From the IMG/VR virus record IMGVR_UViG_3300009184_000029, positions 124,001 through 188,000 of that record: a DNA stretch of 64,000 nucleotides; one strand, given 5' to 3'. Numbering within the stretch: position 1 is the first letter of the stretch; each line of letters starts with the position of its first letter. Positions 1 to 64,000 of the stretch are shown here, one piece after another. Below the pieces are notes generated by a model that worked only from the letters and a program-made list of their open reading frames with translations, was not told the origin of the DNA and ran no database searches. The position numbers and the translations under genes are program-made.

Positions 1-1
1 T

Positions 2-655
2 GATAGTTTTTCAGCTGATTATTATGGGTTTGATACAAATTATAAATTAGAAAGACCTTGTTGTAATGGTAAAGGAATTACTCCCGAACCTGAACCTGAA
101 CCATTACCCGACGCTTTATTATTTATTGAGCCGGTTTCAAAATCTTCTTTTGTTTCAAATTATATGGTATCTCAGGGAGTGAATTTTTACGGTTTTAATT
201 ATGGAATACCTCCAACATCTGATGATGATATTTTAAACTATATGGAAATGTATGCCAATTATGGTGACGATAATAATTTACCAATAGTTATACGACAAAC
301 AATACCCCAAACTAATGGAGGTTATGATGATTTTAACAATCCTATAACAAAATATAATTTTTTAACAACCGAGATTGATTTAGGAACAATAAATGAAGAC
401 GCTTGGTATACTTGGGTTATACCCATGGATTCTTTAGGAGGAGGTAAACAAACTAAAATATCTTATAGTACATCATCCCCAAATGACCTATTAACTGAAA
501 ATATGAACAATCTAATATATCAATACGATGTTGTTTATAATGGTGTGAGCTTTAATTCGGGAAAATATTCAGTTTATACAACTTTTCAAAGTCATAATTT
601 TAGGTTGAATAATAATAATAGATATATTTATTTTAAAGGTCATACTGTAGAATAA
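2..655 (+). CDS. Hypothetical (probably structural) protein, 5'-truncated by window edge
   Basis: Frame of the 164..655 ORF is open back to position 2 (DSFSADYYGFDTNYKLERPCCNGKGITPEPEPEPLPD...), so the true start is probably upstream of the window; tightly coupled to next gene. Confidence 0.6.
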   Translation, partial: DSFSADYYGFDTNYKLERPCCNGKGITPEPEPEPLPDALLFIEPVSKSSFVSNYMVSQGVNFYGFNYGIPPTSDDDILNYMEMYANYGDDNNLPIVIRQTIPQTNGGYDDFNNPITKYNFLTTEIDLGTINEDAWYTWVIPMDSLGGGKQTKISYSTSSPNDLLTENMNNLIYQYDVVYNGVSFNSGKYSVYTTFQSHNFRLNNNNRYIYFKGHTVE

Positions 656-656
656 A

Positions 657-2195
657 ATGAGTTTCAATTATAAAAATCCATTATCATCAACACAATTAGA
701 CGGTACTAATTCGGTATCAAGAACATCAGTTTTTGGTACAAATTTTTCGGTTTTACAGACTGGTGGTTATATGGAAATATACCATTTAAGTGGTCTAACA
801 TTTACAATACCTAACGGAAGTACAGGTTTAACTGAATATAGTGGTAATACAATACCTATTCAGTTTACTGTTTCAAATAATGTTAATGTACCAAATGTAC
901 TAACATTAAATTCTGATAATATATCTTCAGGGAGACAAAGGTTGGGAATGTTGGTTTATGTTTATGAAAACAATACAACCTATCAATTAAGAATTCCTAA
1001 TTATGATGAATTATTTACTAGTGCAGTTACTACCAATGACGTTACCCAAACACAATTTGGTACTGCTGTAACTTATTCAGGACAAGGTGGGGTATCATTA
1101 ATTAACGCTTGGACGGCGAACACTATTGATGGTGTTGGTGGATATACAAAGGATGATGCTAAATGGGTAGTATATGTTGGGGATGGTGGAGGCGCGTCTT
1201 TAGTGAGTGGAACCACATCAGCAGGTACGGGTTCAACAACCGCAATCACTTTAAATTTAGTTGAGAATAATGGCACGAGTGGAATTACTGTAGATTTATC
1301 TAATGCGTTAACCTACATAAATCCTGACCCTGTTAAAAAAACTGTTGGAGGTATAGAAATACCTAACGCACCATTTGTTAGTGGGATGACTTTTCAACAA
1401 ATAATTGATGAGATTTTTTATCCTAAATTACCTCCCACAATTTTATTTAATAGATTTAATAGTTTTTTAATTGGTGGGACCGGACTTTTTGATACAAACC
1501 AAGTTTATGAAGTGGGCACGATTGGTGGGGTACAAATGACCGCAGGAATTATTCAAGGACAATCAACGGCAACTGGACAACCAATAAAATATATGGGTTT
1601 ACCAAACACATATACATTTACAGGAAACGGATTTACAACACAAACATTTAGTACTGCCGATTTAAGTAGAGCAACAACAGAAGTAAGCTATACAGGTTCG
1701 GTAGGTACAAACACATTTTACGTTAAAGTTGATTATAATTCAGGTGACATTCCTGTTTATGATGATGGTAGTCCATATAATAATGCCACATTTATTAATG
1801 CTGGTAGCATTTCAACAACAACAAGTTTTAATTGTAACTATCCATTTTTTGCAAATACTTTAGATATAACAGACTCTGACGGAACAAAATTAACATTAGC
1901 GGCAAGCACTGTATCTGAATACGTTTTTGAATACTTTCAAACAGAAATTAACGACCCAACAGGATTTGGAGTTTTTAAAAATTATATTGATATTGCCCAA
2001 GACTATCCAAAAAACTTAACTGATATTTTATACTATGATGGTATAAGTAAATCATACGTTTCAATATTCCAAAATTTTAGTATTGACAGTACAGTGACAC
2101 ATAATATCCAAGGAGTTACTATAGATTATGATAGATGGGAAAATAATTATAGTGTTGCGGCCGGAGGTAGAACAATTAAATTAATATTTAGTTAA
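657..2195 (+). CDS. Putative virion structural / fibre-associated protein
   Basis: 512 aa, T/G/S/N-rich beta-type composition, RLGMLVYV motif, located in fibre cluster. Confidence 0.5.
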   Translation: MSFNYKNPLSSTQLDGTNSVSRTSVFGTNFSVLQTGGYMEIYHLSGLTFTIPNGSTGLTEYSGNTIPIQFTVSNNVNVPNVLTLNSDNISSGRQRLGMLVYVYENNTTYQLRIPNYDELFTSAVTTNDVTQTQFGTAVTYSGQGGVSLINAWTANTIDGVGGYTKDDAKWVVYVGDGGGASLVSGTTSAGTGSTTAITLNLVENNGTSGITVDLSNALTYINPDPVKKTVGGIEIPNAPFVSGMTFQQIIDEIFYPKLPPTILFNRFNSFLIGGTGLFDTNQVYEVGTIGGVQMTAGIIQGQSTATGQPIKYMGLPNTYTFTGNGFTTQTFSTADLSRATTEVSYTGSVGTNTFYVKVDYNSGDIPVYDDGSPYNNATFINAGSISTTTSFNCNYPFFANTLDITDSDGTKLTLAASTVSEYVFEYFQTEINDPTGFGVFKNYIDIAQDYPKNLTDILYYDGISKSYVSIFQNFSIDSTVTHNIQGVTIDYDRWENNYSVAAGGRTIKLIFS

Positions 2196-2198
2196 TAT

Positions 2199-4925
2199 AT
2201 GAGTAGGTTATCAGGACAAACAAGTGTTGCAACAAACGCAGACATTTTAATGAATTCACCCTTTGACACAAGGTCGTGGACTCCTTATTATTCTGGGTTA
2301 ACTGACGGTACAATACCACAACCATATAAAGGAATGTTGGTTTCGGTATATGATGATAACGATTCAAATAAGAATGGTCTTTATTTTTGTACAGATATTG
2401 GGGGTCCCGGCGTTGTAACTACTAGTTCCACTATTTGGGAAAAATTGGGGTCGGGAGCCGGAACATTGACAGGAGGAACAATATCTACCGATAATAAAAT
2501 ATCAGGTGGAACAATTAGTGGATATACAATATATTTTGGTCAAGTAAATGCCGCAACAGGTGGTACATATTCTAATGGTACTATAAGTTTATCAGGTAGT
2601 GGGTCTTTAGGTACTATAACAGGATTTAATGTTTTATCAGGTACTGGCGTAGATTATAGCTATGTTAATGACTCAAATAATTACGGTTTAAAAATTGACG
2701 CAACAAACCAACAAATATCATTTAAATTAAATAATGGTACTATTTTATCGGCGTATACTGGTTCACTTAAAGATTTTTATATTACCGCAGGAACTTACAA
2801 TAATACATCTGGAGTAATTACATTTTATAATACTTCAGGTGGTTCATTTCCTGTATCAGGATTTACAACAGGAAATGACAATTACTACACAACAGGCTCA
2901 ACGTACACTCCAACAAATGGTATAATAACATTTAATAGGACTGATTTACAATCAGCATATTCTGCAACAGGGTTTAATTATGTTACCGGATTTACTGTAA
3001 GTAGTAACAGAATAAGTGGTTATACGAATATTAGTGGGGCTTCAGTTGTTTATGGTGGAACAATAAATGCAGTAACTGGAGGTAGTTTCTCAAATAACAT
3101 ATTATACTTATCAGGAACAGGTAGTATATTATCAGGAGTATCCATCACAGGGTTTAGTACGACTTTAGGGGAATATCTTCCACTAAGTGGAGGAACCGTA
3201 ACAGGAGGTACAAGATTCCAAAGTGGATTAACTGCAAATACAATATCGGCAACAACTTACTTTAATCTTCCAATCAGTGGGTTGACTAACGGAACAGGTA
3301 TCGGTATAAGTGGTTCAAATGGTAATTACACAATCTCATATACCGGCTCAACAGGTATTTCAGGAAACTACCTACCTATAAGTGGAGGGACCCTAACAGG
3401 AGGTACAATATTCCAAAGCGGATTGACGGCAAACACAATTTCTGCGACAACTTATTATAATTTACCTGTTAGTGGTTTAACTAACGGAACAAGTATTGGT
3501 ATAAGTGGTTTAAATGGTAATTACAGAATTTCATACACGGGTAACACAATAACTGGAGGTACTTTAAATTTAACAGGTGGCAGTATTAATTTTTCAGGGA
3601 CATCATCAGGGTTTACTGTGACAGGATTTACTTATGTAACAGGTTTTACTGTTAATTCAAATAATACAATTAGTGGTTATACAAATATTAGTGGAGCGTC
3701 AGTTGCTTATGGTGGAACTATAAATGCTATTACAGGTGCAACATATAACGCAACAGGTAGAACATTATCTTTGTCAGGTACTGGAAGTTTATCCTCAGGT
3801 GTAACAGTTTCAGAACAATTTGATTATTATGGTTTAAAGGAATTAGACCTTAACCTGAATACCTTAGTATTAACTGCAACTTCCTTTGGAAATTATAAAA
3901 CTACCGTTAATTTAACACCCATAAGTGTTTTTTATAACTATGTGACTGGAGGAACTTACGATATCAGTGCGGGAACAATAACATTCCGTTCAGTATCAGG
4001 AACTGCATTCCCAGTATCAGGATTCACAACTGGATTAACTACAACAACAGGCTCAACCTATTATCCTTCACAAGGAGCTATAGAGTTTACTAAAACAGGT
4101 GGTGTACCACCATACTCAGCAACTGGATTTAATTATGTTACAGGGTTTACAGTTAACAATCCAACAAACTCAATAAGTGGTTACACAAATATAAGTGGAA
4201 ATACTCCCGTATTTGGTGGGATTATAACGGCAGTGACAGGAGGTACTTATACGGGAGGAACACTATATTTGTCAGGTACAGGATTAATTTCAACAGGAAT
4301 TACAATATCAGGATTTAACAATAATCAATCAAACGCAGTATTAAGTGGTGGTGTTAATAATTATTTGGCAAAATGGACAGGGTCAACCGCATTAACCGTA
4401 AGTCAAATATATGATAACGGAACAAATGTCGGAATAGGATTATCAGGAGTAACAAATAAACTACACATATCCGCATCAACAAATCCTATAAGAATAGAGG
4501 GTATTCAACAGTCGGCTCAAACTCAAACTACATCTAAATTTTTAATGATTGATGATAATGGTACCGTATTTTGGAATAATGTTACCCCAACTACAGGTAT
4601 TTCAATATATCTTTCAGCAAGAACTAATAGTGGGCAAGTTGATTTTATACCTACAGGAACATCTGCAAATTACAGAAGTGTTAATTATAATTACCAACTA
4701 AGAAGAACTGCAAACCAAACAATAAGAAGCGGTACATTACAAGCAGTTTGGAGTAGCGGAGCGACTGGTGGAGTTAATTACACCGATATGGGACCGTTAC
4801 AATTTTTAGACGGTGGTGATTCTATAAATTATATAGCAGTTTCAGGAGTTACAGGAGGAATCACTGTAGATATTAGTGTATCTACTGGTACTTGGGAATT
4901 TAAGGCTTATAAAGTTTTATTATAA
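2199..4925 (+). CDS. Gly/Thr-rich repeat tail-fibre-like protein
   Basis: 908 aa with many TGGT/SGGT motifs, YLPLSGGT fibre motif, internal repeats, DNGTNVGIG motif. Confidence 0.65.
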   Translation: MSRLSGQTSVATNADILMNSPFDTRSWTPYYSGLTDGTIPQPYKGMLVSVYDDNDSNKNGLYFCTDIGGPGVVTTSSTIWEKLGSGAGTLTGGTISTDNKISGGTISGYTIYFGQVNAATGGTYSNGTISLSGSGSLGTITGFNVLSGTGVDYSYVNDSNNYGLKIDATNQQISFKLNNGTILSAYTGSLKDFYITAGTYNNTSGVITFYNTSGGSFPVSGFTTGNDNYYTTGSTYTPTNGIITFNRTDLQSAYSATGFNYVTGFTVSSNRISGYTNISGASVVYGGTINAVTGGSFSNNILYLSGTGSILSGVSITGFSTTLGEYLPLSGGTVTGGTRFQSGLTANTISATTYFNLPISGLTNGTGIGISGSNGNYTISYTGSTGISGNYLPISGGTLTGGTIFQSGLTANTISATTYYNLPVSGLTNGTSIGISGLNGNYRISYTGNTITGGTLNLTGGSINFSGTSSGFTVTGFTYVTGFTVNSNNTISGYTNISGASVAYGGTINAITGATYNATGRTLSLSGTGSLSSGVTVSEQFDYYGLKELDLNLNTLVLTATSFGNYKTTVNLTPISVFYNYVTGGTYDISAGTITFRSVSGTAFPVSGFTTGLTTTTGSTYYPSQGAIEFTKTGGVPPYSATGFNYVTGFTVNNPTNSISGYTNISGNTPVFGGIITAVTGGTYTGGTLYLSGTGLISTGITISGFNNNQSNAVLSGGVNNYLAKWTGSTALTVSQIYDNGTNVGIGLSGVTNKLHISASTNPIRIEGIQQSAQTQTTSKFLMIDDNGTVFWNNVTPTTGISIYLSARTNSGQVDFIPTGTSANYRSVNYNYQLRRTANQTIRSGTLQAVWSSGATGGVNYTDMGPLQFLDGGDSINYIAVSGVTGGITVDISVSTGTWEFKAYKVLL
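3174..3542 (+). repeat. Intragenic tandem duplication: two 174-nt (58-aa) copies, period 195 nt
   Basis: 3174-3347 YLPLSGGTVTGGTRFQSGLTANTISATTYFNLP...YTG versus 3369-3542 YLPISGGTLTGGTIFQSGLTANTISATTYYNLP...YTG. Confidence 0.9.
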
Positions 4926-6385
4926 TGAGTAATACTAATGGGGCAATTTCATATCAGTCAATTTATGTTAATTCAGGTATTAAGTCCAATGTAATATCTG
5001 CAACAACAATAAGTGCAAATACTTTTTATGGTGGAAGTTTGTCAGCTTCTTTTATTGGGAATGGAGACGTAAATGACCAAGAATTTATTTATATTAGTGG
5101 TATTACATCCGATACTCAAACTCAAATAAACCAAAAAGTATCATTCAGTACAAAATTTTTAACTTATGCATCCTCACAATCAGGGTTACCAGTAAGTAAA
5201 AAACTTGAGGGTATAAATGTAACATTGGAAGATAATGGTACAGAAATTAAAGTGTCTTTACCATTTAGTCAGACTCTATTTAAACAATATATCATATCTG
5301 TTTCAACTGTAACATCTTCAACCGCGATTACTAATTTTAATTTAACAACATTATTTAATTTAACTAATGAATCAGTACAAGTTGTGATTAATCAAGGAAA
5401 TGCGGTTATTTCAGGAATAAGTGGTGGAACAGATGGTAGAGTTTTAATGATAACAAATACAGGTAGTGGGTTAATAATTTTAGAAAATGAAAGTACAAAA
5501 TGTGTACCCAATAACTCAATAAAATTTAAATTCTCTTTTGGAGAGGCTTGTTTTTTAACAAGATATAAAAGTATATTTTTAATATATAACTCATCAGAAC
5601 AATGTTGGAAAAATATAAATTTTGGAACATCTGATGTTCAGTATGATTATGTAAATGATTTTGCAAAAACTTGGGATGCTTCAACTCAAAATACTTCCTC
5701 TTGGCAATATAATGGATTGATACCTAATATCCCAATTCAAACTAATATAACCCCTGCAAATATTCTATCAAATCTTGTAACAAATAATTTTTTAGATTCA
5801 AATCACGTTTTAAAAATATCGTTACCACCAAACTCATCTACAACTACTTCTACTTACATTTCATTACATAAACCAAACAGAAGTGACAATTATTTTACAA
5901 CACATATTACCTCAACAATGTTAAATTTATATAAATTTTCATTAACTTCAACAACATTTGATGTAAATTATTGTTTTATGTTTGGTTTTAGTGATTCAGG
6001 ACTTAGTAAAAGATTAAATTTAAATGGGGGAGGGTCAAATGTTGGATTTAGAACCCCATTTGTTACAGATACTTCTCCGACATATTTTCAAACAGGAATT
6101 TTAACTCATACTGTTCTTAATATCACACAATCCTCATCATTATCAACAACTTTATTAGTATCAAGTTGTGTAAATTCTTGGTGTTATGCGGGGCTTTATA
6201 AATCTCCAGAATACATTATATTTATAACGTCCTCTAATGGAGGTGAATATAACATAGAAAGAGTTTATACTAATGGGTCATATTTCACACCATTCTCGAT
6301 GTTAAGGTCTGCCCAAAATAACACTACAAATACTAATTCTATTTTTTTAGATACTTATTCTCAGATAGACTCTGGTGATTTTTAA
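4925..6385 (+). CDS. Putative fibre/receptor-binding protein, paralogue 1 of 3
   Basis: N-terminal ISATTISANTFYG and YISGITSDTQTQIN motifs plus ISGISGGTDGR module shared with the next two genes. Confidence 0.55.
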   Translation: MSNTNGAISYQSIYVNSGIKSNVISATTISANTFYGGSLSASFIGNGDVNDQEFIYISGITSDTQTQINQKVSFSTKFLTYASSQSGLPVSKKLEGINVTLEDNGTEIKVSLPFSQTLFKQYIISVSTVTSSTAITNFNLTTLFNLTNESVQVVINQGNAVISGISGGTDGRVLMITNTGSGLIILENESTKCVPNNSIKFKFSFGEACFLTRYKSIFLIYNSSEQCWKNINFGTSDVQYDYVNDFAKTWDASTQNTSSWQYNGLIPNIPIQTNITPANILSNLVTNNFLDSNHVLKISLPPNSSTTTSTYISLHKPNRSDNYFTTHITSTMLNLYKFSLTSTTFDVNYCFMFGFSDSGLSKRLNLNGGGSNVGFRTPFVTDTSPTYFQTGILTHTVLNITQSSSLSTTLLVSSCVNSWCYAGLYKSPEYIIFITSSNGGEYNIERVYTNGSYFTPFSMLRSAQNNTTNTNSIFLDTYSQIDSGDF

Positions 6386-6386
6386 T

Positions 6387-7916
6387 ATGAAGGATTTAAG
6401 GTATGATAATGGTTTAAGTGTTGAAAACAACTTAGTTTTTTCTTCAGTTATCTCTGCAACAATAACGGCATCAACATTTTATGGTAATATTAATGCATCT
6501 TTTTTAGGCTCAGGAATTACTAACGCAAATTTTTCATACGTAAATGGTGTGACTGATTATATCCAAACTCAAATAAATGATAGAGCATTTAGTGGAGAAC
6601 CATTTATAATTTACGAAAGTCAAATTTTTGGTAATCAAAAACTTATAACTGGAGGTACAGGAATTAATATAAATGTTGGATATTCTTCATCACAAGTCTC
6701 AATTGAAAATTCGGGAGTACCATCAATTATATTAAATTCAATAACAGACAATATAAGTATATTATACCCTTTTAGTGTGAATAATTATAGTCCTAATGGG
6801 TATTCAAATTCAATTATTAATATTAGAATTAATCCTAATTCTGTTATAAAAATAACAGGATTATCTGGTGGGACTAGCGGTAGAAATATAGTTTTACAAA
6901 ATATTAGTGATTATTTAATAATTTTAGAAAATAATGGAACTGGTAGTACTTCAGTTAATCAATTTTATTTTGCAAATAAAACAAGTTATTTTTTAAAACC
7001 AAATTCACAAATACAAATTATATACAACTCAACAATTAATAAATGGACCGATACTATAAATAACAATAATGGATTAAAAAATTATGATTATTTTACCATA
7101 TCGGAGACTTTTGATGGATTTTGGTTTCCTAGTGTCAATACATTCCCTGCGGGTTCTATAAGACTTACATACCCAAGAAATGGTGATATATTCGCAATAG
7201 AATCAAATCCTAATAATTTAACAACAAATCAAACTGCGTATTATTCATCTGAAAATGGGTTAAGAATTTTTAGAGGAATTGGTGATATTTTAGGTAATAG
7301 GACAGGAAGGATTAGTATTGGGTACCCTAATTATGATACTGACTGTCAAAGTAACTCAGGATATTCATTAACAATGGTTTCTAAATTTTCAGTTTTAAAA
7401 CCATCTGCCCCATTTTTAGGGGATACAGATAATTGGGTAATAACATTTGGAACTAACAATAATCTTCTTACTTCAGATTATTTAACACTCACATCTACTA
7501 ACACAACTTTCCCCAATTTTAATGGGGGCTCCTTTTGGTTATTTGATTGGAAATCAAATAACTCATACGCTAGGTACTCAATTCAATCAACAGGTAACAC
7601 AAGTCAAATAGGCGTCTCATCATTTAGTCTTAATAGTATTCAATCTGACGAACCAAAAATATTTGGAGTATACCATAAACCCAATAGAAACTCAGTCGAG
7701 TATGTTTCAACATTTTTTTGGGCAAGTATATCCGGAGAGTCTGAAAATTATGTGATAGAACAACCATTAAGTGGTTCACAAATTAGTAATGGAGTAGTTA
7801 AAGGTAATCCATCTTTAATATTTTATGGTAATTCTAATTTTAATCCGGAATCTTCAATAAATAACAACGCTAAAGTACAAATAAAATATTTGGTAATTGA
7901 TAAAGACAAACTATAA
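6387..7916 (+). CDS. Putative fibre/receptor-binding protein, paralogue 2 of 3
   Basis: ATG at 6387 just after upstream stop preferred to GTG at 6375; YVNGVTDYIQTQIN and ITGLSGGTSGR motifs. Confidence 0.55.
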   Translation: MKDLRYDNGLSVENNLVFSSVISATITASTFYGNINASFLGSGITNANFSYVNGVTDYIQTQINDRAFSGEPFIIYESQIFGNQKLITGGTGININVGYSSSQVSIENSGVPSIILNSITDNISILYPFSVNNYSPNGYSNSIINIRINPNSVIKITGLSGGTSGRNIVLQNISDYLIILENNGTGSTSVNQFYFANKTSYFLKPNSQIQIIYNSTINKWTDTINNNNGLKNYDYFTISETFDGFWFPSVNTFPAGSIRLTYPRNGDIFAIESNPNNLTTNQTAYYSSENGLRIFRGIGDILGNRTGRISIGYPNYDTDCQSNSGYSLTMVSKFSVLKPSAPFLGDTDNWVITFGTNNNLLTSDYLTLTSTNTTFPNFNGGSFWLFDWKSNNSYARYSIQSTGNTSQIGVSSFSLNSIQSDEPKIFGVYHKPNRNSVEYVSTFFWASISGESENYVIEQPLSGSQISNGVVKGNPSLIFYGNSNFNPESSINNNAKVQIKYLVIDKDKL

Positions 7917-9400
7917 TGGAAGGTAAAAAAGTATATGGTGGATTTTCAGGAGTTACATTTTCAGCGTACTCTGACTATATAACTTCAACATTTGTTAGTG
8001 CATCAACCCTATCAGGTCAGATTAATGCGATATATATCGGAACGGGTCTTACAACGCCAAATAATGTAACAAATACTGAAATATCTTATTTAAACGGACT
8101 TAACTCAAATGTTCAGTTACAAATTACAGGTAAGGGTCAAAAAAATCAAAATTATTTAACTTATAATACTGCAAGTACTTTAACTAATTATAGAAAACTA
8201 ACTAATGGGATTAATATTACGTCTACAACACAAGGTAATTATATTAGTTTTTCGTACCTACCAAATATACAAGAATATAATGTTAACATTATTGATGATT
8301 CACCAATAGGTGTTAATAACATAGTTAATAATTATAATCCCACAGGGTGGGACGGTACTTTACCTAATAAATCCACAGAAATTAGAATGAATCCTACGAA
8401 TTTAATTTTAATAACAAATTTACTAGGTAATGTTAATGGTAGAATTTGTAGGTTAAGAAATATTAGTAGATATCCTATCATATTACAATATAATAACTCA
8501 GGAACAGGTAGATTCATTTTTAGGGGACTAACTGATTATGTGCTCAGACCAAATAAAACAATGATGTTTACATGTATTAATGATGAATGGGTTGAATTTG
8601 GGGATATTAAATATTACGGATTTGATTATATAGATACCTTTAAAATTACGGTATCTGACCAGACAACAACTACTAGTAACGCATCAATAAACACAATATT
8701 ACCAAAAAAATCAAGTAATTTTGTTTTTTCGGCAAATACAACACAACTCTCAAATTATATTTTTTATTGGGATGTTAGTTTTAAATTATACACTAAAAAT
8801 TTTCACGCCCCGTCAACAGGAACTAATTTAAAATTTTATACAGTAGGACAGTTTAATAAAAAAACAATATTAAATAATTCAGGTTCAACCATTCTAATGG
8901 AAAGTAGATTAGGACAACCAAGTCAGGGTTCGGCTGTCAACTCAAATTTAAATATGCCGGTTGTGGTTAATGGATTTACAAATTTTGATTTAAGTTATGG
9001 GTATCAATCAGCAACATCAAATTACACTTCACACCCTAACTTTAATGGGGGCTTATTTTTTGTTGGGGTATTTGGAAATAATTATTCTGCAATAACTCAG
9101 TACAATAATGGAACTAGTAATATTATAGACACTGGAATTAATTATCTAAATCCATTATCATTAGGTGTATGCGTGTTAACAAAATCAAATGTTAATAATG
9201 GCGAAGTTATATACTATATAAAAAATAATGCAACTAATGATTATACTATTTTTAATAAAATTATATTAGATAGTGAAATTTTAAATTCATTTCCAAACCT
9301 ATCAATTTTCTCTAATAATATAAATACCATCCCATATACGTGTACATTAGGTAATGGTAGTTACATTGCTTTAAGATTTGTAAAAATGTCAAAAGATTAA
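7916..9400 (+). CDS. Putative fibre/receptor-binding protein, paralogue 3 of 3
   Basis: VTNTEISYLNGLNSNVQLQI and ITNLLGNVNGR motifs; TAATG stop/start overlap. Confidence 0.55.
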   Translation: MEGKKVYGGFSGVTFSAYSDYITSTFVSASTLSGQINAIYIGTGLTTPNNVTNTEISYLNGLNSNVQLQITGKGQKNQNYLTYNTASTLTNYRKLTNGINITSTTQGNYISFSYLPNIQEYNVNIIDDSPIGVNNIVNNYNPTGWDGTLPNKSTEIRMNPTNLILITNLLGNVNGRICRLRNISRYPIILQYNNSGTGRFIFRGLTDYVLRPNKTMMFTCINDEWVEFGDIKYYGFDYIDTFKITVSDQTTTTSNASINTILPKKSSNFVFSANTTQLSNYIFYWDVSFKLYTKNFHAPSTGTNLKFYTVGQFNKKTILNNSGSTILMESRLGQPSQGSAVNSNLNMPVVVNGFTNFDLSYGYQSATSNYTSHPNFNGGLFFVGVFGNNYSAITQYNNGTSNIIDTGINYLNPLSLGVCVLTKSNVNNGEVIYYIKNNATNDYTIFNKIILDSEILNSFPNLSIFSNNINTIPYTCTLGNGSYIALRFVKMSKD

Positions 9401-9407
9401 ATGACAT

Positions 9408-9438
9408 TTGACAAATATATTTTAGTTTCATAGATTTA
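9408..9438 (+). promoter_or_regulatory. Host-RNAP-type early/middle promoter of DNA polymerase
   Basis: TTGACA(9408-9413)-N17-TAGATT(9431-9436); also reads TTTG-N20-TAGATTTA, close to the Bacteroidota consensus; -35 overlaps inverted repeat AAATGTCA/TGACATTT. Confidence 0.6.
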
Positions 9439-9495
9439 AATTTGAAAGGTAAATTCCATATTTTATGGAAGCCAATACACCAATTTAAATTTATT

Positions 9496-12276
9496 ATGAT
9501 ATCTAACGAAGAAATTGAAAATTTCCTACAAGGAAATGACGATGAAAAATACATCATCGGAGTAGAATACGATTATGTCAAAGATTGTGTTTGGAAAATA
9601 ATAGAACACCCACTTCATGGAAAACAAATTAAGAAAGATACTTTTATCCCATTTGCATGGGTTGGTGACTTACGTGGGTTAAACTTCTATCAATCATCAA
9701 AAGCATTACAGAAAGAAGCGATGACAAAACATAAGATTGTCATTGAAAAATTACGTACAGACGGAAATGAAAGATTGGAGAAAGGTTTGACATTTATGGT
9801 TAAATCCCTAAATGGTTATCGTTCTTTAATACAATTCTTTAGAGATGGTGGTGTTGACCCATGGGGTGAAAGAACTAAAGGATTAATCCTTATCCTACCT
9901 CCTGTTGAACAATTTTTGGTTACAAAAGAAAAACGACTATTTAAAGGATTTGATGATTACAATAGTATCACAAGGTTTGTATTTGACTTGGAGACGACCG
10001 CATTAGAACCAAAGGATGGTCGTATCTTTATGATAGGGATAAAAACCAATAAAGGTTTTAGTCAGGTAATTGAGTGTTCAACTGAAGAACAAGAAAGAGA
10101 CGGTATTATCAAATTTTTTAATACTATAGATGAACTTAAACCAAGTATCATTGCATCTTACAACGGATTTAACTTTGACTGGTTTTGGATATTTGAAAGG
10201 GCAAAATCATTAGGATTAGACATTAAGAAAGTGGCTAAAACTCTTAATCCAATTAACCCAATCAAACAATCTGAAAGTATGTTAAAACTTGCAAACGAGG
10301 TTGAGAGATTTAATCAGACATCTATGTGGGGGTATAATGTTGTGGACACATTACACGCAGTTAGAAGAGCCCAAGCAATTAATTCGTCTATCAAGTCTGC
10401 GGGTTTGAAGTATATTACCCAATATATTAAGGCAGAAGCCGCTGACCGTGTTTATATTGACCACACAGATATTGGTCCGTTTTATGCGAAAAAAGAAGAG
10501 TATTGGTTAAATATCCAAAACGGAAAATATAAGAAAGTGGGAGTTGACCCCACAATTGACGAAGCGTGTTCTAAACATTCAAATGTTTATATTAAAACAA
10601 CGGGTGATAATTTGGTTGAACGATATCTTGACGATGACTTGGAGGAAACTCTAACAGTTGATGAAGAATTCAATCAGGGGTCATTTCTACTTGCATCTTT
10701 GGTCCCAACAACATATGAAAGGGTTTCTACTATGGGAACTGCAACATTATGGGAAATCCAAATGAGAGCTTGGTCATACAAACATATGTTAGCAATTCCT
10801 AAAAAGAATGAAAAGACAGAATTTGTGGGAGGGTTATCCCGACTACTTAAAGTAGGATATTCAACAGACGTATTGAAACTTGACTTCTCGTCACTTTATC
10901 CTTCAATACAACTTGTTCATGATGTATTCCCAACTTGTGATATTACAGGAGCGATGAAGGGAATGTTAAATTACTTCCGTAATACACGTATCAAGTATAA
11001 AAACTTGGCAAAGGAATATGCAGATATTGATAAGAAACAATCAACATCTTACGATAGAAAACAATTACCGATTAAAATTTTCATCAACTCGATGTTCGGG
11101 GCACTATCAGCTCCACAGGTATATCACTGGGGTGATATGTATATGGGTGAACAGATTACTTGTACAGGTCGACAATATTTACGTCAGATGTTAAGATTTT
11201 TTATGAAACGAGGTTATACAGCATTAGTATGTGATACGGATGGTATGAACTTCTCATTACCTGAAGGTGGCGTGGATGATAGAACTTATATCGGTAAGGG
11301 TAAAAATTGGTTAGTTAAGGAAGGTAAGGAATACAAAGGATTTGATGCGGATGTTGCCGAGTTTAATGATATGTTTATGAAAGGTGCAATGGGTCTTGAT
11401 TGTGATGGGACTTGGAAGTCCTGTATGAATATTGCTCGTAAGAACTACGCAACAATGGAACATAATGGTAAGATTAAACTAACAGGTAATTCTATTAAGA
11501 GTAAAAAACTACCCCTGTATATTGAAGACTTCTTGGATAAAGGGATTAAGATGCTACTCGAAGGTAATGGACAAGATTTTGTTGAATGGTATTACGAATA
11601 CTTGGAAGTAATCTTTAACCAACAGATTCCGTTAATGAAAATTGCCCAAAGAGCAAAGGTTAAATTATCAATTGACGATTATAACAAACGTTCAAAAGAA
11701 AAAACCAAAGCGGGTAATGAAATGTCTCGTATGGCACATATGGAATTAGCAATTAGAGATGGAATTGCAGTTAGTTTAGGGGATGTAATATTCTATGTAA
11801 ATAATGGTCTTAAAGCATCACACGGGGATGTTCAGAAAGTTAACGATAAAATGAGTAAGAAAGATAAGGACGCTTACATTGCTCTACACGGAAAACCTCC
11901 TGTTTTAGGTTCAACTATCCAACTTAATTGTTACCGTCTTAACCCATCTGAATTAGAATCAAATCCTAATATGACAGGTGAATATAACATAGCCAGAGCT
12001 ATTGTGACTTTTAATAAAAGAATTGAACCGTTGTTAATTGTATTTGGTGAAGAAGTTAGAAATAATCTAATTGTTAGTGACCCTAAAGACAGAGGTTTGT
12101 TTACCAAACAACAATGTAAATTAATCAATGGTATACCGTTTGAAAATGGTGACCAAGATAGTATTGAGGATTTGTTAACTATTACAGAACAAGAAAAAGT
12201 ATATTGGGGTAAACGAGGAATCGACCCTGAATACATTTACGAATTAGCTGAAGAAGGATGGGAGGATATGGTATAA
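9496..12276 (+). CDS. Family B DNA polymerase with 3'-5' exonuclease
   Basis: ExoI FDLETT, ExoII YNGFNFD, ExoIII YLDDD, motif A DFSSLYPS, motif B KIFINSMFG, motif C CDTDG, KNYA; ATG 9496 preferred to TTG 9442. Confidence 0.95.
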   Translation: MISNEEIENFLQGNDDEKYIIGVEYDYVKDCVWKIIEHPLHGKQIKKDTFIPFAWVGDLRGLNFYQSSKALQKEAMTKHKIVIEKLRTDGNERLEKGLTFMVKSLNGYRSLIQFFRDGGVDPWGERTKGLILILPPVEQFLVTKEKRLFKGFDDYNSITRFVFDLETTALEPKDGRIFMIGIKTNKGFSQVIECSTEEQERDGIIKFFNTIDELKPSIIASYNGFNFDWFWIFERAKSLGLDIKKVAKTLNPINPIKQSESMLKLANEVERFNQTSMWGYNVVDTLHAVRRAQAINSSIKSAGLKYITQYIKAEAADRVYIDHTDIGPFYAKKEEYWLNIQNGKYKKVGVDPTIDEACSKHSNVYIKTTGDNLVERYLDDDLEETLTVDEEFNQGSFLLASLVPTTYERVSTMGTATLWEIQMRAWSYKHMLAIPKKNEKTEFVGGLSRLLKVGYSTDVLKLDFSSLYPSIQLVHDVFPTCDITGAMKGMLNYFRNTRIKYKNLAKEYADIDKKQSTSYDRKQLPIKIFINSMFGALSAPQVYHWGDMYMGEQITCTGRQYLRQMLRFFMKRGYTALVCDTDGMNFSLPEGGVDDRTYIGKGKNWLVKEGKEYKGFDADVAEFNDMFMKGAMGLDCDGTWKSCMNIARKNYATMEHNGKIKLTGNSIKSKKLPLYIEDFLDKGIKMLLEGNGQDFVEWYYEYLEVIFNQQIPLMKIAQRAKVKLSIDDYNKRSKEKTKAGNEMSRMAHMELAIRDGIAVSLGDVIFYVNNGLKASHGDVQKVNDKMSKKDKDAYIALHGKPPVLGSTIQLNCYRLNPSELESNPNMTGEYNIARAIVTFNKRIEPLLIVFGEEVRNNLIVSDPKDRGLFTKQQCKLINGIPFENGDQDSIEDLLTITEQEKVYWGKRGIDPEYIYELAEEGWEDMV

Positions 12277-12278
12277 AT

Positions 12279-12593
12279 CTATGACAGTTTTAATCCGTCA
12301 GAAGATAATATATACCAATTCGTGAACGCGAATAAAAATTCAACACATGCACCTTTACCTAAATTTAATTCATTGAACTCTTCGTCGATTAATCCTTCTT
12401 TTGTCACTATTTTAGTTTCACCTAAAGATTTAATTACGACATGATTGTTTTTTGAACTATCTAAAATAATTTTTGTTGAGTTTTTAGTTATGACAACAGA
12501 TTCACCATTAATTGTGTATTCTTCAGAATCAGTGATTACCACATCTGAACTTTTTATTGTTTTTTCAATTATTGGTGAATAAAGATTGGCCAT
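12279..12593 (-). CDS. Small beta-rich hypothetical protein
   Basis: 104-aa ORF coupled to the neck gene; converges on polymerase stop. Confidence 0.6.
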   Translation of the reverse strand: MANLYSPIIEKTIKSSDVVITDSEEYTINGESVVITKNSTKIILDSSKNNHVVIKSLGETKIVTKEGLIDEEFNELNLGKGACVEFLFAFTNWYILSSDGLKLS

Positions 12594-12595
12594 AA

Positions 12596-13717
12596 TTATA
12601 TAACGTAAATATTTCTTTGGAAAGCTCTTGTTTTCATTTGTTTTTGAAGATTTTCAGCCATTAGAGCCTCTCTTTCCAATATTTTTTCAGGTCTTAATCT
12701 TGTCAGCTTACCTTCAGCCCCTGTTAGTTCTTCAACTAATTTTAACTTTTCATCTTTACCTTCAGTACTTAAAGTTTGCCATTCTAATGTTAATTCAGAA
12801 TCAGGAGTTTTCAAACTACCACTGTACTTACCTCTAACTTTAGATAATGTTTCTTTAACTGACGCAATAAAATATTTTCTAACCCAGTTTTGAGCGGGTG
12901 AATTTAAGTCTACCCAAGAAAGTGTTTCTAAAGGTACATCAGATGGTAATTTTATAATATCGGGGTTCGCTTTTAAACAACTCGCTCTATCTTTTCCTTC
13001 GGTATCATAATACCAATACCAAACTTTACCATTCATTAAATCTGCATTTCCAAAATCAAATTTACCTCCAGGTGTTTGCATAAGATGAATTGCCTTTTTA
13101 CCATCAGGTAATGCAGTAATCCTGTAAGTTTTATCTCCGGCAATTATCCTTCTTTGTATGTTAATTTCTTGCATTCTTAACATCATATCAAATGCTGGCA
13201 TCATGAAGTATGAACCTGAATATCCCATTTGAGAATATCCCGCAGGACCACCAAAACCTCCGCCCCCTAATCCCCCAAAACTCCAAGGGTCGAATAAAAT
13301 GTTATTTTGAGATGGAGGTGTAAACCACAATAATTCATTAACTTCTCTATTTGCTGGAATCTCATAAATTTGTCTGTGCCTTTCAAGTTGGATATAGTCT
13401 TTTTTTAAAACCCAATCTCCTCCAGCTTGTAGACCGACTATTTTAGAATATGCATGAGTATATCTGTCCTCATAATCAAAACTTCTAGTTACAAATGCTC
13501 TTGCCAATGAACTAGTATCCATGTTAAGATTATATAAAGATGTCCATTGAGAATCGATTAACCAATCGTGAACAAACTGAGAATAGTCACTAATTGAAAA
13601 CTCCAATAGAGTATCCATCTGTTCGTCTTCAATTTCTATCGAACGAAGAGGTGCTCCTAAAATGTGTCTTACTTTAGTGTATAGTTGACTTCTATATGGT
13701 TCTTCAATTATTGTCAT
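12596..13717 (-). CDS. Neck protein (T4 gp13-like head-tail adaptor)
   Basis: N-terminal LGAPLRSIEIEDEQ resembles gp13 LGAPxxxxE; C-terminal WVRKYFIASVKETLSKVRGKY helix; close to gp14/gp15-like genes. Confidence 0.7.
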   Translation of the reverse strand: MTIIEEPYRSQLYTKVRHILGAPLRSIEIEDEQMDTLLEFSISDYSQFVHDWLIDSQWTSLYNLNMDTSSLARAFVTRSFDYEDRYTHAYSKIVGLQAGGDWVLKKDYIQLERHRQIYEIPANREVNELLWFTPPSQNNILFDPWSFGGLGGGGFGGPAGYSQMGYSGSYFMMPAFDMMLRMQEINIQRRIIAGDKTYRITALPDGKKAIHLMQTPGGKFDFGNADLMNGKVWYWYYDTEGKDRASCLKANPDIIKLPSDVPLETLSWVDLNSPAQNWVRKYFIASVKETLSKVRGKYSGSLKTPDSELTLEWQTLSTEGKDEKLKLVEELTGAEGKLTRLRPEKILEREALMAENLQKQMKTRAFQRNIYVI

Positions 13718-13722
13718 ATTAT

Positions 13723-13729
13723 ATAAATA
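13723..13729 (-). promoter_or_regulatory. TATTTAT putative late promoter
   Basis: ATAAATA on + strand, 5 nt before ATG 13717. Confidence 0.55.
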
Positions 13730-14440
13730 TTACTCAGTTTTTTTAGTGTACGTTGTGTACAGTTCATCAACAAATTTCCAATTAATTGCGTCCCAAAAGT
13801 TTTCAATATAACTGTCTTTTTTGTTTTGATATTTTAAATAAAATGCGTGTTCCCACAAGTCTAATCCAAGTATAGGGTATCCACCTTTATCGTATATATT
13901 CATTAATGGGTTTTCTTGGTTTTGGGTTGACATAACTTTCAGTCTACCACTTTTAGTAACCACTAACCAAACCCAACCTGAACCAAATCTATTTTTAGCG
14001 ACTTTTTCAAATCTTTTTTTAAATTCTGCGTAAGTACCAAAATATTTTTTAATTTCTTTGAGAACTATTCCGTATGGTTTTTGTGGTGTTGGAGATAACA
14101 TCTTCCAAAATAGAGCGTGGTTAAATGCTCCACCCGCATTATTTTTTATAGTTGTATTATATTTTGATATTTGTTTGACAATCTCAATTAGTTCAACATC
14201 TCCATAATCTTTTTTTCTTAACGCTGAATTTAATTTTTTAACATACCCCTTATAATGTTTTTGATAATGAAACTTCATAGTTTCAGGGTCAATAAATCTT
14301 CTTATAGATGAATAAGAATATGGTAATTTATCAATACCAATAGTTCTCATTTCATTAATGAAAAATTTAGGACCAAATTCAGGATTACCTAAGTTGATTT
14401 TTTTCTCTAAAGATTCAGTTATTATGTTGAGATATTTCAT
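13730..14440 (-). CDS. sodA: Fe/Mn superoxide dismutase (Mn-type signatures) with N-terminal extension
   Basis: LPYSY, HYQKHYKGY, NNAGGAFNHALFW, FGSGWVWL, TQNQENP, DLWEHAFYLKY; GG and NQ are Mn-type signatures; ATG 14440 preferred. Confidence 0.9.
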   Translation of the reverse strand: MKYLNIITESLEKKINLGNPEFGPKFFINEMRTIGIDKLPYSYSSIRRFIDPETMKFHYQKHYKGYVKKLNSALRKKDYGDVELIEIVKQISKYNTTIKNNAGGAFNHALFWKMLSPTPQKPYGIVLKEIKKYFGTYAEFKKRFEKVAKNRFGSGWVWLVVTKSGRLKVMSTQNQENPLMNIYDKGGYPILGLDLWEHAFYLKYQNKKDSYIENFWDAINWKFVDELYTTYTKKTE

Positions 14441-14445
14441 CAACA

Positions 14446-14452
14446 ATAAATA
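14446..14452 (-). promoter_or_regulatory. TATTTAT putative late promoter
   Basis: ATAAATA on + strand, 5 nt before SOD ATG 14440. Confidence 0.55.
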
Positions 14453-14453
14453 C

Positions 14454-16196
14454 TTACTTATTGTTAATTTCGTTTAATATCTGTTCGACAATATCCCCTG
14501 TATTTTCAGAATCTCCCATTACAGTTTCAATTATTTGTTTTTTCTTTGTTAAGATATCGTAAATAACACCTTCAATTGTGTTATCAAACAATGGGTAGAA
14601 TATTGATACATTATTTTTTTGACCGTATCTATAGGCCCTATCTTCGGCCTGTGAATGGTCTGAGGGTACAAAAGATAAGTCATTCATAATAACGGCTTCT
14701 GCCTCAGTCAAAGTTAATCCAACACCCGCAGCTTTAATATTACCACAGAAAACTCTGATTTTATCGTTTGTTTGGAATTTGTCTACAGCGTCTTGTCTTG
14801 CGGGTTTAGAAGTTGAACCATCTAAATAAACAGAAGATTTACCAAAATGTTCATGAATCTTTTTAATCGGTTCTGTAAAATTACTAAAAATAATTACTTT
14901 TTTACCTTGTTCAATAATGTTTTCAGCAATTTCAATAGTGTGTTCTATTTTTTCTTCAGCAATTACTTGTCTGACTTTAGTTAGTTTTGAAAATTGAATT
15001 GTTAAAGATTTTGATTCTTCAATTCTATTATTGTACCAATCATAGTATTCTCCCATTAATCCCTCATATAATCGAGACTTCAATCTCAAATAAACAGGTG
15101 TTATTATTTTATCAGGTAAATCTAATACTTCAGTTTTTAATCTCCTTAAAATTTGTCTAGAAGTTCTATCCCTTAATTCTTCTAAATTTGATGCTCCTGT
15201 TACATTCCAAACTTTTTTACTACCGACTCTGAATTGATAACCATTACAGTACCTAATCGCATACGCCATCCAATTTTGACTAACAGGACTATCAATTAAT
15301 TTTAACAAATTATAATAGTTCATAGGTCTAGAGGTCATTGGGGTTCCTGTTAATAACCATAACTTTTTAACCTGTTTACAGATATCCATTATAATTTTAG
15401 TCCTTTGTGCTTGTGGATTTGAAACATAATGTGCTTCATCAATGATTATTAAATCAAACTTAGATTTAACCAACAATGAATTTTCATTATCCTTAGGGTC
15501 ATGGAAATTTTTTAAAATATCATAGTTTGATATTATATAATCTGAATCTTCAAATTTTTTACCCTCACATATGTATATTGACCTATCAGTATAATTTCTA
15601 ATTTCTCTTTCCCAATTTAATTTTAAAGATGCGGGACATATAATAAGAATTTTTTTAGCACCACTTTCTAAAGAAGCAATTATGGTTGAGGTAGTTTTAC
15701 CTAAACCCATATCGTCGGCTAAAATAAATTTATCATTTTTTAATAATCTTTCTATCGCCTCTTTTTGATGAGACAATGGGGGTCTGTTATCGTATTTTGA
15801 ATAATCTACGTTAACTTCATTTTCTTTATGTTCCTTAATTATTGCGGCTTTCGGTATCCAAAAATCGTGGATAGTGTCACCACTAAAAATTTTACCCCAT
15901 ATATGATATGCTTTATCCTTCTCAACTAATAATTTCTCAATGTAGATTTTGTCAGGTTCTTTAATAAACGGATTGTCTTCAACAAGTTTTGTGGAAAAAT
16001 AAGAATCGATTGGGACCCATTTTTTTGCAACTTTTGGAGTTACCTCATGATAATTTATAACATAATCACATTGAGCTCTTGTAGGTATGTTTTTTTTAGA
16101 CACCTCAATTTGCTTCTTAATTTTAAGAATGTAATTATTGGAACCATTATAAGATTCTAAAATTTCGATTGCTTGTTGTTCAATACTTATTGCCAT
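14454..16196 (-). CDS. SNF2/SWI2-family helicase-like ATPase (SMARCAL1/HARP-like)
   Basis: ILADDMGLGKT, ICPASLKLNW, DEAH, LLTGTP, AAGVGLTL, QAEDRAYRYGQ. Confidence 0.92.
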   Translation of the reverse strand: MAISIEQQAIEILESYNGSNNYILKIKKQIEVSKKNIPTRAQCDYVINYHEVTPKVAKKWVPIDSYFSTKLVEDNPFIKEPDKIYIEKLLVEKDKAYHIWGKIFSGDTIHDFWIPKAAIIKEHKENEVNVDYSKYDNRPPLSHQKEAIERLLKNDKFILADDMGLGKTTSTIIASLESGAKKILIICPASLKLNWEREIRNYTDRSIYICEGKKFEDSDYIISNYDILKNFHDPKDNENSLLVKSKFDLIIIDEAHYVSNPQAQRTKIIMDICKQVKKLWLLTGTPMTSRPMNYYNLLKLIDSPVSQNWMAYAIRYCNGYQFRVGSKKVWNVTGASNLEELRDRTSRQILRRLKTEVLDLPDKIITPVYLRLKSRLYEGLMGEYYDWYNNRIEESKSLTIQFSKLTKVRQVIAEEKIEHTIEIAENIIEQGKKVIIFSNFTEPIKKIHEHFGKSSVYLDGSTSKPARQDAVDKFQTNDKIRVFCGNIKAAGVGLTLTEAEAVIMNDLSFVPSDHSQAEDRAYRYGQKNNVSIFYPLFDNTIEGVIYDILTKKKQIIETVMGDSENTGDIVEQILNEINNK

Positions 16197-16219
16197 ACAT
16201 CAATAAATGATATCAATTA

Positions 16220-16248
16220 ATAATAAATGAAAATTGGATATTTATCAA
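16220..16248 (-). promoter_or_regulatory. Putative sigma70-like promoter of SNF2 gene
   Basis: Minus strand TTGATA(16248-16243)-N17-TATTAT(16225-16220). Confidence 0.4.
16239..16245 (+). promoter_or_regulatory. TATTTAT putative late promoter
   Basis: 4 nt before ATG 16250. Confidence 0.55.
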
Positions 16249-16249
16249 T

Positions 16250-16765
16250 ATGTCAAATAGAAATGTACCAATTACAAGATTAGGAAAATTTTTTAGTGAG
16301 AAAGATTATGATTTAGAAGTCCGAATGGGAGAAGAATGGCTTTTAGGTGATATGAATTTTACATTAGTTTTATACGCAATTGATAGACAAAAAACTAAAA
16401 CTGACGATGTTTACGGTGAAACTCTAAGTGATGGAATTAAATTTAAACCTCCTGTAGAATTTAAAGGACTTGTACAAGTTAATGCACCTGAAAATAAATT
16501 TTTAGGTAATTCAAAAATAAATCAGGTTGAACCAGGAAATGTTAGAATTTCGATTTATTTAAAACATTTGGAAGATTTGGAAATTGATATAAATTTTGGA
16601 GATTACATTGGTTATTATGAAACTGAAAATAAAGTTAGATACTATGTAGTTAATAATGACGGTAGAGTTACTTCAGACAATAAACACACATATGCAGGTT
16701 ATAAACCTTATTACAGAACAATATTGGCGTCACCTGTAACTGAAAATGAATTTAGAGGATTATAA
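16250..16765 (+). CDS. Neck/head-closure protein (T4 gp14-like)
   Basis: DDVYGE motif, size and position between gp13-like and gp15-like genes. Confidence 0.55.
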   Translation: MSNRNVPITRLGKFFSEKDYDLEVRMGEEWLLGDMNFTLVLYAIDRQKTKTDDVYGETLSDGIKFKPPVEFKGLVQVNAPENKFLGNSKINQVEPGNVRISIYLKHLEDLEIDINFGDYIGYYETENKVRYYVVNNDGRVTSDNKHTYAGYKPYYRTILASPVTENEFRGL

Positions 16766-17805
16766 TGTCGTTACCAAAAAAAGTAGTACCTAATTTGTCA
16801 TTGGTTAATCCTAAGACTGGATTATCAAGAAGAGAAGAACTTTTGGAAAGAATCCAAGAGGGGGGTACCTTTTTACCAAAGTCAATTTTACACGAAGATT
16901 TAGATAAAGGTTTTTTAGATTTTGTTAAAAATGATTTAAAATTAGTTGTAAGTGGAAAATTAGTACCTACTGTTGATATAATCATAACAACTCAAAATTG
17001 GGCTCAATTTACACAAACTTGGAATTTTCAAAATATTGATAAGAATGCGGAACCACCATTCATAACCGTAGTTAGAAGTCCTGAGGGTAAGTATGGTAGT
17101 ACACCATCATTACAATATAGAATACCTAATTCAAGACAATTTTTTTACGCTGCGGTACCAACATGGAATGGGGATAGAAAAGGGTTAGATGTATATACCA
17201 TACCACAACCAATTCCTATTGATTTAACTTTTAGTATTAAAATAATTTGCAACAGAATGAGAGAGTTAAACTCATTTAATAAAATTATTTTAGGCAAATT
17301 TTCATCAAGACAATCTTACACAAATGTTAAAGGACATTATATACCAATAATATTAAACAGTATTAGTGACGAATCTGTAAATGATTTGGAAAAGAGAAGA
17401 TATTATTCCCAAAGTTACGATTTTACAATGATGGGATTTTTAATTGATGAGGATGAATTTGAGGTTAAACCTGCGGTTAGTAGAGCATTACAATTGATTG
17501 AAGTTGATAATTCAAAAAAATTAAAAAGACCTAAAAAGTTCCCAAAAAATCCTGATACCTTTGATTTTAATTTTAATTTTAGTTCTTCTGATGATTCTCA
17601 AACACAGACAATAGAATATACATCTACTTTAAAAAATATATCCACAAATAATGTTACCACGTATTCAGTTTATATTAATAGTATTTTCTTTGGTGATAAT
17701 GTTAGTGAAATATGGATAAATCAAGGAGACACTTTAACTATTGAAATTACTAAAACAGTTTTGGGACAAGAGTCTTCTGTTAATTTTTCAGGAACGTTAA
17801 ATTAA
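16765..17805 (+). CDS. Tail terminator/sheath stabiliser (T4 gp15-like)
   Basis: PFITVVR...PIPIDLTFSIKI...MRELNSF pattern; precedes sheath. Confidence 0.55.
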   Translation: MSLPKKVVPNLSLVNPKTGLSRREELLERIQEGGTFLPKSILHEDLDKGFLDFVKNDLKLVVSGKLVPTVDIIITTQNWAQFTQTWNFQNIDKNAEPPFITVVRSPEGKYGSTPSLQYRIPNSRQFFYAAVPTWNGDRKGLDVYTIPQPIPIDLTFSIKIICNRMRELNSFNKIILGKFSSRQSYTNVKGHYIPIILNSISDESVNDLEKRRYYSQSYDFTMMGFLIDEDEFEVKPAVSRALQLIEVDNSKKLKRPKKFPKNPDTFDFNFNFSSSDDSQTQTIEYTSTLKNISTNNVTTYSVYINSIFFGDNVSEIWINQGDTLTIEITKTVLGQESSVNFSGTLN

Positions 17806-17951
17806 CCCTCTCCATATATGTCCGAATCAAGGACACAATTTTTTCTAATTAATTTCTCAACAAACTTATTAATCTTCAAACCTTTTTTTTCACAGTATTT
17901 TTTCAACACTTTATGGGTGTCTTCTGAGATTTTTAAGTTCTTAATGTTCAT
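17802..17951 (-). CDS. Ribbon-helix-helix DNA-binding protein (49 aa, missing from ORF track)
   Basis: Read manually: MNIKNLKISEDTHKVLKKYCEKKGLKINKFVEKLIRKNCVLDSDIYGEG*; strand-helix-G-helix pattern of CopG/Arc-type RHH. Confidence 0.7.
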   Translation of the reverse strand: MNIKNLKISEDTHKVLKKYCEKKGLKINKFVEKLIRKNCVLDSDIYGEG

Positions 17952-17988
17952 ACAATATAAGTATGAATAAAAGATATTTTTTTCATAC
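17947..17988. promoter_or_regulatory. Triple 7-bp repeat operator candidate
   Basis: TTCATAC(17947-53)-N7-GTATGAA(17961-67)-N14-TTCATAC(17982-88), overlapping the RHH start codon and a TACTTAT promoter variant. Confidence 0.55.
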
Positions 17989-18038
17989 CATATTATTTTA
18001 ATTACACTGAAAGTAAAGGTTTTTGTATTTTTTCAAAG

Positions 18039-18045
18039 TATTTAT
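18039..18045 (+). promoter_or_regulatory. TATTTAT putative late promoter (sheath)
   Basis: 30 nt before ATG 18076, followed by A-rich leader. Confidence 0.55.
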
Positions 18046-18075
18046 GCAATAAATAAAAAGAAATAAAACAATAAA

Positions 18076-21000
18076 ATGGCAGAATCTAATAAAGTTTTCG
18101 TATCTCCAGGTGTATATACATCGGAAAGAGACTTGTCGTTTGTAGCTCAAAGTGTGGGGGTTACAACATTAGGTATTGTTGGTGAAACCTTAAAAGGGCC
18201 AGCATTTGAACCTATCTTTATTACAAGTTATGATGAGTTTTCAACCTATTTTGGTGGAACTTCAGCTGAAAAATTTGTAAATACACAAATTCCTAAATAT
18301 GAATCGGCGTACATTGCTAAGTCATACTTACAACAATCAAATCAATTATTTGTAACAAGAGTACTTGGTTTATCAGGGTATGATGCAGGTCCTTCATGGT
18401 CAATTAAAACAATCGCAAATCCTGATGTTACAACTATGGGATTAAACGGTACCGGAACGTCATATTCCGTAGCGTTCTCAGGAAACACTGGTGGAACATA
18501 TAATTATGTTAGTTCATTCCCATCAATAATTGAATCTAATAGAACTGCAACATATACAACATTTGCTGGAGGTTCATCTACAATCCAAGAATCATTAAAT
18601 ACTTTAATTACAACTTTTCTTGGTAATGTATCGACATCAGCGAACACAATTTATTATTTTGGACCTGTTTCAGGCTATAGTGCATTAGCATCATCGTATA
18701 CTGCGGACACTAATGTATTTGGTGTGGATACCGAATCAACTGCAACAATAAATTACGCTTCAGGTACAAATGACTCTTGGTTCTACTCTAACTGGTCCCC
18801 AACAACAGGAAATGCTTACACGGGATATTCTTTCTATAGTGTGATTACAAATACAAGCGGAGCGACTGCAGGAACTTACACAGGTACTGTGTCAGGAAGA
18901 TACTATCAATTTAGTGGTACTGCTTATGTAGACTATAACAATTTAGTAATTGCAACTTTACGTTCAAGAGGTATTTCAACATACAGTAGTACTAATGGAC
19001 CAACTTATCAAGTTTCAGGAGTGAATAACGTATCATTAATTACGACAGGTTCTTATTCAGGTGTAAGTGAAAATCCATATCTAACATTTAAAGTTAGTGG
19101 TTCAACAATTGAAAATACAAACTTTGAATTTGAAACATCTTTAGATGATAATGATACAAGTTATATGAATAAAGTTTTTGGAAGAACTAACTTCGCAAAA
19201 GACAGAACTACAGTTCCATTATTTGTTGAGGAAATTTATCCAACTATGTTGTCATACGGTTACAATCAAGGATATATCAGAGGTATCAGTTCTAATTTAG
19301 TTAGTTTAAACAGTGCTAGAAGTGCGACTTCAACATCAATTGGTAACTATACTGAAAGATATCAAACCCCAGTTACTCCTTATTTAGTTTCTGAATTAAG
19401 AGGTAATAAAGTTTATCAGTTATTTAGATTTGTTTCAATATCTGACGGTAATGATGCTAATACAGAAATTAAAGTATCTGTTGCTAACATGTCATTTAAT
19501 AACTTAACATTTGATGTTATAGTTAGAGATTTCTATGACACAGATGCTAACCCTGTAGTATTAGAGAAATTTACGAACTGTACAATGGACCCTAATGAAA
19601 ATAGTTTTGTTGGTAAGAAAATTGGTTCTTCTGACGGGGAGTACGCAATAAATTCTAAATTTATAATGGTTGAGGTTAATCCTGAAGCACCAACAACGGC
19701 AATTCCTTGTGGTTTTGAAGGTTATAATACAAGACAATACTCAACTTACCCAACAAACTTACCTCCATTCCCAATTTTAAAAACTAAATACGATTTTCCT
19801 GGTGAAATTATCAGTAATCCTCCATTTGGTTCTACTTCAGGGGATGATGCTGTTACATCAGCAGGTGATAATGTAAGAAGAACTTATTTAGGTTTCTCTA
19901 CTAAAGTTGGTGTTGATACTGATTTCTTACAATATAAAGGTAAGATAAATCCTTCAAATCTTTGTACGGCAACTGAATACGACCAATGGGGTGTAAGAAC
20001 TCAAGGTTTCCACATGGATAGTGGAGCAACTGTAATTACTATCGGAACTTCATTTACAACTTCAGGTGACCCAGCGTTTGATTGTGGTGTGGCATCATTC
20101 CAATCAGAACCAACAACTGAATCAAATCCTTACTACAGATTATATTCTCGTAAGTTCACACTTGTATTCCAAGGAGGTTTTGATGGATGGGACATCTATA
20201 GAGAAAATAGAACAAACCAAGATAGATTTGCATTGGGTGGTTCAGGATTTTTGGCAGGAGCTTGTTCTTCTACAAGATACCCAACCGCATCAGGTAAACT
20301 ATTTAAATCAATAACTGTAGGTGACAACTCAACTGATTGGGCTAATACTGACTACTACGCATACTTATTGGGTATTAGTACTTTCTCAAACCCTGAAGCG
20401 GTTAACATTAACTTGTTTGTTACACCTGGCGTTGATTATACTAATAATAGTGGTGTTGTGGAATACGCGATTGATATGGTTGAGAATGACAGAGCGGATT
20501 CATTGTATATTACGACAACTCCTGACTTTAATTTATATCAACCATCAACAGATATCAGTAATTTAATTTACCCACAAGAAGCGGTTGATAACTTGGAAAC
20601 TACAGGATTAGATTCTAACTATACCGCAACTTACTACCCTTGGGTATTAACAAGAGATACTGTAAATAACACTCAAATTTATTTACCAGCAACCGCTGAG
20701 GTAACAAGAAACTTAGCATTAACCGACAACATTGCGTTCCCTTGGTTCGCAGCCGCGGGTTATACAAGAGGTATTGTAAATGCAGTTAAAGCTCGTAAAA
20801 AGTTAACTCAAGAAGATAGAGATACTCTTTATAAAGGAAGAATTAACCCAATCGCTACTTTCAATGATGTTGGAACTGTAATTTGGGGTAACAAAACTTT
20901 ACAAGTAAGAGAATCAGCTTTAGATAGAATTAACGTAAGAAGATTGTTATTACAAGCACGTAAATTGATTTCAGCGGTAGCTGTAAGGTTATTGTTTGAA

Positions 21001-21234
21001 CAAAATGACGATATTGTTAGACAACAATTCTTGGATTCAGTTAACCCAATCTTAGATGCAATCAGAAGAGACAGAGGTCTTTATGATTTCAGAGTTGTTG
21101 TTCAAAACACTCCTGAAGATTTGGATAGAAACCAAATGGTAGGTAAGATTTATATCAAACCAACTAAGGCTCTTGAATTCATAGATATTGAGTTCTTAAT
21201 CACTCCATCAGGAGCGTCTTTTGAAAATATCTAA
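18076..21234 (+). CDS. Contractile tail sheath protein
   Basis: VSPGVYTSERD N-terminus, GETLKGPAFEP, PWFAAAGYTRG, RINPI, WGNKT, DRINVRRL, IKPTKALEFIDIEF. Confidence 0.95.
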   Translation: MAESNKVFVSPGVYTSERDLSFVAQSVGVTTLGIVGETLKGPAFEPIFITSYDEFSTYFGGTSAEKFVNTQIPKYESAYIAKSYLQQSNQLFVTRVLGLSGYDAGPSWSIKTIANPDVTTMGLNGTGTSYSVAFSGNTGGTYNYVSSFPSIIESNRTATYTTFAGGSSTIQESLNTLITTFLGNVSTSANTIYYFGPVSGYSALASSYTADTNVFGVDTESTATINYASGTNDSWFYSNWSPTTGNAYTGYSFYSVITNTSGATAGTYTGTVSGRYYQFSGTAYVDYNNLVIATLRSRGISTYSSTNGPTYQVSGVNNVSLITTGSYSGVSENPYLTFKVSGSTIENTNFEFETSLDDNDTSYMNKVFGRTNFAKDRTTVPLFVEEIYPTMLSYGYNQGYIRGISSNLVSLNSARSATSTSIGNYTERYQTPVTPYLVSELRGNKVYQLFRFVSISDGNDANTEIKVSVANMSFNNLTFDVIVRDFYDTDANPVVLEKFTNCTMDPNENSFVGKKIGSSDGEYAINSKFIMVEVNPEAPTTAIPCGFEGYNTRQYSTYPTNLPPFPILKTKYDFPGEIISNPPFGSTSGDDAVTSAGDNVRRTYLGFSTKVGVDTDFLQYKGKINPSNLCTATEYDQWGVRTQGFHMDSGATVITIGTSFTTSGDPAFDCGVASFQSEPTTESNPYYRLYSRKFTLVFQGGFDGWDIYRENRTNQDRFALGGSGFLAGACSSTRYPTASGKLFKSITVGDNSTDWANTDYYAYLLGISTFSNPEAVNINLFVTPGVDYTNNSGVVEYAIDMVENDRADSLYITTTPDFNLYQPSTDISNLIYPQEAVDNLETTGLDSNYTATYYPWVLTRDTVNNTQIYLPATAEVTRNLALTDNIAFPWFAAAGYTRGIVNAVKARKKLTQEDRDTLYKGRINPIATFNDVGTVIWGNKTLQVRESALDRINVRRLLLQARKLISAVAVRLLFEQNDDIVRQQFLDSVNPILDAIRRDRGLYDFRVVVQNTPEDLDRNQMVGKIYIKPTKALEFIDIEFLITPSGASFENI

Positions 21235-21248
21235 AATTAACTAACTAT

Positions 21249-21278
21249 AAAAAAACCCTCACGAAAGTGGGGGTTTTT
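21249..21278 (+). terminator. Intrinsic terminator after sheath
   Basis: AAAAACCCTCAC-GAAA-GTGGGGGTTTTT hairpin with GNRA loop and T-tract. Confidence 0.85.
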
Positions 21279-21289
21279 AATTTAAAGAA

Positions 21290-21296
21290 TATTTAT
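21290..21296 (+). promoter_or_regulatory. TATTTAT putative late promoter
   Basis: 4 nt before ATG 21301. Confidence 0.55.
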
Positions 21297-21300
21297 AATT

Positions 21301-22125
21301 ATGAAATTGTATATCGTCGAAAAAATGGATGAAAAAAATACACCCGATATGGATTATTGGGCGTTTGATTGGGATGATAATATTATGATTATGCCAACTA
21401 AAATTGTTGTTAAAGACTCTAATGGTAAGGAAATTGGAATGTCAACTGAAGATTGGGCAGAATATAAAGATATTGTTGGTAAAGAAGATTTTGAATATGA
21501 AGGTCATACTATTGTAGGTTTGGCAAATAACCCTTTTAGATATTTTAGGACTGAATATGATAAAATGTTCACAATAGATGCTATGTTAGGTAAATTAGGT
21601 CCTGCTTGGGATGACTTTAAAAACGCAATAAATGGAGGTTCTATTTTTGCAATCATCACTGCTAGAGGACATTCTCCATTAAAGATAAGAAGTACCATTG
21701 AAAAAATGATTGACGGTAATTTCAGGGGTATTTCTAAAAAAGAACTTGTTAAAAATTTAAGAAAGTATAGAAGTATTGCTGGTGAAGAAGATATGCCTGA
21801 TGATAAGTTAATTGACGCTTACATGGATATGAATAGATATTATCCTGTGACTTTTGAATCGGGAAGTGTCCAATCTCCGGCGGAATTAAAAAATGAAAAA
21901 TTAAGAGAGTTTGAGGAGTATGTGAAATATATCGCTAATATTGTTCATAAACCTGCACACTTTAAAAATATGGTTTCAAATAAATTTGCACCAGTGATAC
22001 ATTTTTCAGATGACGATGAAACTAATTTAGAATATTCATATAAGAGAAACAAAGACAGACCAGATAACATTATTAATTATGTTACTACCAAAGGAGGAGT
22101 TAAAAAACCTTATGAATTAAAATAA
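21301..22125 (+). CDS. HAD-superfamily hydrolase/phosphatase
   Basis: Motif I AFDWDDN, motif II IITARG, motif III Lys, motif IV FSDDD. Confidence 0.75.
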   Translation: MKLYIVEKMDEKNTPDMDYWAFDWDDNIMIMPTKIVVKDSNGKEIGMSTEDWAEYKDIVGKEDFEYEGHTIVGLANNPFRYFRTEYDKMFTIDAMLGKLGPAWDDFKNAINGGSIFAIITARGHSPLKIRSTIEKMIDGNFRGISKKELVKNLRKYRSIAGEEDMPDDKLIDAYMDMNRYYPVTFESGSVQSPAELKNEKLREFEEYVKYIANIVHKPAHFKNMVSNKFAPVIHFSDDDETNLEYSYKRNKDRPDNIINYVTTKGGVKKPYELK

Positions 22126-22196
22126 ATAATTTGCTAGGTATATTGCAATTATCCCCAAAAAAAAACTAAAGTAAATAAAAAATCTTTTTATTGGTA

Positions 22197-22208
22197 TATT
22201 TATAAATA
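22197..22208 (+). promoter_or_regulatory. TATTTAT putative late promoter (tube), inside palindrome TATTTATAAATA
   Basis: 31 nt before ATG 22235, A-rich leader. Confidence 0.55.
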
Positions 22209-22234
22209 AATAAAACGAAAAAAAATTAAATGAT

Positions 22235-22723
22235 ATGGCAGATTTGCTAATGAAAATGCCCGTACCTTACGAGCCAAAAAGACAGAATAGATTTATTCTA
22301 AGATTTCCGTCTTCGTTGGGTATTAACGAATGGTTCGTACAAGCAGCGTCAAGACCAACTATAACAATCGGTTCAACTCCGATTCCGTTTTTGAATACTG
22401 AAACATATGTTGCAGGAAGATTTAAGTGGAGTACTATACAAGTTACATTTATTGACCCAATCGGTCCTTCGGCGTCTCAAGCTTTGATGGAATGGGTTAG
22501 ATTACACGCTGAGTCTGTTACAGGTCGTATGGGATACGCCGCAGGTTATAAGAAAAATGTTGATTTAGAAATGTTAGACCCAACAGGAGTTGTGATTGAA
22601 AAGTGGATTTTGGAAGGTTGTTTTATAACAAACGCTGGTTTCGGGTCACTTGGTTACGCTAATGAAGGTTTGGTTAATATTCAGGTAACACTACAACCTG
22701 ATAGATGTATTTTAGTTTACTAA
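22235..22723 (+). CDS. Tail tube protein (T4 gp19-like)
   Basis: YEPKRQNRF, AGRFKWSTIQVTFIDP, EWVRL, GYKKNV, LDPTGVVIEKWILEG; 162 aa downstream of sheath. Confidence 0.9.
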   Translation: MADLLMKMPVPYEPKRQNRFILRFPSSLGINEWFVQAASRPTITIGSTPIPFLNTETYVAGRFKWSTIQVTFIDPIGPSASQALMEWVRLHAESVTGRMGYAAGYKKNVDLEMLDPTGVVIEKWILEGCFITNAGFGSLGYANEGLVNIQVTLQPDRCILVY

Positions 22724-22747
22724 AAAATTAATTACTATTATATTTTT

Positions 22748-22774
22748 AAAAAAGTCCTTAATGGGCTTTTTTTT
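22748..22774 (+). terminator. Intrinsic terminator after tube
   Basis: AAAAGTCC-TTAAT-GGGCTTTTTTTT. Confidence 0.7.
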
Positions 22775-22817
22775 GTTTACAAATAATTTTTTAAGTATAC
22801 TTTTTTAATAAAAAAAA

Positions 22818-23570
22818 ATGGACGCGAAACAAGCTGGACAAATGGATTTTAATTTACCACATGATGTGGTAGAGTTACCTTCAAGAGGGATTTTTTATAA
22901 ATCTAAGAAAAAATCTTTAAAGGTTGGTTATTTAACGGCAAATGATGAAAATATTTTGGCTAACGCTCGTAAAAACGGGGGACAAAATATTATCCAATCA
23001 TTATTAAGAAGTAAAATATATGAAACCGAAATTAAACCTGAAGAATTATTATCAGGTGATGTTGAGGCAATCCTTATCTTTTTAAGAAATACTTCATTTG
23101 GACCTGAATATACTTTTGAGGTTGCTGATGACGATGGTAAGAAGTTTGAAACAACTGTAACTATCGATGAATTAAATATAAGAAAACCCGAAGTGAATCC
23201 AAATGAAGACGGGACTTTTACAACGACATTACCAAAGTCAGGTTATTCTGTAAAATTAAGACCACTTACTTTTGGTGAAAATGTCGATTTAGAAAAAATG
23301 GAAGATTCATATCCGACTGGACTTGTCGCTCCGACAATAACATGGAGATTAAATAAAATGATTGTTGAGGTTAATGGAGATAGTAATATGGAGACAATTT
23401 CTTCATTTATTAATAATTTACCTATTATGGACTCTAAATATATTAGAAGTTTCATTGACATAAACGAACCAAAGTTAGACTTAGCAAGAGAAGTATTTAC
23501 CCCGTCAGGAAAAAGGAAGAAAGTATTAGTTTCCTTTGGGGTTGACTTTTTTCGGCCTTTCTTCAGCTAG
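22818..23570 (+). CDS. Tail/baseplate-hub assembly chaperone (T4 gp26-like)
   Basis: VELPSRG, LTANDENIL, GDVEAILIFLR...GPEY, C-terminal DFFRP; located between tube and tape measure. Confidence 0.75.
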   Translation: MDAKQAGQMDFNLPHDVVELPSRGIFYKSKKKSLKVGYLTANDENILANARKNGGQNIIQSLLRSKIYETEIKPEELLSGDVEAILIFLRNTSFGPEYTFEVADDDGKKFETTVTIDELNIRKPEVNPNEDGTFTTTLPKSGYSVKLRPLTFGENVDLEKMEDSYPTGLVAPTITWRLNKMIVEVNGDSNMETISSFINNLPIMDSKYIRSFIDINEPKLDLAREVFTPSGKRKKVLVSFGVDFFRPFFS

Positions 23571-23709
23571 TCTAGAAAATCATATTTACGAGTATTATAT
23601 TTTAGCTCACTATTTACGGACATCATATTCTGACTTTATGTCTATGCCAAGTTATTTTAGGAAGACCCTAATAAGTAAGGTTATAGAAAAAAATAAAAAA
23701 ACAGATTAG
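23548..23709 (+). CDS. +1-frame extension of chaperone (gp51/GT-like), probably via programmed frameshift
   Basis: FFGLSSASLENHIYEYYILAHYLRTSYSDFMSMPSYFRKTLISKVIEKNKKTD*; no 5' ATG; overlaps slippery TTT TTT CGG. Confidence 0.6.
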   Translation, partial: FFGLSSASLENHIYEYYILAHYLRTSYSDFMSMPSYFRKTLISKVIEKNKKTD

Positions 23710-23711
23710 GG

Positions 23712-23718
23712 TATTTAT
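23712..23718 (+). promoter_or_regulatory. TATTTAT putative late promoter
   Basis: 16 nt before ATG 23735. Confidence 0.5.
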
Positions 23719-23734
23719 TTTATAAAGAACTTAT

Positions 23735-25729
23735 ATGGCGAAAACTGAAGGTGACGGTGAAGGTGAAAAAAGTACAAATTTCATCAAAAATTTAGGAGAC
23801 GAGATAAAAAAATCGTTATCTTTTGATGCGGTCAATGAACAAGCCAAAACTTTATACAAAAATGTTAATGAGGTAGTTAAAGAAATGGGTATTGGTCGTG
23901 AAAACGCCTATGCTCTTACTGTTGAATTAGGTGATGCGGAATCTAAAATAACCGCTTTAGGAGGTTCTTTAAAGGATGCTGTCGATATCCAAAAGGAATT
24001 TATGACTACAACAAATCAACAGTCTATATTGTCGGCACAAATTCTTGAGGATGTATATGAAACATCTAAAGCTTTAGGAACAACATCAAGTAGTTTTATT
24101 AAATCATTTGAAGTTGTTGGAGGGTCAATTGAAAAATTCACCGAAAACATGAGTCAAGTAAGTCAGATTGCTGCGTCGTTTGGTGTAAATGCTAAAGCGG
24201 TATCAAGTGATGTGTTATCTAATATTGATTTGTTAGACAATTATGATTTTTCTAATGGTGTTGAAGGATTAGCTAATATGGCTTCAACCATGAGTCAGTT
24301 AAAATATTCTTTAGACGATGTTGAAAGGGTTACAAACGCTTTATTAGACCCAAGTAAGGCTTTGAATTTCTCTCAAAAAATGGCGAGTTTAGGTAGTCAG
24401 AATAGAGAATTGACGGATAATTTAAATGTCCAAATGATGGCATTAGAAAATCCTGAAAAGTTAATGAAAAATATTACTGAGGAATTTGCTAAATTTTATC
24501 AGAAACAAGAGGACGGAACATATAAGTTATCAAAACAGGGTCTTTTATTAATGGGAGATTTCTCACAAGCGGCAGGTATTAGTAGTGATAAATTAAGAGT
24601 GGCTTCAAAAGAAATGTTAGAAATTAAAGACAAGATGGGTCAAATAACTTTACCAACATTAGAATCTGACGAAGCGACTAAGAATTATATCTCTCAGATG
24701 TCTAAAATAGGTAAAGACGGTAAGGCGGTTATCACTTTTGAGGCAAAAGATGAACGAGGAATGATTGAAAAGGTAACTAAAACATTAGATGAGTTGACTA
24801 CTAGTGACGCTGAAATGTTGAAGATACAAATGGAGGAACAGGCTAAAAAAACATCTGAAGAAAAAATTGTCGAACAAATGACTCCTGAGGAAAGAGAAAA
24901 GGCGTTAAGAGATTCAATAAGTGCGGCAATTAAAAATGGATTTGCAACAACGAAAGTTGTACAAGGTGCAATTGAATTAAAGAAAGATGCTATTGAATTA
25001 ATGTTAAAACCGTTATCTGCGGCAATTGATAGTAGTTCAATTAGAAAGGCAGGTGATACAGTCGCAACAACTATTGCTGATTTAAGTGGTAGTATTAAAA
25101 AATTTGTTAAAGGTCAATCTGATTTATCAGGGGCGTTTGATGGGGTTAAAAGTAGTGCTACAGTATTGGAAGGGATAATGAGTGGACAATTAAAGAAGGG
25201 ACTTGAAACTTTTGATGAATCATTATCTAAAATAAATATAGATGACTATAACCAATTTGGTTTGGTTATAAAAGAAATAACAGGAAAGAAAACAGGTGAT
25301 TTAACTGATTTAAGGTCAGTTATTAAGGAAGAGTTGTTTACAATGAATACCAAACAGAAAGACGCGATTATTTCTGACGGTATGGTCATACCTTATGATG
25401 AGGGTGATGTTGCTGCGGTCTTTAAAGAAAGAGGTTCTGAAATGAGTATTGACGATGTTAAAAAAACCGTAGATAATACAAAAACACCGGCTCAAGATTT
25501 TGTAAATCAGTATGTTGGTACCGTAAATAAAACTGAAAATATTGATAAAAAAATTATTGAAGGAGACGCTTCAATAACTATAAATTTCAAGGCTGACAAT
25601 AATAAAGATATCGAATACCAATTAATGGAAAAATTAAAAGATTTATCATTTGTCCAAGAAGTCAAAAATAAATTAAATGGTTCATTAATGGAAAAAATAT
25701 CTGGCGGACTTTTGGAAAATAAAAAATAA
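23735..25729 (+). CDS. Putative tape measure protein
   Basis: 664 aa, helical A/E/K/L/M-rich, canonical position after chaperone. Confidence 0.6.
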   Translation: MAKTEGDGEGEKSTNFIKNLGDEIKKSLSFDAVNEQAKTLYKNVNEVVKEMGIGRENAYALTVELGDAESKITALGGSLKDAVDIQKEFMTTTNQQSILSAQILEDVYETSKALGTTSSSFIKSFEVVGGSIEKFTENMSQVSQIAASFGVNAKAVSSDVLSNIDLLDNYDFSNGVEGLANMASTMSQLKYSLDDVERVTNALLDPSKALNFSQKMASLGSQNRELTDNLNVQMMALENPEKLMKNITEEFAKFYQKQEDGTYKLSKQGLLLMGDFSQAAGISSDKLRVASKEMLEIKDKMGQITLPTLESDEATKNYISQMSKIGKDGKAVITFEAKDERGMIEKVTKTLDELTTSDAEMLKIQMEEQAKKTSEEKIVEQMTPEEREKALRDSISAAIKNGFATTKVVQGAIELKKDAIELMLKPLSAAIDSSSIRKAGDTVATTIADLSGSIKKFVKGQSDLSGAFDGVKSSATVLEGIMSGQLKKGLETFDESLSKINIDDYNQFGLVIKEITGKKTGDLTDLRSVIKEELFTMNTKQKDAIISDGMVIPYDEGDVAAVFKERGSEMSIDDVKKTVDNTKTPAQDFVNQYVGTVNKTENIDKKIIEGDASITINFKADNNKDIEYQLMEKLKDLSFVQEVKNKLNGSLMEKISGGLLENKK

Positions 25730-25751
25730 GACAAAAAATACCATCGGTTTC

Positions 25752-25758
25752 TATTTAT
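25752..25758 (+). promoter_or_regulatory. TATTTAT putative late promoter
   Basis: 12 nt before ATG 25771. Confidence 0.5.
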
Positions 25759-25770
25759 TAAAAAAAAAGA

Positions 25771-28700
25771 ATGTCAGAAAACTTACTTACTTTACAGGGT
25801 TCAGAACAATTCAGAAAGAGTCTAATTACAAGAAATTTAGCACCTTATAATGTACAAGGTGTTTATACTCCACCTAATTTTCCACAAAATTTTGAAACTG
25901 TATTAAGTGATAGTAGTGTTGTTGATGCTCCTGAAATAGAAGAAAGTGTTGGTGGAGGAGGGAACATATCCCAAGTTTCATTAGCAACAAGATATAATAC
26001 ATATGGACCTGGAGGTGAGAGAAATAGAGTAGACGCTGCTGACCAAATATCTTTACCAAGTCAAAATCAGGGTGTTGAAACTAATGGACAAGTTTCTTTT
26101 ATTGCAAATAACCAACCTTACCAACTTGCTGAGACTCAATTAGATTTAATTAATGAATTTTTCATTGATGCTGCATTTATTGAAAATAAATACGGACCCG
26201 AAGGAGGGTTTAAAAACATGTATTTTGTCACTTCAATACAATCTAATGACAATATATATGCAAATTATTGGGGACCACCTTCATTCGTTCCTTCATTCTA
26301 TTCTGTATACCAAATCTTAACATCTGACAACCCACAAGGGAGTGTTGGTTCATTAAGTCAAGATTCTTATCTTGCTAAAATAGGGGCACAGTATTTAAAA
26401 AATGCGTTCCAAGAAAGAATTGCTCAACAAATTGAAAATGATACTATAGGTCGAGTTAATTTAGATGCGTTACAGGACCCATTTACTGCTATTGAAGTTT
26501 TAAGAGGTGCTGAACCATTAGTTGAAAGAAACTATAGAATTACCGTACCTAACGGACCTATCGCTCGAAGTATTGATATTTTAACACAGGTTACAGGAAC
26601 TTATATTCCCGCTTCACCGATACCCGGAGATTATTTTGGTTTTGTACAAAGAAGCGCCGGTCCTCTTAGACAAATTATTGGTTCGGTTTCAAAACTATTT
26701 AATTTTACACCTGCCGACTCAGGTTCTGAATTATTTTTTAAAAATACTGGTTCAGGTCAAATAACATTTTTATTTAGAAATATTGATAGTAATCTATATA
26801 AACCAAATTACGATAGAAGTTTATTAGGTACTGTAATAGGTTTATTGAATGACGCTACAGATAGAAATGTTAGTATTGGTACTTTTTACGTTGGTTCACC
26901 TAACAGTAATCCATCTTTAATTGATTCACCTCTTAAAGATTCTCCTGATAATGCCTTTGGTCAAAATACTCAATCGATGGTTTACGGACCTGATAAGATG
27001 AGTAAACTTTATGAAGGGTCTCAAAATAATTTTAATTTTGGACTTGCAGGTAAAAGTACCATTGATGGAGGAGGAATTGACGGAGGGTTTACTTGGACTT
27101 CCCCAAAGTATAAAGATAATGCTGGATTCACAGTCGGACCTGGAGGTAAGAATGTAGCTCAAGACCCTGATTATAAATCAATCAGTTCTCAATTAACATC
27201 TAATGAGTCGACTAATTATACATTTAAGACAAATTCTTTATTAGATAATACACAAAGAATAATTGACTCAACACCATCAGATTCGAACAGGTATTCTCAT
27301 GCGGGTAACGCAATTTCAAATATATCTAAAGTTTTTAACGATGGATATAAAGAAATTACAAAGGGTTCTAAAGTAAAAAAATATGTAAATCAAAATGGTG
27401 CTGAAGTAGGCACTGAGTATTGTAGATTATTTACAAAAGACACTCCTTACTTGACTTATAATGATTTACAAAAAACTGTCGCTAATACTTCAGGTTCAGA
27501 ATTAAATGGTAATATTAGAAAATTTAGTTATTCCGTTTTAGACTCTACTTATAATTTGAATATTGCACCTTTTAAAAATCCGGGTTCAACAAACATTCTT
27601 AATAACAAAGTTAAAAAATACATGTTTTCATTAGAAAATTTGGCTTGGAGAACATCAAAGAAACCTGGTTTTACTTATAATGATTTACCTGTATGTGAAA
27701 GAGGGCCAAATGGAGGTAGAATTATGTGGTTTCCACCATATAATTTAACATTTAGTGAAACTGTTACACCATCTTTTGAAAGTCAGGATTTTATAGGAAG
27801 ACCTGAACCTATTTACACTTACAAAAATACAAAAAGGGGAGGTTCAATAGGATTTAAAATGATTGTTGACCATCCATCAGTATTAAATTTAATAGTAAAT
27901 AAAGTTTTAGCAAAAGAATCTAATCGACAAATTGTTAATGAAATTGTTGATTCATTTTTTTCAGGGTGTAAAAAATATGACATTTATGATTTAGCGGCTA
28001 AATTTAATACATTACCGTTATCTGATTTAATTGCTGTTCAGGAAATCATAAATGAACAGAATATACCTATAGAACAAATACAAGATGCTTTAAATGAGAT
28101 TTCATCACCTGGAAATAATGGTACTGACAATCCCGATGCGGCTTCAAACCCGTCTCCTGAATTGGGTGATTTTACAACATATGAAAACATTGGATTTTAT
28201 TTTGACAATGATATACCTGGTCCGTCAACAGTAGAGGAAGTTAGTGGTTCTTTTGAGGAGTACTATAACACTTACATTACAAAGTTAAGTACGTACCAAT
28301 CTAATTCAACTACTGAAGAAAAACCAAAAATGCAACCATTTTTTGATGATGTGGTTAAGTGGAATTTTGACCAAGTTAAGGAAATGATAAAACAATTATA
28401 TCCTATATTAAGTCAACAACAAGCAACAGTTACATTAATTATGGATGGCAGTGCTTCTCCAGTTGCGTCTGCGGCTTATAATAAGAAGATTGCTAAAAGA
28501 AGATTAAGTTCGGTTAAAAATTTCTTTAAAACGTATGAATTAGATTTAGGTAATGAAGTAATGTCTTTAAAGGATTTTGTTGATAAAACTTTATTGTTTA
28601 CAACAACTGCTTTAGGTGAAAATACAAATGCAACCCCAAAGGCAAGTTTTGGAAATGTGGATACATTCTCATGTTCTGACACACCTGGAGACCCAAATTA

Positions 28701-30678
28701 TCAAGCGATTGGTGATTCAAAAAACAAAACGTATTCAACAAGAGCAATGGCTTGTAGGGCGGTGAGATTTAATAAAGTAATAATTGAACCAACCCCTCCA
28801 CCTGCACCTGCACCTCCATTAGTTGACCCAATACAAAAACAAGAACAGGGATATCAAAAAGTAATTAATAAAGATATTTTCTCTAAAGTTAAAGAAGGTA
28901 TTAGTAAAAAAATACTTAGAAGTTTATTATCTGAGTGTGATTATTTTGAGGTAGTTAAAGGAAGTAATCCTATGTTTTTTGATTCTATAAAGGATAAGAT
29001 TAAATATTTCCATCCGGGTTTTCACTCTATGACACCTGAAGGTTTAAATTCAAGATTAGTATTCTTGAATCAATGTGCAAGACCTGGAGATACTATACCT
29101 ACAATAAAACCTGATGGAACTACTGCTAATGGTGATGCGTCAAATACTAACTTTGGGGTACCACCTGTTTTAATATTAAGAATTGGTGATTTCTTTAATT
29201 GTAAAATTATACCTGGTACAATTACACTAAAATATGAAAACTTAGATATAAATCCTGAAGGTATTGGAGTTCAACCTATGATTTGTGACGTATCACTTTC
29301 ATTTGATATTATCGGAGGTATGGGTCTTAAAGAACCTGTTGACAAATTACAAAACGCATTGTCATTTAGTTACTACGCTAATACTGAAATGTATGATGAA
29401 AGGGCGACTCCTACTGAAGATACTACTGCAATAGACCAAGCGGTATTTGAAGCAATTTTAAATCAAACTCCTGTTGTTGGTGTTAATAGTGTTGGTGATG
29501 TAAATCAAATTAATGGTGGTAATCCATTTGGTAGTGTAACTAAATTTAATTTAAGTGGAAGTTCTGAAACTGGAGATATTAATTACCAAAAACAATTTGA
29601 TGATTTATTAACTTCTACTAAAGGATACTTTGATGGAATTTTAAATTCTTTAGAACAAATAATAAAAGATTACGGATGGGCGACTGAACAAATGTTTGTT
29701 AAAACTGACAATCGAAGATTTAAAACTGGTAATTATAAAAATTTATCAGGAACTAAATTGGCTTCAAAAATGTTTGGGAAGAATAATGAATTAGATAATG
29801 AAATTAATGATATTTTTAATAAATTGACAGATTCTATTGATAATAATGATAACCCAATAATAAAGGCAATTGACAATACTTTAGGACTACCTAATAGTGT
29901 TAAACGAGATGTTAAGGGTAACTATGTTAATTATGTTAACACATTAAAATCAGAATATTCTCAATATCTTTTTGAAAAAGAAAAACAATTAACAGAATTA
30001 CAACAAAATTATATACAAACTTTAAGAAAATTTGATTTAGTTGTTACAGGAAATGATGGTAAAATATTAACTAATGGTCAGGCTAAAATATTAGGGTTAA
30101 GTGGAACTACTGACATCCACTCAACAAGTACAGGGCCGACAACATTAGAAGAGATTGTTACTGACTATACTCAAGTAGGCACGGATATGAAAGAGTATAT
30201 TGAATTATTAGAAACTCATTATTTAATAACTAATACATATAGTTCTAGTAAACCTTCATATACACAGGTTTCAACGTACAGTATAACCGACGATGAAAGT
30301 TATCAATATCAAATAATGAATAAAATATTATCAGACGGAACTACTAAGAATAATTTTGTTAACAATTTGGTTAAAAACAATGAATCAAATAGTTTATTAA
30401 AAATAACAATTGAGCAAAGTATCGAAAATTTCTTAACAATCTTTAATGTTGTTAATAGTGATTCATTAAATCAAGTTGAAGATTTTAAAAATTCAGAAAG
30501 TTACACTAACAAATATAAAGATTATAAAACAATTCCATCAGGTAAAACAAGGAAATTTACATATATATCTAACAGTACAACCTCAACTCAAGTATTCCAA
30601 ACCAATACAAAAAACATATATTCTAAAGTTAATATATCGAATGATGAAACTTTTAATGATAAAATACAACTAAATTAA
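25771..30678 (+). CDS. Large baseplate/tube-initiator-like protein with OmpA-like insert
   Basis: FSETVTPSFESQDFIGRPEPIYTY and PPVLILRIGD...PMICDVSLSF resemble tube-initiator motifs; FYFDND...GSAS..YNKKIAKRRLSSV resembles OmpA_C. Confidence 0.55.
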   Translation: MSENLLTLQGSEQFRKSLITRNLAPYNVQGVYTPPNFPQNFETVLSDSSVVDAPEIEESVGGGGNISQVSLATRYNTYGPGGERNRVDAADQISLPSQNQGVETNGQVSFIANNQPYQLAETQLDLINEFFIDAAFIENKYGPEGGFKNMYFVTSIQSNDNIYANYWGPPSFVPSFYSVYQILTSDNPQGSVGSLSQDSYLAKIGAQYLKNAFQERIAQQIENDTIGRVNLDALQDPFTAIEVLRGAEPLVERNYRITVPNGPIARSIDILTQVTGTYIPASPIPGDYFGFVQRSAGPLRQIIGSVSKLFNFTPADSGSELFFKNTGSGQITFLFRNIDSNLYKPNYDRSLLGTVIGLLNDATDRNVSIGTFYVGSPNSNPSLIDSPLKDSPDNAFGQNTQSMVYGPDKMSKLYEGSQNNFNFGLAGKSTIDGGGIDGGFTWTSPKYKDNAGFTVGPGGKNVAQDPDYKSISSQLTSNESTNYTFKTNSLLDNTQRIIDSTPSDSNRYSHAGNAISNISKVFNDGYKEITKGSKVKKYVNQNGAEVGTEYCRLFTKDTPYLTYNDLQKTVANTSGSELNGNIRKFSYSVLDSTYNLNIAPFKNPGSTNILNNKVKKYMFSLENLAWRTSKKPGFTYNDLPVCERGPNGGRIMWFPPYNLTFSETVTPSFESQDFIGRPEPIYTYKNTKRGGSIGFKMIVDHPSVLNLIVNKVLAKESNRQIVNEIVDSFFSGCKKYDIYDLAAKFNTLPLSDLIAVQEIINEQNIPIEQIQDALNEISSPGNNGTDNPDAASNPSPELGDFTTYENIGFYFDNDIPGPSTVEEVSGSFEEYYNTYITKLSTYQSNSTTEEKPKMQPFFDDVVKWNFDQVKEMIKQLYPILSQQQATVTLIMDGSASPVASAAYNKKIAKRRLSSVKNFFKTYELDLGNEVMSLKDFVDKTLLFTTTALGENTNATPKASFGNVDTFSCSDTPGDPNYQAIGDSKNKTYSTRAMACRAVRFNKVIIEPTPPPAPAPPLVDPIQKQEQGYQKVINKDIFSKVKEGISKKILRSLLSECDYFEVVKGSNPMFFDSIKDKIKYFHPGFHSMTPEGLNSRLVFLNQCARPGDTIPTIKPDGTTANGDASNTNFGVPPVLILRIGDFFNCKIIPGTITLKYENLDINPEGIGVQPMICDVSLSFDIIGGMGLKEPVDKLQNALSFSYYANTEMYDERATPTEDTTAIDQAVFEAILNQTPVVGVNSVGDVNQINGGNPFGSVTKFNLSGSSETGDINYQKQFDDLLTSTKGYFDGILNSLEQIIKDYGWATEQMFVKTDNRRFKTGNYKNLSGTKLASKMFGKNNELDNEINDIFNKLTDSIDNNDNPIIKAIDNTLGLPNSVKRDVKGNYVNYVNTLKSEYSQYLFEKEKQLTELQQNYIQTLRKFDLVVTGNDGKILTNGQAKILGLSGTTDIHSTSTGPTTLEEIVTDYTQVGTDMKEYIELLETHYLITNTYSSSKPSYTQVSTYSITDDESYQYQIMNKILSDGTTKNNFVNNLVKNNESNSLLKITIEQSIENFLTIFNVVNSDSLNQVEDFKNSESYTNKYKDYKTIPSGKTRKFTYISNSTTSTQVFQTNTKNIYSKVNISNDETFNDKIQLN

Positions 30679-30679
30679 A

Positions 30680-31006
30680 ATGGCTAACGAATATTTTAAT
30701 AGATATCAGCAATTTACAATAAATGGACAACAAAAAACTGTTCCATTTGTGACGTTACCAACAAAAAGTACTGATATTAGACATATATACAAAGTCGGTA
30801 GCTCAAGGTTGGACAAGATATCACAACAATATTATGGTACACCATTTTTTGGATGGTTAATTATGATGGGTAATCCATCTTTTGGTGGTTTAGAGTGGAA
30901 TATACCTGATGGTACCGCAATACGAATTCCATTTCCTTTAGTGTCAAGTTTATTAGATTATAATAGTCAATTAGACAAATATTTTTTATATTATGGCAAA
31001 GACTGA
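30680..31006 (+). CDS. LysM/tail-X-like baseplate protein (gp53-like)
   Basis: RLDKISQQYYGTPFFGWLIMMGNP...IPDGTAIRIP. Confidence 0.75.
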   Translation: MANEYFNRYQQFTINGQQKTVPFVTLPTKSTDIRHIYKVGSSRLDKISQQYYGTPFFGWLIMMGNPSFGGLEWNIPDGTAIRIPFPLVSSLLDYNSQLDKYFLYYGKD

Positions 31007-34000
31007 AAACATTTTAATAGAACTTGATTATGACAATATGATTGTCATTGACCCAAACAAAGTTCTAAATAATGAAGGGTTTCCCGAGGAAAGAAATGTA
31101 CCTCAGGAAAACTTAGTTATGTATGCCAATTTAACTTGTACTGTAATACCTAGAACAAAACTTGCGATAGGGACTTCTAATAATACTGTAATTGAGACAA
31201 TTAACGTCTCAAGTTTCAATATGTTAAATCAAACAGGACAAGATGGGTTTAACACAAAATGGACTGATGAATTAACTGGACTTGACTCAATACAGGGAAG
31301 AGGAGTAAACCAAATAAGTTTACAACCAAAGGTTAATCCGCAAAATTCTAACGATTACTTTTTATCTCAAACACTTTTAAGTGAAGGTAAACCTGGCACT
31401 ATTGATACAGGATTGTTGGGTATGAAGTCAATAAATATTAAAACAAGTACTAACTATATCTCAACAATATCAATCCAATTTGTTGATATTAAAGGAAGAG
31501 CTTTATTTGGTGCTGGAGATAATTCAATATATTCTGCATTTTTTAATCAACCAAGACCTCAATTTGAGTTAACTATTAAAGGTTATTATGGTAAGGCAAT
31601 TAAGTATAAGTTACAACTTATGGAGTTTGAATTTAGTACAGACCAAAGTGGTAATTTTTCAATTGTTACAACATTTGAATCTTACAAGTTTGGTATTTTA
31701 GGTTCTCTTGGTTATAGTATGATTGAGGCGGTTTCAGGAATGTATGAGAAAAAATACACAGTATTAAATACTGACTCCACACCTATTACCGGAGCTGCTC
31801 CAAATACCGATGGTTCAATTAGTACTTTAAAAACTAATACTGAACAAAGTGTTTATAGAGGGTATGAATTAATTGGTGAATTTTTTGATTTATATAGAAA
31901 AAAAGGTTTGGTTGACCCTGATATGCCAACATTAACTATTTGGGATTTAAAATACAAACTTGAAAATTTTACGACACAAGTCGCTACATCTCTTGTACAG
32001 GAATCAATGGCTCCATTAAATGAGATAACAAAATATTCAGAATTATTAAATAGATATTTGACAGAAGTTTCAAGTTCGTCACCTGAAAGTTGGTTCAAAA
32101 AATATTGTGATGATAAAACATATTATGTTTTAAATTTATCGCGATTGGAGCGTCTTACGTTAGAAATATTGACTGATTCTATAACAATACCATCTAAGAT
32201 ATACAAATTTAAACCTGAAATTGACACTATTGATAAACAAAAAAAGGCAATATCAGAATTAGAAGGAATTATCACAAAATATAACAAAGATTTAAATGCT
32301 AATCCTGTATTGGGTAGTATGGGTAAATTTGTGATTTCAAAAAAAGAAGTTTCGTCTAGTGTGAAAATTAATATTAGTTTAAATACTATACTTACAAATA
32401 CAGTAACCGCTGAAGACATAAATTTTGCAGAAACTTACAAACAGAGATTCTCAACAGAACCTACCGCAGCTCAAGTAGAACAACTTGAATTGGAATTTAT
32501 TATGGAACAAGTTAGGACTATGCAAATTACTAATGAACAAGAAAATAATGTAAAACCAAAACCTATTAATTTTTTTATGTTTGGGCCATCGCAAGGTTTT
32601 GATTATGAAATCAAAACTATAAAAACCAAGGTTGATGACCAAAAACAAAAAATAGAAACTGCATTACAAAATTCATTAGAAAATAGTTTTTTAGATAAAA
32701 ATATTGGATTTGGGTTTAAACCTTCAGTTAGAAATATTATATCAGTTATTATGGCATCTACTGAGGCATTTTTGGCTTTAATGGATGAATGTGAAAATAA
32801 ATCTTGGTCGGTTAGAAATAATGAAATTAGAAAAAGGTCAGTTTTAGGTTTAAATAGTGTTGAAAAAAACGCCGGAAACATTCAGACAACTGACCCAATC
32901 TATCCTTGGCCATTATACACTGTCGCAAAGACAAACAATGGGAAAACTGAATTAGAAGTTACATACCCTGGGGATTCAAGTGTGATACAACAAACACAGG
33001 CGTTTAATAAAGATATATGGCCTGAAGTTGAATTTGTTGAGGAATATTTTAAAGGGTACTCACAACGTATACCGTATCCTGCAAATCCTTTGGTTGGACT
33101 AAATGACTTGGTTGTTACTAAAATTTCAGGTAACATGTTAGACGCACCATTTACAAATAGATTTTATTCTCAAAAATCTGAAAACAAATTTTTCTATGAA
33201 ATTTGGGAAAGAATTTTAAGTATTGGTATGTTTAGCGGTTTTGATTATAAAGACGAAACGTCTAGACTATTACTACCCCCATTGTCGCAGATAGAATCAA
33301 CTGTTATCGTCCAAAGTTTATCTAATGAAAATCCATATTTAATTAACAAATTAAAGAATTTTGATTTAAATTCTGAAAATTATGAAAATTATTTAAAACA
33401 AATTTCTAATAGAGGATTAGGTGAAAGTTGGAACAAATATATAAGAAATGTATTTGTAACAGATTATTTAGAGACCGAATCTTTAAACCCAACTTTAATT
33501 TTACCTGGGACTATCTCACCGTCTTTCACATTACCAAAGAGTGATGAATTTGATGGGTACGTTAAAAGTACTTCAAATAGATTTCCATATTTAGGGATTT
33601 ATCCATTTAATAACGATTTATGGGTGACATTAAATGTTACAAATTCAAGTCTATTCCCAACAGTTTCCGAAATATATAATACTGAAAAAAATCTTTTCTA
33701 TGATAAGGATTATTTTTTAATTAAATCAAATGGAAATTATGCGTTTAGTAACTTTTGTTATGTTAATTCAACTAACCCTGCGGTTGTTGGAAATACATTT
33801 TCAGACTTAACTAATTTTTATTTAAATCGTAACAACGCTGATAAATTTTTAGCAACTGAAGGTAAGATATATTTGAACAACTCGAATAATAAATTAGGGT
33901 ATGAACAGACGACCTCAATTTTAAACACTCCTTATTTTGTAAACGCTATTTTAGATGGTGCTCAAAAACAAAAAAGTGGGTCAACTTATCCGTATATCAA

Positions 34001-37000
34001 TGCAGCTTACCTTTTTATTAATTCACTGCCAGTTGCTACTTTAAGGGAAACATTTAAAAAATTAGTTTCAGTCGAAAATAATAGTTATGAGGATGAAAGT
34101 TTAATTGGTCCTACGTTAAAGAAATTTTCTGGGTTACATACTTTACCTTATACTTTTATTTTAAAATATGGTTCAATATGGCACAGGTATAAAAAATATA
34201 TAGAAACCGGAGTTGATATTCTAATTGATAATTCTGGAGGGCAGATTACAACTTTTGATAATTTTAAATATGCTGAAAATTACGACCCATTAACTTTAAA
34301 TGTTAATAAAGAATATTTTATAGGTAATGAAGATGATGCAAATTATTTAAGTTTAAAATTAAGAAATTTACAACCGACTACTGGACCAACACCAATAAAT
34401 GTGTTAACAATGAATATTGGGTTTTATCCTAAGTTAATTGATAATTTTCATTATTTTTTAAATGACTCTAATTTCTTTGACAATTATACTGCTAGTAATG
34501 TTTTATCTAAAACACAAAGTGGTGATTTAATTTGTATTAAATCTGCCTCAGGGTCTGTTGTTGGTAAATCAAATTATTTAGAAGGAGGAGGAAACACACA
34601 ATTAAACATTTTTGCATGGTCTGTAGTTACTAAAACAGATGACGGTAAATATTGTATCATGCCATCATTTGGAGGTAATATTAAACAATACTATTATGAG
34701 ATGTTTGGTGATAGTCCACAGGCATCCATTGACCCCGATTTGAATCAACCAACAATCAACGGTTCAGTTAGATTATTTTGGAACTCTCCAAACTACGGAT
34801 ATTTTGACCACAATGCGATGAATTTACCGACGCATAAACAGTATATGAAAAAGATATATCCTGAAATTTCAAATCAGGATGCGTTTGGGTTAATTGATTA
34901 CTCTTCAATTGAAGAAATATTTTCAGTATTTACTAAGAATGATTTAGATATTTTTGAAACTGAGTTTTTAAAATTCTCATTACCTACTTTATCGTTAGAT
35001 AATGTGGTAAGATTAAACAACTTCCAAAGTTTGATGAGGTCATTTTTTGTTGTAAATCCTGGTGCGGTTAATGGGTTTAAAAATGATGATAACGGAATCA
35101 AGTCATTTGCTAACGCTCAATTCCCAACAGTATTGAGTTATATTAAAAATTTCTTGGAAAAAACAATTGTTTTAAAACTTGGTAATTGTCATTCATTTAA
35201 TAGAGATTTATTTAACACTTTTAATTTAAACAGAGCTGATGATATAGGTATTATAAAATATAATAGTTATTTTGCAAATACCCCAAATATACTACCTTAT
35301 TATAATCAAACAACACTTTACCAAACAATTGCAACTAATAGTCCCGAAGCATGGAAAGCGTTTCAATTATATATAGGATTTAGTAGTATTTCTGAATTAG
35401 ATTATGAATCTTATAACACTTCTTTCTTATTCGATTTCTTTGTACAGTTTGATGTTGAATTTACTGAAGAAAATGTAATTAAATTTGCACCACTTGTTAA
35501 ATTATATGCAACTAGAAAAATAGAAAATTCATCATTAATACCTAATGATTCGAATCAACATGTTAATTTATTTAAAGATTATATTACAACATTTTTCTCT
35601 AATTCATTGGATTTAAGTAAACAAATTTTAAATGATACTTTAATTAGTGTTAGAAAAGGATTACCGAATGTTAATGTTGGTTCATTATCTGTACTTGAGA
35701 CTGTGTATCAATCTAATCCTCAAAAAGTTGAAATGTATGATAGATTTAAAAATTTAAATGATGGATGGATATCTGGTAGTGATTATTTAAATCCTGCTCA
35801 TACATTGTTTGAGGATATTGTATTTTTCGATAGAGCAGGTAGAAATATTGGGGCTGAAATATATTGTGATGTTAATCACGTTAAAAATATTTTATCGGGG
35901 GCTTTAAAGGAAAATCCTGTGTTTAGTATTATACAAGAAATATTAAACCATGAAAATTTTTCTGTAACTCAAAACATGGCGTTTTGTAATTATTACGGAG
36001 TACAAAGACCCGGAGATAATATTAACCCAAAATTTGTTGGGACTTCAGATGTGGCAAACACTTTATTTGGTACTTTTACTACAATTGATACACAAGATAC
36101 TACCGCTAAGATAATATGTGAGTTCAATGACATGGACTCCAAATACATCGATACCCCAAATGACAACTATAAATTTTCAAACGATTCTTTTGATTTAATT
36201 AAAGTTGAAAATAATCCTTTAAGAGAAGATATTACAAATAAAGCTGATTTTGCACTTTCAAGTAAAGTTGTTGGATTTGTTGTAGACTTTTCGAATCAAA
36301 ATCAGAATGTGTTCAAAAATATGAACATAAGCTCAAGAACTGGAGGTAAAAATATTGTAACAGTTCAGAATCAATTGGACGTTATTGAAGCGTCATCAGG
36401 TAAGAAGAGTGCGTCACAAAGTGTCTCTTTATATAACTTCTACAAGGGACAATCATATGATGTCTCAGTCAGTGCTATGGGTAATGCTTTATTACAACCA
36501 AAAATGTTTTTTTATTTAAAGAATGTCCCATTATTTAGAGGAACGTATCAAATTAATGAGGTAAGTCATTCTATAACTACAACATCTTTTGGGACCCAAT
36601 TTACAGGTAGAAGAGTTCCTGTGTACTCAATTAAAAAAATTACGGATTATCTACAAAGTTTAAAAATACAAGTTTTAGAAAAAATATTAAACGAAACTAA
36701 GAATGCTCAGGAAAAATCACAAGGTGCTGCTACAGTATATAGTGAAAGGGATAATAAGATTATTAACTTTAAAGGTGGTAAACGACCAACACAAAACCAA
36801 GCTTGTAAACCTAATGAAAAATACAATACTTTCCAAACAGATACTCCGAAACAAACAACAACTTCAGTTAACGCTTTAATTAAAAAAATTGAACAAGTCT
36901 TCCCAAGACTAACCGATACGGCTTTAGCTGATTATCAAAAGAAAGTTACCGAAAACCAAAATCTTTGGTTTATAATATTCTCTATTGTATACGTTGCTAA

Positions 37001-37409
37001 TTTACAAGAAGGTAAACTGAGTTCTTTTAATAATAACTTTGGTAATATACCATTAGATACTGAATACGGAGGTGATTTAATGAAGTTACCCAAAAAGAAA
37101 TTTATATGTTTAGAAAGTTTGGGAGGTGCGTCAACGGCTTATATGTCATTTGATACGATAGATAAAAATATTGAATTTATAGGTAAAAAATTACAATCAA
37201 GGTCAAACGACTTTACTTCTTTAGAAGTTAATGCAGTTTTAATTAAACAAATGACAACAATTTGGACTAACTATTGGCCTAATTTCGCAAATGACATGTA
37301 CACCCAACTCAAACAAACTGACCCATATTCATTTAATGAATTAGAATTAAAAGTAAAAAAATCATTGAATTTGGCTAAAAGTAATTTTACACCATTACCT
37401 ACATTTTAA
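30993..37409 (+). CDS. Giant baseplate hub protein (gp27/gpD-like)
   Basis: 2138 aa; C-terminal MGNALLQP...GTYQINEVSHSI...FGTQFTG hub-like motif; follows LysM gene. Confidence 0.55.
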   Translation: MAKTENILIELDYDNMIVIDPNKVLNNEGFPEERNVPQENLVMYANLTCTVIPRTKLAIGTSNNTVIETINVSSFNMLNQTGQDGFNTKWTDELTGLDSIQGRGVNQISLQPKVNPQNSNDYFLSQTLLSEGKPGTIDTGLLGMKSINIKTSTNYISTISIQFVDIKGRALFGAGDNSIYSAFFNQPRPQFELTIKGYYGKAIKYKLQLMEFEFSTDQSGNFSIVTTFESYKFGILGSLGYSMIEAVSGMYEKKYTVLNTDSTPITGAAPNTDGSISTLKTNTEQSVYRGYELIGEFFDLYRKKGLVDPDMPTLTIWDLKYKLENFTTQVATSLVQESMAPLNEITKYSELLNRYLTEVSSSSPESWFKKYCDDKTYYVLNLSRLERLTLEILTDSITIPSKIYKFKPEIDTIDKQKKAISELEGIITKYNKDLNANPVLGSMGKFVISKKEVSSSVKINISLNTILTNTVTAEDINFAETYKQRFSTEPTAAQVEQLELEFIMEQVRTMQITNEQENNVKPKPINFFMFGPSQGFDYEIKTIKTKVDDQKQKIETALQNSLENSFLDKNIGFGFKPSVRNIISVIMASTEAFLALMDECENKSWSVRNNEIRKRSVLGLNSVEKNAGNIQTTDPIYPWPLYTVAKTNNGKTELEVTYPGDSSVIQQTQAFNKDIWPEVEFVEEYFKGYSQRIPYPANPLVGLNDLVVTKISGNMLDAPFTNRFYSQKSENKFFYEIWERILSIGMFSGFDYKDETSRLLLPPLSQIESTVIVQSLSNENPYLINKLKNFDLNSENYENYLKQISNRGLGESWNKYIRNVFVTDYLETESLNPTLILPGTISPSFTLPKSDEFDGYVKSTSNRFPYLGIYPFNNDLWVTLNVTNSSLFPTVSEIYNTEKNLFYDKDYFLIKSNGNYAFSNFCYVNSTNPAVVGNTFSDLTNFYLNRNNADKFLATEGKIYLNNSNNKLGYEQTTSILNTPYFVNAILDGAQKQKSGSTYPYINAAYLFINSLPVATLRETFKKLVSVENNSYEDESLIGPTLKKFSGLHTLPYTFILKYGSIWHRYKKYIETGVDILIDNSGGQITTFDNFKYAENYDPLTLNVNKEYFIGNEDDANYLSLKLRNLQPTTGPTPINVLTMNIGFYPKLIDNFHYFLNDSNFFDNYTASNVLSKTQSGDLICIKSASGSVVGKSNYLEGGGNTQLNIFAWSVVTKTDDGKYCIMPSFGGNIKQYYYEMFGDSPQASIDPDLNQPTINGSVRLFWNSPNYGYFDHNAMNLPTHKQYMKKIYPEISNQDAFGLIDYSSIEEIFSVFTKNDLDIFETEFLKFSLPTLSLDNVVRLNNFQSLMRSFFVVNPGAVNGFKNDDNGIKSFANAQFPTVLSYIKNFLEKTIVLKLGNCHSFNRDLFNTFNLNRADDIGIIKYNSYFANTPNILPYYNQTTLYQTIATNSPEAWKAFQLYIGFSSISELDYESYNTSFLFDFFVQFDVEFTEENVIKFAPLVKLYATRKIENSSLIPNDSNQHVNLFKDYITTFFSNSLDLSKQILNDTLISVRKGLPNVNVGSLSVLETVYQSNPQKVEMYDRFKNLNDGWISGSDYLNPAHTLFEDIVFFDRAGRNIGAEIYCDVNHVKNILSGALKENPVFSIIQEILNHENFSVTQNMAFCNYYGVQRPGDNINPKFVGTSDVANTLFGTFTTIDTQDTTAKIICEFNDMDSKYIDTPNDNYKFSNDSFDLIKVENNPLREDITNKADFALSSKVVGFVVDFSNQNQNVFKNMNISSRTGGKNIVTVQNQLDVIEASSGKKSASQSVSLYNFYKGQSYDVSVSAMGNALLQPKMFFYLKNVPLFRGTYQINEVSHSITTTSFGTQFTGRRVPVYSIKKITDYLQSLKIQVLEKILNETKNAQEKSQGAATVYSERDNKIINFKGGKRPTQNQACKPNEKYNTFQTDTPKQTTTSVNALIKKIEQVFPRLTDTALADYQKKVTENQNLWFIIFSIVYVANLQEGKLSSFNNNFGNIPLDTEYGGDLMKLPKKKFICLESLGGASTAYMSFDTIDKNIEFIGKKLQSRSNDFTSLEVNAVLIKQMTTIWTNYWPNFANDMYTQLKQTDPYSFNELELKVKKSLNLAKSNFTPLPTF

Positions 37410-37438
37410 TTACTTTTGAAATTTTATAATAACATTGA

Positions 37439-37445
37439 TATTTAT
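37439..37445 (+). promoter_or_regulatory. TATTTAT putative late promoter
   Basis: 13 nt before ATG 37459. Confidence 0.5.
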
Positions 37446-37458
37446 ATAAAAAAAAGTT

Positions 37459-37683
37459 ATGGACATTAAAACTGCAATTAATAATTATCTTGGTAAACAA
37501 GCAAGAATTACTGAAAAGGATAATGGTAATGGATTTAAAGAAGTTTGTGATTTAGATACTGGAGATTGTTATACAGTAAGAATGAAAGATGGTCTTATTG
37601 AAAGAGTTGACAACACATATCAAACAAACAAAAAAATAAAAGTAGAAACTAATAACGGATTTAAACAACTTCTAAATGGCTAA
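37459..37683 (+). CDS. Small hypothetical protein
   Basis: 74 aa, CDLDTGDC motif, overlaps next start. Confidence 0.6.
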   Translation: MDIKTAINNYLGKQARITEKDNGNGFKEVCDLDTGDCYTVRMKDGLIERVDNTYQTNKKIKVETNNGFKQLLNG

Positions 37684-38335
37684 TAAAATATCTGAAAAAA
37701 TATTGTCTGAATTGGCAAGACACAAAAGTATTAATAATTACTTAATGGAACAACCTGTTCCACCACCGCCACCACCTCCACCCGCACCTGACGCTGGTGC
37801 TGTTCCACCACCACCTGCACCTGATGCCGCCGCACCTGCTCCTGCACCTGCACCTGCTGAAGATGCTAATAAAGTTGATGTTACTAAAGACCCAGATGTT
37901 GAAAAAATTGGTGACGAAAAAAGTAAAAAGAAAGACGATAAAGGTGATGAAGAAATTGAAGTCACAGATTTAGTTACATCTCAAAAAAATATTGAGGGGA
38001 AACAAGAAGAGTACTTTGAAAATTTATTTAAACAATTACAAGATTTAGAAAGTAGATTAACTGATATGGACTCAATCGTAAATAAATTAAACGATATTGA
38101 AGCTAAAATTGAAAAATATAGAGTTAAAAGTCCTGAAGAAAAATTGGAACTTAGAAGTATTGATTCTGCACCATTTAATCAAAAACTATCTCAATTCTTT
38201 CAAGATAAAGAAGAAGATTTAGAAGCAACAGGGAAAGAGTATATTCTAACTTCTGATGAAGTTGAGGACTTTAGTCCTGATGAAATCAGAGGAAGTTTCA
38301 CACAGGCTCCTGACCAAGAATTCAAAAAATACTAA
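37676..38335 (+). CDS. Proline-rich acidic coiled-coil protein (possible internal head protein)
   Basis: PPPPPPPPAPDAGA...PAPAPAPA tract followed by heptad-rich region. Confidence 0.55.
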   Translation: MANKISEKILSELARHKSINNYLMEQPVPPPPPPPPAPDAGAVPPPPAPDAAAPAPAPAPAEDANKVDVTKDPDVEKIGDEKSKKKDDKGDEEIEVTDLVTSQKNIEGKQEEYFENLFKQLQDLESRLTDMDSIVNKLNDIEAKIEKYRVKSPEEKLELRSIDSAPFNQKLSQFFQDKEEDLEATGKEYILTSDEVEDFSPDEIRGSFTQAPDQEFKKY

Positions 38336-38341
38336 TTAGTA

Positions 38342-38373
38342 TTTGACAAAAACGGCTGACACACTTACATTTG
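38342..38373 (+). promoter_or_regulatory. Host sigma-A promoter of SSB/replication operon
   Basis: TTTG(38342-45)-N20-TACATTTG(38366-73) matches Bacteroidota TTTG/TAnnTTTG; also TTGACA-N17-TACATT. Confidence 0.7.
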
Positions 38374-38400
38374 TTTATTAACTATTAATTTATATATATC

Positions 38401-39243
38401 ATGGCGACAAATTCACTAGATGCTGTACTCGCTCAGTATGAAAAAGCGAAAAGTGGAGGAAACTCTACAAACAAAATGTCTCAAGAAGACAGAATGAAAA
38501 AATATTTTGCGGCGATATTGACGCAGAATGAAACATCGGGACAGAAACGTCTTCGTATTTTACCAACCCCTGATGGGTCATCACCTTTTAAAGAGGTATG
38601 GTACCATGAGGTACAAGTTGAGGGTAAATGGAATAAAATCTATGACCCAGGTAAAAACAATAACGAGCGTTCACCTTTGACTGAAATTCATGACGAATTG
38701 ATGTCAACAGGTAAAGAGTCCGATAAGGAACTTGCTAAATCTTACAAACCACGTAAATTCTACATCGTTAAGGTTATTGACCGAGATAACGAAGCGGATG
38801 GAGTGAAGTTTTGGAGATTTAAACACAACTACAAGAACGAAGGTATTCTTGACAAAATCATTCCAATTTGGAAGGCTAAAGGTGATATTACTGACCCTGT
38901 TAATGGTCGTGATTTAATCATTGAGTTAGCTAAGGCTAAGACTCCAAAAGGAGCAACTTACACAGTTATTCAAACTGTAATGCATGATGACCCATCTCCT
39001 GTTCACACAGATGCGGAAACTGCTAAGACATGGACTGAAGACCCACTTACTTGGGCTGACGTTTACTCTAAAAAACCTGTTGAATATTTGGAAGCTATTG
39101 CTCGTGGAGAAACTCCAAGATGGTCTTCAGAATTAGGTAAATATGTTTACGGTGATGAGGCATCAGAAATGAGTGTTGGTGGAGGTATGACAATCTCTGA
39201 CCCTCAGGCAGATGCTGAACCTGATGGTGACTTACCATTCTAA
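38401..39243 (+). CDS. Single-stranded DNA-binding protein (T4 gp32-like)
   Basis: LRILP, FYIVKVIDR, DITDPVNGRDL, acidic C-tail ending DGDLPF. Confidence 0.8.
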   Translation: MATNSLDAVLAQYEKAKSGGNSTNKMSQEDRMKKYFAAILTQNETSGQKRLRILPTPDGSSPFKEVWYHEVQVEGKWNKIYDPGKNNNERSPLTEIHDELMSTGKESDKELAKSYKPRKFYIVKVIDRDNEADGVKFWRFKHNYKNEGILDKIIPIWKAKGDITDPVNGRDLIIELAKAKTPKGATYTVIQTVMHDDPSPVHTDAETAKTWTEDPLTWADVYSKKPVEYLEAIARGETPRWSSELGKYVYGDEASEMSVGGGMTISDPQADAEPDGDLPF

Positions 39244-39248
39244 TTTAT

Positions 39249-39294
39249 ATGGATGGACACTTGAATTGACAAAGTGTCCATCCATTCTTATTTT
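39249..39294 (+). promoter_or_regulatory. Perfect 14-bp inverted repeat with TTGACA in its loop; promoter and/or terminator before recA-like gene
   Basis: ATGGATGGACACTT-GAATTGACA-AAGTGTCCATCCAT; TTGACA(39266-71)-N17-TATTTT(39289-94). Confidence 0.65.
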
Positions 39295-39324
39295 TATACA
39301 AACAATTTAAACGAATAGACATTT

Positions 39325-40323
39325 ATGGCAATAAAGAAAAAAGAATTTTCATTAGATGCAATCAAAGACAAGTATTCTACAAAAACTAAATACAAAGACA
39401 CGGAGTTCTATGAAGTCGATGAAGCTTTTCATAGTAGTTGCGGTTTACCTGGTCCTGCTTTGGGTAACATCAATATGTTCTTGGGGCACTCAAATTCTTC
39501 CAAAACGACGGCTCTTGTCAAAGCAGCTGTGTCTGCTCAGAAGAAGGGGCATTTGCCTGTTTTCATTATCACGGAAAAAAAATGGAGTTGGGACCATGCA
39601 GTTGAACTCGGTTTGGTGGCGGAGATAACTGATGGTGAGTGGGACGGACAGTTCATATTCAACGATAACTTCGATTACATCGAACAAGTAACTGACTATA
39701 TCAATGAATTATTGGATGAACAGGAAAAAGGTAATATCCCTTATTCTCTTTGTTTCCTTTGGGATTCAGTAGGTTCAGTACCTTGTAAGATGACATTTGA
39801 TGGTAAAGGTGGTAAACAACACAATGCATCTGTATTAGCTGATAAGATTGGTATGGGAATCCAAGCTCGTATTACTAAATCTCGTAAAGAAGATTATCCA
39901 TATACAAATACAATGGTGGTAGTTAATCAACCTTGGGTTGAGTTACCTGACAATCCATTCGGACAACCAACAATTAAAGCAAAAGGTGGTGAAGCTCTTT
40001 GGTTAGCATCGGCTCTTGTGTTTTTGTTTGGTAATCAGAAAAATGCGGGTATCAACCACATTACCGCAACTAAAAATGGTAGAACGGTATCTTACGCAAT
40101 TAGAACTAAAATTTCTGTCCTAAAGAACCACATTAATGGATTAGGATATAAAGATGGTAAGATTATTGCAACACCACAAGGGTATATTGCGGATACCAAA
40201 GAGGCTCTTGAGGAGTATAAAAAACAATATTCACAATATTGGAACGCAATTCTTTCAGGTACTGGGGAAATTACCCTTGATGAATCTGAAGAAACTTTTG
40301 ACAACGAAAACGAACCATTTTAA
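39325..40323 (+). CDS. RecA/UvsX-like recombinase
   Basis: P-loop GHSNSSKTT, catalytic TE, Walker B WDSVG, VVNQ, KGGEAL, KNH; next to SSB. Confidence 0.8.
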   Translation: MAIKKKEFSLDAIKDKYSTKTKYKDTEFYEVDEAFHSSCGLPGPALGNINMFLGHSNSSKTTALVKAAVSAQKKGHLPVFIITEKKWSWDHAVELGLVAEITDGEWDGQFIFNDNFDYIEQVTDYINELLDEQEKGNIPYSLCFLWDSVGSVPCKMTFDGKGGKQHNASVLADKIGMGIQARITKSRKEDYPYTNTMVVVNQPWVELPDNPFGQPTIKAKGGEALWLASALVFLFGNQKNAGINHITATKNGRTVSYAIRTKISVLKNHINGLGYKDGKIIATPQGYIADTKEALEEYKKQYSQYWNAILSGTGEITLDESEETFDNENEPF

Positions 40324-40332
40324 TTATTGTTC

Positions 40333-41328
40333 GTGAAAAAAACACTACTTGTCGACGGAAACAATTTGATGAAAATTGGATTTCACGGTCTGAAAGATTA
40401 CTTTCATAACGGTGAACACATCGGAGCTTTGTATCACTTTATGAATACACTTCGTAAATTCATTGATGAACAAAACTTTGACAAGGTGGTAGTATTTTGG
40501 GATGGTGAAGACTCCACAAGTTTACGTGGGGTTCTTTACCCCAAATACAAACAAAATCGTAGATTAACAATGGAGGACTCAATCTTTATGTCCTACCTAA
40601 AACAAAAAAATCGTATTAAACAATATCTTGAGGAAGTTTACATTAGACAACTTGAGATAAGTGGTAGAGAAGCGGATGATTTAATCGCTCACTATTGTCA
40701 TGTTTCCGAAAATGAACAGAAATTAATATTTTCGTCAGATAGGGATTTAACCCAACTTATTTCTGAAAAGGTGTCAGTATATTCACCATCTATTAAAGCT
40801 ACTTTTAAACATGGTGACAAGATTAAATTTGATGATTTTGAATTCCCTCATTACAATGTCAAAACATTAAAAATATTAACAGGTGATAAATCTGATAATA
40901 TTGAGGGTATATACCTACTTGGTGAAAAAACATTAGTAAAATTTTTTCCTGAGATACTTGAAAAAGAGGTAACTTATTCCGATATTTTAACAAGAGCTGA
41001 AGATTTATTAAAAGAACAAAAAGATAACCAAACTCTTAAAAATCTTCTAACAGGTAAAACAAAATCAGGTATATTTGAAAACGAATTTTTTGAAGTAAAT
41101 GAGCAAATCGTTGATTTATCAAACCCACTCCTCAAAGACGAGGACAAAGAAGAGATTTCCCAAATTGTTAACGAAACATTAGAAGCCGAAGGTAGAAGTT
41201 ATAAGAATATAATCCGTTATATGGTTGAGGACGGAATATTCAAATACCTACCTAAGGGTGACGATTCGTGGACATATTTTTTAAAACCGTTTATGAAACT
41301 AACAAGAAAAGAAAAACACAAAAAGTAA
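40333..41328 (+). CDS. 5'-3' exonuclease / flap endonuclease (RNase H-like, Pol I N-terminal family)
   Basis: LLVDGNNL, FWDG, YPKYKQNR, EADDLIA, SSDRDLTQL, GDKSDNIEGI..LGEKT; start GTG 40333 (TTG 40327 alternative). Confidence 0.92.
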   Translation: MKKTLLVDGNNLMKIGFHGLKDYFHNGEHIGALYHFMNTLRKFIDEQNFDKVVVFWDGEDSTSLRGVLYPKYKQNRRLTMEDSIFMSYLKQKNRIKQYLEEVYIRQLEISGREADDLIAHYCHVSENEQKLIFSSDRDLTQLISEKVSVYSPSIKATFKHGDKIKFDDFEFPHYNVKTLKILTGDKSDNIEGIYLLGEKTLVKFFPEILEKEVTYSDILTRAEDLLKEQKDNQTLKNLLTGKTKSGIFENEFFEVNEQIVDLSNPLLKDEDKEEISQIVNETLEAEGRSYKNIIRYMVEDGIFKYLPKGDDSWTYFLKPFMKLTRKEKHKK

Positions 41329-41339
41329 AAAAAACAATT

Positions 41340-41795
41340 ATGAAAGAACAACAAGACATTACGAAATTAGAATTCTTAATGACAGTTAACGACAATTTTA
41401 TTGTCCAAAGATTTTTCAACGTTAAAGATTACAATTCAAAATCTTCAAAATCTGTTGAAGTTATCGACCTATTAAATAATTTGGTTGATAGCCTAAAAGA
41501 TGATTTTAAGATGAAGACTGTAACATACATGTTGGATAACCAGTATCAAATTTCAGAAGACCCTGAGATTCTTAACACGTCATTCACTGACGGTCCTGAA
41601 ATGTTTAACATTTACATTAAGAATGGTGACAATGTAATGATGCATTATGGGTTTGATGCTAAATTGTATCCACCTAAAATTAGATATACAGTAGATATTA
41701 GACCTTATCTAAAATCTTTGTTGAATGACTTAACTTATGTTATGTCAAGAAAAAAATTAACACACGAAATGTTGGGGTATCAACTTGTTCGTTGA
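41340..41795 (+). CDS. Hypothetical protein
   Basis: ATG 41340 after A-rich leader preferred to overlapping GTG 41268. Confidence 0.65.
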   Translation: MKEQQDITKLEFLMTVNDNFIVQRFFNVKDYNSKSSKSVEVIDLLNNLVDSLKDDFKMKTVTYMLDNQYQISEDPEILNTSFTDGPEMFNIYIKNGDNVMMHYGFDAKLYPPKIRYTVDIRPYLKSLLNDLTYVMSRKKLTHEMLGYQLVR

Positions 41796-41820
41796 TATTT
41801 AATTAAAAAAGGGATTTATT

Positions 41821-43191
41821 ATGGCTGACAAAAATTTTGAATATTTAGGAGACACTTTTCAATTACAATTACTTAATCAAATTGTAATTGATAAGGATTT
41901 CGCCCACTCTATTATCGAGGTAATGGAACCGGGTTATTTTGAGAACAAGTACTATAAGTTATTTGTTCAAATGGTTAAAGAATATTATTCAAAATTTGAG
42001 CATACCCCTAGTTTCGACACACTCCAACAAAAAGCTAAAAGTGAAATTAGTCAAGAATTATTATTAAAGATAACCTTAGACACAATTAATGATATAAAAA
42101 ACATATCTGATGATGGAAGTCAGTTTGTTCAAGAAAAGGCTCTTAAATTCTGTAAACAACAAGAATTACAGAAAGTTATGGATAAGGCCAAAAAAATAAT
42201 TGAACATGGTGAATTTGAAAATTACGATACTTTAGAGGAGATGGTTCGTGAAGCGTTACAAGTTGGTAATGTTGATAGAGGGACTGGGGATGTTTTTGAA
42301 AATTTGGATGATGTTTTAGCCGATGACTATAGACACCCAATTCCAATGGGAATACCGGGTATTGATAACTTACTAAAAGGAGGACTTGCAAAAGGTGAAA
42401 TTGGTGTGATATTGGCTCCAACAGGAGTTGGTAAATCAACACTAACTACAAAAATTGCGAATAACGCTTTTAATCTTGGGTTTAATGTGTTACAAATATT
42501 TTTTGAGGATAATTTTAAAATTATACAAAGAAAACATTTTACATGTTGGACAGGTATTGCACCTGACGACCTTGGAAATCATAAAGAAAAAGTGTTAGAG
42601 AAAGTTGCGGAGATTAAAGAAACAATGACTAATAAGTTAATTATGAAGAAGTTACCTTCAGATACATTAACTATGGGTCAGATTAAAAATCAAATCCGTA
42701 AAATGATTGCTGATGGTATCCACGTTGATATGGTCATATTAGATTATATCGATTGTGTTACACCTGAAAAGGCTTTAGAAGATGAATGGAAATCTGAAGG
42801 TTCGGTTATGAGAGCGTTTGAGGCGATGTGTCATGAATTGAATATCGTTGGATGGACCGCAACACAGGGTAATAGAAGTTCAATATCATCAGATGTTGTA
42901 ACAACTGACCAAATGGGTGGTTCAATTAAAAAGGCTCAAGTTGGTCACGTTATTATTACTGTGGCAAAATCATTACAACAAAAAGAGTTAAACCTTGCAA
43001 CAATCGCGATTACAAAATCAAGGATTGGTAAAGATGGTGTTGTATTTGAGAATTGTAAATTTAACAATGAAATGTTAGAAATTGATACAGAAAGTACCAC
43101 AACATTCTTAGGACTTGAAGAACAAAAAGAGGAGAGGAATCGAAATAGGATTAAGGAAATTATGGATAAAAGAAAACAACAACAAGTATAA
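41821..43191 (+). CDS. Replicative DNA helicase (DnaB/T4 gp41-like)
   Basis: GGLAKGEIGVILAPTGVGKS, ILDYID, WTATQGNR, KSRIG. Confidence 0.9.
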   Translation: MADKNFEYLGDTFQLQLLNQIVIDKDFAHSIIEVMEPGYFENKYYKLFVQMVKEYYSKFEHTPSFDTLQQKAKSEISQELLLKITLDTINDIKNISDDGSQFVQEKALKFCKQQELQKVMDKAKKIIEHGEFENYDTLEEMVREALQVGNVDRGTGDVFENLDDVLADDYRHPIPMGIPGIDNLLKGGLAKGEIGVILAPTGVGKSTLTTKIANNAFNLGFNVLQIFFEDNFKIIQRKHFTCWTGIAPDDLGNHKEKVLEKVAEIKETMTNKLIMKKLPSDTLTMGQIKNQIRKMIADGIHVDMVILDYIDCVTPEKALEDEWKSEGSVMRAFEAMCHELNIVGWTATQGNRSSISSDVVTTDQMGGSIKKAQVGHVIITVAKSLQQKELNLATIAITKSRIGKDGVVFENCKFNNEMLEIDTESTTTFLGLEEQKEERNRNRIKEIMDKRKQQQV

Positions 43192-43219
43192 TTATTAAAA
43201 CAGAAACAGAAAAAAAATT

Positions 43220-44167
43220 ATGGAAAAAATATTAAAAGAGAACCCAAACAGATTTGTGATTTTCCCAATACAATACAATGATATATGGGAATACTATAAA
43301 ATGCACCAAGCCGCGTTTTGGACTGCGGAAGAAGTTGATTTAAGTGGTGACATTAGAGATTGGGAAAATCTTTCAGAAAATGAACAATATTTTGTTAAAA
43401 ATGTTCTATCGTTTTTTGCGGCGTCTGACGGTATTGTTAATGAGAATTTAGCTGAAAACTTTTACAGAGAGGTACAATACCCTGAGGCTAAATTTTTCTA
43501 TGGGATTCAACTTGCAATGGAGAACATTCACTCATTAATGTATTCTTTATTGATTGACACTTACATCTCAAATGAAGATGAGAAGAATAAATGTTTCACA
43601 GCTTTGGATAACCTACCTGCAGTTCAAAAGAAAGCCAAATGGGCTTTGGATTGGATTGAAAATGCATCCTTCCAAGAAAGATTGGTGGCATTTGCGGCAG
43701 TTGAGGGTATCTTTTTCTCAGGTTCATTTTGTTCAATATTTTGGTTAAAATCTCGTGGAATTATGCAAGGTTTGTGTAATGCGAACTCTTTGATTTTTAA
43801 AGATGAAAATTTACATTGTGATTTTGCAATTCATTTATTGAATAATCACGTAGAAAACAAACCGAGTGAAAAGAGAATTAAAGAAATTCTTTTATCAGCT
43901 TTGGAGATTGAAAAAGAATTTATCACAGAATCACTTCCGGTTTCATTAATTGGTATGAACCAAAATTTAATGAAACAATATTTGGAGTTTGTGGTTGATG
44001 GACTACTTGTTAAATTTGGTTGTAAGAAACAATTTAATGTTGAACAACCATTTAAATTTATGGAACAAATTGCCGTTGAAACTAAAGGTAATTTCTTCGA
44101 ATCTAGAACAGTTGAATACCAAAAAGCAAAATTAAATGAGACCCTCTCATTTACAGATGACTTTTAA
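43220..44167 (+). CDS. nrdB: Ribonucleotide reductase class Ia beta subunit
   Basis: [48 protein letters not shown]. Confidence 0.97.
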
Positions 44168-44186
44168 TTTACTATCTTTTTAAACT

Positions 44187-46619
44187 ATGATGTCACTAAG
44201 AATTAAAAAACGTAGTGGGGACGATGCGTCGTTTAACCCACAAAAAATTTATAACAGAATTAAACGAGCCGCTAAAGGATTAACGGTTAACTCTGACGAA
44301 ATATTCATTAAGGTAATAACCTCAGTTCCGACTGAGGGTATTATCACAACCAAAGATTTGGATAAGTTGATTTATGAAATTGCTGCGGCATTTACGGGTA
44401 GTCATCATGACTACTCTCGTTTAGCGTCATCAGTGGCAATTTCTTCATACCATAAAGAAACTGACCCAAGTTTCTCAAACGTTATGCATACTTTACATGT
44501 TGATGGTGTTGTAAGTAACGAGTTAATGGGAATTGTTGAATCTTACGGACCTGATAAGATTGATGAAGTAATTAATCACGATAATGATTATAACTTTGAC
44601 TATTTTGCTTGGAGGTCACTTTCTGAAATGTACTTGTTGAAACTACCTGACGGTAAAGTTGTTGAACGTCCACAACATATGTATATGAGAGTTGCTCTTT
44701 GGGTAACAAATACATTCGAGGAAGCGGTTGAGTATTACCAATCTTTATCAACACAAAGAATATCTCCCGCAACACCAATCATGATTAACGCCGGTACCAA
44801 AGTTCCACAACTTGCTTCTTGTGTTCTTCATTACAATGATTCAGATTCTCGTGATGGATTACTGAACACTATGAGAGATATCTCAACGTACTCATCGGAT
44901 GCTGCGGGTATCGGACTATCAATGTCTAACATTCGTAGTAAGGAGAGTCGTATTTCATCTTCAGGTGGATATGCAGGTGGACTTTTGAAGTATTTAAAGA
45001 TTGTAAACGAGTCACTTCGTTTCTTTAACCAACAAGGACGTAGACCAGGTTCTGCGGCAATTTACTTAGAACCTTGGCATAAAGATATCTTTGACCTATT
45101 GGAAATTAAAAAGAACACAGGTGCTGAAGAATTAAGAGCTCGTGATTTGTTTACCGCACTTTGGATTCCTGACAACTTTATGAACGCAGTTAAGAACAAC
45201 GATGATTGGTATTTGTTCTGTCCTAACGATATTATTAAAGCGGGTATCAAACCATTACAAGAAAGTTATGGTGATGAGTACGAATCTAATTACAACAAAG
45301 CCGTTGAGTTAGGTCTTGGTAAGAAAGTTAAAGCCCAAGAAATTTGGAATAAGATTATTGAATCACAAGTTGAAACAGGTGTTCCATATCTATGTTCTAA
45401 AGATAGTGCTAACAGAAAGACAAACCATCAGAACATTGGGGTAATCAAACAATCAAACCTTTGTAATGAGATTTACCAATATACTGACGAGAATACAACG
45501 GCAATCTGTACTCTTTCATCTATGGTGTTAAAGAACTATGTAAAAGATGGTGAGTTTGATTTTCAGGGATTGTATGAAGAAACTCGTAAAGTTGTAAGAG
45601 CGTTAAATAAAGTCGTTAACGTCAACAATTACTCAACTGAAAAAGGACTTAAAGGTGGATTGGAACAAAGAGCAATTGCTATTGGAACACAAGGACTTGC
45701 TGACGTATTTTATTTGATGGATTACATCTTCACATCTGAAGAAGCTCGTAAATTAAATAAAGAGATTTTTGAAACAATCTATTTCGCAGCAATCACTGAA
45801 AGTAACAGATTGTGTATGGATGGTATATATGAACCATATGCTCACTTTGAAGGGTCACCGATGTCACAAGGAGTTTTCCAATTTGATATGTGGGGATTGA
45901 AAGAAGATGAGTTATCTAAAAGATGGCCTTGGGGGATTCTTAAACAGAATGTTAGTAAATATGGAGTTTGTAACTCATTATTCACGGCTCAAATGCCTGT
46001 AGCATCTTCAGCTAAGATTACAGGTTCATATGAAATGACAGAACCCGCTCACTCGGCAATCTTTAACAGACGTGTGGTTGGTGGAGAGATTATGATTGTT
46101 AACAAGTATTTGATTAGTGACTTTGAAAAGATTGGAATTTGGTCTGAGGACTTAAAGAATGAAATCATCATGAACGAAGGTTCAATTCAAAACATTAACT
46201 TCAATAACTATCTTGACCAAGAAGATAAGAGATATAATTTCAAAGTTAAAAGAACTGAACATTTAATTAATAAGTACAAAACAATTTGGGAGATTTCACA
46301 AAGAGAATTGATTGAAATGGCGGCTGATAGAGCACCATTTATTGACCAATCACAGTCAATGAATATCTATATGTCAAACCCAACATTGTCAAAAATTTCA
46401 TCATCACATTTCTATGGATGGGAAAAAGGATTGAAAACACTTTGTTATTACGTTAGAACAAGAGCAATCTCAACTGGGGCTAAACACTTGGCAATGGACG
46501 TATCAAAAATTAATAAACCAAAACCAACTCCTGAACCACCAAAGGTTGACTACAGTTATATGAATTTACCTCCAAAACCTGAGAATAGTGATTTTGATTG
46601 TTTTGGATGTTCATCCTAA
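44187..46619 (+). CDS. nrdA: Ribonucleotide reductase class Ia alpha subunit with N-terminal ATP cone
   Basis: IKKRSG cone, SPATP, QLASC, SNLCNEI, CTLSS, DQSQS, KTLCYY, C-terminal CFGCSS. Confidence 0.97.
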   Translation: MMSLRIKKRSGDDASFNPQKIYNRIKRAAKGLTVNSDEIFIKVITSVPTEGIITTKDLDKLIYEIAAAFTGSHHDYSRLASSVAISSYHKETDPSFSNVMHTLHVDGVVSNELMGIVESYGPDKIDEVINHDNDYNFDYFAWRSLSEMYLLKLPDGKVVERPQHMYMRVALWVTNTFEEAVEYYQSLSTQRISPATPIMINAGTKVPQLASCVLHYNDSDSRDGLLNTMRDISTYSSDAAGIGLSMSNIRSKESRISSSGGYAGGLLKYLKIVNESLRFFNQQGRRPGSAAIYLEPWHKDIFDLLEIKKNTGAEELRARDLFTALWIPDNFMNAVKNNDDWYLFCPNDIIKAGIKPLQESYGDEYESNYNKAVELGLGKKVKAQEIWNKIIESQVETGVPYLCSKDSANRKTNHQNIGVIKQSNLCNEIYQYTDENTTAICTLSSMVLKNYVKDGEFDFQGLYEETRKVVRALNKVVNVNNYSTEKGLKGGLEQRAIAIGTQGLADVFYLMDYIFTSEEARKLNKEIFETIYFAAITESNRLCMDGIYEPYAHFEGSPMSQGVFQFDMWGLKEDELSKRWPWGILKQNVSKYGVCNSLFTAQMPVASSAKITGSYEMTEPAHSAIFNRRVVGGEIMIVNKYLISDFEKIGIWSEDLKNEIIMNEGSIQNINFNNYLDQEDKRYNFKVKRTEHLINKYKTIWEISQRELIEMAADRAPFIDQSQSMNIYMSNPTLSKISSSHFYGWEKGLKTLCYYVRTRAISTGAKHLAMDVSKINKPKPTPEPPKVDYSYMNLPPKPENSDFDCFGCSS

Positions 46620-46635
46620 AAAAATCCGATGTGTT

Positions 46636-46664
46636 ATCCCGAGCTAGGTCGGGATTTTTTATTT
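46636..46664 (+). terminator. Intrinsic terminator ending replication/RNR operon
   Basis: ATCCCGA-GCTAGG-TCGGGAT-TTTTT. Confidence 0.8.
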
Positions 46665-46697
46665 TCATTATGATTTACTGAAAATTTTACAACATTA

Positions 46698-46704
46698 TAT
46701 TTAT
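46698..46704 (+). promoter_or_regulatory. TATTTAT putative late promoter
   Basis: 5 nt before ATG 46710. Confidence 0.55.
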
Positions 46705-46709
46705 TTGAT

Positions 46710-47168
46710 ATGGCAGATGGAAGAACATACGGTATAAATTTTCCTTTTAAAGATTCTTTAAATGGTAAATATTTGGATTTGTCCGATACTGCTGATGAAG
46801 AAATCAGAAGTAATTTAATCCACTTATTATTATCTAGAAAAGGAAGTAGGTATTTTTTACCTGATTTTGGGACTCGATTATATGAATATATTTTTGAACC
46901 ACTTGATGGACCAACATTTACCGATATTGAAGCGGAAATCAGAGATGCTGTTGAGAAGTATATTCCAAATCTAACAATAAATGGAATTAATATAACTTCA
47001 ACTGAAAGTGAAGAGGGGAGTGATGTTGTGACTACAAATCAAGACATTTTAAGAACTGTTGATGCTGGCTCACAATCAATACCTGATTATACTGCGAAAA
47101 TAAGAGTTGACTACACAATAACAAATGATGCATTTAAGAGCAAAGATTTTGTAATAATTAACCTATAA
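46710..47168 (+). CDS. Baseplate wedge protein (gp25/GPW family)
   Basis: IRSNLIHLLLSRKGSRYFLPDFGTRLYEYIFEP. Confidence 0.9.
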   Translation: MADGRTYGINFPFKDSLNGKYLDLSDTADEEIRSNLIHLLLSRKGSRYFLPDFGTRLYEYIFEPLDGPTFTDIEAEIRDAVEKYIPNLTINGINITSTESEEGSDVVTTNQDILRTVDAGSQSIPDYTAKIRVDYTITNDAFKSKDFVIINL

Positions 47169-47172
47169 AAAT

Positions 47173-49011
47173 ATGGCTGAAAAAAAAATATCGTATACTA
47201 CAAGGGATTTCCAATCTATAAGACAAGAATTAGTAACCTTTGTTCAAACTTATTATCCTGATTTAATCCAAAATGTAAATGACGCTTCAGTTTTTTCAGT
47301 TTTATTGGACTTAAATGCTGCGGTTACCGACAATCTTCAGTTCCATATTGATAGAAGTATTCAAGAAACGGTATTACAATATGCTCAACAAAAAAGTTCA
47401 ATATATAATATTGCGAGAACTTATGGTTTAAAAATACCTGGATTAAGACCATCAGTTGCGGTTGTCGATTTTTCTATTACTGTTCCCGCTTTAGGTGATG
47501 CTGAGGATTTAAGATATTGTGGAGTTTTAAGAGCGGGAAGTCAAGTTATCGGGGCAGGTCAAATTTTCGAAACAGTTAACGATGTTGATTTTACCTCACC
47601 GTTAAATGCTGAAGGATATCCAAACAGAGTTAAAATTCCAAATTTTGATGCTAATAATAATTTAATTAATTATACTATTGTTAAAAGGGAAACTGTTGTT
47701 AATGGTATTACAAAAGTATTCAAAAGAACAATAACAGGTAGTGATGCTAAACCATTTTTAGAGTTATTTTTACCTGAAAAAAATGTTTTAGGTGTTACAA
47801 GTGTATTACTTAAAGATGGGGTTAGTTATTCTAATGTACCTACATCTCAAGAATTTTTAGGTACTACTGATAGATGGTATGAAGTATATGCTTTAGCGGA
47901 GGACAGAGTTTTTGTACCCGACACTTCAAAACCCGCTGACCAACCAGGACTTAAAGTTGGTAAATATATCCAAACTAATACAAGGTTTATAACTGAATAT
48001 ACACCTGAAAGTTTTCTTAAATTAACTTTCGGTGGAGGAAACACTTCTGCTGATGAACAATTAAGAGACTTTGCGAGAAATGGTATAAACTTAGATTTAT
48101 CAAAATATCAGAATAATTTCTCATTAGGTTCAACGTTAAAACCAAATTCAACTTTGTTTATTCAATATAGAATTGGTGGAGGATTGGCGACTAATTTAGG
48201 TGTTAATGTTATAAACCAAATTGGAACTATATCTTTCTTTGTAAACGGACCGTCACAGAGTGTTAATCAAAACGTTCAACAGTCATTACAATGTAACAAT
48301 GTTACGGCTGCGATTGGTGGGGCAGATAGACCAAGTTTAGAAGAGGTTAGAAATTATGTAGGATTTAATTTCTCGGCTCAAAAAAGAGCGGTAACCATAA
48401 ATGACTATCAATCAATACTTAGAACAATGCCGTCACAATATGGGGCACCGGCAAAGGTTGCAGTTTTTGAACAAGATAATAAAATTGTGGTAAAACTTTT
48501 ATCATACGATACTAATGGTGCTTTAACAAATATTGTATCAAATACATTAATATCAAATATTGCGAATTATCTATCAAACTATAGAATGATTAATGATTAT
48601 ATCTCAGTACAAACTGCTGATGTCATTGACTTATCATTGGACATTTCAGTTGTTCTTAATTCTACACAAAGTCAGGGAGCGGTTGTTAGTAGTATAATTA
48701 ACAAAGTTACCGCATTCTTTAGTCCTACACAAATAGAAATGGGAGAAACAATTTATATTTCAGAATTAAGAAGAATTTTACAATCTGAAAATGGTGTTCT
48801 TTCTGTTGCAGATATTTCAGTTTACAATAAAGTTGGAGGTCAGTACTCATCATCAGAAACATCAATGAGTTACTCTGATGCGACTACTAAAAAAATACAA
48901 CTTAATGAAGAAACTCTTTACGCAGAACCAACCCAAATATACCAAATTAGATTCCCTGCTAAAGACATTATCGTTAGAACAAAGAATTTAACTACAGTAA
49001 ACATTTCCTAA
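47173..49011 (+). CDS. Baseplate wedge protein (gp6/baseplate J-like)
   Basis: YTTRDFQSIR, IARTYG, GGADRPSLEEVR, AQKRAVTINDY. Confidence 0.85.
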   Translation: MAEKKISYTTRDFQSIRQELVTFVQTYYPDLIQNVNDASVFSVLLDLNAAVTDNLQFHIDRSIQETVLQYAQQKSSIYNIARTYGLKIPGLRPSVAVVDFSITVPALGDAEDLRYCGVLRAGSQVIGAGQIFETVNDVDFTSPLNAEGYPNRVKIPNFDANNNLINYTIVKRETVVNGITKVFKRTITGSDAKPFLELFLPEKNVLGVTSVLLKDGVSYSNVPTSQEFLGTTDRWYEVYALAEDRVFVPDTSKPADQPGLKVGKYIQTNTRFITEYTPESFLKLTFGGGNTSADEQLRDFARNGINLDLSKYQNNFSLGSTLKPNSTLFIQYRIGGGLATNLGVNVINQIGTISFFVNGPSQSVNQNVQQSLQCNNVTAAIGGADRPSLEEVRNYVGFNFSAQKRAVTINDYQSILRTMPSQYGAPAKVAVFEQDNKIVVKLLSYDTNGALTNIVSNTLISNIANYLSNYRMINDYISVQTADVIDLSLDISVVLNSTQSQGAVVSSIINKVTAFFSPTQIEMGETIYISELRRILQSENGVLSVADISVYNKVGGQYSSSETSMSYSDATTKKIQLNEETLYAEPTQIYQIRFPAKDIIVRTKNLTTVNIS

Positions 49012-49042
49012 TCTGAATATTTTTATAAAATAGTAATAAAAC

Positions 49043-49049
49043 TATTTAT
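49043..49049 (+). promoter_or_regulatory. TATTTAT putative late promoter
   Basis: 6 nt before ATG 49056. Confidence 0.55.
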
Positions 49050-49055
49050 AAAAAT

Positions 49056-52000
49056 ATGGGTAAAAACTTTAGAATTAGGACAAAGGTTGGAGTAGATACG
49101 AGAGTTGAAGCCAAGTTAGAACAAGATTTTGATTTTTTAGAAATTCTTTCTTTAAAATTAACTCAGCAACAAGTTTACAATAGACCAACCTCAAACTATG
49201 GAGTTTTATGTGGTAGAGTTTACGCTAATAATGGTTTTGGTGTTCCTAACGCAAAAGTATCAGTTTTTATTCCTCTAACTGATGAGGATTCTAACAACCC
49301 TGTAATATCAAGAATATATCCTTATAGAAATTTAAATACTCAAAATGAAGATGGGTATCGGTATAATTTATTACCATATGTTGCATCATATACAGGACAC
49401 GTACCAACAGGAACATTTCCTGATAGAGAAGACATTTTAAAAGATAAATCTCTAAGTTATACCTATGAAAAATATTATAAATTCACCGCCAAAACAAATG
49501 ATGCGGGTGATTTTATGATATTTGGAGCACCTGTTGGGAATCACACAATTGTGATGGATGTTGACGTTTCTGACATTGGTCAGTTTTCATTAACACCCCA
49601 AGATTTATTAAGAATAGGTAGAGCAACTGAAGCTCAACTTGATGGTGCTAAATTTAAAGAATCAACAGATTTAGATTCTCTACCTCAAATAATCGGAATT
49701 AAAAAGACAATAGATATTAATCCATTTTGGGGTGACCCTGATTTGGCGACAATCGCGGTAACAAGAGTTGACTTTAATCTTTTAGAGGAGGCAAATATTG
49801 AATTTAAACCTACATGTGTATTCATGGGTTCATTAATTTCAGGTATTGATACTAAGGCAATTTCTAAAACGTGTAAAGTTAAAGTTAGAGCAGGTGATTT
49901 ATGTGAATTAATTACAGGTCCTGGACAAATTTTAGCGATTAGACAAACAGTTAATTTTGATAAATTAGGAAGACCCATATTAGAACAGTATAAGGTAGAA
50001 AATGACGGACAGGTAATTGATGAAAACGGTACTTGGATGATTGACCTACCAATGAATATGGATTACGTGTATACTGATGAAGAAGGTAAACAACAAATAA
50101 GTTATGACCCAAGTATTGGAATACCAACAAAAGGTAGATATAGATTTAAAATTAAATGGAATCAATCTGACAAGTCAACAGAACAATTAAAAAGAGGGTA
50201 TTTCTTAATTCCCAACGTTAAAGAATATGGATGGGATAAAGATAATTTGGGATTAAATCCGGCGAAAGATTTAAACCCTCCCGCAACTGTACCCCCAACA
50301 ATTAGTGCTGCGACAATAAGTACACCATCGGTAACTGGACCTCCTGTTATATCTTACCAAATTGACCAACCATTGGTTGATTTTGCTAATACTTCTTTTG
50401 GTAAATTTACAAGGTCATATTCATTTAGTTTAAGTTGGTTTGATTATGTAAATCCTCAGTCAGCAATTAATTGTGACGACACATTCTATGAGTTCCAATA
50501 TAATAAAGTTTATACTGTATCTCAGTTAATTGACAAATATAGAAGTGGAAAATTACCTGCAAGATTTTTAGGATTTAAAAATTGTTTAGATGATAAATGC
50601 GCCGGAAATACTGAAAAATTTCCAGTTAATGACGGACACTATAACATAACATTTTTATACGTATTACTTACCGCATTAATAACTTTAGCAAAACCAATTG
50701 TTTTAATTATTGTTTTAATATTTGCGATTTTAGCTTGGATTTACAGATTAATTTCTGAGTTTATTTGCGATAAAATAGTTCCGTTACTTAGAAATTTAGG
50801 AAGAACAAGAACTGTTGCCGGTTTTGATTTTGTTATTTGTCCTACGTGTAATGGTACTGCAGATGATTTAGAGAATAAATGGTGTGATAGACCAAACCCA
50901 TTTACAGATAAAAGATTTCCTTTGTTATTACAAGATGATGGTGATTGTTCATTTTGTGACTGTAAAGATAGTGGAGAATCTTTGGCGGGAAATGTATATG
51001 GAGCGGTTAACTCTAGTTGTTTGGCAGACCTTTCATCAACATCTAAATGGTTATATGATGTTAGTATAAGTACAGAATTACAGTCACCACCTCAAATAAA
51101 TTTATTGGCGGGATTTACGTCTCCATTTTTTAATTTCGCAACAAGAATGCCAACCACATGTGTATATCCTCAAACATATTCGTATGGTTCATTAGCATTT
51201 GATTATGGGTCTGTGTTTTTAACTGAGCAAGGTGTTGGACCCGCAGTCTTTTCACCGTCATTAACAATTTCTGAAAGATTAAATTTATTTAATACTAAGG
51301 CTAAGTATTTCAATAATGGTGGATTAGATATAGATACATTTACATTACCGGCAAGTCATGGTTCAAGTTTAATTAGTACTGAATTAAGCCAAATGAATGT
51401 TAACAAAGGAGGATGGAATAGAATTAAACTTACAATTTCTTCCGAAGATGCGATTCAAGACCAAACAGATTGGCTAGCAGCTCAAAAACTACCATTACCT
51501 GGAGGGGCATACCCAAGTGACGGTTCTTATCACTTGGATAATGTAATGATTTTACTTGTTGATGAGAACTGTAAATTGGGTACTACAAGAGCTGGTACTT
51601 TAGTTACTTTTAATAATCCTACGTTATCATCCGACGTTAATTTAACAGGATTTACAACAACTTCCCAAGGACAAGGAGGTCAAACAATATTTACTCCAAC
51701 GTTTAATCCATATGGTGGAAGACAAATAACGGGAACTCCAATACATAAATCAGCTCAAACTTCAACAACTGCGGGTAAAAATTTGGATGTTTGGTATGCT
51801 GACCCAAGTGATGCTAATGTTGAGCCAGTAATTTTTAATCCTAATCTAATTGTAAAATGGAACCTTATAACTGACCCGTATGTACAAAGTTTAAAAAATA
51901 TTATAGATGCTAACCAAACAATTTATGGTGGGCCATTTAATATTAACAATATAAGGGGTGATGCTCCAGGGTCCACATATACAGATGAACTTACATTCCC

Positions 52001-55000
52001 ATATGTAGGTAATAAAGCTTCATACACTATAAATTATGATGTTGATTTAATACCTCCGTATTACAAATATCCTGCAGATATTGAGTATTTCCAAGTAATT
52101 GAGAATTATAGTATTGATTCGTTAGTTAATAAATGGGCTCCTGATAGTCCGTCTAATGCACTTTCTTTAAAAAGGAGATATTTGTATAATCAAATGCAAG
52201 TTATTAGATGGAGAAAATTTAAATATTTTTTAAGTAGCGTAAACAATACTGCTCCAGGAACAACAAGTCCTAATTTAGTTAACACACCTATTGGTACTAA
52301 TAATACTTCTTTATATTTACAACCTATTGTATATACAAATCAATTAAAACCACATGAGTTATTTCAAAATTTTGGTAAATTAAGGGTGGTAATTTTACAA
52401 AGAGGTGTTGACCCGTATTCACCAAAGTTTAAAATGAAAATAGATTTATCTAGACTTTTAGGTTTTACGGATTTTAAAACTGGATTTTCAGTTGATTCGG
52501 ATGGTAGAGTGATTCAAAATTATTATAGGTTAAATCAACCAATACAAGGTTCAAGCAGAAGTCAAAGTCATTATTACTATCTTGGTAAAAAAACGTATGA
52601 CTTTCAAGGATATATGCAAATAGATGATGATTCATTTCCATTAACGGAGTATGGTAGATTATTTTTTAAATCAAAATTTTTTAAACCTAGTCCAACTCAA
52701 TTTACATCATTTAGTTCTAACATATTACAAAAATACTCTGCTTTAGGTGATAGAAAAATTAATTACCCAAGTTCGTCTCAGAGACCATTTAAAAATTTTA
52801 CATCTTATTTTAAATGGTTTACATTTTGTGCTAATGCATCTTTTAGTAATAATCTGTATTACGGAACTTCGGGGACTAATACTATACCTGCTAGTACGAC
52901 TCCTTTATTTGCAAATGGGGGACAATCACCAATAACAACAACAACAAATCCCATATCATCCCAATACACCCAAACTTTGGGTTCTACTCCAAGATTATTA
53001 CTATACAGATGTAATAATGACCCATCTATATCTACAACTAATATTGCTCCTGGTATAAATCCAAATTATCTTAATTTTACTCAAGGACCAGTTCCTGACG
53101 GGAACAATACCTATAATCAATTTTATTTTACACCTATACCTGCAAATTCTGCAAACGCTTCTGCTAATGGAGATGTTCTTGTTTTAAGTAATAATTCGTC
53201 TTTAGCACAAGATGGAATCACTTCAAGTTATAGTATACAAACAACATTACAAAATAGAGTTATTTATGATGGTATTGGTGTAAAAGCGCATTATAATAAT
53301 TTGTTTACACAAAGGTGGAAAAAGACATCTTCAACTAACAGTAATTCTTTTTGGTCTGCGTTTATTGGGGTTAATAAATACGTAAATAATCAAGCTTGGG
53401 GACCTGGATGGACAGTTAATAACGGTAGTAGTGATAGTCAAGTTATTAATACTTTAGAAGAATATCCGGGGTATACAGGGTATTTCCCATATGAAGATAT
53501 TGGAGGAGGTTCGTATATGTGGGCAGAATTAAATTTTGACACTAATAGTGGACAAGCATTAAGTGACCCTGATTTAGGATATAAGTATTTAACTCAACTT
53601 TATTATGTGCCAAGATATGATACTGGATTAACAGTCACTTACGAGAAATTAACAGGAGCAATAATACCAACAACCAACGCAGCACTTAATGGTTCAACGG
53701 CATCTAATGATTGGCCGAATCAATCAGAGGGTGACATATTTAATATCTTTAGAAGTGATAGATTACCTACATCTGATAATACAGATACTGAGGGTAAAAA
53801 TTCATTTGTTTTGTATCAGAATAATTTGTTTGCGGTTTACATCATCGACACAACCCAAACAGGTGTTACTGTTAGTTTCTCACAATCTGCTCAGAATAAT
53901 TCAGGATTGGCTCTTGAAAATGAACCAGTGAGTGCTGACGGAGTTGGAGAATTCCCATTACAAAATGTTTTGAATACCATTAGTGACTGTACATTATCCA
54001 AAAACTTGGGATGTTATTCAGTAAATACAAATGGAGATGTTACAGTCAGTAGTTTACCCGGATGTTCACAAGTACCAAAAGATTCGCAAAATGACTCAGT
54101 CAAAGTTAGTTTTTTTGAAAATGGATGTTATATCTTGGTAAGAACTGATTTTAATTTTATATATTCGTTTCAGTCTGACGCTAAGATAGTGCAAGAATTA
54201 TTTTTAAGGATTAAATACAATCTTGCAATTTGTTTAAATGTTATCTCACATAATTTTAATAATGAGTGGATTAATGGTACACTATTAGCATTTCCATTTA
54301 AACAAGTTACAATTTTTGGTGGTAATAATCAGGTATCGCAAAAAAATTTCTGTAAAGAAACTATGATGTTTAATTATCAGAGTAATAATTTCTATTATAG
54401 AAGTAGTCCATATGCTTTAGGTAGTGACAGGTATACTCTTAACACTGACGGAACAGTTTCAAATACAAGTGAAGCTGGAACTAATGCAGGTCAATTTGTC
54501 GGACAGAGAAAAAATTATAGAAATACGGGTAATATATTTGGAGCGACTAATGCGTCATTAGGTAATAATAGACAACTTTTATTCCCAACTACTATATTAG
54601 ACATGGGTCCTGTTAATCCTAATATACAAGAGTATGTTTATTCTGATGATTATGATGGGTACATGTTAAATAATCTGAACTCAACAACCTTTCAAAGTAC
54701 TAGTGATATTATAAACTTTTTCACTTTAACCCGATTATTGAGACAAGGACTATCATTAAATAGATTTACAAATCAAGACGGGGCATTTGTTCCTGATGTT
54801 GTAATTGATTCTTTATTTGATGCTAGAGGGTCTGAAAAGGCGGTTGACGGAGATTTTGCACAATCTATTGCAATAAACTCACAATTAGGTATTATTAATT
54901 TTACCCCTGAAAATTATACATCGGACACTGTTAAAGTATTCACAAGAAGTACTGGAACAGGTAACGATACAATATACTCTCCTACTTTTGGAATTTTCTT

Positions 55001-55583
55001 CTCAGGTAGTACATCTCAAAGAGATTTAGTTTCACCTAGAAGAATAATATATATTGAAAATTCAAATATACCTTTAAATACTGATTATTATTTAAATATA
55101 TTAACCAAGTCACAAGAAGTTCCTTTTTATCATTGGAATTTGGATGATAAAAATTATAGGCCTGGTTCTTACGCTTCACCTTCTACTGCTGGTCCAAATA
55201 TATTTGGTTCTGAATCTAATAATTGGTTAACAGGACCTGATTCTGATAGTGTTGCTATTACTACTCCTTTTAACCAAAACAATCAAACATTGTCAAATAA
55301 TAATAAATTTTTCAAATACAAATATCAAAAAGTAGATAGATTAGACTCTGTTTCAGACACATTCCAAAATTATAATACATCACAAACACGTCTGACCGGA
55401 TGGATATGGGATTATGATGCAACTATAAATAAATTAAATTATCAAATCACATCAACTAAAGGTTCTAAACATCCAAGAATTATGAATGGGGCTCCTTATT
55501 ATTTTTATTTTGGATTAATAAAAGGTGCAACTGCTTGGGATAGATTTGTTAGAAGATGGATAAATACTACTGAAGAATTATAA
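49056..55583 (+). CDS. Giant structural protein with Ig/prealbumin-like N-terminus, hydrophobic segment and Cys clusters
   Basis: 2175 aa; GRVYANNGFGVPNAKVSV and KTNDAGDFMIFGAPVG carboxypeptidase-regulatory-like pattern; ~35-aa hydrophobic stretch. Confidence 0.5.
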   Translation: MGKNFRIRTKVGVDTRVEAKLEQDFDFLEILSLKLTQQQVYNRPTSNYGVLCGRVYANNGFGVPNAKVSVFIPLTDEDSNNPVISRIYPYRNLNTQNEDGYRYNLLPYVASYTGHVPTGTFPDREDILKDKSLSYTYEKYYKFTAKTNDAGDFMIFGAPVGNHTIVMDVDVSDIGQFSLTPQDLLRIGRATEAQLDGAKFKESTDLDSLPQIIGIKKTIDINPFWGDPDLATIAVTRVDFNLLEEANIEFKPTCVFMGSLISGIDTKAISKTCKVKVRAGDLCELITGPGQILAIRQTVNFDKLGRPILEQYKVENDGQVIDENGTWMIDLPMNMDYVYTDEEGKQQISYDPSIGIPTKGRYRFKIKWNQSDKSTEQLKRGYFLIPNVKEYGWDKDNLGLNPAKDLNPPATVPPTISAATISTPSVTGPPVISYQIDQPLVDFANTSFGKFTRSYSFSLSWFDYVNPQSAINCDDTFYEFQYNKVYTVSQLIDKYRSGKLPARFLGFKNCLDDKCAGNTEKFPVNDGHYNITFLYVLLTALITLAKPIVLIIVLIFAILAWIYRLISEFICDKIVPLLRNLGRTRTVAGFDFVICPTCNGTADDLENKWCDRPNPFTDKRFPLLLQDDGDCSFCDCKDSGESLAGNVYGAVNSSCLADLSSTSKWLYDVSISTELQSPPQINLLAGFTSPFFNFATRMPTTCVYPQTYSYGSLAFDYGSVFLTEQGVGPAVFSPSLTISERLNLFNTKAKYFNNGGLDIDTFTLPASHGSSLISTELSQMNVNKGGWNRIKLTISSEDAIQDQTDWLAAQKLPLPGGAYPSDGSYHLDNVMILLVDENCKLGTTRAGTLVTFNNPTLSSDVNLTGFTTTSQGQGGQTIFTPTFNPYGGRQITGTPIHKSAQTSTTAGKNLDVWYADPSDANVEPVIFNPNLIVKWNLITDPYVQSLKNIIDANQTIYGGPFNINNIRGDAPGSTYTDELTFPYVGNKASYTINYDVDLIPPYYKYPADIEYFQVIENYSIDSLVNKWAPDSPSNALSLKRRYLYNQMQVIRWRKFKYFLSSVNNTAPGTTSPNLVNTPIGTNNTSLYLQPIVYTNQLKPHELFQNFGKLRVVILQRGVDPYSPKFKMKIDLSRLLGFTDFKTGFSVDSDGRVIQNYYRLNQPIQGSSRSQSHYYYLGKKTYDFQGYMQIDDDSFPLTEYGRLFFKSKFFKPSPTQFTSFSSNILQKYSALGDRKINYPSSSQRPFKNFTSYFKWFTFCANASFSNNLYYGTSGTNTIPASTTPLFANGGQSPITTTTNPISSQYTQTLGSTPRLLLYRCNNDPSISTTNIAPGINPNYLNFTQGPVPDGNNTYNQFYFTPIPANSANASANGDVLVLSNNSSLAQDGITSSYSIQTTLQNRVIYDGIGVKAHYNNLFTQRWKKTSSTNSNSFWSAFIGVNKYVNNQAWGPGWTVNNGSSDSQVINTLEEYPGYTGYFPYEDIGGGSYMWAELNFDTNSGQALSDPDLGYKYLTQLYYVPRYDTGLTVTYEKLTGAIIPTTNAALNGSTASNDWPNQSEGDIFNIFRSDRLPTSDNTDTEGKNSFVLYQNNLFAVYIIDTTQTGVTVSFSQSAQNNSGLALENEPVSADGVGEFPLQNVLNTISDCTLSKNLGCYSVNTNGDVTVSSLPGCSQVPKDSQNDSVKVSFFENGCYILVRTDFNFIYSFQSDAKIVQELFLRIKYNLAICLNVISHNFNNEWINGTLLAFPFKQVTIFGGNNQVSQKNFCKETMMFNYQSNNFYYRSSPYALGSDRYTLNTDGTVSNTSEAGTNAGQFVGQRKNYRNTGNIFGATNASLGNNRQLLFPTTILDMGPVNPNIQEYVYSDDYDGYMLNNLNSTTFQSTSDIINFFTLTRLLRQGLSLNRFTNQDGAFVPDVVIDSLFDARGSEKAVDGDFAQSIAINSQLGIINFTPENYTSDTVKVFTRSTGTGNDTIYSPTFGIFFSGSTSQRDLVSPRRIIYIENSNIPLNTDYYLNILTKSQEVPFYHWNLDDKNYRPGSYASPSTAGPNIFGSESNNWLTGPDSDSVAITTPFNQNNQTLSNNNKFFKYKYQKVDRLDSVSDTFQNYNTSQTRLTGWIWDYDATINKLNYQITSTKGSKHPRIMNGAPYYFYFGLIKGATAWDRFVRRWINTTEEL

Positions 55584-57379
55584 TGAATAGTGGACAAGAA
55601 AATACAATAGTTTTAGGTTCTTTAAGATATAAAGGGGCCGTTAATACTAACTTGTTTATTCAAGAAGTTTTAGTCGGTAAACAAAAAGAAATTATAGATT
55701 CTGAAAGAAGTATAACGGTTAATTTACCAAAATTATATCAAGACGAAAGACAAAAATCTAACATCTTTAGGCCATCGGCTAAGTTTGATTTAATTTTAAA
55801 AAATTCATATGTTGGTAAAACAGATTATAGAAGATTTCAAAATCAATTGTATTATACTAACGCTTTAAATGATAAGATTGCGGATGTTAATAACGGTTCT
55901 ACATATTTGGCGTGGCAAGGATTTCCACAATATAATGAATTTGATTTTATTAGAAATGACAATGATTTACCTTCATGGACTCTATCTGGAGGGGCACATT
56001 TAATTACATCACAAAAAGATGTTACTGAAAGGAATTGGTATTTTTATATGTCATATGTTTATAAAGGAGACCCAGATGTACCGATGAGATTTTATGAAGG
56101 TACGTCAACATCACCATCAATTAGTTGGATGGCAAATCAAGGAGTACCATTTAAAACGGGAAGAAATCAAATTGATGGGAAAAATTTAGTAACATTTAAA
56201 TGTATTACTAATCACGGATTAAGTGTTGGTGAAAGTGTAAATTTATTAATTAATAATAGTGCGTCAACTGTAACAGTTTATAGTTTAGGAGATGGTTCTT
56301 TTGGCTCTGATGAATTTATTTTTAACTTATATAATGTTTGGTCAGACAGTTTAACGCCATATCCTCCTAATTTATGGGGTACTGCTAAAAGAGTTTTGAG
56401 ACTTGATGCAAGTGGTAATAGTATATCGGAATACGTGTCTAAATATTATGTTAGAGTACATAAAATTATTACAAAAAATTCAGATAAAGTATTAACAAAG
56501 GCTGGTTTTAATCAGAATGCTTATAGGACGACAACTAAATATGAGTCATCGGCTTTAACACCTAATTTAGTATCTAGAATATCAGTTAAAGAAGGTAGTC
56601 AAGAATATAATTTATCATTTAATACTGATATTAATGTTACAAATTTAATTGACAACCAAAAAAGACCTGTATCTGAAATTTTTTATACTATAATAAATAA
56701 AGGTCAGTTTGGGTGGTTTAATAGACCTGTTGTAATTCAACAAGGTATATTACCTAAAGGTCTATTAACAGGATGGGAATTTAATATGAGTACCTCAAAT
56801 AGTGGTAATTCTTGGTGGAACACTTCAACACAACCATTAAATACTGATAATATACCACTGTTAAGTTATACTAGAACCTCAGGGGTTACTAAAACTTTTT
56901 ACTATAACAATGAACCGAAAAATGGAGAAATTTACGGAGATTTATGTGAGTGGAACGACTTAGAACAAATTGAAAAAGTAGTATCAAAAAGAATACATAA
57001 ATTAAAATTTAATCAAGATATTTTTGTTACTGATACAAATACAAATAATAGTGGTGGTTATTATTATTATCCTTTTTATAGCCAAAAAATTAGACAATTC
57101 TCTAATTATTTAGAAGAAGGTGACCCGGTATTAACTACAAATATACCTGATTACGCATATTACTCAACTAATAATAATTTGTTCTATTGGAGAGATATAT
57201 ACGACTATGGTATTTTTGATTCTGATAATCAAGGAATAAATTTTCCATATTCAAATGACGGACATTATCCGTATTCAAATTACGTATTTAAAATAATACC
57301 AGAAGGTTCTAATTTTGCGGATGCTAATTCTAACCAAGATAATTTAGTTCAATTACCTTTATCAGATGCCTGTGAATAA
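55583..57379 (+). CDS. Hypothetical structural protein
   Basis: 598 aa, translationally coupled within baseplate operon. Confidence 0.55.
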   Translation: MNSGQENTIVLGSLRYKGAVNTNLFIQEVLVGKQKEIIDSERSITVNLPKLYQDERQKSNIFRPSAKFDLILKNSYVGKTDYRRFQNQLYYTNALNDKIADVNNGSTYLAWQGFPQYNEFDFIRNDNDLPSWTLSGGAHLITSQKDVTERNWYFYMSYVYKGDPDVPMRFYEGTSTSPSISWMANQGVPFKTGRNQIDGKNLVTFKCITNHGLSVGESVNLLINNSASTVTVYSLGDGSFGSDEFIFNLYNVWSDSLTPYPPNLWGTAKRVLRLDASGNSISEYVSKYYVRVHKIITKNSDKVLTKAGFNQNAYRTTTKYESSALTPNLVSRISVKEGSQEYNLSFNTDINVTNLIDNQKRPVSEIFYTIINKGQFGWFNRPVVIQQGILPKGLLTGWEFNMSTSNSGNSWWNTSTQPLNTDNIPLLSYTRTSGVTKTFYYNNEPKNGEIYGDLCEWNDLEQIEKVVSKRIHKLKFNQDIFVTDTNTNNSGGYYYYPFYSQKIRQFSNYLEEGDPVLTTNIPDYAYYSTNNNLFYWRDIYDYGIFDSDNQGINFPYSNDGHYPYSNYVFKIIPEGSNFADANSNQDNLVQLPLSDACE

Positions 57380-58247
57380 ATTTAAAATAGTTCCTGACGG
57401 TACGAATAAAAATCTAAATGTTAAATTATATTCTGAATGGGATTTGGAAGATAGGGACGACGCTATTGATGAATATAAAAATACTGTTGTAGAAGAAGTT
57501 GTTGGTAAACCAGTTGACTATGAAATAGGTAGATTTGAATTTAAATTTGGAAATATTGAGTATAAATTTTATTTTAATAATAAAAATTTAAAAAACGCGA
57601 CATTTGCGGGTACTAGTTATACTGCGTATCCTAACTATGTTGATATAAATGACCAACCTACTTCAGTTTTCACTGTACCTGAAATATATTACCAAGGAAC
57701 TGCATTTAAAAATTCGTTTTTCAAGTTGGATTTTTATGATAGTAGTGACCCCGGTACCCAAACAATACAATTCACAATAATAATTCCAACACATCAAGGA
57801 GAGGTACAAACTGTTACGTATGAATATAGAAACTATATAATCAAACGACCATGGTTTAAATTAAATAAATTAACAGATAAAGAAGGGTATTATTTATATT
57901 GGTTGAAAAAAAAGAATGTATTTAATATAGATACTTTTTATATGAGTGCTAAGTTTTTTGATGCTAAAACAGGTAAATTTTTAACTTTTTTAACATCTAA
58001 ACAATTATCATTAGGTAACTCAACACCCAATAAATTTACTTTCACAAATAATCTAAACAAATTTTCATATTATAAAGTTAAATTAGATTATAATGATTTC
58101 AGTTATTTAGTTGGTGGACTATACGAAACATTTACAAATATACCATCATCATCAACAACCGACGGTGTTATTACTTATAATAATACTAATGCTAATTTAT
58201 TTGGCACTTCTAATAATCCTGTTGTATGGTACGAATATTTAGACTAA
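57366..58247 (+). CDS. Hypothetical structural protein
   Basis: 293 aa, overlaps previous stop. Confidence 0.55.
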   Translation: MPVNKFKIVPDGTNKNLNVKLYSEWDLEDRDDAIDEYKNTVVEEVVGKPVDYEIGRFEFKFGNIEYKFYFNNKNLKNATFAGTSYTAYPNYVDINDQPTSVFTVPEIYYQGTAFKNSFFKLDFYDSSDPGTQTIQFTIIIPTHQGEVQTVTYEYRNYIIKRPWFKLNKLTDKEGYYLYWLKKKNVFNIDTFYMSAKFFDAKTGKFLTFLTSKQLSLGNSTPNKFTFTNNLNKFSYYKVKLDYNDFSYLVGGLYETFTNIPSSSTTDGVITYNNTNANLFGTSNNPVVWYEYLD

Positions 58248-58248
58248 C

Positions 58249-59340
58249 ATGGAAGTAAACGATAAATATATAAAAATTTCACCTGAGGTTATTAGTGGTG
58301 ACATATTCCCACAAACCTATGATGGTAAAACATTTGGGATATATTCGAGTATGACTATGGTATTAAGCGCGGGAACTAATGGGTCATCATTATTAACTGG
58401 GCTTACAATACCAATAGTTTTGGAACAATCAGTACATAACATTGGTTATTATGACGTTTTTGATGGGGAGGTATTACAAAAAGATACTGTGAGTAATTTT
58501 ATTTTTACAACAGGGTCAACTACAAATCCGTATGTAATATATGTTTATAACACTTCAGATATAACTACTAAAAAATATTTAGAATTATCAACCTACGAAA
58601 TAAATTGGGGGGATAGTACTATGTATTATCCTTACAACGCATTTAATTCTGCTCACACTTATTCTATATCATCTGCTTATACAATAACATTAAGACAAAC
58701 TAATCCATGGGGAGTTATTAACGTAGTAAAAAACATTAAAATCCCATATGACCAAACTCCCGACGATTCAAATCCAAACGGAACTGCCACTTTTACACCA
58801 TCAGGTGGGTCATGGATTGGTACCCCGATAAGTTATGACTATATTTTTCCCTTTGATTCTAATATTAATAAATCATATCAGGTAACAAGTAATTTCCCTC
58901 AGTTTTATCAAAATTTACCATTCGCCGTAACCTCTTTTACTAAGTCTGAATTAACGACATTAGAAAAATATACATCACCTCAATACATAGTTAACTACGA
59001 AGTATATTTAAACCAACAATATGTCGGTAAAATAACTTCTAGTTCACAGACCCAAATTAATTATACGATTTACGATATTGACTATATAGATTTTTCTGAC
59101 GGGACTTCAGTTAGGGTTGCGTATTCATCAGGTGTTACTCCTAATAATATCACACAAAGTGCAATAACAAAAAATGAGGTATTAATGAATATGGTTGAGC
59201 AGCCACAAATACAATCAAATGTATTTATAGAAAGAGGTAAGAGTTCAGGACTTGAATCTTTAAGAAGGATTGGTGAAGTTGATAGTATTAGGGATTTGGA
59301 GAGATATGGATATAAATATTTTAATATAATTGAGAACTAA
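58249..59340 (+). CDS. Structural protein with PKD-like domain
   Basis: INWGD...HTYS...YTITL PKD-like pattern. Confidence 0.5.
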   Translation: MEVNDKYIKISPEVISGDIFPQTYDGKTFGIYSSMTMVLSAGTNGSSLLTGLTIPIVLEQSVHNIGYYDVFDGEVLQKDTVSNFIFTTGSTTNPYVIYVYNTSDITTKKYLELSTYEINWGDSTMYYPYNAFNSAHTYSISSAYTITLRQTNPWGVINVVKNIKIPYDQTPDDSNPNGTATFTPSGGSWIGTPISYDYIFPFDSNINKSYQVTSNFPQFYQNLPFAVTSFTKSELTTLEKYTSPQYIVNYEVYLNQQYVGKITSSSQTQINYTIYDIDYIDFSDGTSVRVAYSSGVTPNNITQSAITKNEVLMNMVEQPQIQSNVFIERGKSSGLESLRRIGEVDSIRDLERYGYKYFNIIEN

Positions 59341-59342
59341 AT

Positions 59343-60248
59343 ATGGCATTAGGTACATACGGAACATTAAGACCAGCTGACGTTTCACCGGCGGATGTTG
59401 ACATACTACTAAATTACACTCCATCGAGAGATGTGACTGAAAATTTTATTTTAAAAAAATTAAATTCACAATCTATATTAAAACCATATTTTCATAATCA
59501 AAATACTGGTGGTAATAATAATGTTGAATTATTGGGAGGGTTATATAACCTAACTTTACCTGCTACTGAGTTTAATCAACTTGGAATATATACTTTATAT
59601 ATTAGACCTGCGGAAATTAGAACATCAATCACAGATTGTGGAGTTTTATCTGCGTTACCAAATGTAAGAGGATTAGTTATTGATTTAAATAATGTCCCTG
59701 ACCAGTTTAGAAATAAATTCACCTCTCAAGGTTTAGTTGGGTTTAGAGTTGAATATTTAAATTCTGATGGAACAAAAGTACCAAACTTTTTTAGAGTTGT
59801 TACTTCTTCATTTTATTGTGAGGCAGTAACTTCCAATCAATCAAATACTGCGCAAAAGGCGGTTAGATATAGATACGTTAATGGTCAATCTAATTTAATG
59901 TTTTTAACATTAACACCATCATCATCACCAACTAATAATCCTGCATCGGTACCTTTCATAGGACAACCTGGACAAAATATTATAATTACTAATACATATT
60001 TTAATCCTACAACTATTGAAGTTGAGATGGTTGAACATGACGCATCCACATTGGCTATTGCTCTTTATGGTAATCAAACAAAATCGATGGATGATGGTAT
60101 CTACACAATTTATGACAATAATAATAACATCTATAGACAATATAACTTGTATGAAATACGTGACCAATTTAATGAGTTACTTTATGAGGTTAGACAAGAA
60201 CGTACAAATATTGACTTTAGTAAAAACTTTGGAACAATAATCGCTTAA
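59343..60248 (+). CDS. Hypothetical structural protein
   Basis: 301 aa in the same operon. Confidence 0.55.
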   Translation: MALGTYGTLRPADVSPADVDILLNYTPSRDVTENFILKKLNSQSILKPYFHNQNTGGNNNVELLGGLYNLTLPATEFNQLGIYTLYIRPAEIRTSITDCGVLSALPNVRGLVIDLNNVPDQFRNKFTSQGLVGFRVEYLNSDGTKVPNFFRVVTSSFYCEAVTSNQSNTAQKAVRYRYVNGQSNLMFLTLTPSSSPTNNPASVPFIGQPGQNIIITNTYFNPTTIEVEMVEHDASTLAIALYGNQTKSMDDGIYTIYDNNNNIYRQYNLYEIRDQFNELLYEVRQERTNIDFSKNFGTIIA

Positions 60249-63200
60249 TGGCTACTAAGTATACTTGTCCACCACAATCTCCATCAGGTTTTGGAACCTT
60301 TTCGGATAATTTAGTCGGATTCCAATTAACCGATGGGGGAGGACTTACGCAAGGTAATTTTAATTTTACAACAGGAGTCACTGAAAAATCAAATAGAAAT
60401 TTTGAAACAGGGGTTTTTGGTCAACCGATTAATTTAGAGACATTAAACATATCTGTAGAAGAAAGTAAAAATATACAATCAAATATAACAGGAGTTTATC
60501 CTAATTTTGATTTAAGTTTTATCTCTAATTTTACACTTTTTGGACCTTTATCTGAAAGATTTTCAGCTTCGATAACTAAAATAGTTAATTTTTTTCCTGC
60601 ATCTTTAAATATTAAATTTAGAAGACCAAATTTTACAACTGGTTATACTGCATTTGATATCAATTATGATAGTGATGAAAATGAAACTGAATTTAGTATT
60701 TATGTATCGGCAATAACAAATCCATTTGGTATTGATTTTACAACTAATTCTGCGAAGAATATTGCAAAATCTGAATTACCATTATCTAAGTTAAGGGATA
60801 TAACTACTAATTTCAGAAGTTATACATTAATACTAAGCTCGACTTCGTATAATTTAAAATATTTCTATCCTTCAGCGACTTTAACTGGAGGTACTATAAG
60901 TTTAGTGGTTAATGGTAATCCATTTTCTGCGGGAACCGCGACAACTACATCATACGATTCTTTTATTGTAAGACCGAATAATATCGAAGTAGAACAAGTA
61001 TTTGATTTTGATTTTGACCAAGTTGATAACTTTTTATTAAACAGGTCGGTTAGTCCAATCTATACTGCAATATTCAAAGTCCCAAGAGTTTCAGATGATG
61101 GGATTTATTATAATAGTAATGAAAATACTACTTGGCCATTAGATGGTGAATGGAATTTAGATATAAGAACTCCATTATTTGACAATTACGTATCTAAATT
61201 AAATGAAATAGCTGAAAACTTTGATAGTTTTAAAACAAATTTAATCTCAAGATTTTTGACTACAAATTCATTTATTGAATTTGATACTCCGGATAGAAAG
61301 ATTGATAAAGTATTAAAGATTTATGGTAGAAGTTTTGACGAGACAAAGAAATATATTGATGGTTTGTCACATATTATTTCAGTAAATTATACTGTTAAGG
61401 ATGATATCCCCTCACAATTATTAACAAATCTTGCGGAAACTATAGGTTGGAATCCATCGATTTCTCCAATCTCACAAAAAGGAGTTAATAGTACGGTTTA
61501 TAATGAAAGTTTAGGTTCTGAGTTTGAAGGTATATCGGTAGGTATGACTCAAGATGAGTTAAACTACCAATATTATAGAAATTTAATACTTAATTCGGCG
61601 TACCTTTTTAAGTCTAAAGGTACTAGAAAATCTATAGATTTTTTATTAAAATTAATTGGAGCACCTGAGGCATTGATTGAATTTAATGAATCAGTTTATG
61701 TTGCAAGTCAAAAAATAAATGTATCAGATTTAGATTCCCAATTTTCATTAATTGGTGGAGGAACATTTAGTGAAACAGTTCCTGTGTTAGATACAAATAG
61801 TATATATAATTTTAATGGAGATTCGGTTACAGGATACACTTCTGAAACTCGGTCAACAACAATTGCGATTACAAGAGAGGATTATCCTGTTGACTCTGAA
61901 GGATATCCTTCTCCGCCAACAAATACTGATGGATTCTTTTTCCAAAAAGGGGCTGGTTGGTACCAATTAACACCTGACCATCAAAGTAATTTAAAAGTTG
62001 ACACTACTTTAAGTGTGTTCACAGGTTCTAACCCTGATATACAAACTAGTTTTTCTGAGTTTACTTATGGTAAGGAATATATTGATAGATTTAGAGATTT
62101 CCCATATACTAACTTAGGATATAGTTTAACAAGGGTAACTGATAATAATAAAAGTTGGGGGAATAATGAAATTCCATATAGAAGTAATGAAGACGCTAGT
62201 TATTATGCATTTTATCCTGTAGGTGATGAGAGATTGGTTATAAACGCAAAGAACACTGAAATTTTCTTAAATCCTGCACAGGCCTTGGCTTATGATGTAT
62301 GGTATCTTTCACAACAATATGATTATCCAATTCCTAACTCAGGACTTAGTAATCCATATCCTCAAACAGGGGGGGTTGATTCTACAGTTATTAATCCAAA
62401 ACCAAGAACTCAACCATTTTTCGAGTTCTATCAAAGTTTTTGGAAGAATATGATTAATGTTAGAAATAGACAAATAAGTACGGATGGTAAGACAGGTGGA
62501 TATCCTACATTACAATATTTGTGGTATAGTTATTTGACAATGTATCAAGATACAGGTATTCAAAATGACAACTTTAGTTATCAAAAAATGATTGAATACA
62601 TTTCAGGGATTGGGGGGTATTGGTTGAACTTAGTCGACCAATTTGTTCCGGCAACAACTTTATGGAATGGGGGAACAAAACTTGAAAATTCGATATTCAA
62701 CAGACAGAAATTTTTATATAGAAGAAATAGAAAATATCAATTACCTACACAATCGGTACCTGGTTCACCAACTGTGGCACCATTAGGTGACTATGGATGT
62801 TTAGAAGAGACTGTTGTATTGGGGTATGGTATAATTACCGCATCTATTCTAAGTCAAGCTATTGCTAACTACCAATTAACTAATCCAAATACAAATTTAA
62901 ATACTGTAAGTACATATTGGAAATTAAAATTAACACTTGACGGGATTACAATAACCTCACCAACTAATTTCTTTGTTGGTAATGGAACAAACGGAGGTGT
63001 TGACGAATCATTCCCTAGTGACTCAGTAGTTGATGATGCAGTTAATACTTTCTTTACTAATAATAGTGTAATTAACGCTTTAACTACTGAATTCTACAAC
63101 GCGACTCCAGATACTGCGAATAATAAAATATATTTAACTACAACAAATTGTCAACAAGCGGATTTACAAGTGGCTAACTTGGGTATTGATTTATTGATTA

Positions 63201-63736
63201 GTGCTTTATCTAATACTACGGATGCGGGTGTTTATTGGATAAAATTGGTTTTTGGATTACCAACAAATTTATCACAACAAATTACGTTAATATTTAAAAG
63301 AACTTCATTAACTACTGTTGGTACAAATGTTAATGCATTTAATTATGTTAGTATTGCTGGTACTGGAGGGGGTCCGACATACACATCAATAGTTGATACT
63401 GATAAGACATTAATAAAAGATACTACTAGATGGAAAGTTAAAACTCCAATGTATGCAGTGTTAACTGCGGGAAGTAATGGTGGTAACAGGATTTATTTCA
63501 GTGTTCAAAAAAATGATTTAACTACAACTAATTATCCTAATAATCTTGGATGGGGATTAACATCTACCGCGGCTCCATCAGGTACAAATCCTGCAACTGG
63601 ATTAGTATGGCCGGCAGCTAATCCTAGTTTAGTTGGATTAACTTCAGATGTAGATATTTTCTACTCAACAGACTTTTATACAACTAATGTTAATAATGTA
63701 AATTGGAACCCTAATCCATCAAATATAATAATATAA
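60248..63736 (+). CDS. Baseplate wedge protein (gp7/P2 gpI-like domain) with extensions
   Basis: LLTNLAETIGW...AYLFKSKGTRKSIDFLLKLIG resembles tail protein I motif. Confidence 0.55.
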   Translation: MATKYTCPPQSPSGFGTFSDNLVGFQLTDGGGLTQGNFNFTTGVTEKSNRNFETGVFGQPINLETLNISVEESKNIQSNITGVYPNFDLSFISNFTLFGPLSERFSASITKIVNFFPASLNIKFRRPNFTTGYTAFDINYDSDENETEFSIYVSAITNPFGIDFTTNSAKNIAKSELPLSKLRDITTNFRSYTLILSSTSYNLKYFYPSATLTGGTISLVVNGNPFSAGTATTTSYDSFIVRPNNIEVEQVFDFDFDQVDNFLLNRSVSPIYTAIFKVPRVSDDGIYYNSNENTTWPLDGEWNLDIRTPLFDNYVSKLNEIAENFDSFKTNLISRFLTTNSFIEFDTPDRKIDKVLKIYGRSFDETKKYIDGLSHIISVNYTVKDDIPSQLLTNLAETIGWNPSISPISQKGVNSTVYNESLGSEFEGISVGMTQDELNYQYYRNLILNSAYLFKSKGTRKSIDFLLKLIGAPEALIEFNESVYVASQKINVSDLDSQFSLIGGGTFSETVPVLDTNSIYNFNGDSVTGYTSETRSTTIAITREDYPVDSEGYPSPPTNTDGFFFQKGAGWYQLTPDHQSNLKVDTTLSVFTGSNPDIQTSFSEFTYGKEYIDRFRDFPYTNLGYSLTRVTDNNKSWGNNEIPYRSNEDASYYAFYPVGDERLVINAKNTEIFLNPAQALAYDVWYLSQQYDYPIPNSGLSNPYPQTGGVDSTVINPKPRTQPFFEFYQSFWKNMINVRNRQISTDGKTGGYPTLQYLWYSYLTMYQDTGIQNDNFSYQKMIEYISGIGGYWLNLVDQFVPATTLWNGGTKLENSIFNRQKFLYRRNRKYQLPTQSVPGSPTVAPLGDYGCLEETVVLGYGIITASILSQAIANYQLTNPNTNLNTVSTYWKLKLTLDGITITSPTNFFVGNGTNGGVDESFPSDSVVDDAVNTFFTNNSVINALTTEFYNATPDTANNKIYLTTTNCQQADLQVANLGIDLLISALSNTTDAGVYWIKLVFGLPTNLSQQITLIFKRTSLTTVGTNVNAFNYVSIAGTGGGPTYTSIVDTDKTLIKDTTRWKVKTPMYAVLTAGSNGGNRIYFSVQKNDLTTTNYPNNLGWGLTSTAAPSGTNPATGLVWPAANPSLVGLTSDVDIFYSTDFYTTNVNNVNWNPNPSNIII

Positions 63737-63737
63737 A

Positions 63738-64000
63738 ATGGCAACATATTCGATATCAGTAACAGGGGATTGTAGTAACACAAATAATGGGGTGTTTAAT
63801 TTAAATATTGACCCAGGTTCAGGACCTTATTTAGTGTCTTGGACAGGTAATATTTTTTCACCACAAACCACCTCTCAAAATTATGTCCAAACAGGACTTA
63901 GTGCTGGAAGTTATTCAATAACAATCACAGACTCTTCATTACCTGTTAATATAGTTACAGGTCCTATTTTATTCTACATTTCATCTGGATTTAGTTTAAA
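63738..64000 (+). CDS. SprB-repeat-like protein, 3'-truncated
   Basis: MATYSISVTGDCSNTNNG...GSGPYLVSW...TGLSAGSYSITITDS matches SprB-repeat pattern; frame open to window end. Confidence 0.6.
   Translation, partial: MATYSISVTGDCSNTNNGVFNLNIDPGSGPYLVSWTGNIFSPQTTSQNYVQTGLSAGSYSITITDSSLPVNIVTGPILFYISSGFSL

What the first reader, a model, noticed from the sequence alone, without database searches (positions are those of the whole stretch)
13715..49058. TATTTAT late-promoter regulon whose leader length tracks protein copy number
Seen: TATTTAT lies on the sense strand in front of 11 putative late transcription units on both strands. Gap to ATG: 13717(5), 14440(5), 16250(4), 18076(30), 21301(4), 22235(31), 23735(16), 25771(12), 37459(13), 46710(5), 49056(6); a TACTTAT variant sits 5 nt before 17951. 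Pol, SSB and recA instead carry TTGACA/TTTG-type promoters, although shorter ATTTAT near-matches occur before some replication genes. Known: the T4 late promoter is TATAAATA (gp55); this motif corresponds to its reverse complement. Inference: a phage-specific late sigma recognises a -10-only element; 4-6 nt gaps would give leaderless mRNAs for low-copy neck/baseplate proteins, while the two highest-copy proteins (sheath, tube) get ~30-nt A-rich leaders, so leader length may set virion stoichiometry.
Basis: partly seen in the sequence, partly recalled or inferred. Interest (0 to 1): 0.8.

Follow-up and report, generated by a model that had tools for sequence, protein, structure and literature searches.

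The report
TATTTAT promoter of Bacteroidota jumbo phages
The 7-letter word TATTTAT sits just upstream of the tail, baseplate and some other operons of this 223-kb lake phage and hundreds of relatives and very probably marks where transcription starts, in some genes right at the start codon, but what reads it is unknown and the idea that leader length sets protein copy number is only weakly supported.

Summary
All 11 sites and gaps are correct, and I found one more exact site plus two one-letter variants. TATTTAT precedes 12 of 38 genes on the sense strand, against 1.8 +/- 1.3 in dinucleotide shuffles, and it is the top upstream 7-mer.

It is conserved gene by gene in about 240 related loci: sheath 37/37, tube 78/78, gp25-like 63/65, against 0 for SSB, UvsX and RNR. 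It is also the top upstream word in the distant cultured phages immuto and Mel-JY01; RM378 uses TATTTAA.

Three sequence signals place a start site 5-7 nt after the motif:
- Motif-to-ATG gaps are 4-6 nt or at least 12 nt.
- T precedes the ATG in 91% of short-gap sites.
- Leadered sites carry A at +5 to +7.

So the short-gap genes probably give leaderless mRNAs. No 5' ends were measured.

The phage does encode a conserved RpoD-like sigma, 20 kb outside the window and under a host-type promoter. But immuto and Mel-JY01 use TATTTAT without any recognisable sigma or gp55, so the reader of the motif is unidentified.

Leader class is conserved for sheath, tube and gp25-like genes but varies for others. 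The MCP genes of immuto-like relatives have no motif of their own, so the stoichiometry idea is weak.

The parts
625..631 (+).
13723..13729 (-). TATTTAT, 5 nt before the ATG at 13717 (head-tail adaptor-like, 373 aa); relatives have gaps of 12-19 nt
14446..14452 (-). TATTTAT, 5 nt before the ATG at 14440 (Fe/Mn superoxide dismutase); relatives mostly 12-25 nt
16239..16245 (+). TATTTAT, 4 nt before the ATG at 16250 (171 aa, unknown); 27/29 orthologs have the motif, 18 of them with a 4-6-nt gap
17957..17963 (-). TACTTAT variant, 5 nt before the ATG at 17951 of the 49-aa Arc-like RHH regulator gene (17802-17951, minus strand), which diverges from the sheath promoter
18039..18045 (+). TATTTAT, 30 nt before the sheath ATG at 18076; motif in 37/37 orthologs, gap 21-42 nt; extra conserved box AAAGTAAAG-TTTTTG with TTTG at -17
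21290..21296 (+). TATTTAT, 4 nt before the ATG at 21301 (274 aa), directly after a terminator-like hairpin; 27/68 orthologs have the motif, 22 with a 4-6-nt gap
22197..22203 (+). TATTTAT, 31 nt before the tube ATG at 22235; 78/78 orthologs have the motif within 90 nt, gap at least 29 nt; AGTAAA box 26-30 nt upstream in 45/66
23712..23718 (+). TATTTAT, 16 nt before the ATG at 23735 (664 aa); 23/23 orthologs, gap variable (0-23 nt in 21)
25752..25758 (+). TATTTAT, 12 nt before the ATG at 25771 (1635 aa); 28/28 orthologs, gap 12-20 nt in 27
37439..37445 (+). TATTTAT, 13 nt before the ATG at 37459 (74 aa); 5/5 orthologs, gap 12-15 nt
41796..41802 (+). TATTTAA variant, 18 nt before the DnaB-like helicase ATG at 41821, followed by AAA at +5 to +7; 25/25 relatives have exact TATTTAT here, gap 19-24 nt
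46698..46704 (+). TATTTAT, 5 nt before the ATG at 46710 (gp25-like baseplate wedge protein), after the RNR terminator; 63/65 orthologs, gap 4-5 nt in 59
49043..49049 (+). TATTTAT, 6 nt before the ATG at 49056 (2175 aa); 68/71 orthologs have the motif but mostly at 14-17 nt; TTTG at -20 in 33/48
38342..38370 (+). Different promoter type before SSB (38401): TTTGACA-N9-GGCTGACAC; the TTTGACA...GGCTGACAC-TTAT architecture is conserved in 6 of 9 relatives
9408..9436 (+). TTGACA-N17-TAGATT string, 59 nt before the family B DNA polymerase ATG at 9496

Best explanation
TATTTAT is the core of a phage-specific promoter class. It occupies about -12 to -6, and transcription starts at an A, usually preceded by a pyrimidine, 5-7 nt after the last T. 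This class drives the virion-structural operons of the phage (sheath, tube, baseplate, fibre-like and neck genes) and a few other genes (SOD, an Arc-like regulator, DnaB).

Where the ATG lies 4-6 nt after the motif, the mRNA begins with AUG and is leaderless. Elsewhere the leaders are about 6-30 nt long and A-rich.

The element sits in the same place as the -7 box of the Bacteroidota housekeeping sigma (TAnnTTTG, -12 to -5). It shares T-12, A-11, T-8 and T-6 with that box, but it has an invariant A at -7 and almost never G at -5, so unmodified host holoenzyme should not read it.

The same word marks structural genes in distant relatives whose reported hosts belong to other phyla. I therefore infer that a phage-encoded factor redirects host RNA polymerase to it. 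That factor is not identified. The family's own RpoD-like sigma (source contig 207,897-208,694, outside the window) is an early gene under a host-type promoter, and it more likely serves the TTGACA-type promoters of replication genes.

Shown: enrichment, strand and position specificity, gene-by-gene conservation, and the start-site sequence signature. Inferred: promoter function, the exact start site, leaderless translation, and a phage-encoded reader.
For: - Enrichment and top rank among upstream 7-mers in the window.
- Conservation of the exact 7-mer with drifting flanks at orthologous positions: tube 75/80 within 70 nt and 78/78 within 90 nt, sheath 37/37, 25771 family 28/28, 23735 family 23/23, 46710 family 63/65, 49056 family 68/71, DnaB 25/25. 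Absence at helicase 1/20, SSB 0/10, UvsX 0/15, RNR 0/31 and 0/35, and operon-internal genes 0-2.
- Top upstream 7-mer in immuto (17/55 genes in the structural region; 45 intergenic sense sites genome-wide), in Mel-JY01 (10/37), and in 80 immuto-like head loci (263/934 genes); RM378 uses TATTTAA (10/49).
- Sites lie directly behind terminator-like hairpins (21301, 46710) and in back-to-back divergent pairs.
- Start-site signature: pooled unique contexts have gaps of 4 (33), 5 (43), 6 (10), 7-9 (0), 10 (1), 11 (0), then 12 or more. The base before the ATG is T in 78/86 short-gap sites against 55/113 leadered sites. In 250 leadered sites, +5, +6 and +7 are A in 82-86%. An independent data set reproduces this: purine at +5 in 94%, pyrimidine before the ATG in 17/21.
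- Host geometry: the -7 box lies at -12 to -5 with 4-5 nt to the start site (PMC6847099, PMC9723704).
- Host-type TTTG-N17-23-TAnnTTTG precedes the sigma operon in 18/23 relatives, and only 1/39 genes has an SD-like sequence; both indicate a Bacteroidota host.
Against: - No transcript 5' end was measured. The metatranscriptome contigs were too fragmentary.
- The 7-11-nt void is not absolute in the immuto-like data set (17 sites, with gene starts not validated), and one site on the source contig has a 7-nt gap.
- In immuto the motif also precedes some genes in the non-structural half of the genome, so 'late' is an inference from gene function.
- No reading factor is identified.
- Leaderless mRNAs are rare in flavobacteria (5.5%), so a whole class of them would be unusual.
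- Only about 114 kb of the 223-kb source genome was inspected.
Confidence: 0.7

Rival explanations
1. One reading: the phage's own sigma factor, the 266-aa RpoD-like protein at source contig 207,897-208,694, made early from a host-type promoter, is what recognises TATTTAT.
For: A conserved sigma70-family gene exists in the source genome and has 548 relatives in IMG/VR, 67-80% identical in the top 80. Its operon carries a host-type -33/-7 promoter, so the timing fits a cascade. Region 2.4 differs from housekeeping sigmas just after the conserved WW-RQ core. A TATTTAT site follows directly after its stop codon.
Against: The complete genomes of immuto and Mel-JY01 use TATTTAT before structural genes but have no hit to the family sigma profile, an ECF profile or a gp55 profile. 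The sigma's region 4.2 helix is nearly identical to that of housekeeping SigA, which fits a -35 box. A TTGACA-N16-18-TAnnnT class is sense-biased in the window's family (30 sense, 7 antisense) and absent from immuto. TATTTAT promoters have no general -35 element.
Confidence: 0.25
2. TATTTAT is a weak variant of the host sigmaA -7 box, read by host holoenzyme itself, perhaps with a phage activator or an appropriator of host sigma (as MotA/AsiA act in T4), and not by a new sigma-like factor.
For: It has the same position relative to the inferred start site as the host -7 box and shares T-12, A-11, T-8 and T-6. Some promoters (sheath, 49056 family) carry a fixed upstream TTTG. No sigma is detectable in immuto or Mel-JY01.
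Against: T-7 and G-5 are nearly invariant in host promoters (PMC6847099), whereas here -7 is always A and the position after the motif is G in only 4-5% of sites. The same word is used by Mel-JY01 (reported host Microcystis, SD-type leaders), and a one-letter variant by RM378 (host Rhodothermus).
Confidence: 0.2
3. The element acts at the RNA level, as a processing site for a phage or host endoribonuclease or as a translation signal, and not as a promoter.
For: It lies within or next to 5' untranslated regions. AU-rich single-stranded RNA is a common RNase target. No 5'-end chemistry is available.
Against: The distance to the ATG ranges from 4 to more than 60 nt and is gene-specific, so it is not a fixed translation signal. 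In Mel-JY01, ordinary SD sequences lie between the motif and the ATG. Sites follow terminator-like hairpins with no room for another promoter. Divergent back-to-back copies occur. The Y(-1)/A(+1) signature at a fixed distance is what RNA polymerase start sites look like.
Confidence: 0.07
4. Leader length, set by the motif-to-ATG distance, is the device that sets virion stoichiometry: leaderless for low-copy proteins and about 30-nt A-rich leaders for high-copy ones.
For: Sheath (34/35 unique contexts) and tube (63/63) always have gaps over 25 nt, while gp25-like is 4-6 nt in 41/43. In F. johnsoniae, A at -3, -6, -12 and -13 boosts initiation, so leaders of at least 13 nt can carry more positive determinants.
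Against: The leader class flips between relatives for 13717, 14440, 16250, 21301, 23735 and 49056. Large, presumably low-copy proteins (25771 and 49056 families) and DnaB use 12-24 nt. In immuto, sheath and tube (26 and 22 nt) are close to terminase and portal (18 and 17 nt). In 78 immuto-like loci the MCP has no motif within 120 nt and follows the scaffold-like gene after a 25-35-nt A-rich spacer. Most structural genes are operon-internal. Sheath and tube promoters also carry extra upstream boxes, so promoter strength is a confounder.
Confidence: 0.15
5. Chance or compositional artefact of AT-rich intergenic DNA.
For: The genome is about 31% G+C, and the word is not over-represented in the window as a whole.
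Against: 12 genes against 1.76 +/- 1.26 in dinucleotide shuffles of the same upstream regions. Control words of the same composition lack the pattern. The exact word is conserved while its flanks drift.
Confidence: 0.01

Closest known systems
T4-type late promoter (TATAAATA at about -10, read by gp55 with gp33 and the sliding clamp)
   Same: A short AT-rich element in the -10 region with no general -35 box, placed before virion-structural genes of a phage with a T4-like replication and morphogenesis core (gp25-like, J-like/gp6-like, sheath, tube, UvsX, gp32-like SSB, DnaB/gp41-like).
   Different: The sense-strand word is TATTTAT(A), the reverse complement of the T4 consensus. No gp55 homologue is detectable by profile search in 3.4 Mb of clade DNA, in two complete relatives, or in about 114 kb of the source genome. 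A large subset has the ATG at the inferred start site.
Bacteroidota housekeeping promoter (-33 TTTG / -7 TAnnTTTG; PMC6847099, PMC9723704)
   Same: Same position relative to the (inferred) start site, and shared T-12, A-11, T-8 and T-6. True examples of this host type occur in the same phage family before the sigma operon.
   Different: Invariant A instead of T at -7; G at -5 is avoided; no general -33 box; associated with structural genes; also found in relatives whose hosts are outside the Bacteroidota.
Phage sigma cascades (e.g. Bacillus phage SPO1 gp28, then gp33/34; own knowledge) and sigma70-like genes of huge phages
   Same: The phage family encodes a conserved sigma70-family protein expressed from a host-type promoter.
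   Different: It has not been shown to read TATTTAT. Its -35-reading helix is canonical, and relatives that lack it keep the motif.
Late promoters of phiKZ-like jumbo phages (phiKZ TATG with G as the start site; AR9 AACA-N6-T(A/G); PMC5312081)
   Same: Short promoters adjacent to the start site, specific to a jumbo-phage lineage and found by upstream alignment. The tube protein is distantly similar to those of phiKZ-like phages.
   Different: Those are read by phage multisubunit RNAPs, and AR9 leaders are 26-491 nt. No RNAP-like protein was found here, and the motif differs.

Membership tests
T4-type gp55-dependent late promoter | Single AT-rich element in the -10 region, with no conserved -35 element | tested here: met
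   Motif-anchored frequency matrices show only the 7-mer, A at -1 and A at +5 to +7 as general features. Upstream boxes are gene-specific.
T4-type gp55-dependent late promoter | Consensus TATAAATA on the non-template (sense) strand | tested here: not met
   The sense-strand word is TATTTAT(A). ATAAATA on the sense strand shows no comparable gene linkage or gap structure.
T4-type gp55-dependent late promoter | The genome encodes a gp55 homologue | tested here: not met
   T4 gp55 by phmmer and a 116-sequence gp55 profile give no significant hit in the window, in about 114 kb of the source genome, in complete immuto and Mel-JY01, or in all fetched loci. About half of the source genome was not seen.
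T4-type gp55-dependent late promoter | Precedes late (virion-structural) genes and is absent before early and replication genes | tested here: inconclusive
   It precedes structural operons and is absent before SSB, UvsX, RNR, PolB and helicase. But it also precedes DnaB, SOD and an Arc-like regulator, and no expression timing data exist.
T4-type gp55-dependent late promoter | Activity depends on the sliding clamp and gp33 (coupling to replication) | not testable with these tools
   Needs biochemistry or genetics.
Bacteroidota sigmaA promoter (-33/-7) | -7 box TAnnTTTG at -12 to -5, with nearly invariant T-7 and G-5 | tested here: not met
   The position matches, but -7 is A and the base after the motif is G in only 4-5% of sites.
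Bacteroidota sigmaA promoter (-33/-7) | -33 TTTG about 17-23 nt upstream of the -7 box | tested here: not met
   TTTG is fixed only in the sheath (-17) and 49056-family (-20) promoters, at shorter spacing. Genuine host-type pairs occur before the sigma operon.
Phage-encoded sigma70-family cascade | The phage encodes a sigma70-family protein with regions 2 and 4 | tested here: met
   L262:10001-10798 (source contig 207,897-208,694): Pfam r2 and r4, NCBIfam RpoD_Cterm 1.5e-51, aligned to solved SigA structures.
Phage-encoded sigma70-family cascade | That sigma recognises the promoter class in question | tested here: inconclusive
The phylogenetic profile argues against it: immuto and Mel-JY01 have the motif without the sigma, and the TTGACA/TAnnnT class co-occurs with the sigma.
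Leaderless mRNA | The transcript 5' end coincides with the A of the start codon | tested here: inconclusive
   Indirect only: bimodal gaps with a void at 7-11 nt, T at -1 in 91% of short-gap sites, and the A of the ATG at the same +5 to +7 positions that are A in leadered promoters. RNA contigs gave no 5' ends.

The most novel reading that the evidence does not exclude
A globally abundant clade of large and jumbo myoviruses uses one conserved late-promoter word, TATTTA(T/A). The clade has hundreds of IMG/VR contigs from lakes and seas, and cultured members on Flavobacterium, Rhodothermus and, as reported, Microcystis. The word would be read by a transcription factor unrelated, at the sequence level, to both sigma70 and T4 gp55. 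A conserved subset of late genes would be expressed as leaderless mRNAs in a phylum where leaderless mRNAs are rare. That would make a two-tier (leaderless versus A-rich leader) translation programme part of virion assembly control.
Probability: 0.3. Interest if true: 0.8.

Novelty: new variant of a known kind. Interest (0 to 1): 0.6.

Why it matters
Transcription programmes of Bacteroidota phages are almost unknown, and these hosts use unusual promoters and ribosomes that ignore Shine-Dalgarno sequences. A single 7-mer that marks structural operons across hundreds of uncultured lake and marine phages gives:
- an annotation tool for operon starts and gene starts in this clade;
- a directly testable system, because immuto on Flavobacterium sp. 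LMO8 is cultured, for finding a late factor that current sequence models do not recognise;
- a natural series of leaderless, short-leader and long-leader genes for studying SD-independent translation.

I found no paper describing the element.

Tried and rejected
- Megablast of the sheath-tube region against GenBank phages found no match.
- An E. coli-type sigma70 promoter scan showed no enrichment (106 found, 104.9 expected).
- I first read TAnnTTTG before SSB and UvsX as host-type promoters. This was rejected for SSB relatives (0/9). The UvsX 'TTGACA' lies in a conserved hairpin.
- I checked the giant proteins (1635, 2138 and 2175 aa) as possible hidden RNA polymerases. None has a Pfam, PHROG or PDB sequence match. 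Fold prediction was not tried.
- The ECF-like sigma of RM378 and the extra sigma gene in L103 are sporadic, not conserved.
- I tested a link to phage ribosomal protein bS21. It is present in Mel-JY01 but in only 3/80 head loci and never under the motif, so I dropped it.
- A BLAST core-gene comparison of four phages found no shared small candidate factor except a 77-aa Zn-finger-like protein with no family match.
- Walking upstream on the source contig met only a long glycosyltransferase cluster. The head module of the window's own family was not reached, so its MCP leader is untested.
- The large protein search with the phage sigma returned only other phage-family members and not its nearest cellular relatives.

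Full report
WHAT THE WINDOW IS

The window is positions 124,001-188,000 of a 222,829-bp lake-metagenome contig, IMGVR_UViG_3300009184_000029, also filed as JGI 3300009184 Ga0114976_10000001. The contig is a jumbo myovirus with about 31% G+C and no close relative in GenBank phages.

PHROGs and Pfam assign these genes:
- family B DNA polymerase (9496)
- head-tail adaptor-like protein (13717, minus strand)
- Fe/Mn superoxide dismutase (14440, minus strand)
- helicase (16196, minus strand)
- a 49-aa Arc-like regulator (17951, minus strand)
- sheath (18076), tube (22235) and baseplate hub (22818)
- gp25-like proteins (30680, 46710) and a J-like baseplate protein (47173)
- SSB (38401), UvsX (39325), FEN-type exonuclease (40369), DnaB (41821) and RNR beta and alpha (43220, 44187)

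Several very large proteins remain unassigned. Only 1 of 39 genes has a Shine-Dalgarno-like sequence.

The word is rarer in the window than shuffles predict: 35 found, about 57 expected. But 16 of the 35 copies lie in the 2.7% of the window that is non-coding. With curated starts, 12 of 38 genes carry it on the sense strand within 50 nt, against 1.76 +/- 1.26 (maximum 7) in 5000 dinucleotide shuffles of the same regions, and 5 carry it antisense. It is the top upstream 7-mer in an unbiased scan.

Of the 18 genes with a real non-coding gap upstream, the 9 that lack the exact word are PolB, helicase, SSB, UvsX, FEN exonuclease, RNR-beta, the hub gene, and the two genes with one-letter variants.

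CONSERVATION

Tube, baseplate and sigma queries each found at least 548 related stretches in IMG/VR, and I analysed 80 loci for each.

The exact 7-mer is kept at orthologous positions while its flanks drift:

Gene family | Orthologs with the motif
tube | 75/80 within 70 nt; 78/78 within 90 nt
sheath | 37/37
25771 family | 28/28
23735 family | 23/23
16250 family | 27/29
46710 (gp25-like) | 63/65
49056 family | 68/71
37459 family | 5/5
DnaB | 25/25

It is absent where the window lacks it:

Gene family | Orthologs with the motif
helicase | 1/20
SSB | 0/10
UvsX | 0/15
exonuclease | 0/5
RNR beta, alpha | 0/31, 0/35
16765 (operon-internal) | 1/32
30680, 30993 (operon-internal) | 0/36 each
47173 (operon-internal) | 2/76
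55583 (operon-internal) | 0/37

Only the 7-mer, a preferred A just 5' of it and an A-rich stretch a few bases downstream are general features. Other boxes are gene-specific: AGTAAA 26-30 nt upstream at tube promoters, TTTG at -17 at sheath promoters, and TTTG at -20 in the 49056 family.

THE ELEMENT IS MUCH OLDER THAN THIS FAMILY

- Flavobacterium phage vB_FspM_immuto (tube 36% identical, same replication-module order): TATTTAT is the top upstream 7-mer of the structural region (17/55 genes: terminase, portal, sheath, tube, hub, tape measure). It marks 45 intergenic sense sites genome-wide.
- Microcystis phage Mel-JY01, whose leaders carry GGAG-type SD sequences: again the top upstream word in the head-tail region (10/37 genes).
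- Rhodothermus phage RM378: the top upstream word is TATTTAA (10/49 genes), including before portal, with one-off forms before sheath and tube.
- 80 immuto-like head-module loci (30-42% G+C): TATTTAT is the top upstream 7-mer, before 263/934 genes.

I found no paper describing this element. The papers on the immuto group and on lake bS21 phages do not discuss promoters.

WHERE TRANSCRIPTION PROBABLY STARTS

1. In unique contexts upstream of orthologs of window genes, the motif-to-ATG gap is 4 (33 sites), 5 (43) or 6 (10), then 0 sites at 7-9, 1 at 10 and 0 at 11, and many at 12 or more. Seven gene families have members in both the short class and a longer class, and only one site (a 49056-family member at 10 nt) falls between.
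2. The base before the ATG is T in 78/86 short-gap sites, against 55/113 leadered sites.
3. In 250 leadered sites, positions +5, +6 and +7 after the motif are A in 82-86%, against 47-66% at neighbouring positions. These are exactly the positions the A of the ATG occupies at gaps of 4-6 nt.
4. The independent immuto-like set reproduces this: purine at +5 in 94% of sites, and a pyrimidine before the ATG in 17/21 short-gap sites. There the dip at 6-9 nt is not absolute, and those gene starts were not validated by homology.

A pyrimidine at -1 and a purine at +1 at a fixed distance from a -10-like element is the usual look of a bacterial start site (established knowledge). An ATG 1-5 nt downstream of a start site would give a leader too short to be either leaderless or leadered, which would explain the void.

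This puts the motif at about -12 to -6. In F. johnsoniae and F. psychrophilum the sigmaA -7 box TAnnTTTG lies at -12 to -5, with 4-5 nt to the start site (PMC6847099, PMC9723704). The phage word shares T-12, A-11, T-8 and T-6 with it. It has A where the host has its nearly invariant T-7, and G follows the motif in only 4-5% of sites where the host has G-5.

Direct RNA evidence could not be obtained. Four lake metatranscriptomes hold the phage or close relatives, but only as short contigs.

WHO READS IT

T4 gp55, alone or as a 116-sequence profile, finds nothing in 3.4 Mb of clade DNA.

Walking downstream of the window revealed a 266-aa sigma70-family gene two genes after the SbcC-like gene. 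It is present at 100% identity on the source contig at 207,897-208,694 (L262:10001-10798). It is RpoD/RpoS-like, with regions 1.2, 2 and 4, and scores below every NCBIfam equivalog cut-off. It is a conserved gene of the family: 548 relatives, the top 80 being 67-80% identical, some on the same contigs as my tube and baseplate loci.

Its small operon is preceded by TAnnTTTG in 21/23 unique relatives and by the full TTTG-N17-23-TAnnTTTG pair in 18/23. That indicates a Bacteroidota host and early expression by host holoenzyme.

However, profiles of this sigma family, of ECF sigmas and of gp55 find nothing in the complete genomes of immuto and Mel-JY01, and both use TATTTAT. RM378 has only an unrelated ECF-like sigma. 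One family member, L103, has an extra sigma gene that no other locus shares.

In the window's family a third, E. coli-like class, TTGACA-N16-18-TAnnnT, is biased to the sense strand upstream of genes (30 sense, 7 antisense). Immuto has none. In the source genome such strings precede PolB, SSB, UvsX and genes in the primase region. The SSB architecture, TTTGACA...GGCTGACAC-TTAT, is conserved in 6 of 9 relatives.

Aligned to solved SigA structures, the phage sigma's region 4.2 helix is almost identical to the housekeeping one, and region 2.3 keeps the aromatic core. From my own knowledge, region 4.2 is the -35-reading helix.

The more economical reading is that this sigma serves the TTGACA-type replication-gene promoters, and that TATTTAT is read with the help of a factor common to the whole clade that current sequence models do not recognise. 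I give the simple 'this sigma reads TATTTAT' model about 0.25.

LEADER LENGTH AND COPY NUMBER

For:
- Leader class is strongly conserved for three genes: sheath (34/35 unique contexts over 25 nt), tube (63/63 over 25 nt) and gp25-like (41/43 at 4-6 nt).
- A at -3, -6, -12 and -13 boosts initiation in F. johnsoniae, so longer A-rich leaders could translate better.

Against:
- The window's short gaps at 13717, 14440 and 49056 are 12-25 nt in nearly all relatives.
- 14440 encodes SOD, which is not a virion protein.
- Big, presumably low-copy proteins and DnaB use 12-24 nt.
- Immuto's sheath and tube leaders (26 and 22 nt) are close to those of terminase and portal (18 and 17 nt).
- In 78 immuto-like loci the MCP gene has no motif within 120 nt. 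It follows the scaffold-like gene after a 25-35-nt A-rich spacer.
- Sheath and tube promoters also carry extra upstream boxes, so promoter strength is a confounder.

The window family's own MCP was not reached. I rate the stoichiometry idea at about 0.15. A softer version is plausible but untested: high-copy genes keep at least 25 nt of A-rich sequence upstream of the ATG, however it is produced.

VERDICT

TATTTAT is a real, ancient, clade-wide promoter-like element with an inferred start site 5-7 nt downstream and a conserved leaderless subclass. It works like a T4-type late promoter, but it is not a member of that family: the consensus differs and no gp55 is detectable. Its reader is unknown. 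It is a new variant of a known kind of system, apparently undescribed, and directly testable in a cultured relative.

Noticed in passing
window 17802-17951 (-) and 17952-18038: A 49-aa Arc-like ribbon-helix-helix regulator (PHROG 3180, E 9e-6) is transcribed divergently from the sheath promoter. It is conserved in 39 of 42 relatives that contain the sheath start. Relatives carry an operator-like TTCTACC-TTTT-TTCTACC direct repeat before its ATG; the window has GTATGAA-N14-TTCATAC instead. It may regulate the sheath promoter region or itself.
   Followed up: partly
window 13730-14440 (-): A phage-encoded Fe/Mn superoxide dismutase (Pfam Sod_Fe_C 9e-38, Sod_Fe_N 1e-20) sits under a TATTTAT site. 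It is an auxiliary metabolic gene among the neck and replication genes.
   Followed up: partly
L262:10001-10798 (source contig 207,897-208,694; also L260:12890-13690): A conserved 266-aa RpoD-like sigma factor with regions 1.2, 2 and 4 and no Pfam region 3. It has 548 relatives in IMG/VR and is preceded, via a DUF6576 gene, by a textbook Bacteroidota TTTG-N21-TATATTTG promoter.
   Followed up: yes
window 38342-38370; relatives in L100-L163: The SSB gene has a conserved promoter-like architecture, TTTGACA-N9-10-GGCTGACAC-TTAT, containing two TGACA copies. It is distinct from both TATTTAT and the host -7 box.
   Followed up: partly
window 39244-39324: A conserved GGACAC...GTGTCC hairpin lies between SSB and UvsX in the window and in most relatives.
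   Followed up: partly
L103:2181-3167 (-): One family member carries an additional sigma70-family gene of about 300 aa (regions 1.2, 2 and 4) inserted between the RNR-alpha and gp25-like genes. It is homologous to the family sigma (E 8e-26) and absent at that position in all other loci.
   Followed up: partly
L094:31211-31810 (-) (RM378, NC_004735 128,329-128,928): RM378 encodes an ECF-like sigma (Sigma70_r2 4e-14) two genes from its major head protein gene, and uses TATTTAA rather than TATTTAT before its late genes.
   Followed up: partly
L091:7674-7901 (Mel-JY01): Mel-JY01 has a ribosomal protein bS21 gene in its head module and SD-type leaders. bS21 occurs in only 3 of 80 immuto-like head loci.
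   Followed up: yes
L087, L255, L257, L258 (source contig about 94-124 kb): A very long cluster of glycosyltransferase, sugar epimerase, aminotransferase and methyltransferase genes plus a dCTP deaminase/dUTPase gene lies upstream of the window. This suggests extensive glycan or DNA-sugar modification capacity.
   Followed up: no
L085, L088, L260 (about 10-20 kb downstream of the window): Fibre-region proteins with PTL_trimer and faint SprB-repeat Pfam hits. Further on lie a DnaJ-like chaperone, an Hc1 histone-like protein, an Amidase_2 endolysin-like gene and a sulfotransferase.
   Followed up: no
L088:17663-17896 and immuto 43121-43339: A 77-aa protein, annotated 'Zn-finger protein' in immuto (gp193), is the only small unassigned protein shared by immuto and the source phage at BLAST level. 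It has no PHROG match.
   Followed up: partly
L255:6032 (-) and 6045 (+), source contig about 110,665-110,684: Back-to-back divergent TATTTAT copies 13 nt apart drive a minus-strand small-gene operon (gap 17 nt) and a 735-aa gene. The latter has a 7-nt gap, one of the rare cases inside the 7-11-nt void.
   Followed up: no

What the first reader, a model, noticed from the sequence alone, without database searches (positions are those of the whole stretch)
13730..14452. Late-expressed Mn-SOD with N-terminal propeptide-like extension: possible virion-packaged antioxidant
Seen: intact SOD ligands, about 30 extra N-terminal residues (MKYLNIITESLEKK...FFINEM) before the LPY start of the SOD fold, its own TATTTAT element, and a position directly upstream of the neck gene. 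Known: T4 prohead protease gp21 cleaves after (I/L)-x-E in internal head proteins. Inference: ITE/INE sites mark a capsid-targeting leader, so the SOD may be packaged to protect the genome or be ejected into the host, rather than acting as an ordinary early auxiliary metabolic gene.
Basis: partly seen in the sequence, partly recalled or inferred. Interest (0 to 1): 0.7.

Follow-up and report, generated by a model that had tools for sequence, protein, structure and literature searches.

The report
Phage SOD with capsid-targeting-like leader
A giant freshwater T4-like phage encodes an intact manganese superoxide dismutase with a 30-residue N-terminal leader that over a hundred related phages share and cellular enzymes lack; the leader looks like the cleavable tags phage T4 uses to load proteins into its head, so the enzyme is probably virion cargo, but no experiment shows this yet.

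Summary
Window 13730-14440 (-) encodes a 236-aa Mn-type Fe/Mn SOD with all four metal ligands. It has 30 extra N-terminal residues, a TATTTAT element 5 nt before its ATG, and a T4 gp13-like neck gene directly downstream.

- The phage is a ~290-kb freshwater jumbo myovirus with a T4-type head module, including a gp21-type prohead protease. Its capsid protein aligns I-N-E|A onto T4 gp23's cleavage site.
- The SOD sits between an SNF2 helicase and gp13 in 78 of 80 related loci.
- The leader evolves fast (30% identity against 72% for the core) yet keeps two (I/L)-x-E sites. One lies near the N-terminus. The other (E30 invariant, P3 I/L, P2 free) lies exactly where canonical SODs begin.
- Relatives fuse other domains to the SOD through linkers dense in (I/L)-x-E.
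- Natural variants exist with the SOD but no leader, and with the leader but no SOD.
- TATTTAT precedes structural genes and not replication genes.
- The nearest cellular SODs carry signal peptides instead.

No proteomic evidence exists. A cytoplasmic role or attachment to the neck remains possible.

The parts
13730..14440 (-). Mn-type Fe/Mn superoxide dismutase gene, 236 aa plus stop
   Evidence: ORF list and Pfam Sod_Fe_N and Sod_Fe_C. Alignment to solved Mn-SODs. Ligands H58, H108, D194, H198 invariant in 70 homologues.
14351..14440 (-). Codons 1-30: N-terminal leader. An amphipathic helix (M1, K2, L4, L11, I15 conserved), a variable charged linker, then F-F-I-N-E.
   Evidence: Translation. 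Mean pairwise identity 0.30 against 0.72 for the core. AF2 pLDDT about 50 for helix 2-17 and under 50 for residues 15-21. No hydrophobic stretch.
14414..14422 (-). I-T-E (residues 7-9): first candidate prohead-protease site
   Evidence: 101 of 102 distinct leaders have an [LI]xE in their first 18 residues, against 53.6 +/- 4.7 in shuffles. T4 Alt starts MELITE and T4 IPI's propeptide ends in ITE.
14351..14359 (-). I-N-E (residues 28-30): second candidate site, at the boundary with the canonical SOD fold (M31 onward)
   Evidence: E30 invariant in 70 of 70. P3 is I or L in 100 of 102. P2 takes 8 different residues. The same tripeptide aligns with T4 gp23 E65|A66 in this phage's capsid protein.
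14446..14452 (-). TATTTAT promoter-like element, 5 nt before the SOD ATG
   Evidence: Sequence. Present within 40 nt upstream of the SOD ORF as called in 66 of 78 related loci. Linked to structural genes.
13723..13729 (-). TATTTAT element, 5 nt before the gp13-like gene's ATG
   Evidence: Sequence. Conserved in relatives.
12596..13717 (-). T4 gp13-like neck (head-tail adaptor) gene, 373 aa
   Evidence: PHROG 211, E 9e-8. PF26809 on orthologues. Direct BLAST to T4 gp13 gives only weak, mostly collinear local matches, E 0.13.
12279..12593 (-). Conserved 104-aa ORF that ends the four-gene minus-strand block; function unknown
   Evidence: Present in the same position in relatives. No family hit. 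No similarity to T4 gp14.
14454..16196 (-). SNF2-family helicase, first gene of the block
   Evidence: Pfam SNF2-rel_dom and Helicase_C; PHROG 62.
16220..16256 (-). Sigma-70-like promoter region upstream of the helicase (TTGACA; TTGATA-17-TATTAT). Possible source of read-through into the SOD.
   Evidence: No terminator-like site anywhere in 11900-16400.

Best explanation
The SOD is an active Mn-type enzyme that this jumbo T4-like phage lineage treats as head cargo.

Shown: the gene, its ligands, its 30-residue leader, its conserved position and its conserved TATTTAT element.

Inferred mechanism:
1. The gene is transcribed with the structural genes from its own TATTTAT promoter, and possibly also earlier by read-through from the helicase promoter.
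2. The amphipathic leader docks the protein onto the prohead core.
3. The gp21-type prohead protease cuts after (I/L)-x-E, at I-T-E9 and/or I-N-E30. This releases a canonical-length SOD starting at M31 inside the head.
4. The enzyme then travels in the virion. It most plausibly enters the next host with the DNA to blunt superoxide early in infection, as T4 Alt and the internal proteins are delivered.

In relatives the same locus is a modular cargo cassette. The SOD is fused to other domains through linkers rich in (I/L)-x-E, which would be cut apart in the same way.
For: 1. T4-type head machinery: Portal_T4, Peptidase_S77 (E 3e-25) and Gp23 (E 2e-72). The capsid protein's HLINE|AATT aligns with T4 gp23's FLTE|AEIG cleavage site. 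The 237-aa core protein has 5.9 [LI]xE sites per 100 aa, against 1.3 genome-wide.

2. T4 rule, from the literature: gp21 cuts after L/I-X-E; N-terminal propeptides are 7-65 aa; capsid-targeting sequences are 10-19 aa; Alt is cut at both ends (PMC9026906). T4's own N-termini, read from its record: Alt MELITE, IPI ...STITE|A, gp24 MAKINE|LLRE|S.

3. Leader sites are conserved while the leader itself turns over. E30 is invariant, P3 is I or L in 100 of 102, and P2 is free. 101 of 102 leaders have an early [LI]xE, against 54 expected from shuffles.

4. The cut after E30 falls exactly at the start of the canonical fold.

5. The leader is modular. L085 has the SOD with residues 1-30 cleanly deleted. 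L091 keeps the leader on another domain with the SOD deleted.

6. Of 70 distinct linkers after the SOD domain, 69 have at least one [LI]xE and 56 have at least two, at 6.9 per 100 aa.

7. Fusion partners exist as separate genes in this genome. One (HExxH, genome 79386-79772) lies in the head module.

8. TATTTAT lies upstream of 8 of 13 structural genes and 0 of 9 replication genes (p = 0.0055). In a complete relative the counts are 9 of 13 and 0 of 9 (p = 0.0017).

9. [LI]xE within the first 12 residues occurs in 71 of 257 ORFs against 29 expected, and is linked to TATTTAT. This is replicated in the relative.

10. The SOD is near-universal at this locus: 78 of 80 loci.

11. Precedent: the SOD-like gp223 of jumbo phage PA5oct carries the 'ESI-MS/MS' note and starts MNDSIKKYISIAE|AASS just before its SOD fold. 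PBCV-1's Cu/Zn SOD is late and packaged (PMC7019647).
Against: - There is no proteome, N-terminus or expression timing for this uncultured lineage.
- The homologues are related by descent, so the counts are not independent events.
- E30 sits inside a longer conserved block (F26-Y43, 74% identity). That block could be structural or a binding site rather than a cleavage site.
- [LI]xE is short, and a heptad-patterned helix rich in L, I and E may produce it for other reasons.
- If every early-[LI]xE ORF were cargo there would be dozens, which is many.
- No T4 gp55, gp33 or gp45 homologue was found, so 'late' rests on motif association alone.
- Read-through from the helicase promoter is possible.
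- A folded SOD dimer with its metal would have to unfold to pass through the tail tube.
- The leaderless natural variant shows the leader is dispensable for at least some phages.
Confidence: 0.45

Rival explanations
1. The SOD is an ordinary intracellular auxiliary enzyme. It is made during infection to keep superoxide down while virions assemble. The N-terminal helix is never cleaved. It serves oligomerisation, regulation or local tethering, and the enzyme is not packaged.
For: - Phage-borne Fe/Mn SODs occur sporadically elsewhere.
- The leader has a heptad-like pattern (L4, I8, L11, I15) typical of helix-helix contacts.
- The conserved block spans both sides of E30.
- Read-through from a sigma-70-like promoter is possible.
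Against: - It does not explain why P3 and P1 are kept while P2 varies.
- It does not explain why the boundary coincides exactly with the canonical N-terminus.
- It does not explain why the leader survives on a non-SOD protein in L091.
- It does not explain why fusion linkers are 5-fold enriched in [LI]xE.
- It does not explain why the gene is fixed next to the neck gene with a structural-class promoter in 78 of 80 loci.
Confidence: 0.25
2. The SOD is a virion protein displayed outside the head, on the neck or collar. Its N-terminal helix anchors it to gp13 and the neck. It occupies the position that fibritin (wac) holds just upstream of gene 13 in T4.
For: - The gene order wac-13-14 in T4 parallels SOD-gp13-104aa here.
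- The adjacency is conserved.
- The SOD and gp13 each have their own TATTTAT.
- The amphipathic N-terminal helix and the modular C-terminal additions resemble a fibre or decoration locus.
Against: - In many relatives the 'leader' is internal, behind an N-terminal HExxH domain.
- There is no similarity to fibritin.
- The double [LI]xE pattern is left unexplained.
Confidence: 0.12
3. The extension is an annotation artefact: translation really starts at Met31 (MRTIGIDKLPY...), giving a normal SOD.
For: Met31 would give a textbook SOD N-terminus. One natural variant (L085) starts there. T4 gene 21 itself has an internal start, so a second, short isoform is conceivable.
Against: - Residue 31 is Ala in 12 of 70 homologues.
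- The leader frame is open in 77 of 78 loci, with conserved pattern positions.
- TATTTAT sits 5 nt before the first ATG, not before Met31.
- A perfect-match contig from a lake metatranscriptome covers 14252-14417 (weak).
Confidence: 0.05
4. The extension is a secretion signal or membrane anchor, as in the nearest cellular SODs, sending the enzyme to the periplasm.
For: The closest non-phage relatives (42-49% identity) carry Sec, TAT or lipoprotein signals.
Against: The leader is charged and has no hydrophobic core; the highest 11-residue Kyte-Doolittle mean is 0.76. It does not align with those signals, which start only at query residue ~35.
Confidence: 0.02

Closest known systems
T4 internal head proteins and Alt (capsid targeting sequence plus gp21 processing)
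   Same: - A T4-type prohead protease is present.
- A short N-terminal leader ends in (L/I)-x-E; T4 Alt is MELITE and IPI is ...ITE|A.
- The leader is shared by unrelated proteins of one phage.
- An enzyme serves as cargo, as Alt does.
- Cuts occur at both ends or at linkers, as in Alt.
- The cargo is non-essential and the locus is variable.

   Different: - No sequence homology to the T4 CTS MKTYQEFIAE.
- The leader is 30 aa with two sites.
- The cargo is a metalloenzyme of the SOD fold.
- The repertoire of leader-bearing genes is far larger.
- Nothing has been shown biochemically.
Pseudomonas jumbo phage PA5oct gp223 (SOD-like; annotated sodB in its relatives MIJ3 and Callisto)
   Same: - A Fe/Mn-SOD fold protein of a jumbo phage with a T4-like head protease.
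- A short N-terminal extension ending I-A-E|A about 12 residues before the (I/L)PxxPY motif.
- Flagged 'ESI-MS/MS' in the record of a study that analysed purified particles.

   Different: - Only 26% identical.
- The extension is 13-17 aa.
- Not next to the neck gene.
- The paper does not discuss it and lists some 'virion-unrelated enzymes' among its detections, so contamination is not excluded.
Chlorovirus PBCV-1 A245R Cu/Zn SOD (also the Megavirus Cu/Zn SOD and the vaccinia A45R SOD-like protein)
   Same: A virus-encoded SOD that is expressed late, packaged in the virion, and thought to lower superoxide early in the next infection (PMC7019647; PMC10583209).
   Different: An unrelated fold (Cu/Zn). 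These are eukaryotic giant viruses. No protease-cleaved targeting leader is described.
Cellular Mn-SODs with N-terminal targeting peptides (bacterial Sec/TAT/lipoprotein forms)
   Same: The same catalytic fold and ligands. An N-terminal extension that is not part of the fold and acts, or would act, as an address label.
   Different: Cellular extensions are hydrophobic signal peptides. This one is a charged amphipathic helix with (I/L)-x-E sites and is found only in the phage lineage.

Membership tests
Fe/Mn superoxide dismutase (Pfam PF00081 + PF02777) | Both domains present above the curated cut-offs | tested here: met
   74.3 bits (cut-off 27) and 128.9 bits (cut-off 20.9).
Fe/Mn superoxide dismutase (Pfam PF00081 + PF02777) | Four metal ligands (His26, His81, Asp167, His171 in E. 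coli MnSOD numbering; numbering from my own knowledge) | tested here: met
   H58, H108, D194 and H198 align with solved SODs and are invariant in 70 homologues.
Mn-specific subclass | Gly-Gly before the second ligand, and Gln in the C-terminal domain (Fe enzymes have Gln in the N-domain instead) | tested here: met
   NNAGGAFNH and STQNQENP. The best solved matches are Mn or Mn/Fe cambialistic enzymes. Metal use itself is not testable here.
T4-type capsid-targeted, gp21-processed head cargo | The phage encodes a gp21-family (Peptidase_S77) prohead protease | tested here: met
   Genome 73940-74659: Pfam E 3e-25; phmmer to T4 gp21 E 1e-20.
T4-type capsid-targeted, gp21-processed head cargo | An N-terminal propeptide ending in (L/I)-x-E, with conservation that fits P3/P1 specificity | tested here: met
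   ITE9 and INE30. E30 invariant, P3 I or L in 100 of 102, P2 variable.
T4-type capsid-targeted, gp21-processed head cargo | The leader is portable and shared by unrelated proteins | tested here: met
   L091 carries the leader on a non-SOD domain. About 16 ORFs of the genome start MK(Y/L)(L/I)ITESQ-like.
T4-type capsid-targeted, gp21-processed head cargo | Sequence homology to the T4 CTS (MKTYQEFIAE) | tested here: not met
   Only the pattern is shared (M-K start, [LI]xE end); read side by side.
T4-type capsid-targeted, gp21-processed head cargo | The protein is found in virions with the propeptide removed | not testable with these tools
   The lineage is uncultured, and no proteome was found in the literature searches.
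Late (structural-class) gene | Shares the promoter element of the structural genes | tested here: met
   TATTTAT lies 5 nt upstream of the SOD. It precedes 8 of 13 structural and 0 of 9 replication genes, and this is replicated in a relative.
Late (structural-class) gene | Transcribed late and not early | tested here: inconclusive
   There is no terminator after the helicase, which has a sigma-70-like promoter. No time course exists. The RNA libraries only show that the sequence is present.
Secreted SOD (Sec/TAT signal) | A hydrophobic h-region or a twin-arginine motif | tested here: not met
   Hydropathy maximum 0.76, and no RR motif (sequence).

The most novel reading that the evidence does not exclude
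This widespread freshwater jumbo-phage lineage has a greatly expanded, T4-style system of capsid-targeted, protease-released cargo proteins. Dozens of late-promoter genes share MK..(L/I)xE leaders. Next to the neck gene lies a hypervariable polyprotein cassette in which an active Mn-SOD, often fused to a nuclease-like domain or an HExxH domain, is loaded into the head, cut free at (I/L)-x-E linkers, and injected into the next host as an antioxidant first responder.
Probability: 0.3. Interest if true: 0.8.

Novelty: new variant of a known kind. Interest (0 to 1): 0.6.

Why it matters
If true, this would be the first phage shown to carry an antioxidant enzyme as head cargo. It would be the bacterial-virus counterpart of the packaged SOD of chloroviruses.

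It would also show that T4's capsid-targeting and processing trick has been scaled up into a modular delivery system in abundant lake phages. The lineage was found in freshwater, lake, estuary and marine metagenomes from at least 13 studies between 2016 and 2025.

In practice it gives testable cleavage sites, a portable leader for loading foreign proteins into large capsids, and a rule for predicting virion cargo of uncultured phages: a late-type promoter plus an early (I/L)-x-E.

If false, it is still a lineage-defining, vertically inherited phage SOD with an unexplained conserved leader.

Tried and rejected
- Complex prediction of scaffold, 237-aa core protein and SOD returned 'no answer' (score 0.00). 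This is evidence neither way.
- PHROGs has no family for the SOD.
- The phage collection has no near relative of the region. It has none for two of the fusion-partner ORFs and only Synechococcus phage S-SRM01 for the HExxH ORF.
- Pfam on 20 leader-bearing ORFs gave little: one M23 peptidase with a GH19 domain, DUF6576, and weak Annexin and DHH hits.
- The protein atlas only said 'viral hypothetical'.
- T4 gp55, gp33, gp45 and the internal proteins found no homologue by phmmer in this genome or in the complete relative.
- PF26809 is not in the local Pfam copy. Direct BLAST of the 373-aa protein to T4 gp13 is not significant (E 0.13), and the 104-aa ORF does not match gp14. The gp13 assignment therefore rests on PHROG 211 and on precomputed hits of orthologues.
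- The RNA runs are held as contigs only, so no transcript ends or timing could be read.
- Exact TTGACA was not found upstream of the replication genes in the relative; by eye its PolB, SNF2 and SSB upstream regions have TTGACT.
- The freshwater 'Bacteriophage sp.' SOD MW462191 is a canonical enzyme without a leader, among cellular-type genes, and is not comparable.
- The PA5oct paper's supplements are not held, and the MIJ3 paper does not mention the SOD.
- The internal-start and signal-peptide readings were rejected for the reasons given under the rival explanations.

Full report
**What is there**

The finding sits on the minus strand. The ORF runs 13730..14440 from its ATG and encodes 236 aa; a TTG two codons upstream is not used by homologues. 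Pfam finds both Fe/Mn-SOD domains far above their cut-offs, with the N-domain starting at residue 38.

Solved SODs align from query residue 36 to their own residue 4-5. The best matches are Mn or Mn/Fe enzymes. The four ligands (H58, H108, D194, H198), the gateway residues (H62, Y66) and the Mn-type markers (G103-G104, Q175) are present and invariant in 70 homologues. Residues 1-30, MKYLNIITESLEKKINLGNPEFGPKFFINE, are therefore extra.

The helicase stop codon, one G, TATTTAT (14446-14452), TGTTG and then the SOD ATG follow one another directly. After the SOD stop come TATTTAT (13723-13729), ATAAT and the ATG of the next gene.

**The genome**

The window is bases 124001-188000 of a 222,829-bp virus record that is 76% complete and 31% G+C. 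A complete relative is 293,850 bp.

It is a myovirus, with sheath, tube, hub and wedge genes. Its head module is T4-type: large terminase, Portal_T4, a 237-aa core protein, a Peptidase_S77 prohead protease, a 501-aa acidic scaffold and a Gp23 capsid protein. The nearest cultured capsid relatives are Microcystis phage Mel-JY01 and Flavobacterium phage immuto, at 42-43% identity.

The DNA occurs in freshwater, lake, estuary and some marine metagenomes from at least 13 studies between 2016 and 2025.

**The SOD is a fixed gene of the lineage**

More than 100 metagenomic homologues are 60-95% identical and cover the extension. In every context examined the order is sheath ... 171-aa ORF | SNF2 helicase, SOD, gp13-like, ~105-aa ORF | PolB on the other strand.

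I anchored a search on gp13. Of 80 related viral contigs, 78 have the SOD just upstream of gp13. One of the other two has too little flank to tell. TATTTAT lies within 40 nt upstream of the SOD ORF as called in 66 of 78 and is also conserved before gp13.

**The extension is not cellular**

An exhaustive profile search shows a sharp drop from the phage family (at least 58% identity, alignment from residue ~1-25) to everything else (at most 56%, alignment from residue ~35). The nearest non-phage SODs carry Sec, TAT or lipoprotein signals. The phage leader is charged and has no hydrophobic core. Met31 is Ala in 12 of 70 homologues, so it is not the general start.

**Anatomy and evolution of the leader**

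Mean pairwise identity is 0.30 for residues 1-25, against 0.74 for residues 26-43 and 0.72 for the core. Conserved positions are M1, K2, L4, L/I11, I15, F/L27, I/L28, E30 (70 of 70), K32 and I34-G35-I36.

Among 102 distinct leaders, the site that ends at the invariant Glu has I or L at P3 in 100, and eight different residues at P2. In 101 of the 102 there is another [LI]xE within the first 18 residues. Composition-preserving shuffles give 53.6 +/- 4.7, and none of 1000 reached the observed count. The sequences are related, so these are not independent events. Even so, the motif persists through a near-complete turnover of the surrounding residues.

AlphaFold gives a confident SOD core, a low-confidence helix at residues 2-17, a linker under pLDDT 50, and a short helix at residues 24-32.

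**Does the phage use (L/I)-x-E?**

T4 gp21 cuts after L/I-X-E. It removes N-terminal propeptides of 7-65 residues. The 10-19-residue propeptides of the internal proteins are capsid targeting sequences, and Alt is trimmed at both ends (PMC9026906). Read from the T4 record: Alt MELITE|L, IPI ...STITE|A, IPII and IPIII MKTYQEFIAE|A, gp24 MAKINE|LLRE|S, gp23 ...FLTE|AEIGG.

In this phage the capsid protein's HLINE|AATTADSG aligns with T4's FLTE|AEIGGDHG. The 237-aa core protein has 14 [LI]xE sites, or 5.9 per 100 aa against 1.31 genome-wide, as expected of a scaffold that is degraded. The SOD's second site is the same tripeptide as the capsid site. A cut there would leave M31-R-T-I-G-I-D-K-L-P-Y, which is one residue longer than S. 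aureus SodA.

**A modular cassette**

Many relatives fuse the SOD to other domains:
- an N-terminal ~140-aa HExxH domain;
- a ~440-aa N-terminal domain;
- C-terminal additions of 140-680 aa.

Of the 70 distinct linkers after the SOD domain, 69 have at least one [LI]xE and 56 have at least two. The density is 6.9 per 100 aa. The consensus is K-x-K-[LI]-x-E-[ST]-x4-K-x-[LI]-[LI]-x-E, and it precedes several unrelated downstream domains.

The fusion partners exist as separate genes in this genome:
- genome 10935-12083, which starts MRQIIKKILKEE;
- genome 35676-36821;
- the HExxH ORF at 79386-79772, which lies in the head module just after the capsid gene.

The commonest C-terminal partner folds confidently (pLDDT 84.5). 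Its last ~110 residues weakly resemble PD-(D/E)xK nucleases such as I-Ssp6803I and Hjc, at Foldseek E 6e-3.

Two natural variants are telling. L085 is a near-copy of L015/L073 in which residues 1-30 are cleanly deleted, so the protein starts MKKIGIEKLPY. L091 keeps the leader and the C-terminal domain but has lost the SOD domain in frame. The leader is therefore a separable module and not part of the SOD fold.

**Timing**

TATTTAT is the most enriched 7-mer upstream of genes: 70 of 257 genes within 60 nt, 13-fold over expectation. It sits at two preferred distances from the ATG, 4-7 nt and 13-18 nt.

It precedes TerL, the core protein, the protease, the scaffold, sheath, tube, gp13 and a wedge gene. 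It does not precede PolB, the SNF2 helicase, SSB, UvsX, the exonuclease, DnaB or the RNR genes. That is 8 of 13 against 0 of 9 (p = 0.0055), and 9 of 13 against 0 of 9 (p = 0.0017) in the complete relative.

Replication genes instead have TTGACA, or TTGACT in the relative, 55-90 nt upstream. This supports a structural-class promoter for the SOD. However, no T4 late-transcription factor was detected. No terminator separates the SOD from the helicase. The RNA data show only that exact SOD fragments, including the leader codons, occur in lake metatranscriptome libraries. 'Late' is therefore likely, and 'late only' is unproven.

**A wider pattern**

About 16 ORFs of the genome begin MK(Y/L)(L/I)ITESQ-like, and others begin MNLQEHIRRVLREE or MKKVVRLTESDL.... 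An [LI]xE within the first 12 residues occurs in 71 of 257 ORFs against 29 expected (p = 4e-13) and is associated with TATTTAT (odds ratio 2.7, p = 0.001). The complete relative repeats this: 75 of 383 against 47 expected, odds ratio 3.4, p = 1.5e-5. Paralogy inflates these numbers. The SOD's MKYLNIITESLEKKI resembles the MKYLITESQLEKVI family, but its own leader lineage is inherited with the SOD.

**Precedents**

The PA5oct study analysed purified particles. The protein begins MNDSIKKYISIAE|AASSVKKIPIPY, which is an I-A-E|A site just before the fold. The paper does not discuss it. Chlorovirus PBCV-1 packages a late Cu/Zn SOD.

**Verdict**

The most likely reading (about 0.45) is a T4-style, protease-released head cargo. 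Three rivals remain: an uncleaved cytoplasmic enzyme (0.25); a neck-displayed protein, given that the locus mirrors wac-13-14 of T4 (0.12); and an internal start (0.05). The complex prediction gave no answer. The decisive data are proteomic.

Noticed in passing
G000:C1 about 10,000-60,000 (outside the window); e.g. 21303-24741, 15278-20598, 28537-37616: Families of small ORFs share N-terminal leaders (MKYLITESQL..., MNLQEHIRRVLREE..., MKKVVRLTESDLIKLVKRVIREE...) on otherwise unrelated proteins. The amino acids are conserved across synonymous codon changes. Many are preceded by TATTTAT.
   Followed up: partly
whole genome; in the window e.g. 14446-14452, 13723-13729, and upstream of 16250 and 46710: In 34 upstream occurrences TATTTAT ends only 4-7 nt before the ATG. 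If it is a -10-like element, those mRNAs would be leaderless or nearly so. No Shine-Dalgarno-like sequence was evident.
   Followed up: partly
G000:C1:37618-38811 (+): A 397-aa protein with a Peptidase_M23 domain and a GH19 (chitinase/lysozyme-like) domain starts MKLIITETQLKYLITEG, i.e. with two [LI]xE sites. It is either a candidate virion-borne cell-wall hydrolase or the endolysin.
   Followed up: no
G000:C1:79386-79772 (+), just after the capsid gene: A 128-aa ORF with an HExxH motif. In many relatives it is fused to the N-terminus of the SOD. The only hit in cultured phages is a hypothetical protein of Synechococcus phage S-SRM01.
   Followed up: partly
L091:4091-4975 and L085:1981-3012: These are natural deletion variants of the cassette: leader plus C-terminal domain without the SOD (L091), and SOD without the leader (L085).
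   Followed up: yes
L091:4091-4975 (model mc87c8a7e263b) and the C-terminal halves of the 511-512-aa SOD fusions: The commonest domain fused after the SOD has a conserved GID...QIKP motif and a weak fold match to PD-(D/E)xK nucleases (I-Ssp6803I, Hjc, the SPARDA nuclease).
   Followed up: partly
window 25771-30678, 30993-37409, 49056-55583, 60248-63736: Very large ORFs (1635, 2138, 2175 and 1162 aa) lie among the baseplate genes with no PHROG match. They are presumably baseplate or fibre proteins.
   Followed up: no
G000:C1:76576-78378 (capsid gene): The capsid protein is 600 aa, against 521 in T4. Matches to Gp23 and to cultured phages come in two pieces covering about 55% of it, which suggests an inserted domain of roughly 200 residues after the propeptide region.
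   Followed up: no
window 16220-16256, and upstream of 9442, 38401 and 39325: TTGACA (TTGACT in a relative), a -35-like box, lies 55-90 nt upstream of the replication and recombination genes. This marks a second promoter class distinct from TATTTAT.
   Followed up: partly
L118:1935-2483 (PA5oct gp223): An SOD-like protein of a cultured jumbo phage is annotated 'hypothetical' yet flagged as detected by ESI-MS/MS. It has an I-A-E|A motif right before the SOD fold.
   Followed up: partly

What the first reader, a model, noticed from the sequence alone, without database searches (positions are those of the whole stretch)
17802..18045. Unannotated RHH regulator with triple operator, divergent from the sheath gene
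Seen: 49-aa minus-strand ORF with RHH pattern; three alternating copies of TTCATAC/GTATGAA cover its start codon and the TACTTAT promoter variant, and the last copy is about 50 nt from the sheath promoter. Known: RHH dimers bind tandem short inverted repeats cooperatively and often autoregulate. Inference: an autoregulatory switch embedded in the tail operon that may also tune sheath expression; its antisense transcript converges on the gp15-like gene.
Basis: partly seen in the sequence, partly recalled or inferred. Interest (0 to 1): 0.6.

Follow-up and report, generated by a model that had tools for sequence, protein, structure and literature searches.

The report
Small Arc-like repressor beside sheath gene
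A real 49-residue ribbon-helix-helix DNA-binding gene sits backwards between the tail-terminator and tail-sheath genes of an uncultivated freshwater jumbo phage and of more than 100 relatives, with repeats at its own promoter that look like a self-repression site: a new sequence family of an ordinary kind of regulator.

Summary
ORF 17802-17951(-) is a real gene under purifying selection. All 120 related IMG/VR loci carry it in the same place. It models as a ribbon-helix-helix (RHH) homodimer, and Arc, CopG, omega and ParG are among its closest structural matches.

- Relatives keep a different layout: two direct GGYAGAA repeats 11 bp apart, an inverted TCTRCC, then an exact TATTTAT motif pointing at the RHH gene.
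- Only heptads 2 and 3 match that conserved pair, here spread apart by exactly 10 bp.
- Heptad 1, over the start codon, is specific to this lineage and may be chance.
- TATTTAT is the genome's dominant gene-start motif. It precedes 72 of 246 ORFs, mostly 4-7 nt before the ATG, which suggests leaderless mRNAs.
- The RHH gene here has TACTTAT 5 nt from its ATG, flanked by heptads 1 and 2.

Best reading: an Arc/CopG-like autorepressor. Control of the sheath gene is untested and no heptad touches the sheath promoter. The geometry of convergent transcription with the gp15-like gene is confirmed: the two stop codons overlap. This is a new member of a known kind, of moderate to low interest.

The parts
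17802..17951 (-). 49-aa ribbon-helix-helix protein gene (stop codon included)
   Evidence: ORF. PHROG Arc-like repressor families, E 8.8e-6 and 5.6e-5. Present in all 120 related loci. Pairwise differences by codon position 0.18/0.11/0.50. AF2 model: extended N-terminus plus two helices. Top fold matches all RHH. Homodimer model ipSAE 0.51 against best control 0.00.
17947..17953 (+). Heptad 1 (TTCATAC; GTATGAA on the RHH strand, containing the start codon)
   Evidence: No counterpart in relatives, where the A repeat RGTAGAAAAAA sits here instead. Unchanged in strain variants.
17957..17963 (-). TACTTAT: one-mismatch copy of the genome's TATTTAT gene-start motif, 5 nt before the RHH ATG; candidate promoter of a leaderless mRNA
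   Evidence: TATTTAT precedes 72 of 246 ORFs against 11 expected, with a peak 4-7 nt before the ATG. No other ORF of 60 aa or more uses the TACTTAT variant at this distance. A contig from an RNA library ends at 17950 (suggestive only).
17961..17967 (-). Heptad 2 (GTATGAA on +), homologous to the conserved B arm
17982..17988 (+). Heptad 3 (TTCATAC), homologous to the conserved C arm; the B-C spacer is 16 nt here against 6 nt in relatives
17994..18001 (-). Degenerate remnant (TATTTTAA on +) of the TATAAATA/TATTTATA element, which is the RHH-directed promoter motif in 44 of 50 relatives
18012..18025 (+). AGTAAAG plus TTTTTG: blocks conserved upstream of the sheath promoter motif
   Evidence: Block identity 0.87 and 0.81 against about 0.5 in the spacers; alignment.
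18039..18045 (+). TATTTAT promoter-like motif of the sheath gene, 30 nt before its ATG
   Evidence: Invariant in all 50 distinct relatives.
18076..21234 (+). Tail sheath gene (1052 aa)
   Evidence: Pfam Phage_sheath_1 and Phage_sheath_1C above their cut-offs; PHROG 23, E 6.7e-57.
16765..17805 (+). gp15-like tail terminator gene (346 aa); its stop codon overlaps the RHH stop codon
   Evidence: Foldseek: T4 gp15 in 9mkb_AB at E 3.8e-8, plus 4huh and 4hud (model pLDDT 65.8). Stop-stop overlap in 25 of 30 relatives.
17819..17835 (+). Terminator-like hairpin with a T run inside the RHH ORF, on the plus strand
   Evidence: Not conserved in relatives: fold energy at or near 0 kcal/mol in many, none below -5.5.

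Best explanation
The ORF encodes a small Arc/CopG-like RHH dimer that represses its own promoter by binding the heptad repeats around it.

In most relatives the order on the RHH strand is: TATTTAT, 4-5 nt, inverted repeat (GGYAGA, 6 nt, TCTRCC), T run, a third repeat, ATG. Bound protein would therefore sit on the transcription start and the leader.

In this phage the region has been remodelled:
- The distal promoter motif has decayed.
- A TACTTAT lies 5 nt before the ATG, implying a leaderless mRNA.
- Heptads 1 and 2 form a palindrome centred on that motif.
- Heptad 3 lies two helical turns upstream of heptad 2.

Shown: the gene is real and conserved, it has the RHH fold, a dimer is predicted, the repeats and motif are conserved, and the repeat cluster is unique in the genome.

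Inferred: DNA binding at these repeats, repression, that TATTTAT is a promoter, and a leaderless start.

The gene's fixed head-to-head position against the sheath promoter suggests some coupling to late tail-gene expression, for example by competition between divergent promoters. That part is speculation.
For: Gene:
- Present, in the same orientation, in all 120 related loci.
- Third-codon-position divergence 0.50 against 0.18 and 0.11.
- Eighteen invariant residues, including K4, N5 and K7; S9 is at least 90% conserved. N5, K7 and S9 form the predicted DNA-facing side of the strand.

Fold:
- PHROG Arc-like repressor.
- 46 of 47 members weakly hit the CopG-type RepB-RCR_reg family.
- Foldseek and VIA top matches are all RHH, Z 4-5.2 over 42-48 residues.
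- Homodimer ipSAE 0.51 against best control 0.00. The mark was reached by 20 of 30 solved homodimers and 1 of 23 single chains. Runs agree in at least 94% of contacts, partner pLDDT at least 75, and the antiparallel strand has its dyad at L6.

Cis elements:
- Repeat blocks are 0.72-0.85 identical against about 0.5 for spacers.
- An exact TATTTAT points at the RHH gene in 44 of 50 relatives.
- The motif is orientation-specific and has a sharp distance peak genome-wide.
- The central stem position fails to pair in about half of relatives, which argues against an RNA stem.
- The spacer gain here is exactly 10 bp, one helical turn, which keeps both arms on one face of the DNA.
- The A and B repeats are 11 bp apart.
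- The palindrome occurs once only in this genome and once in each of two relatives' records of 195 kb and 140 kb.
- Strain variants differ only in spacers.

Precedent: Arc binds a 21-bp operator as a dimer of dimers in adjacent major grooves (PMC12645479). CopG, a 45-residue RHH, keeps RNA polymerase off its own promoter (PMC2724298).
Against: - No binding data exist, and no tool here models protein-DNA complexes.
- The DNA-facing strand residues are invariant, yet the heptad core differs between clades (GGYAGA against GTATGA). Either those positions are not read, or specificity lies elsewhere, for instance in the N-terminal arm, which is 5 residues shorter in the GTATGA clade.
- Several relatives (L007, L103, L089, L092, L095) have unlike arms.
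- Heptads 1 and 2 are 14 bp apart, which is not in helical phase.
- No other ORF of 60 aa or more in the genome has TACTTAT at 3-8 nt before its ATG.
- A lone autorepressor with no other target has no obvious purpose, so the main target may be unidentified.
- All curated family scores fall below their cut-offs.
Confidence: 0.6

Rival explanations
1. The conserved inverted repeat acts as RNA rather than as an operator. It would be a hairpin at the 5' end of the RHH mRNA, followed by a U run in relatives. Its role could be to stabilise the mRNA, to attenuate transcription, or to switch pairing between the B' and A' copies and so mask the start codon.
For: The RHH-sense strand folds better than the other strand. 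Window: -12.1 kcal/mol, z -3.7, against -8.5, z -1.95. L005: -11.2 against -5.6. In relatives the hairpin starts 4-5 nt after TATTTAT, near the inferred transcript start, and is followed by six T's. Seven relatives keep pairing only through G-U on the RHH-sense strand.
Against: The central stem position is mispaired in 23 of 50 relatives on the RHH-sense strand, which leaves stems of 2+3 bp. The loop grows from 6 to 16 nt in this phage, and the U run is lost. If the mRNA here starts at the ATG, the hairpin is not transcribed at all. No Rfam family matches.
Confidence: 0.15
2. The RHH protein is real, but the window's triple heptad is largely coincidental. The conserved A-tract-rich repeats would then serve the sheath promoter as phased A-tracts or bent upstream DNA, or bind another factor, while the RHH protein acts on unidentified targets in the phage or the host.
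For: Perfect 7-N7-7 palindromes are frequent in this AT-rich intergenic DNA. Five of the seven bases of heptad 1 are fixed by the Met-Asn codons. The A6/A4 tracts of the A and B repeats are 11 bp apart, upstream of a strong late gene. The strand residues do not co-vary with the heptad core.
Against: The repeats always lie next to the RHH start and promoter motif, not next to the sheath motif, which is 50-55 nt away. A three-copy cluster is rare by simulation (10 of 5000). The palindrome is unique in each genome searched, as expected for a local operator.
Confidence: 0.15
3. The protein works mainly through a partner. Its invariant, disordered C-terminal D-I-Y-G-E tail would bind another protein, in the manner of an antitoxin or an anti-sigma or polymerase-binding factor, and DNA binding would be secondary.
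For: D44, Y46, G47 and E48 are invariant and lie in a low-confidence tail. Their codons vary synonymously among the relatives' sequences printed. RHH antitoxins use C-terminal tails in this way (structures listed).
Against: There is no co-oriented neighbouring gene, so no toxin-like partner in an operon. No PADLOC hit. The tail is only about 10 residues long.
Confidence: 0.1

Closest known systems
P22 Arc repressor (immI region)
   Same: About 50-residue RHH protein encoded by a phage. Structural match: 1b28 is the top Foldseek hit, and several Arc structures score Z 4-4.5. PHROG 'Arc-like repressor' hits. [quoted passage not shown] From my own knowledge: P22 arc also lies within the late region next to a tail gene, and its operator holds inverted TAGA/TCTA boxes, like the GGTAGA/TCTACC arms in many relatives.
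   Different: No Pfam Arc hit. The DNA-facing residues are N, K, S rather than Q, N, R. The gene stands alone and has no ant-like downstream gene. It has two invariant Cys, one invariant His and a conserved D-I-Y-G-E tail. It carries three repeats, and the heptad here is GTATGAA. The phage is a T4-like jumbo myophage that shows no sign of being temperate.
CopG / RepB-RCR_reg family (pMV158 copy-number repressor)
   Same: A minimal RHH protein of about 45 residues that represses its own promoter by excluding RNA polymerase (PMC2724298). 46 of 47 family members give weak hits to PF10723. Structural matches 2cpg, 1b01 and 1ea4.
   Different: Scores are below the Pfam cut-off (19 bits against 21). 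There is no replication gene downstream. The context is a phage tail module.
Omega repressor (pSM19035)
   Same: An RHH protein that recognises 7-bp heptads in direct and inverted orientations (from my own knowledge). Weak Pfam hit to PF07764, E 0.0038. Structural match 1irq.
   Different: Omega heptads are contiguous and number 7-10. Here there are three copies spaced 11-22 bp apart. The score is far below the cut-off (17.9 against 33.3 bits), and only 1 of 47 members hits the family.
Anti-CRISPR-associated (Aca) autorepressors
   Same: Small phage-encoded autorepressors that bind inverted repeats in their own promoter. RHH-type Aca proteins are discussed in PMC13551039, of which I saw only the search listing.
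   Different: Aca genes lie downstream of an acr gene in one operon. This gene has no co-oriented neighbour.

Membership tests
Ribbon-helix-helix (MetJ/Arc) superfamily | Domain of about 45 residues with the order strand, helix, turn, helix | tested here: met
   AF2 model: extended 1-9, helices 10-23 and 27-39, pLDDT 77.8. All top Foldseek and VIA matches are RHH proteins, Z 4-5.2, 42-48 residues aligned.
Ribbon-helix-helix (MetJ/Arc) superfamily | Obligate homodimer with an intersubunit antiparallel two-stranded sheet | tested here: met
   Prediction only. ipSAE 0.51 against best control 0.00. The mark was reached by 20 of 30 solved homodimers and 1 of 23 single chains. At least 94% of contacts agree between runs, and partner pLDDT is at least 75. 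Contacts 6-6', 4-8' and 5-7'. Because this is a known fold, the pass shows likeness, not proof.
Ribbon-helix-helix (MetJ/Arc) superfamily | Conserved glycine in the turn between the helices and a basic or polar DNA-facing side of the strand | tested here: met
   G24, K26, K4, N5 and K7 are invariant; S9 is at least 90% conserved.
Ribbon-helix-helix (MetJ/Arc) superfamily | Sequence-specific binding to repeated DNA sites | not testable with these tools
   Only the layout and conservation of candidate sites could be examined.
Pfam Arc, Omega_Repress, RepB-RCR_reg, ParG; NCBIfam RepA regulator | Score at or above the curated family cut-off | tested here: not met
   RepB-RCR_reg 19 bits against 21. 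Omega_Repress 17.9 against 33.3. No Arc family hit listed. NCBIfam PRK13702 17.4 against 87. It is therefore a separate sequence family within the superfamily.
Type II antitoxin (RHH class) | Adjacent co-transcribed toxin gene | tested here: not met
   The neighbours are convergent (gp15-like, with overlapping stops) and divergent (sheath). The gene stands alone in all loci. No PADLOC hit.
Autoregulated repressor with operator at its own promoter | Repeats overlapping or directly downstream of the gene's own promoter | tested here: inconclusive
   The layout fits in this phage and in 44 of 50 relatives. The promoter identity of TATTTAT and binding by the protein are both inferred.

The most novel reading that the evidence does not exclude
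The RHH gene and its back-to-back promoter form a conserved timing switch for the tail module of this jumbo-phage clade. While the RHH promoter is active, it competes with or interferes with the sheath promoment 40-80 bp away and with read-through from the tail-terminator gene. As the protein accumulates it shuts its own promoter and releases sheath transcription. The invariant His/Cys/Cys set and the D-I-Y-G-E tail would add a sensing or partner-binding input.
Probability: 0.12. Interest if true: 0.6.

Novelty: new member of a known kind. Interest (0 to 1): 0.35.

Why it matters
Small RHH autorepressors are textbook regulators, so the mechanism itself would not surprise anyone. The value lies in annotation and context. 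The result names a function for a gene that is called without any family in many freshwater metagenomes. It shows that the gene is a fixed part of the tail module of a large uncultivated jumbo-phage clade. It also exposes that clade's promoter-like motif (TATTTAT, mostly 4-7 nt before start codons), which suggests widespread leaderless transcripts. If the protein also times sheath expression, it would be a simple and testable example of late-gene control by divergent promoters in T4-like phages.

Tried and rejected
- Cultured-phage searches with the DNA and with the gp15-like protein found nothing. The RHH protein gave only chance-level hits.
- The PDB profile search put SUMO first. That is a 16-residue local resemblance, which I rejected. 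ParG and Arc appeared at E 0.4-1.4.
- T4-type late promoter for the sheath (TATAAATA on the plus strand): rejected. This orientation shows no distance peak genome-wide, whereas TATTTAT does, and every relative keeps a proximal TATTTAT.
- Intrinsic terminator between the gp15-like and sheath genes: the plus-strand hairpin at 17819-17835 is not conserved.
- Paralogues in the genome: none.
- Further operator-like sites: only imperfect ones, mostly inside genes.
- Sigma-70-type promoter scan: no more hits than in shuffles.
- Metatranscriptome contigs cannot show strand, ends or level. The contig that ends at 17950 is a hint only.
- I did not run the large protein searches, because no claim here rests on an absence of relatives.

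Full report
**Setting.** The window is bases 124001-188000 of a single 222,829-bp virus contig with 30.7% G+C. CheckV rates it 76% complete. The same phage occurs on a 293,981-bp contig in another sample. Its 1052-aa sheath is about 30% identical to sheaths of distant T4-like and jumbo myophages. No cultured phage matches the region's DNA or the gp15-like protein. The DNA recurs in freshwater and lake metagenomes from many studies.

**Observation.**
- The 7-mer is not enriched overall. This is nevertheless the only three-copy cluster among its 55 genomic copies.
- Simulation gives about 0.2% for any comparable triple in such a region (10 of 5000).
- Single perfect 7-N7-7 palindromes are common in this AT-rich intergenic DNA. 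The copy 1/copy 2 palindrome is therefore weak evidence on its own.

**The gene is real.**
- IMG/VR holds 120 related loci. Their gp15-like proteins are 53-62% identical to this one and their RHH proteins 56-76%.
- Every locus has the small ORF in the same place and orientation, between the gp15-like gene and the sheath gene.
- Across 47 distinct proteins the core aligns without gaps.
- Pairwise differences by codon position are 0.18, 0.11 and 0.50.
- Eighteen residues are invariant.
- Gene callers already predict the ORF in JGI assemblies, without any Pfam family.
- The genome has no paralogue.

**The fold.**
- PHROG places the protein with Arc-like repressors (E 8.8e-6 and 5.6e-5).
- Pfam and NCBIfam give only sub-threshold hits, all to RHH families: RepB-RCR_reg in 46 of 47 members, plus Omega, ParG and the RepA regulator.
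- The AF2 model (pLDDT 77.8) has an extended N-terminus, two helices (10-23 and 27-39) and a disordered tail.
- Every top structural match is an RHH protein, including Arc, ParG, CopG, omega, NikR, HicB, MazE and TacA, at Z 4-5.2.
- The homodimer model passes its controls: ipSAE 0.51 against a best control of 0.00. The mark was reached by 20 of 30 solved homodimers and 1 of 23 single chains. Runs agree in at least 94% of contacts, and partner pLDDT is at least 75.
- That model pairs residues 4-8 antiparallel about L6. This puts N5, K7 and S9 on the face that reads DNA in Arc and CopG (inference from the RHH architecture).
- Because the fold is known, the pass shows likeness, not binding.

**Neighbours.**
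- The 346-aa upstream protein matches the T4 gp15 tail terminator by fold (E 3.8e-8; model pLDDT 65.8).
- Its stop codon overlaps the RHH stop codon in this phage and in 25 of 30 relatives.
- No minus-strand terminator-like site follows the RHH gene.
- Convergent, overlapping transcription is therefore built into the layout.

**Promoter-like motif.**
- TATTTAT, oriented with the gene, precedes 72 of 246 ORFs against 11 expected.
- Its distance to the ATG peaks sharply at 4-7 nt, with minor groups at 12-18 and about 30 nt.
- The reverse orientation shows no such peak, and no -35-like element accompanies the motif.
- I read it as a phage promoter element that often yields leaderless mRNAs. This is inference.
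- The sheath gene has the motif 30 nt upstream. There it is invariant in all relatives and preceded by the conserved AGTAAAG and TATTTTG blocks.

**Comparative anatomy of the RHH upstream region**.
- In most relatives, reading the window's plus strand, the order is:
  1. RHH start codon.
  2. A repeat (RGTAGAAAAAA).
  3. B arm (GGYAGA).
  4. A 6-nt spacer.
  5. C arm (TCTRCC).
  6. TATAAATA, which reads TATTTATA on the RHH strand.
- An exact TATTTAT points at the RHH gene in 44 of 50 distinct relatives. It usually lies 34-44 nt from the ATG, and the C arm starts 4-5 nt after it.
- These blocks are 72-91% identical, against about 50% for the spacers.
- The third position of the arms is unpaired in about half of the relatives. 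A and B are 11 bp apart. Both facts fit protein sites on one face of the DNA better than an RNA stem.
- This phage, like L082 and L088, has GTATGA/TCATAC arms instead.
- Here the spacer is 16 nt rather than 6, a gain of exactly one helical turn. The A repeat is gone and the distal motif has decayed to TATTTTAA.
- A TACTTAT now lies 5 nt from the ATG, flanked by heptads 1 and 2.
- Two other relatives, L095 and L079, also carry a proximal exact TATTTAT and a decayed distal one. Promoter turnover between the two positions therefore seems to recur.
- Heptad 1 has no homologue in relatives, and the Met-Asn codons largely dictate its sequence.
- Strain variants of this phage differ only in the spacers.
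- The palindrome is unique in this genome and occurs once in each of two relatives' records of 195 kb and 140 kb.

**RNA alternative.**
- The RHH-sense strand folds better than the opposite strand.
- In relatives the hairpin sits at the inferred 5' end and is followed by a U run.
- The mispaired central position, the enlarged loop here and the probable leaderless start argue against an essential RNA stem.
- No Rfam family matches.

**Expression.**
- Four RNA-library runs hold contigs on this stretch, though several of those contigs are only 90-95% alike.
- One 263-nt contig, with 3 differences, covers 17688-17950. It ends one base from the RHH ATG and runs 114 nt past the RHH stop into the gp15-like gene.
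- This fits a leaderless minus-strand transcript that continues antisense into gp15. Contigs show neither strand nor true ends, and DNA carry-over is possible.

**Verdict.**
- This is a genuine Arc/CopG-like RHH gene with an autorepressor-type layout, fixed in the tail module of a widespread uncultivated phage clade.
- It forms a new sequence family within a well-known kind.
- The 'triple operator' is specific to this lineage in its detail. The conserved core is the pair formed by heptads 2 and 3.
- Regulation of the sheath gene remains a hypothesis.

Noticed in passing
whole genome; in the window e.g. 16239-16245, 18039-18045, 21290-21296: TATTTAT, oriented with the gene, precedes 72 of 246 ORFs and most often ends 4-7 nt before the ATG, with no -35-like partner. 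This suggests a phage-specific promoter and many leaderless mRNAs.
   Followed up: partly
window 17802-17805: The stop codons of the gp15-like gene and the RHH gene overlap on opposite strands (TTAA). The overlap is conserved in 25 of 30 relatives.
   Followed up: yes
RHH protein residues 13, 20, 39 and 44-48 (window 17802-17951, minus strand): Invariant H13, C20 and C39, plus an invariant, disordered D-I-Y-G-E C-terminal tail. In the dimer model residue 39 touches residue 19 of the other chain. This could be a metal or redox site or a partner-binding peptide. Arc and CopG have no such features.
   Followed up: no
window 18012-18025 and 18048-18056; also upstream of the ORF at 22235: AGTAAAG plus T-rich-G blocks lie upstream of the sheath TATTTAT and are conserved in relatives. 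The sheath gene and the gene at 22235 share an ATAAATAAA leader, each with a leader of about 30 nt. This may mark a class of strong late promoters.
   Followed up: partly
genome 117083-117103 (outside the window, 6.9 kb before its start): A perfect palindrome, TTCATAA-N7-TTATGAA, differs from the heptad by one base per arm and has the same 7-nt spacing as heptads 1 and 2. It covers the start codon of a 414-aa ORF. Such palindromes are common here, so it may be chance.
   Followed up: partly
window 18076-21234: The sheath protein is unusually long (1052 aa). The Pfam sheath domains match only residues 764-1040, so about 700 residues are extra domains.
   Followed up: no
window 17819-17835: A plus-strand terminator-like hairpin with a T run lies inside the RHH coding sequence, just after the gp15-like stop. 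It is present in this phage but not conserved in relatives.
   Followed up: yes
L122 (JGI 3300071516 contig, 293,981 bp): The same phage, with an identical RHH protein, occurs on a 294-kb contig. The 222.8-kb record is therefore probably about three quarters of the genome, in line with CheckV's 76%.
   Followed up: no

What the first reader, a model, noticed from the sequence alone, without database searches (positions are those of the whole stretch)
28186..28780. OmpA-like peptidoglycan-binding domain inserted within a tube-initiator-like baseplate protein
Seen: IGFYFDND...LIMDGSASPVASAAYNKKIAKRRLSSVKNFF...ALGE...CRAVRF follows the OmpA_C/MotB pattern (F-x-x-D...G-x-x-x..YN-x-x-L-x-x-x-R-x-x-S-V...GE...R), lying between two halves of tube-initiator-like sequence (~27720 and ~29160) and flanked by Pro-rich linkers. 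Inference: a tube-tip component carried into the periplasm that anchors to the cell wall during injection.
Basis: partly seen in the sequence, partly recalled or inferred. Interest (0 to 1): 0.6.

Follow-up and report, generated by a model that had tools for sequence, protein, structure and literature searches.

The report
OmpA-like domain inside phage tube initiator
A giant baseplate protein of an uncultured jumbo contractile-tailed phage has a tail-tube-type domain interrupted by a real OmpA-type cell-wall-binding domain whose binding pocket is largely kept, so the tip of the injection tube may grip the host's peptidoglycan, although that binding is untested.

Summary
Window 28186-28780 is residues 806-1003 of a 1635-residue ORF (25771-30678, +) that follows the tape-measure-like gene of a jumbo myovirus (virus record of 222,829 bases, estimated 76% complete).

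- **A true, dispensable insertion.** Four natural relatives have only a 45-118-residue linker at that point.
- **Pocket conservation.** Five of the six PorE peptidoglycan-contact positions are conserved and are among the most conserved columns of the domain. The canonical Asp is Ser across the family.
- **Interpretation.** Cell-wall anchoring at the tube tip is plausible but inferred. The main rival is a purely structural baseplate filler, as is held for the LysM modules of other tube initiators.

I rate it a new variant of a known kind, of moderate interest.

The parts
25771..30678 (+). ORF P0001 (1635 aa): giant tube-initiator-like baseplate protein that carries the finding
   Evidence: ORF and translation. 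More than 3183 full-length homologues at 42-47% identity. 1495 clusters at 50% identity share its C-flank.
25771..27495 (+). N-terminal conserved region (residues 1-575), fold unknown
   Evidence: 70% mean column identity in alignment A6. No Pfam, PHROG or PDB relative.
27613..27870 (+). N-terminal half of the tail-tube-type beta-sandwich (residues about 615-700)
27880..28101 (+). Helix-rich segment before the insert (residues about 704-777), conserved and part of the host protein
   Evidence: Predicted helices. Conserved in alignment A4, including in relatives that lack the insert.
28102..28167 (+). Upstream linker rich in Pro, Asn and Ser (residues about 778-799)
   Evidence: Read from the sequence. 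Variable in alignment A1.
28168..28785 (+). OmpA_C-like domain (residues 800-1005), with an added N-terminal helical excursion and a C-terminal extension holding two conserved Cys
28201..28203 (+). Phe811, equivalent to PorE Phe541 (hydrophobic contact to the stem peptide)
   Evidence: By eye, from the shared F-x-F-D strand motif and PorE's numbering; the alignments printed do not reach this strand. Contacts. Phe in 192 of 212 family members. Third most conserved column.
28456..28458 (+). Ser896, at the position of the canonical peptidoglycan-binding Asp (PorE Asp576)
   Evidence: Alignments. Ser in 178 of 212; Asp is not among the six commonest residues listed there. Translation checked.
28477..28482 (+). 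Tyr903-Asn904, equivalent to PorE Tyr583-Asn584
   Evidence: Tyr in 175 of 212 and Asn in 187 of 212.
28501..28503 (+). Arg911, equivalent to PorE Arg591 (salt bridge to the diaminopimelate carboxylate)
   Evidence: Arg in 201 of 212, the most conserved column of the domain.
28786..28875 (+). Downstream Pro-rich linker (residues about 1006-1035)
   Evidence: Read from the sequence. Variable in length across the family.
28876..29079 (+). Helix-rich segment after the insert (residues about 1036-1103), conserved host part
   Evidence: Predicted helices. Alignment A5 has 82% mean column identity.
29158..29370 (+). C-terminal half of the tail-tube-type fold (residues about 1130-1200)
   Evidence: Predicted strands at 1134-1138, 1142-1155 and 1170-1181, and a helix at 1187-1200. 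Tube-fold matches span both halves. BFVD gives weak hits to contractile-injection-system tube proteins and gp48-type tube caps.
29446..30675 (+). C-terminal variable region (residues 1226-1635), fold unknown
   Evidence: 45% mean column identity in alignment A7. No PDB relative.
23735..25729 (+). Upstream neighbour: tape-measure-like protein (664 aa), assigned by position only
   Evidence: Lies between the T4_baseplate-family gene and P0001 and is conserved in 71 of 80 related loci. No family hit.
30680..31006 (+). Downstream neighbour: small gp53-like baseplate protein (108 aa)
   Evidence: phrog_7145 'baseplate wedge subunit', E = 1.4e-6. Weak Pfam Phage_gp53 hit. Conserved in 75 of 80 loci and next to the insert-less relative P0144.
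18076..21234 (+). Tail sheath (1052 aa)
   Evidence: Pfam Phage_sheath_1 and Phage_sheath_1C.
22235..22723 (+). Tail tube protein (162 aa)
   Evidence: Pfam Phage_T4_gp19, E = 7e-4, below the curated cut-off. Conserved in 61 of 80 loci.
22818..23570 (+). T4_baseplate-family protein (250 aa)
   Evidence: Pfam PF12322, E = 5e-14.

Best explanation
**What it is.** P0001 is the tube initiator of an uncultured jumbo myovirus. This is the ring that sits between the baseplate hub and the first tail-tube ring. Its tail-tube-type beta-sandwich is split by an excursion of about 430 residues. The excursion consists of a conserved helix-rich module, and nested inside that, between flexible Pro-rich linkers, an OmpA_C-like domain.

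**Proposed mechanism.** Before infection the excursion lies in the space between hub and wedges. On sheath contraction the initiator ring travels with the tube tip through the outer membrane. The tethered OmpA-like domains, six if the ring is hexameric as in phage Mu, then bind peptidoglycan stem peptides without covalent bonds. Binding would use the retained Arg911, Asn904, Tyr903, Phe811 and Leu/Ile907 pocket, with Ser896 in place of the usual Asp. This would hold the tube tip on the sacculus while the tape measure and DNA leave.

**Shown here:** the OmpA fold, the pocket conservation, the insertion architecture, the gene order, and the tube fold (the last from a low-confidence model).

**Inferred:** the ring stoichiometry, the position in the virion, travel into the periplasm, and peptidoglycan binding itself.

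**Confidence by layer.** The stated confidence of 0.45 is for the whole mechanism including wall binding. For the OmpA-like fold alone I would give about 0.95, and for the tube-initiator identity about 0.8.
For: **OmpA fold**
- AlphaFold2 model of residues 800-1005: pLDDT 92, pTM 0.90.
- Profile hits to solved OmpA, Pal and PorE chains.
- Pfam OmpA in 25 of 28 homologous domains.
- JGI names several homologues 'OmpA-like peptidoglycan-associated protein'.

**Pocket**
- PorE binds the stem peptide through Asp576, Asn584 and Arg591, plus Phe541, Tyr583 and Ile587.
- By the HMMER alignment five of these map to Ser896, Asn904, Arg911, Tyr903 and Ile/Leu907; Phe541 -> Phe811 was placed by eye from the shared strand motif.
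- All six positions rank in the top 13 of 198 columns by conservation across 212 family members, and Arg911 ranks first.

**Tube-initiator host**
- BFVD gives hits to contractile-injection-system tube proteins at probability 0.99-1.0, and weaker ones to gp48-type tube caps.
- The gene follows the tape-measure-like gene and precedes a small gp53-like gene, within a sheath, tube and baseplate module.
- This matches phage Mu, where tube initiator gp43 is encoded after the tape measure and consists of a tube-like domain plus a helix-rich domain with a peptidoglycan-binding-type module.

**Insertion**
- Four natural relatives join the same flanks with only 45-118 residues.
- One of them, P0144, lies in the same gene order.
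Against: - The canonical Asp that binds the diaminopimelate amine is Ser in the family; Asp is not among the residues tallied at that column.
- The window's own copy is not found by Pfam.
- About 5% of relatives lack Arg911, others lack the Tyr-Asn pair, and at least four lack the domain altogether. The domain is therefore dispensable.
- LysM modules in other tube initiators are read as structural fillers between hub and wedge, not as wall binders.
- The flank model is low-confidence (pLDDT 40-78).
- No sequence or profile similarity was found to T4 gp48, gp54 or gp27, to the phage's own tube protein, or to any Pfam or PDB entry.
- A ring of 1635-residue subunits may be too bulky to pass the outer membrane.
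- The host and its peptidoglycan chemistry are unknown.
Confidence: 0.45

Rival explanations
1. **Structural filler.** The OmpA-like domain is a protein-protein adaptor that fills the gap between hub and wedges and helps assemble or trigger the baseplate. This is the role ascribed to the LysM modules of Mu gp43, Milano, A-1(L) and R2 pyocin initiators. On this reading it never meets peptidoglycan.
For: - There is precedent for peptidoglycan-binding-type folds used structurally in tube initiators.
- The canonical Asp is missing family-wide.
- The domain is embedded in a helix-rich module that resembles Mu's wedge-contacting domain.
- The domain has family-specific additions and two conserved Cys.
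Against: - The remaining ligand-contact residues are the most conserved columns of an otherwise variable domain, whose median column conservation is 0.38. That is not expected if only the surface used for protein contacts mattered.
- The domain hangs on flexible, length-variable Pro-rich linkers.
- It can be lost while the flanks stay more than 50% identical. This argues against an essential structural role.
Confidence: 0.33
2. **Altered ligand.** The pocket is functional but tuned by the Asp-to-Ser change to something other than canonical meso-diaminopimelate stem peptide. Candidates are an amidated or Lys/Orn-type stem peptide, another envelope polymer, or a host OmpA/Pal-binding partner. 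It would then act in host recognition or specificity rather than generic anchoring.
For: - Ser is fixed at the Asp position while Arg, Asn, Tyr and Phe are kept.
- The domain is closest in shape to PorE-type domains and to Bacteroidota PD40/TPR-linked domains.
- Within the family the domain is much more variable than its flanks, 42% against 75-82% mean column identity.
Against: No ligand data of any kind exist. Ser can still hydrogen-bond an amine, so canonical binding is not excluded. The host is unknown.
Confidence: 0.12
3. **Different host protein.** P0001 is not a tube initiator but another central baseplate or tail-tip component, such as a hub-like, distal-tail-like or ejected protein, that merely contains one tube-like beta-sandwich. 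The position of the OmpA-like domain at the tube base would then be wrong.
For: - The tube fold is shared by hub, Dit and Hcp proteins, some of which are among the hits: lactococcal phage p2 baseplate chain P, 80alpha baseplate, and Hcp1.
- The protein is four to five times longer than T4 gp48 (364 aa) and gp54 (320 aa), with 575 N-terminal and 410 C-terminal residues of unknown fold.
- There is no sequence match to gp48 or gp54.
- The flanks have low pLDDT.
Against: - The gene order of tape measure, this protein, then a small gp53-like protein fits the initiator slot.
- The best matches are small tube or initiator chains covered almost in full, for example 121 of 136 residues.
- An Atlas feature lead points to T4_tail_cap.
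Confidence: 0.1

Closest known systems
OmpA_C-like peptidoglycan-binding domains (Pfam PF00691): PorE C-terminal domain (6TOP), A. baumannii OmpA (3TD3-5), Pal, T6SS TagL, MotB
   Same: - Same core sequence signature of Tyr-Asn, a Leu-Ser pair and an Arg-Arg pair followed by Ser-Val.
- Arg, Asn, Tyr, Phe and Leu/Ile contact positions are kept.
   Different: - The Asp of the G-H-T-D motif is Ser (G-S-A-S-A) throughout the family.
- The domain is about 206 residues rather than about 110-150. It has a long helical excursion (model helices 29-82) and a C-terminal extension with two conserved Cys.
- It sits inside a virion protein, not an envelope protein.
- The window's copy falls below Pfam detection.
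Tube initiators of contractile systems that carry a LysM module (Mu gp43, Milano gp25, cyanophage A-1(L), R2 pyocin, Afp7/Pvc7-type)
   Same: - Encoded right after the tape measure.
- A tube-like domain plus a helix-rich part plus a peptidoglycan-binding-type module.
- A small gp53-like partner gene lies nearby.
   Different: - The module is OmpA-like, not LysM. No LysM hit was found in P0001 or in 28 homologues.
- The extra parts are inserted within the tube fold rather than appended.
- The protein is 1635 aa, against 446 for the Mu baseplate chain matched here.
- There is no detectable sequence similarity.
T4 gp48 (tube cap) and gp54 (tube initiator)
   Same: Position after the tape-measure gene (T4 gene order 29-48-54). 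There are weak fold and feature leads to gp48-type proteins.
   Different: hhalign probabilities are at most 2.3%. T4's proteins have no OmpA-like domain, by my own knowledge of those proteins; this was not tested here.
T6SS cell-wall anchors TagL/TssL (OmpA-like domain tethering a contractile machine to peptidoglycan)
   Different: TagL anchors the machine in the producer's own envelope through a membrane complex. Here the domain rides on the tube-side initiator of a virion and would meet the target cell's wall.

Membership tests
OmpA_C-like domain (PF00691 / OmpA-MotB-Pal superfamily) | The characteristic alpha/beta fold of the periplasmic OmpA-like domain | tested here: met
   [not shown]
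OmpA_C-like domain (PF00691 / OmpA-MotB-Pal superfamily) | Sequence match to the family profile | tested here: inconclusive
   The window's own domain has no Pfam hit, and PF00691 finds nothing in the whole virus record. However, 25 of 28 homologous domains hit PF00691 at E <= 0.1, best 7e-6. The family profile hits solved OmpA, Pal and PorE chains at E = 4.8e-5 and weaker. Whether any homologue passes the 27.2-bit curated cut-off was not shown.
OmpA_C-like domain (PF00691 / OmpA-MotB-Pal superfamily) | Conserved Arg that salt-bridges the diaminopimelate carboxylate (PorE Arg591) | tested here: met
   Arg911 is present in the window and in 201 of 212 relatives, and is the most conserved column.
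OmpA_C-like domain (PF00691 / OmpA-MotB-Pal superfamily) | Conserved Asp that binds the diaminopimelate amine (PorE Asp576; G-H-T-D motif) | tested here: not met
   Ser896 in the window. Ser in 178 of 212 relatives; Asp is not among the six commonest residues listed there.
OmpA_C-like domain (PF00691 / OmpA-MotB-Pal superfamily) | Conserved Asn and aromatic or hydrophobic pocket residues (PorE Asn584, Tyr583, Phe541, Ile587) | tested here: met
   Asn904 (187 of 212), Tyr903 (175), Phe811 (192), and Leu/Ile907 (199).
OmpA_C-like domain (PF00691 / OmpA-MotB-Pal superfamily) | Non-covalent binding to peptidoglycan | not testable with these tools
   This needs a sacculus pull-down or ligand-binding assay. 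No model coordinates were available for pocket geometry.
Tail-tube-fold tube initiator of contractile tails | Tail-tube / Hcp-type beta-sandwich domain | tested here: met
   [not shown]
Tail-tube-fold tube initiator of contractile tails | Sequence relationship to known tube or initiator families (PF06841 gp19, PF11091 gp48, T4 gp54) | tested here: not met
   No Pfam or PHROG hit in 28 homologues or in four insert-less relatives. hhalign against T4 gp48, gp54, gp27 and the phage's own tube family gives probability of at most 2.3%. The only lead is an Atlas feature match of 0.86 to a T4_tail_cap cluster.
Tail-tube-fold tube initiator of contractile tails | Gene placed directly after the tape measure, within the hub part of the baseplate module | tested here: met
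   The order is sheath, tube, T4_baseplate-family gene, tape-measure-like gene, P0001, gp53-like gene. The order is conserved in most of the 80 related viral contigs. It is the same slot as Mu gp43 and T4 gp48/54. The tape-measure assignment itself is by position only.
Tail-tube-fold tube initiator of contractile tails | Hexameric ring between hub and first tube ring | tested here: inconclusive
   The homodimer prediction for the insert-less relative's host domain gave no verdict: score 0.00, with the fold itself uncertain. A cryo-EM map or a confident multimer model is needed.
LysM-bearing tube initiators (Mu gp43 type) | LysM module in the non-tube part | tested here: not met
   No LysM hit in P0001 or in 28 homologues. 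The inserted module is OmpA-like instead.

The most novel reading that the evidence does not exclude
This widespread uncultured jumbo-myovirus lineage carries a non-enzymatic peptidoglycan clamp on the tip of its contractile tail tube. Flexibly tethered OmpA-like domains, six if the ring is hexameric, would lock the tube onto the target's sacculus after contraction. The family-wide Asp-to-Ser pocket change would tune the clamp to the host's particular stem-peptide chemistry, making the cell wall a second, internal specificity checkpoint for infection. The domain may have been captured from a PorE-type protein of a Bacteroidota host.
Probability: 0.3. Interest if true: 0.72.

Novelty: new variant of a known kind. 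Interest (0 to 1): 0.5.

Why it matters
Tube initiators with a LysM module are known from recent baseplate structures. In those the module is treated as a structural part. An OmpA-type domain in that slot, with most of its ligand pocket under clear conservation, hung on flexible linkers, and dispensable in some relatives, has not been described in the papers and structure libraries I could search.

If it does bind the wall, it would add a new step to how contractile tails cross the Gram-negative envelope: holding on to peptidoglycan as well as cutting it. It would also mirror, from the attacker's side, the way T6SS machines use TagL to anchor to the wall.

The family is large, so the question concerns a common environmental phage group. 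It has more than 3183 clusters at 90% identity, 1495 at 50%, and at least 564 IMG/VR matching stretches. The natural series of variants (pocket intact, Arg lost, domain lost) gives ready-made controls for experiments.

Tried and rejected
**Searches that found nothing**
- Pfam and PHROGs on P0001 and on the isolated domain gave no OmpA hit for the window's copy. PF00691 against the whole virus record gave nothing.
- tblastn of P0001 against 50,697 phage records gave no match.
- Profiles of the N-flank (A4) and C-flank (A5) against the PDB gave only chance-level rows.
- hhalign of the flanks against the phage's own tube, 274-aa and T4_baseplate families gave probabilities of at most 2.3%. The same was true against T4 gp27, gp28, gp29, gp48, gp51 and gp54, even with a broader 226-sequence profile.
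- Pfam on the host domains of four insert-less relatives, and on six divergent inserts, gave nothing meaningful.
- Profiles of the N-terminal 580 and C-terminal 410 residues against the PDB gave nothing.

**Ideas dropped**
- I guessed from a short motif that the 2138-aa neighbour ends in a glucosaminidase-like wall hydrolase. Pfam found nothing in its last 330 residues or in the whole protein.
- I first thought many relatives carry a different domain at the insertion point. A filter-free search showed that nearly all such inserts still match the same domain profile, at E from 1e-18 to 1e-3.

**Jobs without a usable answer**
- The complex prediction of two copies of the insert-less relative's host domain gave no verdict (score 0.00, fold uncertain). 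It is not evidence either way.
- An Atlas structure look-up was not possible because no model is held.
- One genome search failed for technical reasons.

**Not used or not available**
- The reads tools were not used. No alternative genetic code was needed.
Full report
**1. What is at the coordinates**

Window 28186-28780 lies inside one long ORF, 25771-30678 on the + strand (P0001, 1635 aa). It corresponds to residues 806-1003. The window is bases 124001-188000 of an IMG/VR virus record of 222,829 bases, estimated 76% complete. That makes it a jumbo phage.

Surrounding genes show a contractile-tailed phage:
- sheath, 18076-21234
- gp19-like tube, 22235-22723
- T4_baseplate-family protein, 22818-23570
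- a 664-aa tape-measure-like gene, 23735-25729, assigned by position only
- P0001
- a 108-aa gp53-like baseplate protein, 30680-31006
- a 2138-aa ORF

After a block of replication genes (gp32-like, RecA-like, 5'-3' exonuclease, DnaB-like helicase, ribonucleotide reductase) come gp25-like and gp6-like wedge genes.

The nearest cultured relatives by sheath protein are distant. Microcystis phage Mel-JY01 is 31% identical, and Flavobacterium phage immuto is 37% identical over the C-terminal third. P0001 itself has no match in 50,697 phage records.

**2. Is it an OmpA-like domain?**

Yes.
- Alone, the window's copy scores weakly: no Pfam or PHROG hit, and phmmer E = 0.016 to a solved OmpA-like domain.
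- P0001 belongs to a very large family, with more than 3183 full-length homologues at 42-47% identity. JGI labels several of them 'OmpA-like peptidoglycan-associated protein'.
- In an alignment of 28 homologous domains (A2), 25 members hit Pfam OmpA, best E = 7e-6.
- The profile hits solved OmpA-like, PorE, Pal, YfiB and OprF chains, best E = 4.8e-5.
- AlphaFold2 with this alignment gives pLDDT 92 and pTM 0.90.
- The domain is larger than usual, about 206 residues. It has an added helical excursion and a C-terminal extension.

**3. Is it inserted in a tube-initiator-like protein?**

Supported by structure and gene order, but not by sequence.

*Negative sequence results.* The flanks are extremely conserved, at 75% and 82% mean column identity. 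Even so, they hit nothing in Pfam, PHROGs or the PDB by sequence. hhalign finds no relation to the phage's own tube protein or to T4 gp27, gp48 or gp54.

*Positive structural results.* In a model of residues 615-1250 the OmpA part is again confident, but the flanks reach only pLDDT 40-78. An exhaustive VIA search of PDB representatives still returns two clean classes:
- OmpA-like domains on model residues about 175-393.

BFVD adds hits to contractile-injection-system tube proteins at probability 0.99-1.0, and weaker ones to gp48-type 'tube cap' proteins. A language-model feature search gives a T4_tail_cap cluster as a lead only, score 0.86.

*Gene order.* The gene's place directly after the tape-measure-like gene is the initiator slot in T4 (genes 29-48-54) and in Mu. 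In Mu, gp43 is a hexameric tube initiator made of a tube-like domain plus a helix-rich domain containing a LysM module.

**4. Is it truly an insertion?**

Yes.
- A profile of the C-flank finds 1495 clusters at 50% identity.
- I mapped flank and domain profiles onto the proteins with both flanks among the 270 held so far, that is the first 120 homologues plus the 150 listed clusters. Most have a gap of 220-430 residues that matches the OmpA-like profile.
- Four natural relatives join the same flanks with only 45-118 residues of low-complexity linker: P0144, P0246, P0247 and P0260.
- P0144 lies in the same gene order, followed by a 107-aa gene and a large gene.
- On a tree built from the flanks, these four fall at three separate places beside insert-bearing clades. 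That suggests secondary losses. The caveats are midpoint rooting and that only the 150 best clusters were seen.
- The helix-rich segments at 704-777 and 1036-1103 are retained in the insert-less forms. The OmpA-like domain is therefore nested inside a helix-rich excursion of the tube fold, between variable Pro-rich linkers.

**5. State of the binding pocket**

In PorE bound to a stem-peptide fragment, the side-chain hydrogen bonds come from Asp576, Asn584 and Arg591. Phe541, Tyr583 and Ile587 pack against the ligand. The HMMER alignment maps five of these onto P0001; Phe541 was placed by eye from the shared strand motif:

| PorE residue | P0001 residue |
|---|---|
| Asp576 | Ser896 |
| Asn584 | Asn904 |
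| Arg591 | Arg911 |
| Phe541 | Phe811 |
| Tyr583 | Tyr903 |
| Ile587 | Ile907 (Leu in most relatives) |

Across 212 family members:
- All six positions rank within the 13 most conserved of 198 columns. Arg911 ranks first at 95%, while the median column is only 38% conserved.
- The Asp position is Ser in 84% of members, and Asp is not among the residues listed there.
- 172 members keep both Tyr-Asn and Arg, 29 keep Arg only, and 10 lack Arg.

This pattern argues that a ligand pocket is being maintained, with a family-specific change at the amine-binding position.

**6. Mechanism**

*Best reading.* P0001 is the tube initiator, and its tethered OmpA-like domains bind peptidoglycan stem peptides once contraction has driven the tube tip into the periplasm. 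There would be six domains if the ring is hexameric as in Mu. This would steady the tip while the tape measure and DNA exit.

*Status of each step.* The fold, pocket conservation, insertion and gene order are shown here. The tube fold is shown at moderate confidence. Ring stoichiometry, travel into the periplasm and binding are inferred from what is established for T4 and Mu (and my general knowledge of T4).

*Main rival.* The domain may be a structural filler between hub and wedges, like the LysM modules of other initiators. The missing Asp fits this rival. The conservation of the remaining pocket residues, the flexible linkers and the domain's dispensability fit it less well.

*Further rivals.* The pocket may have an altered ligand, or the host protein may be mis-assigned.

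**7. Comparison and novelty**

This is an OmpA_C-like fold that fails one defining sequence feature, the Asp. It sits in a protein with a tube-initiator fold and position but without sequence membership in the known initiator families. The closest known arrangement is the LysM-bearing tube initiator. An OmpA-type module in that place was not found in the literature searches.

Among predicted viral structures, only this family itself and a few standalone phage 'OmpA-like domain' proteins appear, for example one from Cellulophaga phage phi17:2, and those matches are weak. Automatic annotation has already noticed the OmpA similarity in homologues. The new points are therefore the architecture and its implication, not the domain call.

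Verdict: a new variant of a known kind, of moderate interest.

**8. Limits**

- The one complex job gave no verdict.
- The host is unknown.
- Only the best 150 of 1495 clusters were visible.
- I used the costly representative search once, because the identity of the flanks and the existence of insert-less relatives could not be settled otherwise.

Noticed in passing
window 28672-28674 and 28753-28755 (Cys968, Cys995 of P0001): Two Cys in the C-terminal extension of the OmpA-like domain are present in 177-179 of 212 relatives; the remainder are almost all gaps. They may form a disulfide, which would be unusual for a protein assembled in the cytoplasm.
   Followed up: partly
relatives P0172, P0178, P0183, P0190, P0191, P0209, P0210 (inserts) and P0144, P0246, P0247, P0260 (no insert): The family holds a natural series of variants. 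Most keep the pocket, about 5% have lost Arg911 (some carry Trp there), and four have lost the whole domain at three separate places on the flank tree. These are ready-made controls for function.
   Followed up: partly
model of P0001:615-1250, residues 180-395 (window about 28150-28800): By shape, the extended OmpA-like domain is closest to PorE of the Bacteroidota type IX secretion system. It also resembles Bacteroidota proteins that combine PD40, TPR or DUF1573 with such a domain, with TM by target up to 0.60. Together with 31% G+C and the Flavobacterium-phage sheath similarity, this hints at a Bacteroidota host or a domain captured from one.
   Followed up: no
window 13730-14446 (-): A phage-encoded Fe/Mn superoxide dismutase (Pfam Sod_Fe_C E = 9e-38, Sod_Fe_N E = 1e-20). 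It lies in a short minus-strand block next to an SNF2-family helicase at 14454-16196 (-).
   Followed up: no
window 30993-37409 and 49056-55583 (+): Two giant ORFs of 2138 and 2175 aa have no Pfam hit at all. By position they may be hub/spike-like and gp7-like baseplate proteins. My guess of a glucosaminidase-like end on the first was not supported.
   Followed up: partly
window 37676-46619 (+): The baseplate genes are split into two blocks: hub side at 22.8-37.4 kb and wedge side at 46.7-55.6 kb. Between them lies a run of replication and nucleotide-metabolism genes (gp32-like, RecA-like, 5'-3' exonuclease, DnaB-like helicase, ribonucleotide reductase small and large subunits).
   Followed up: no
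relatives P0218-P0263 (2000-2850 aa): One clade of homologues is up to 1200 residues longer than P0001. Its inserts are larger (300-430 residues) and keep the Tyr-Asn and Arg motif but add extra segments after it. Their extra N-terminal parts were not examined.
   Followed up: no
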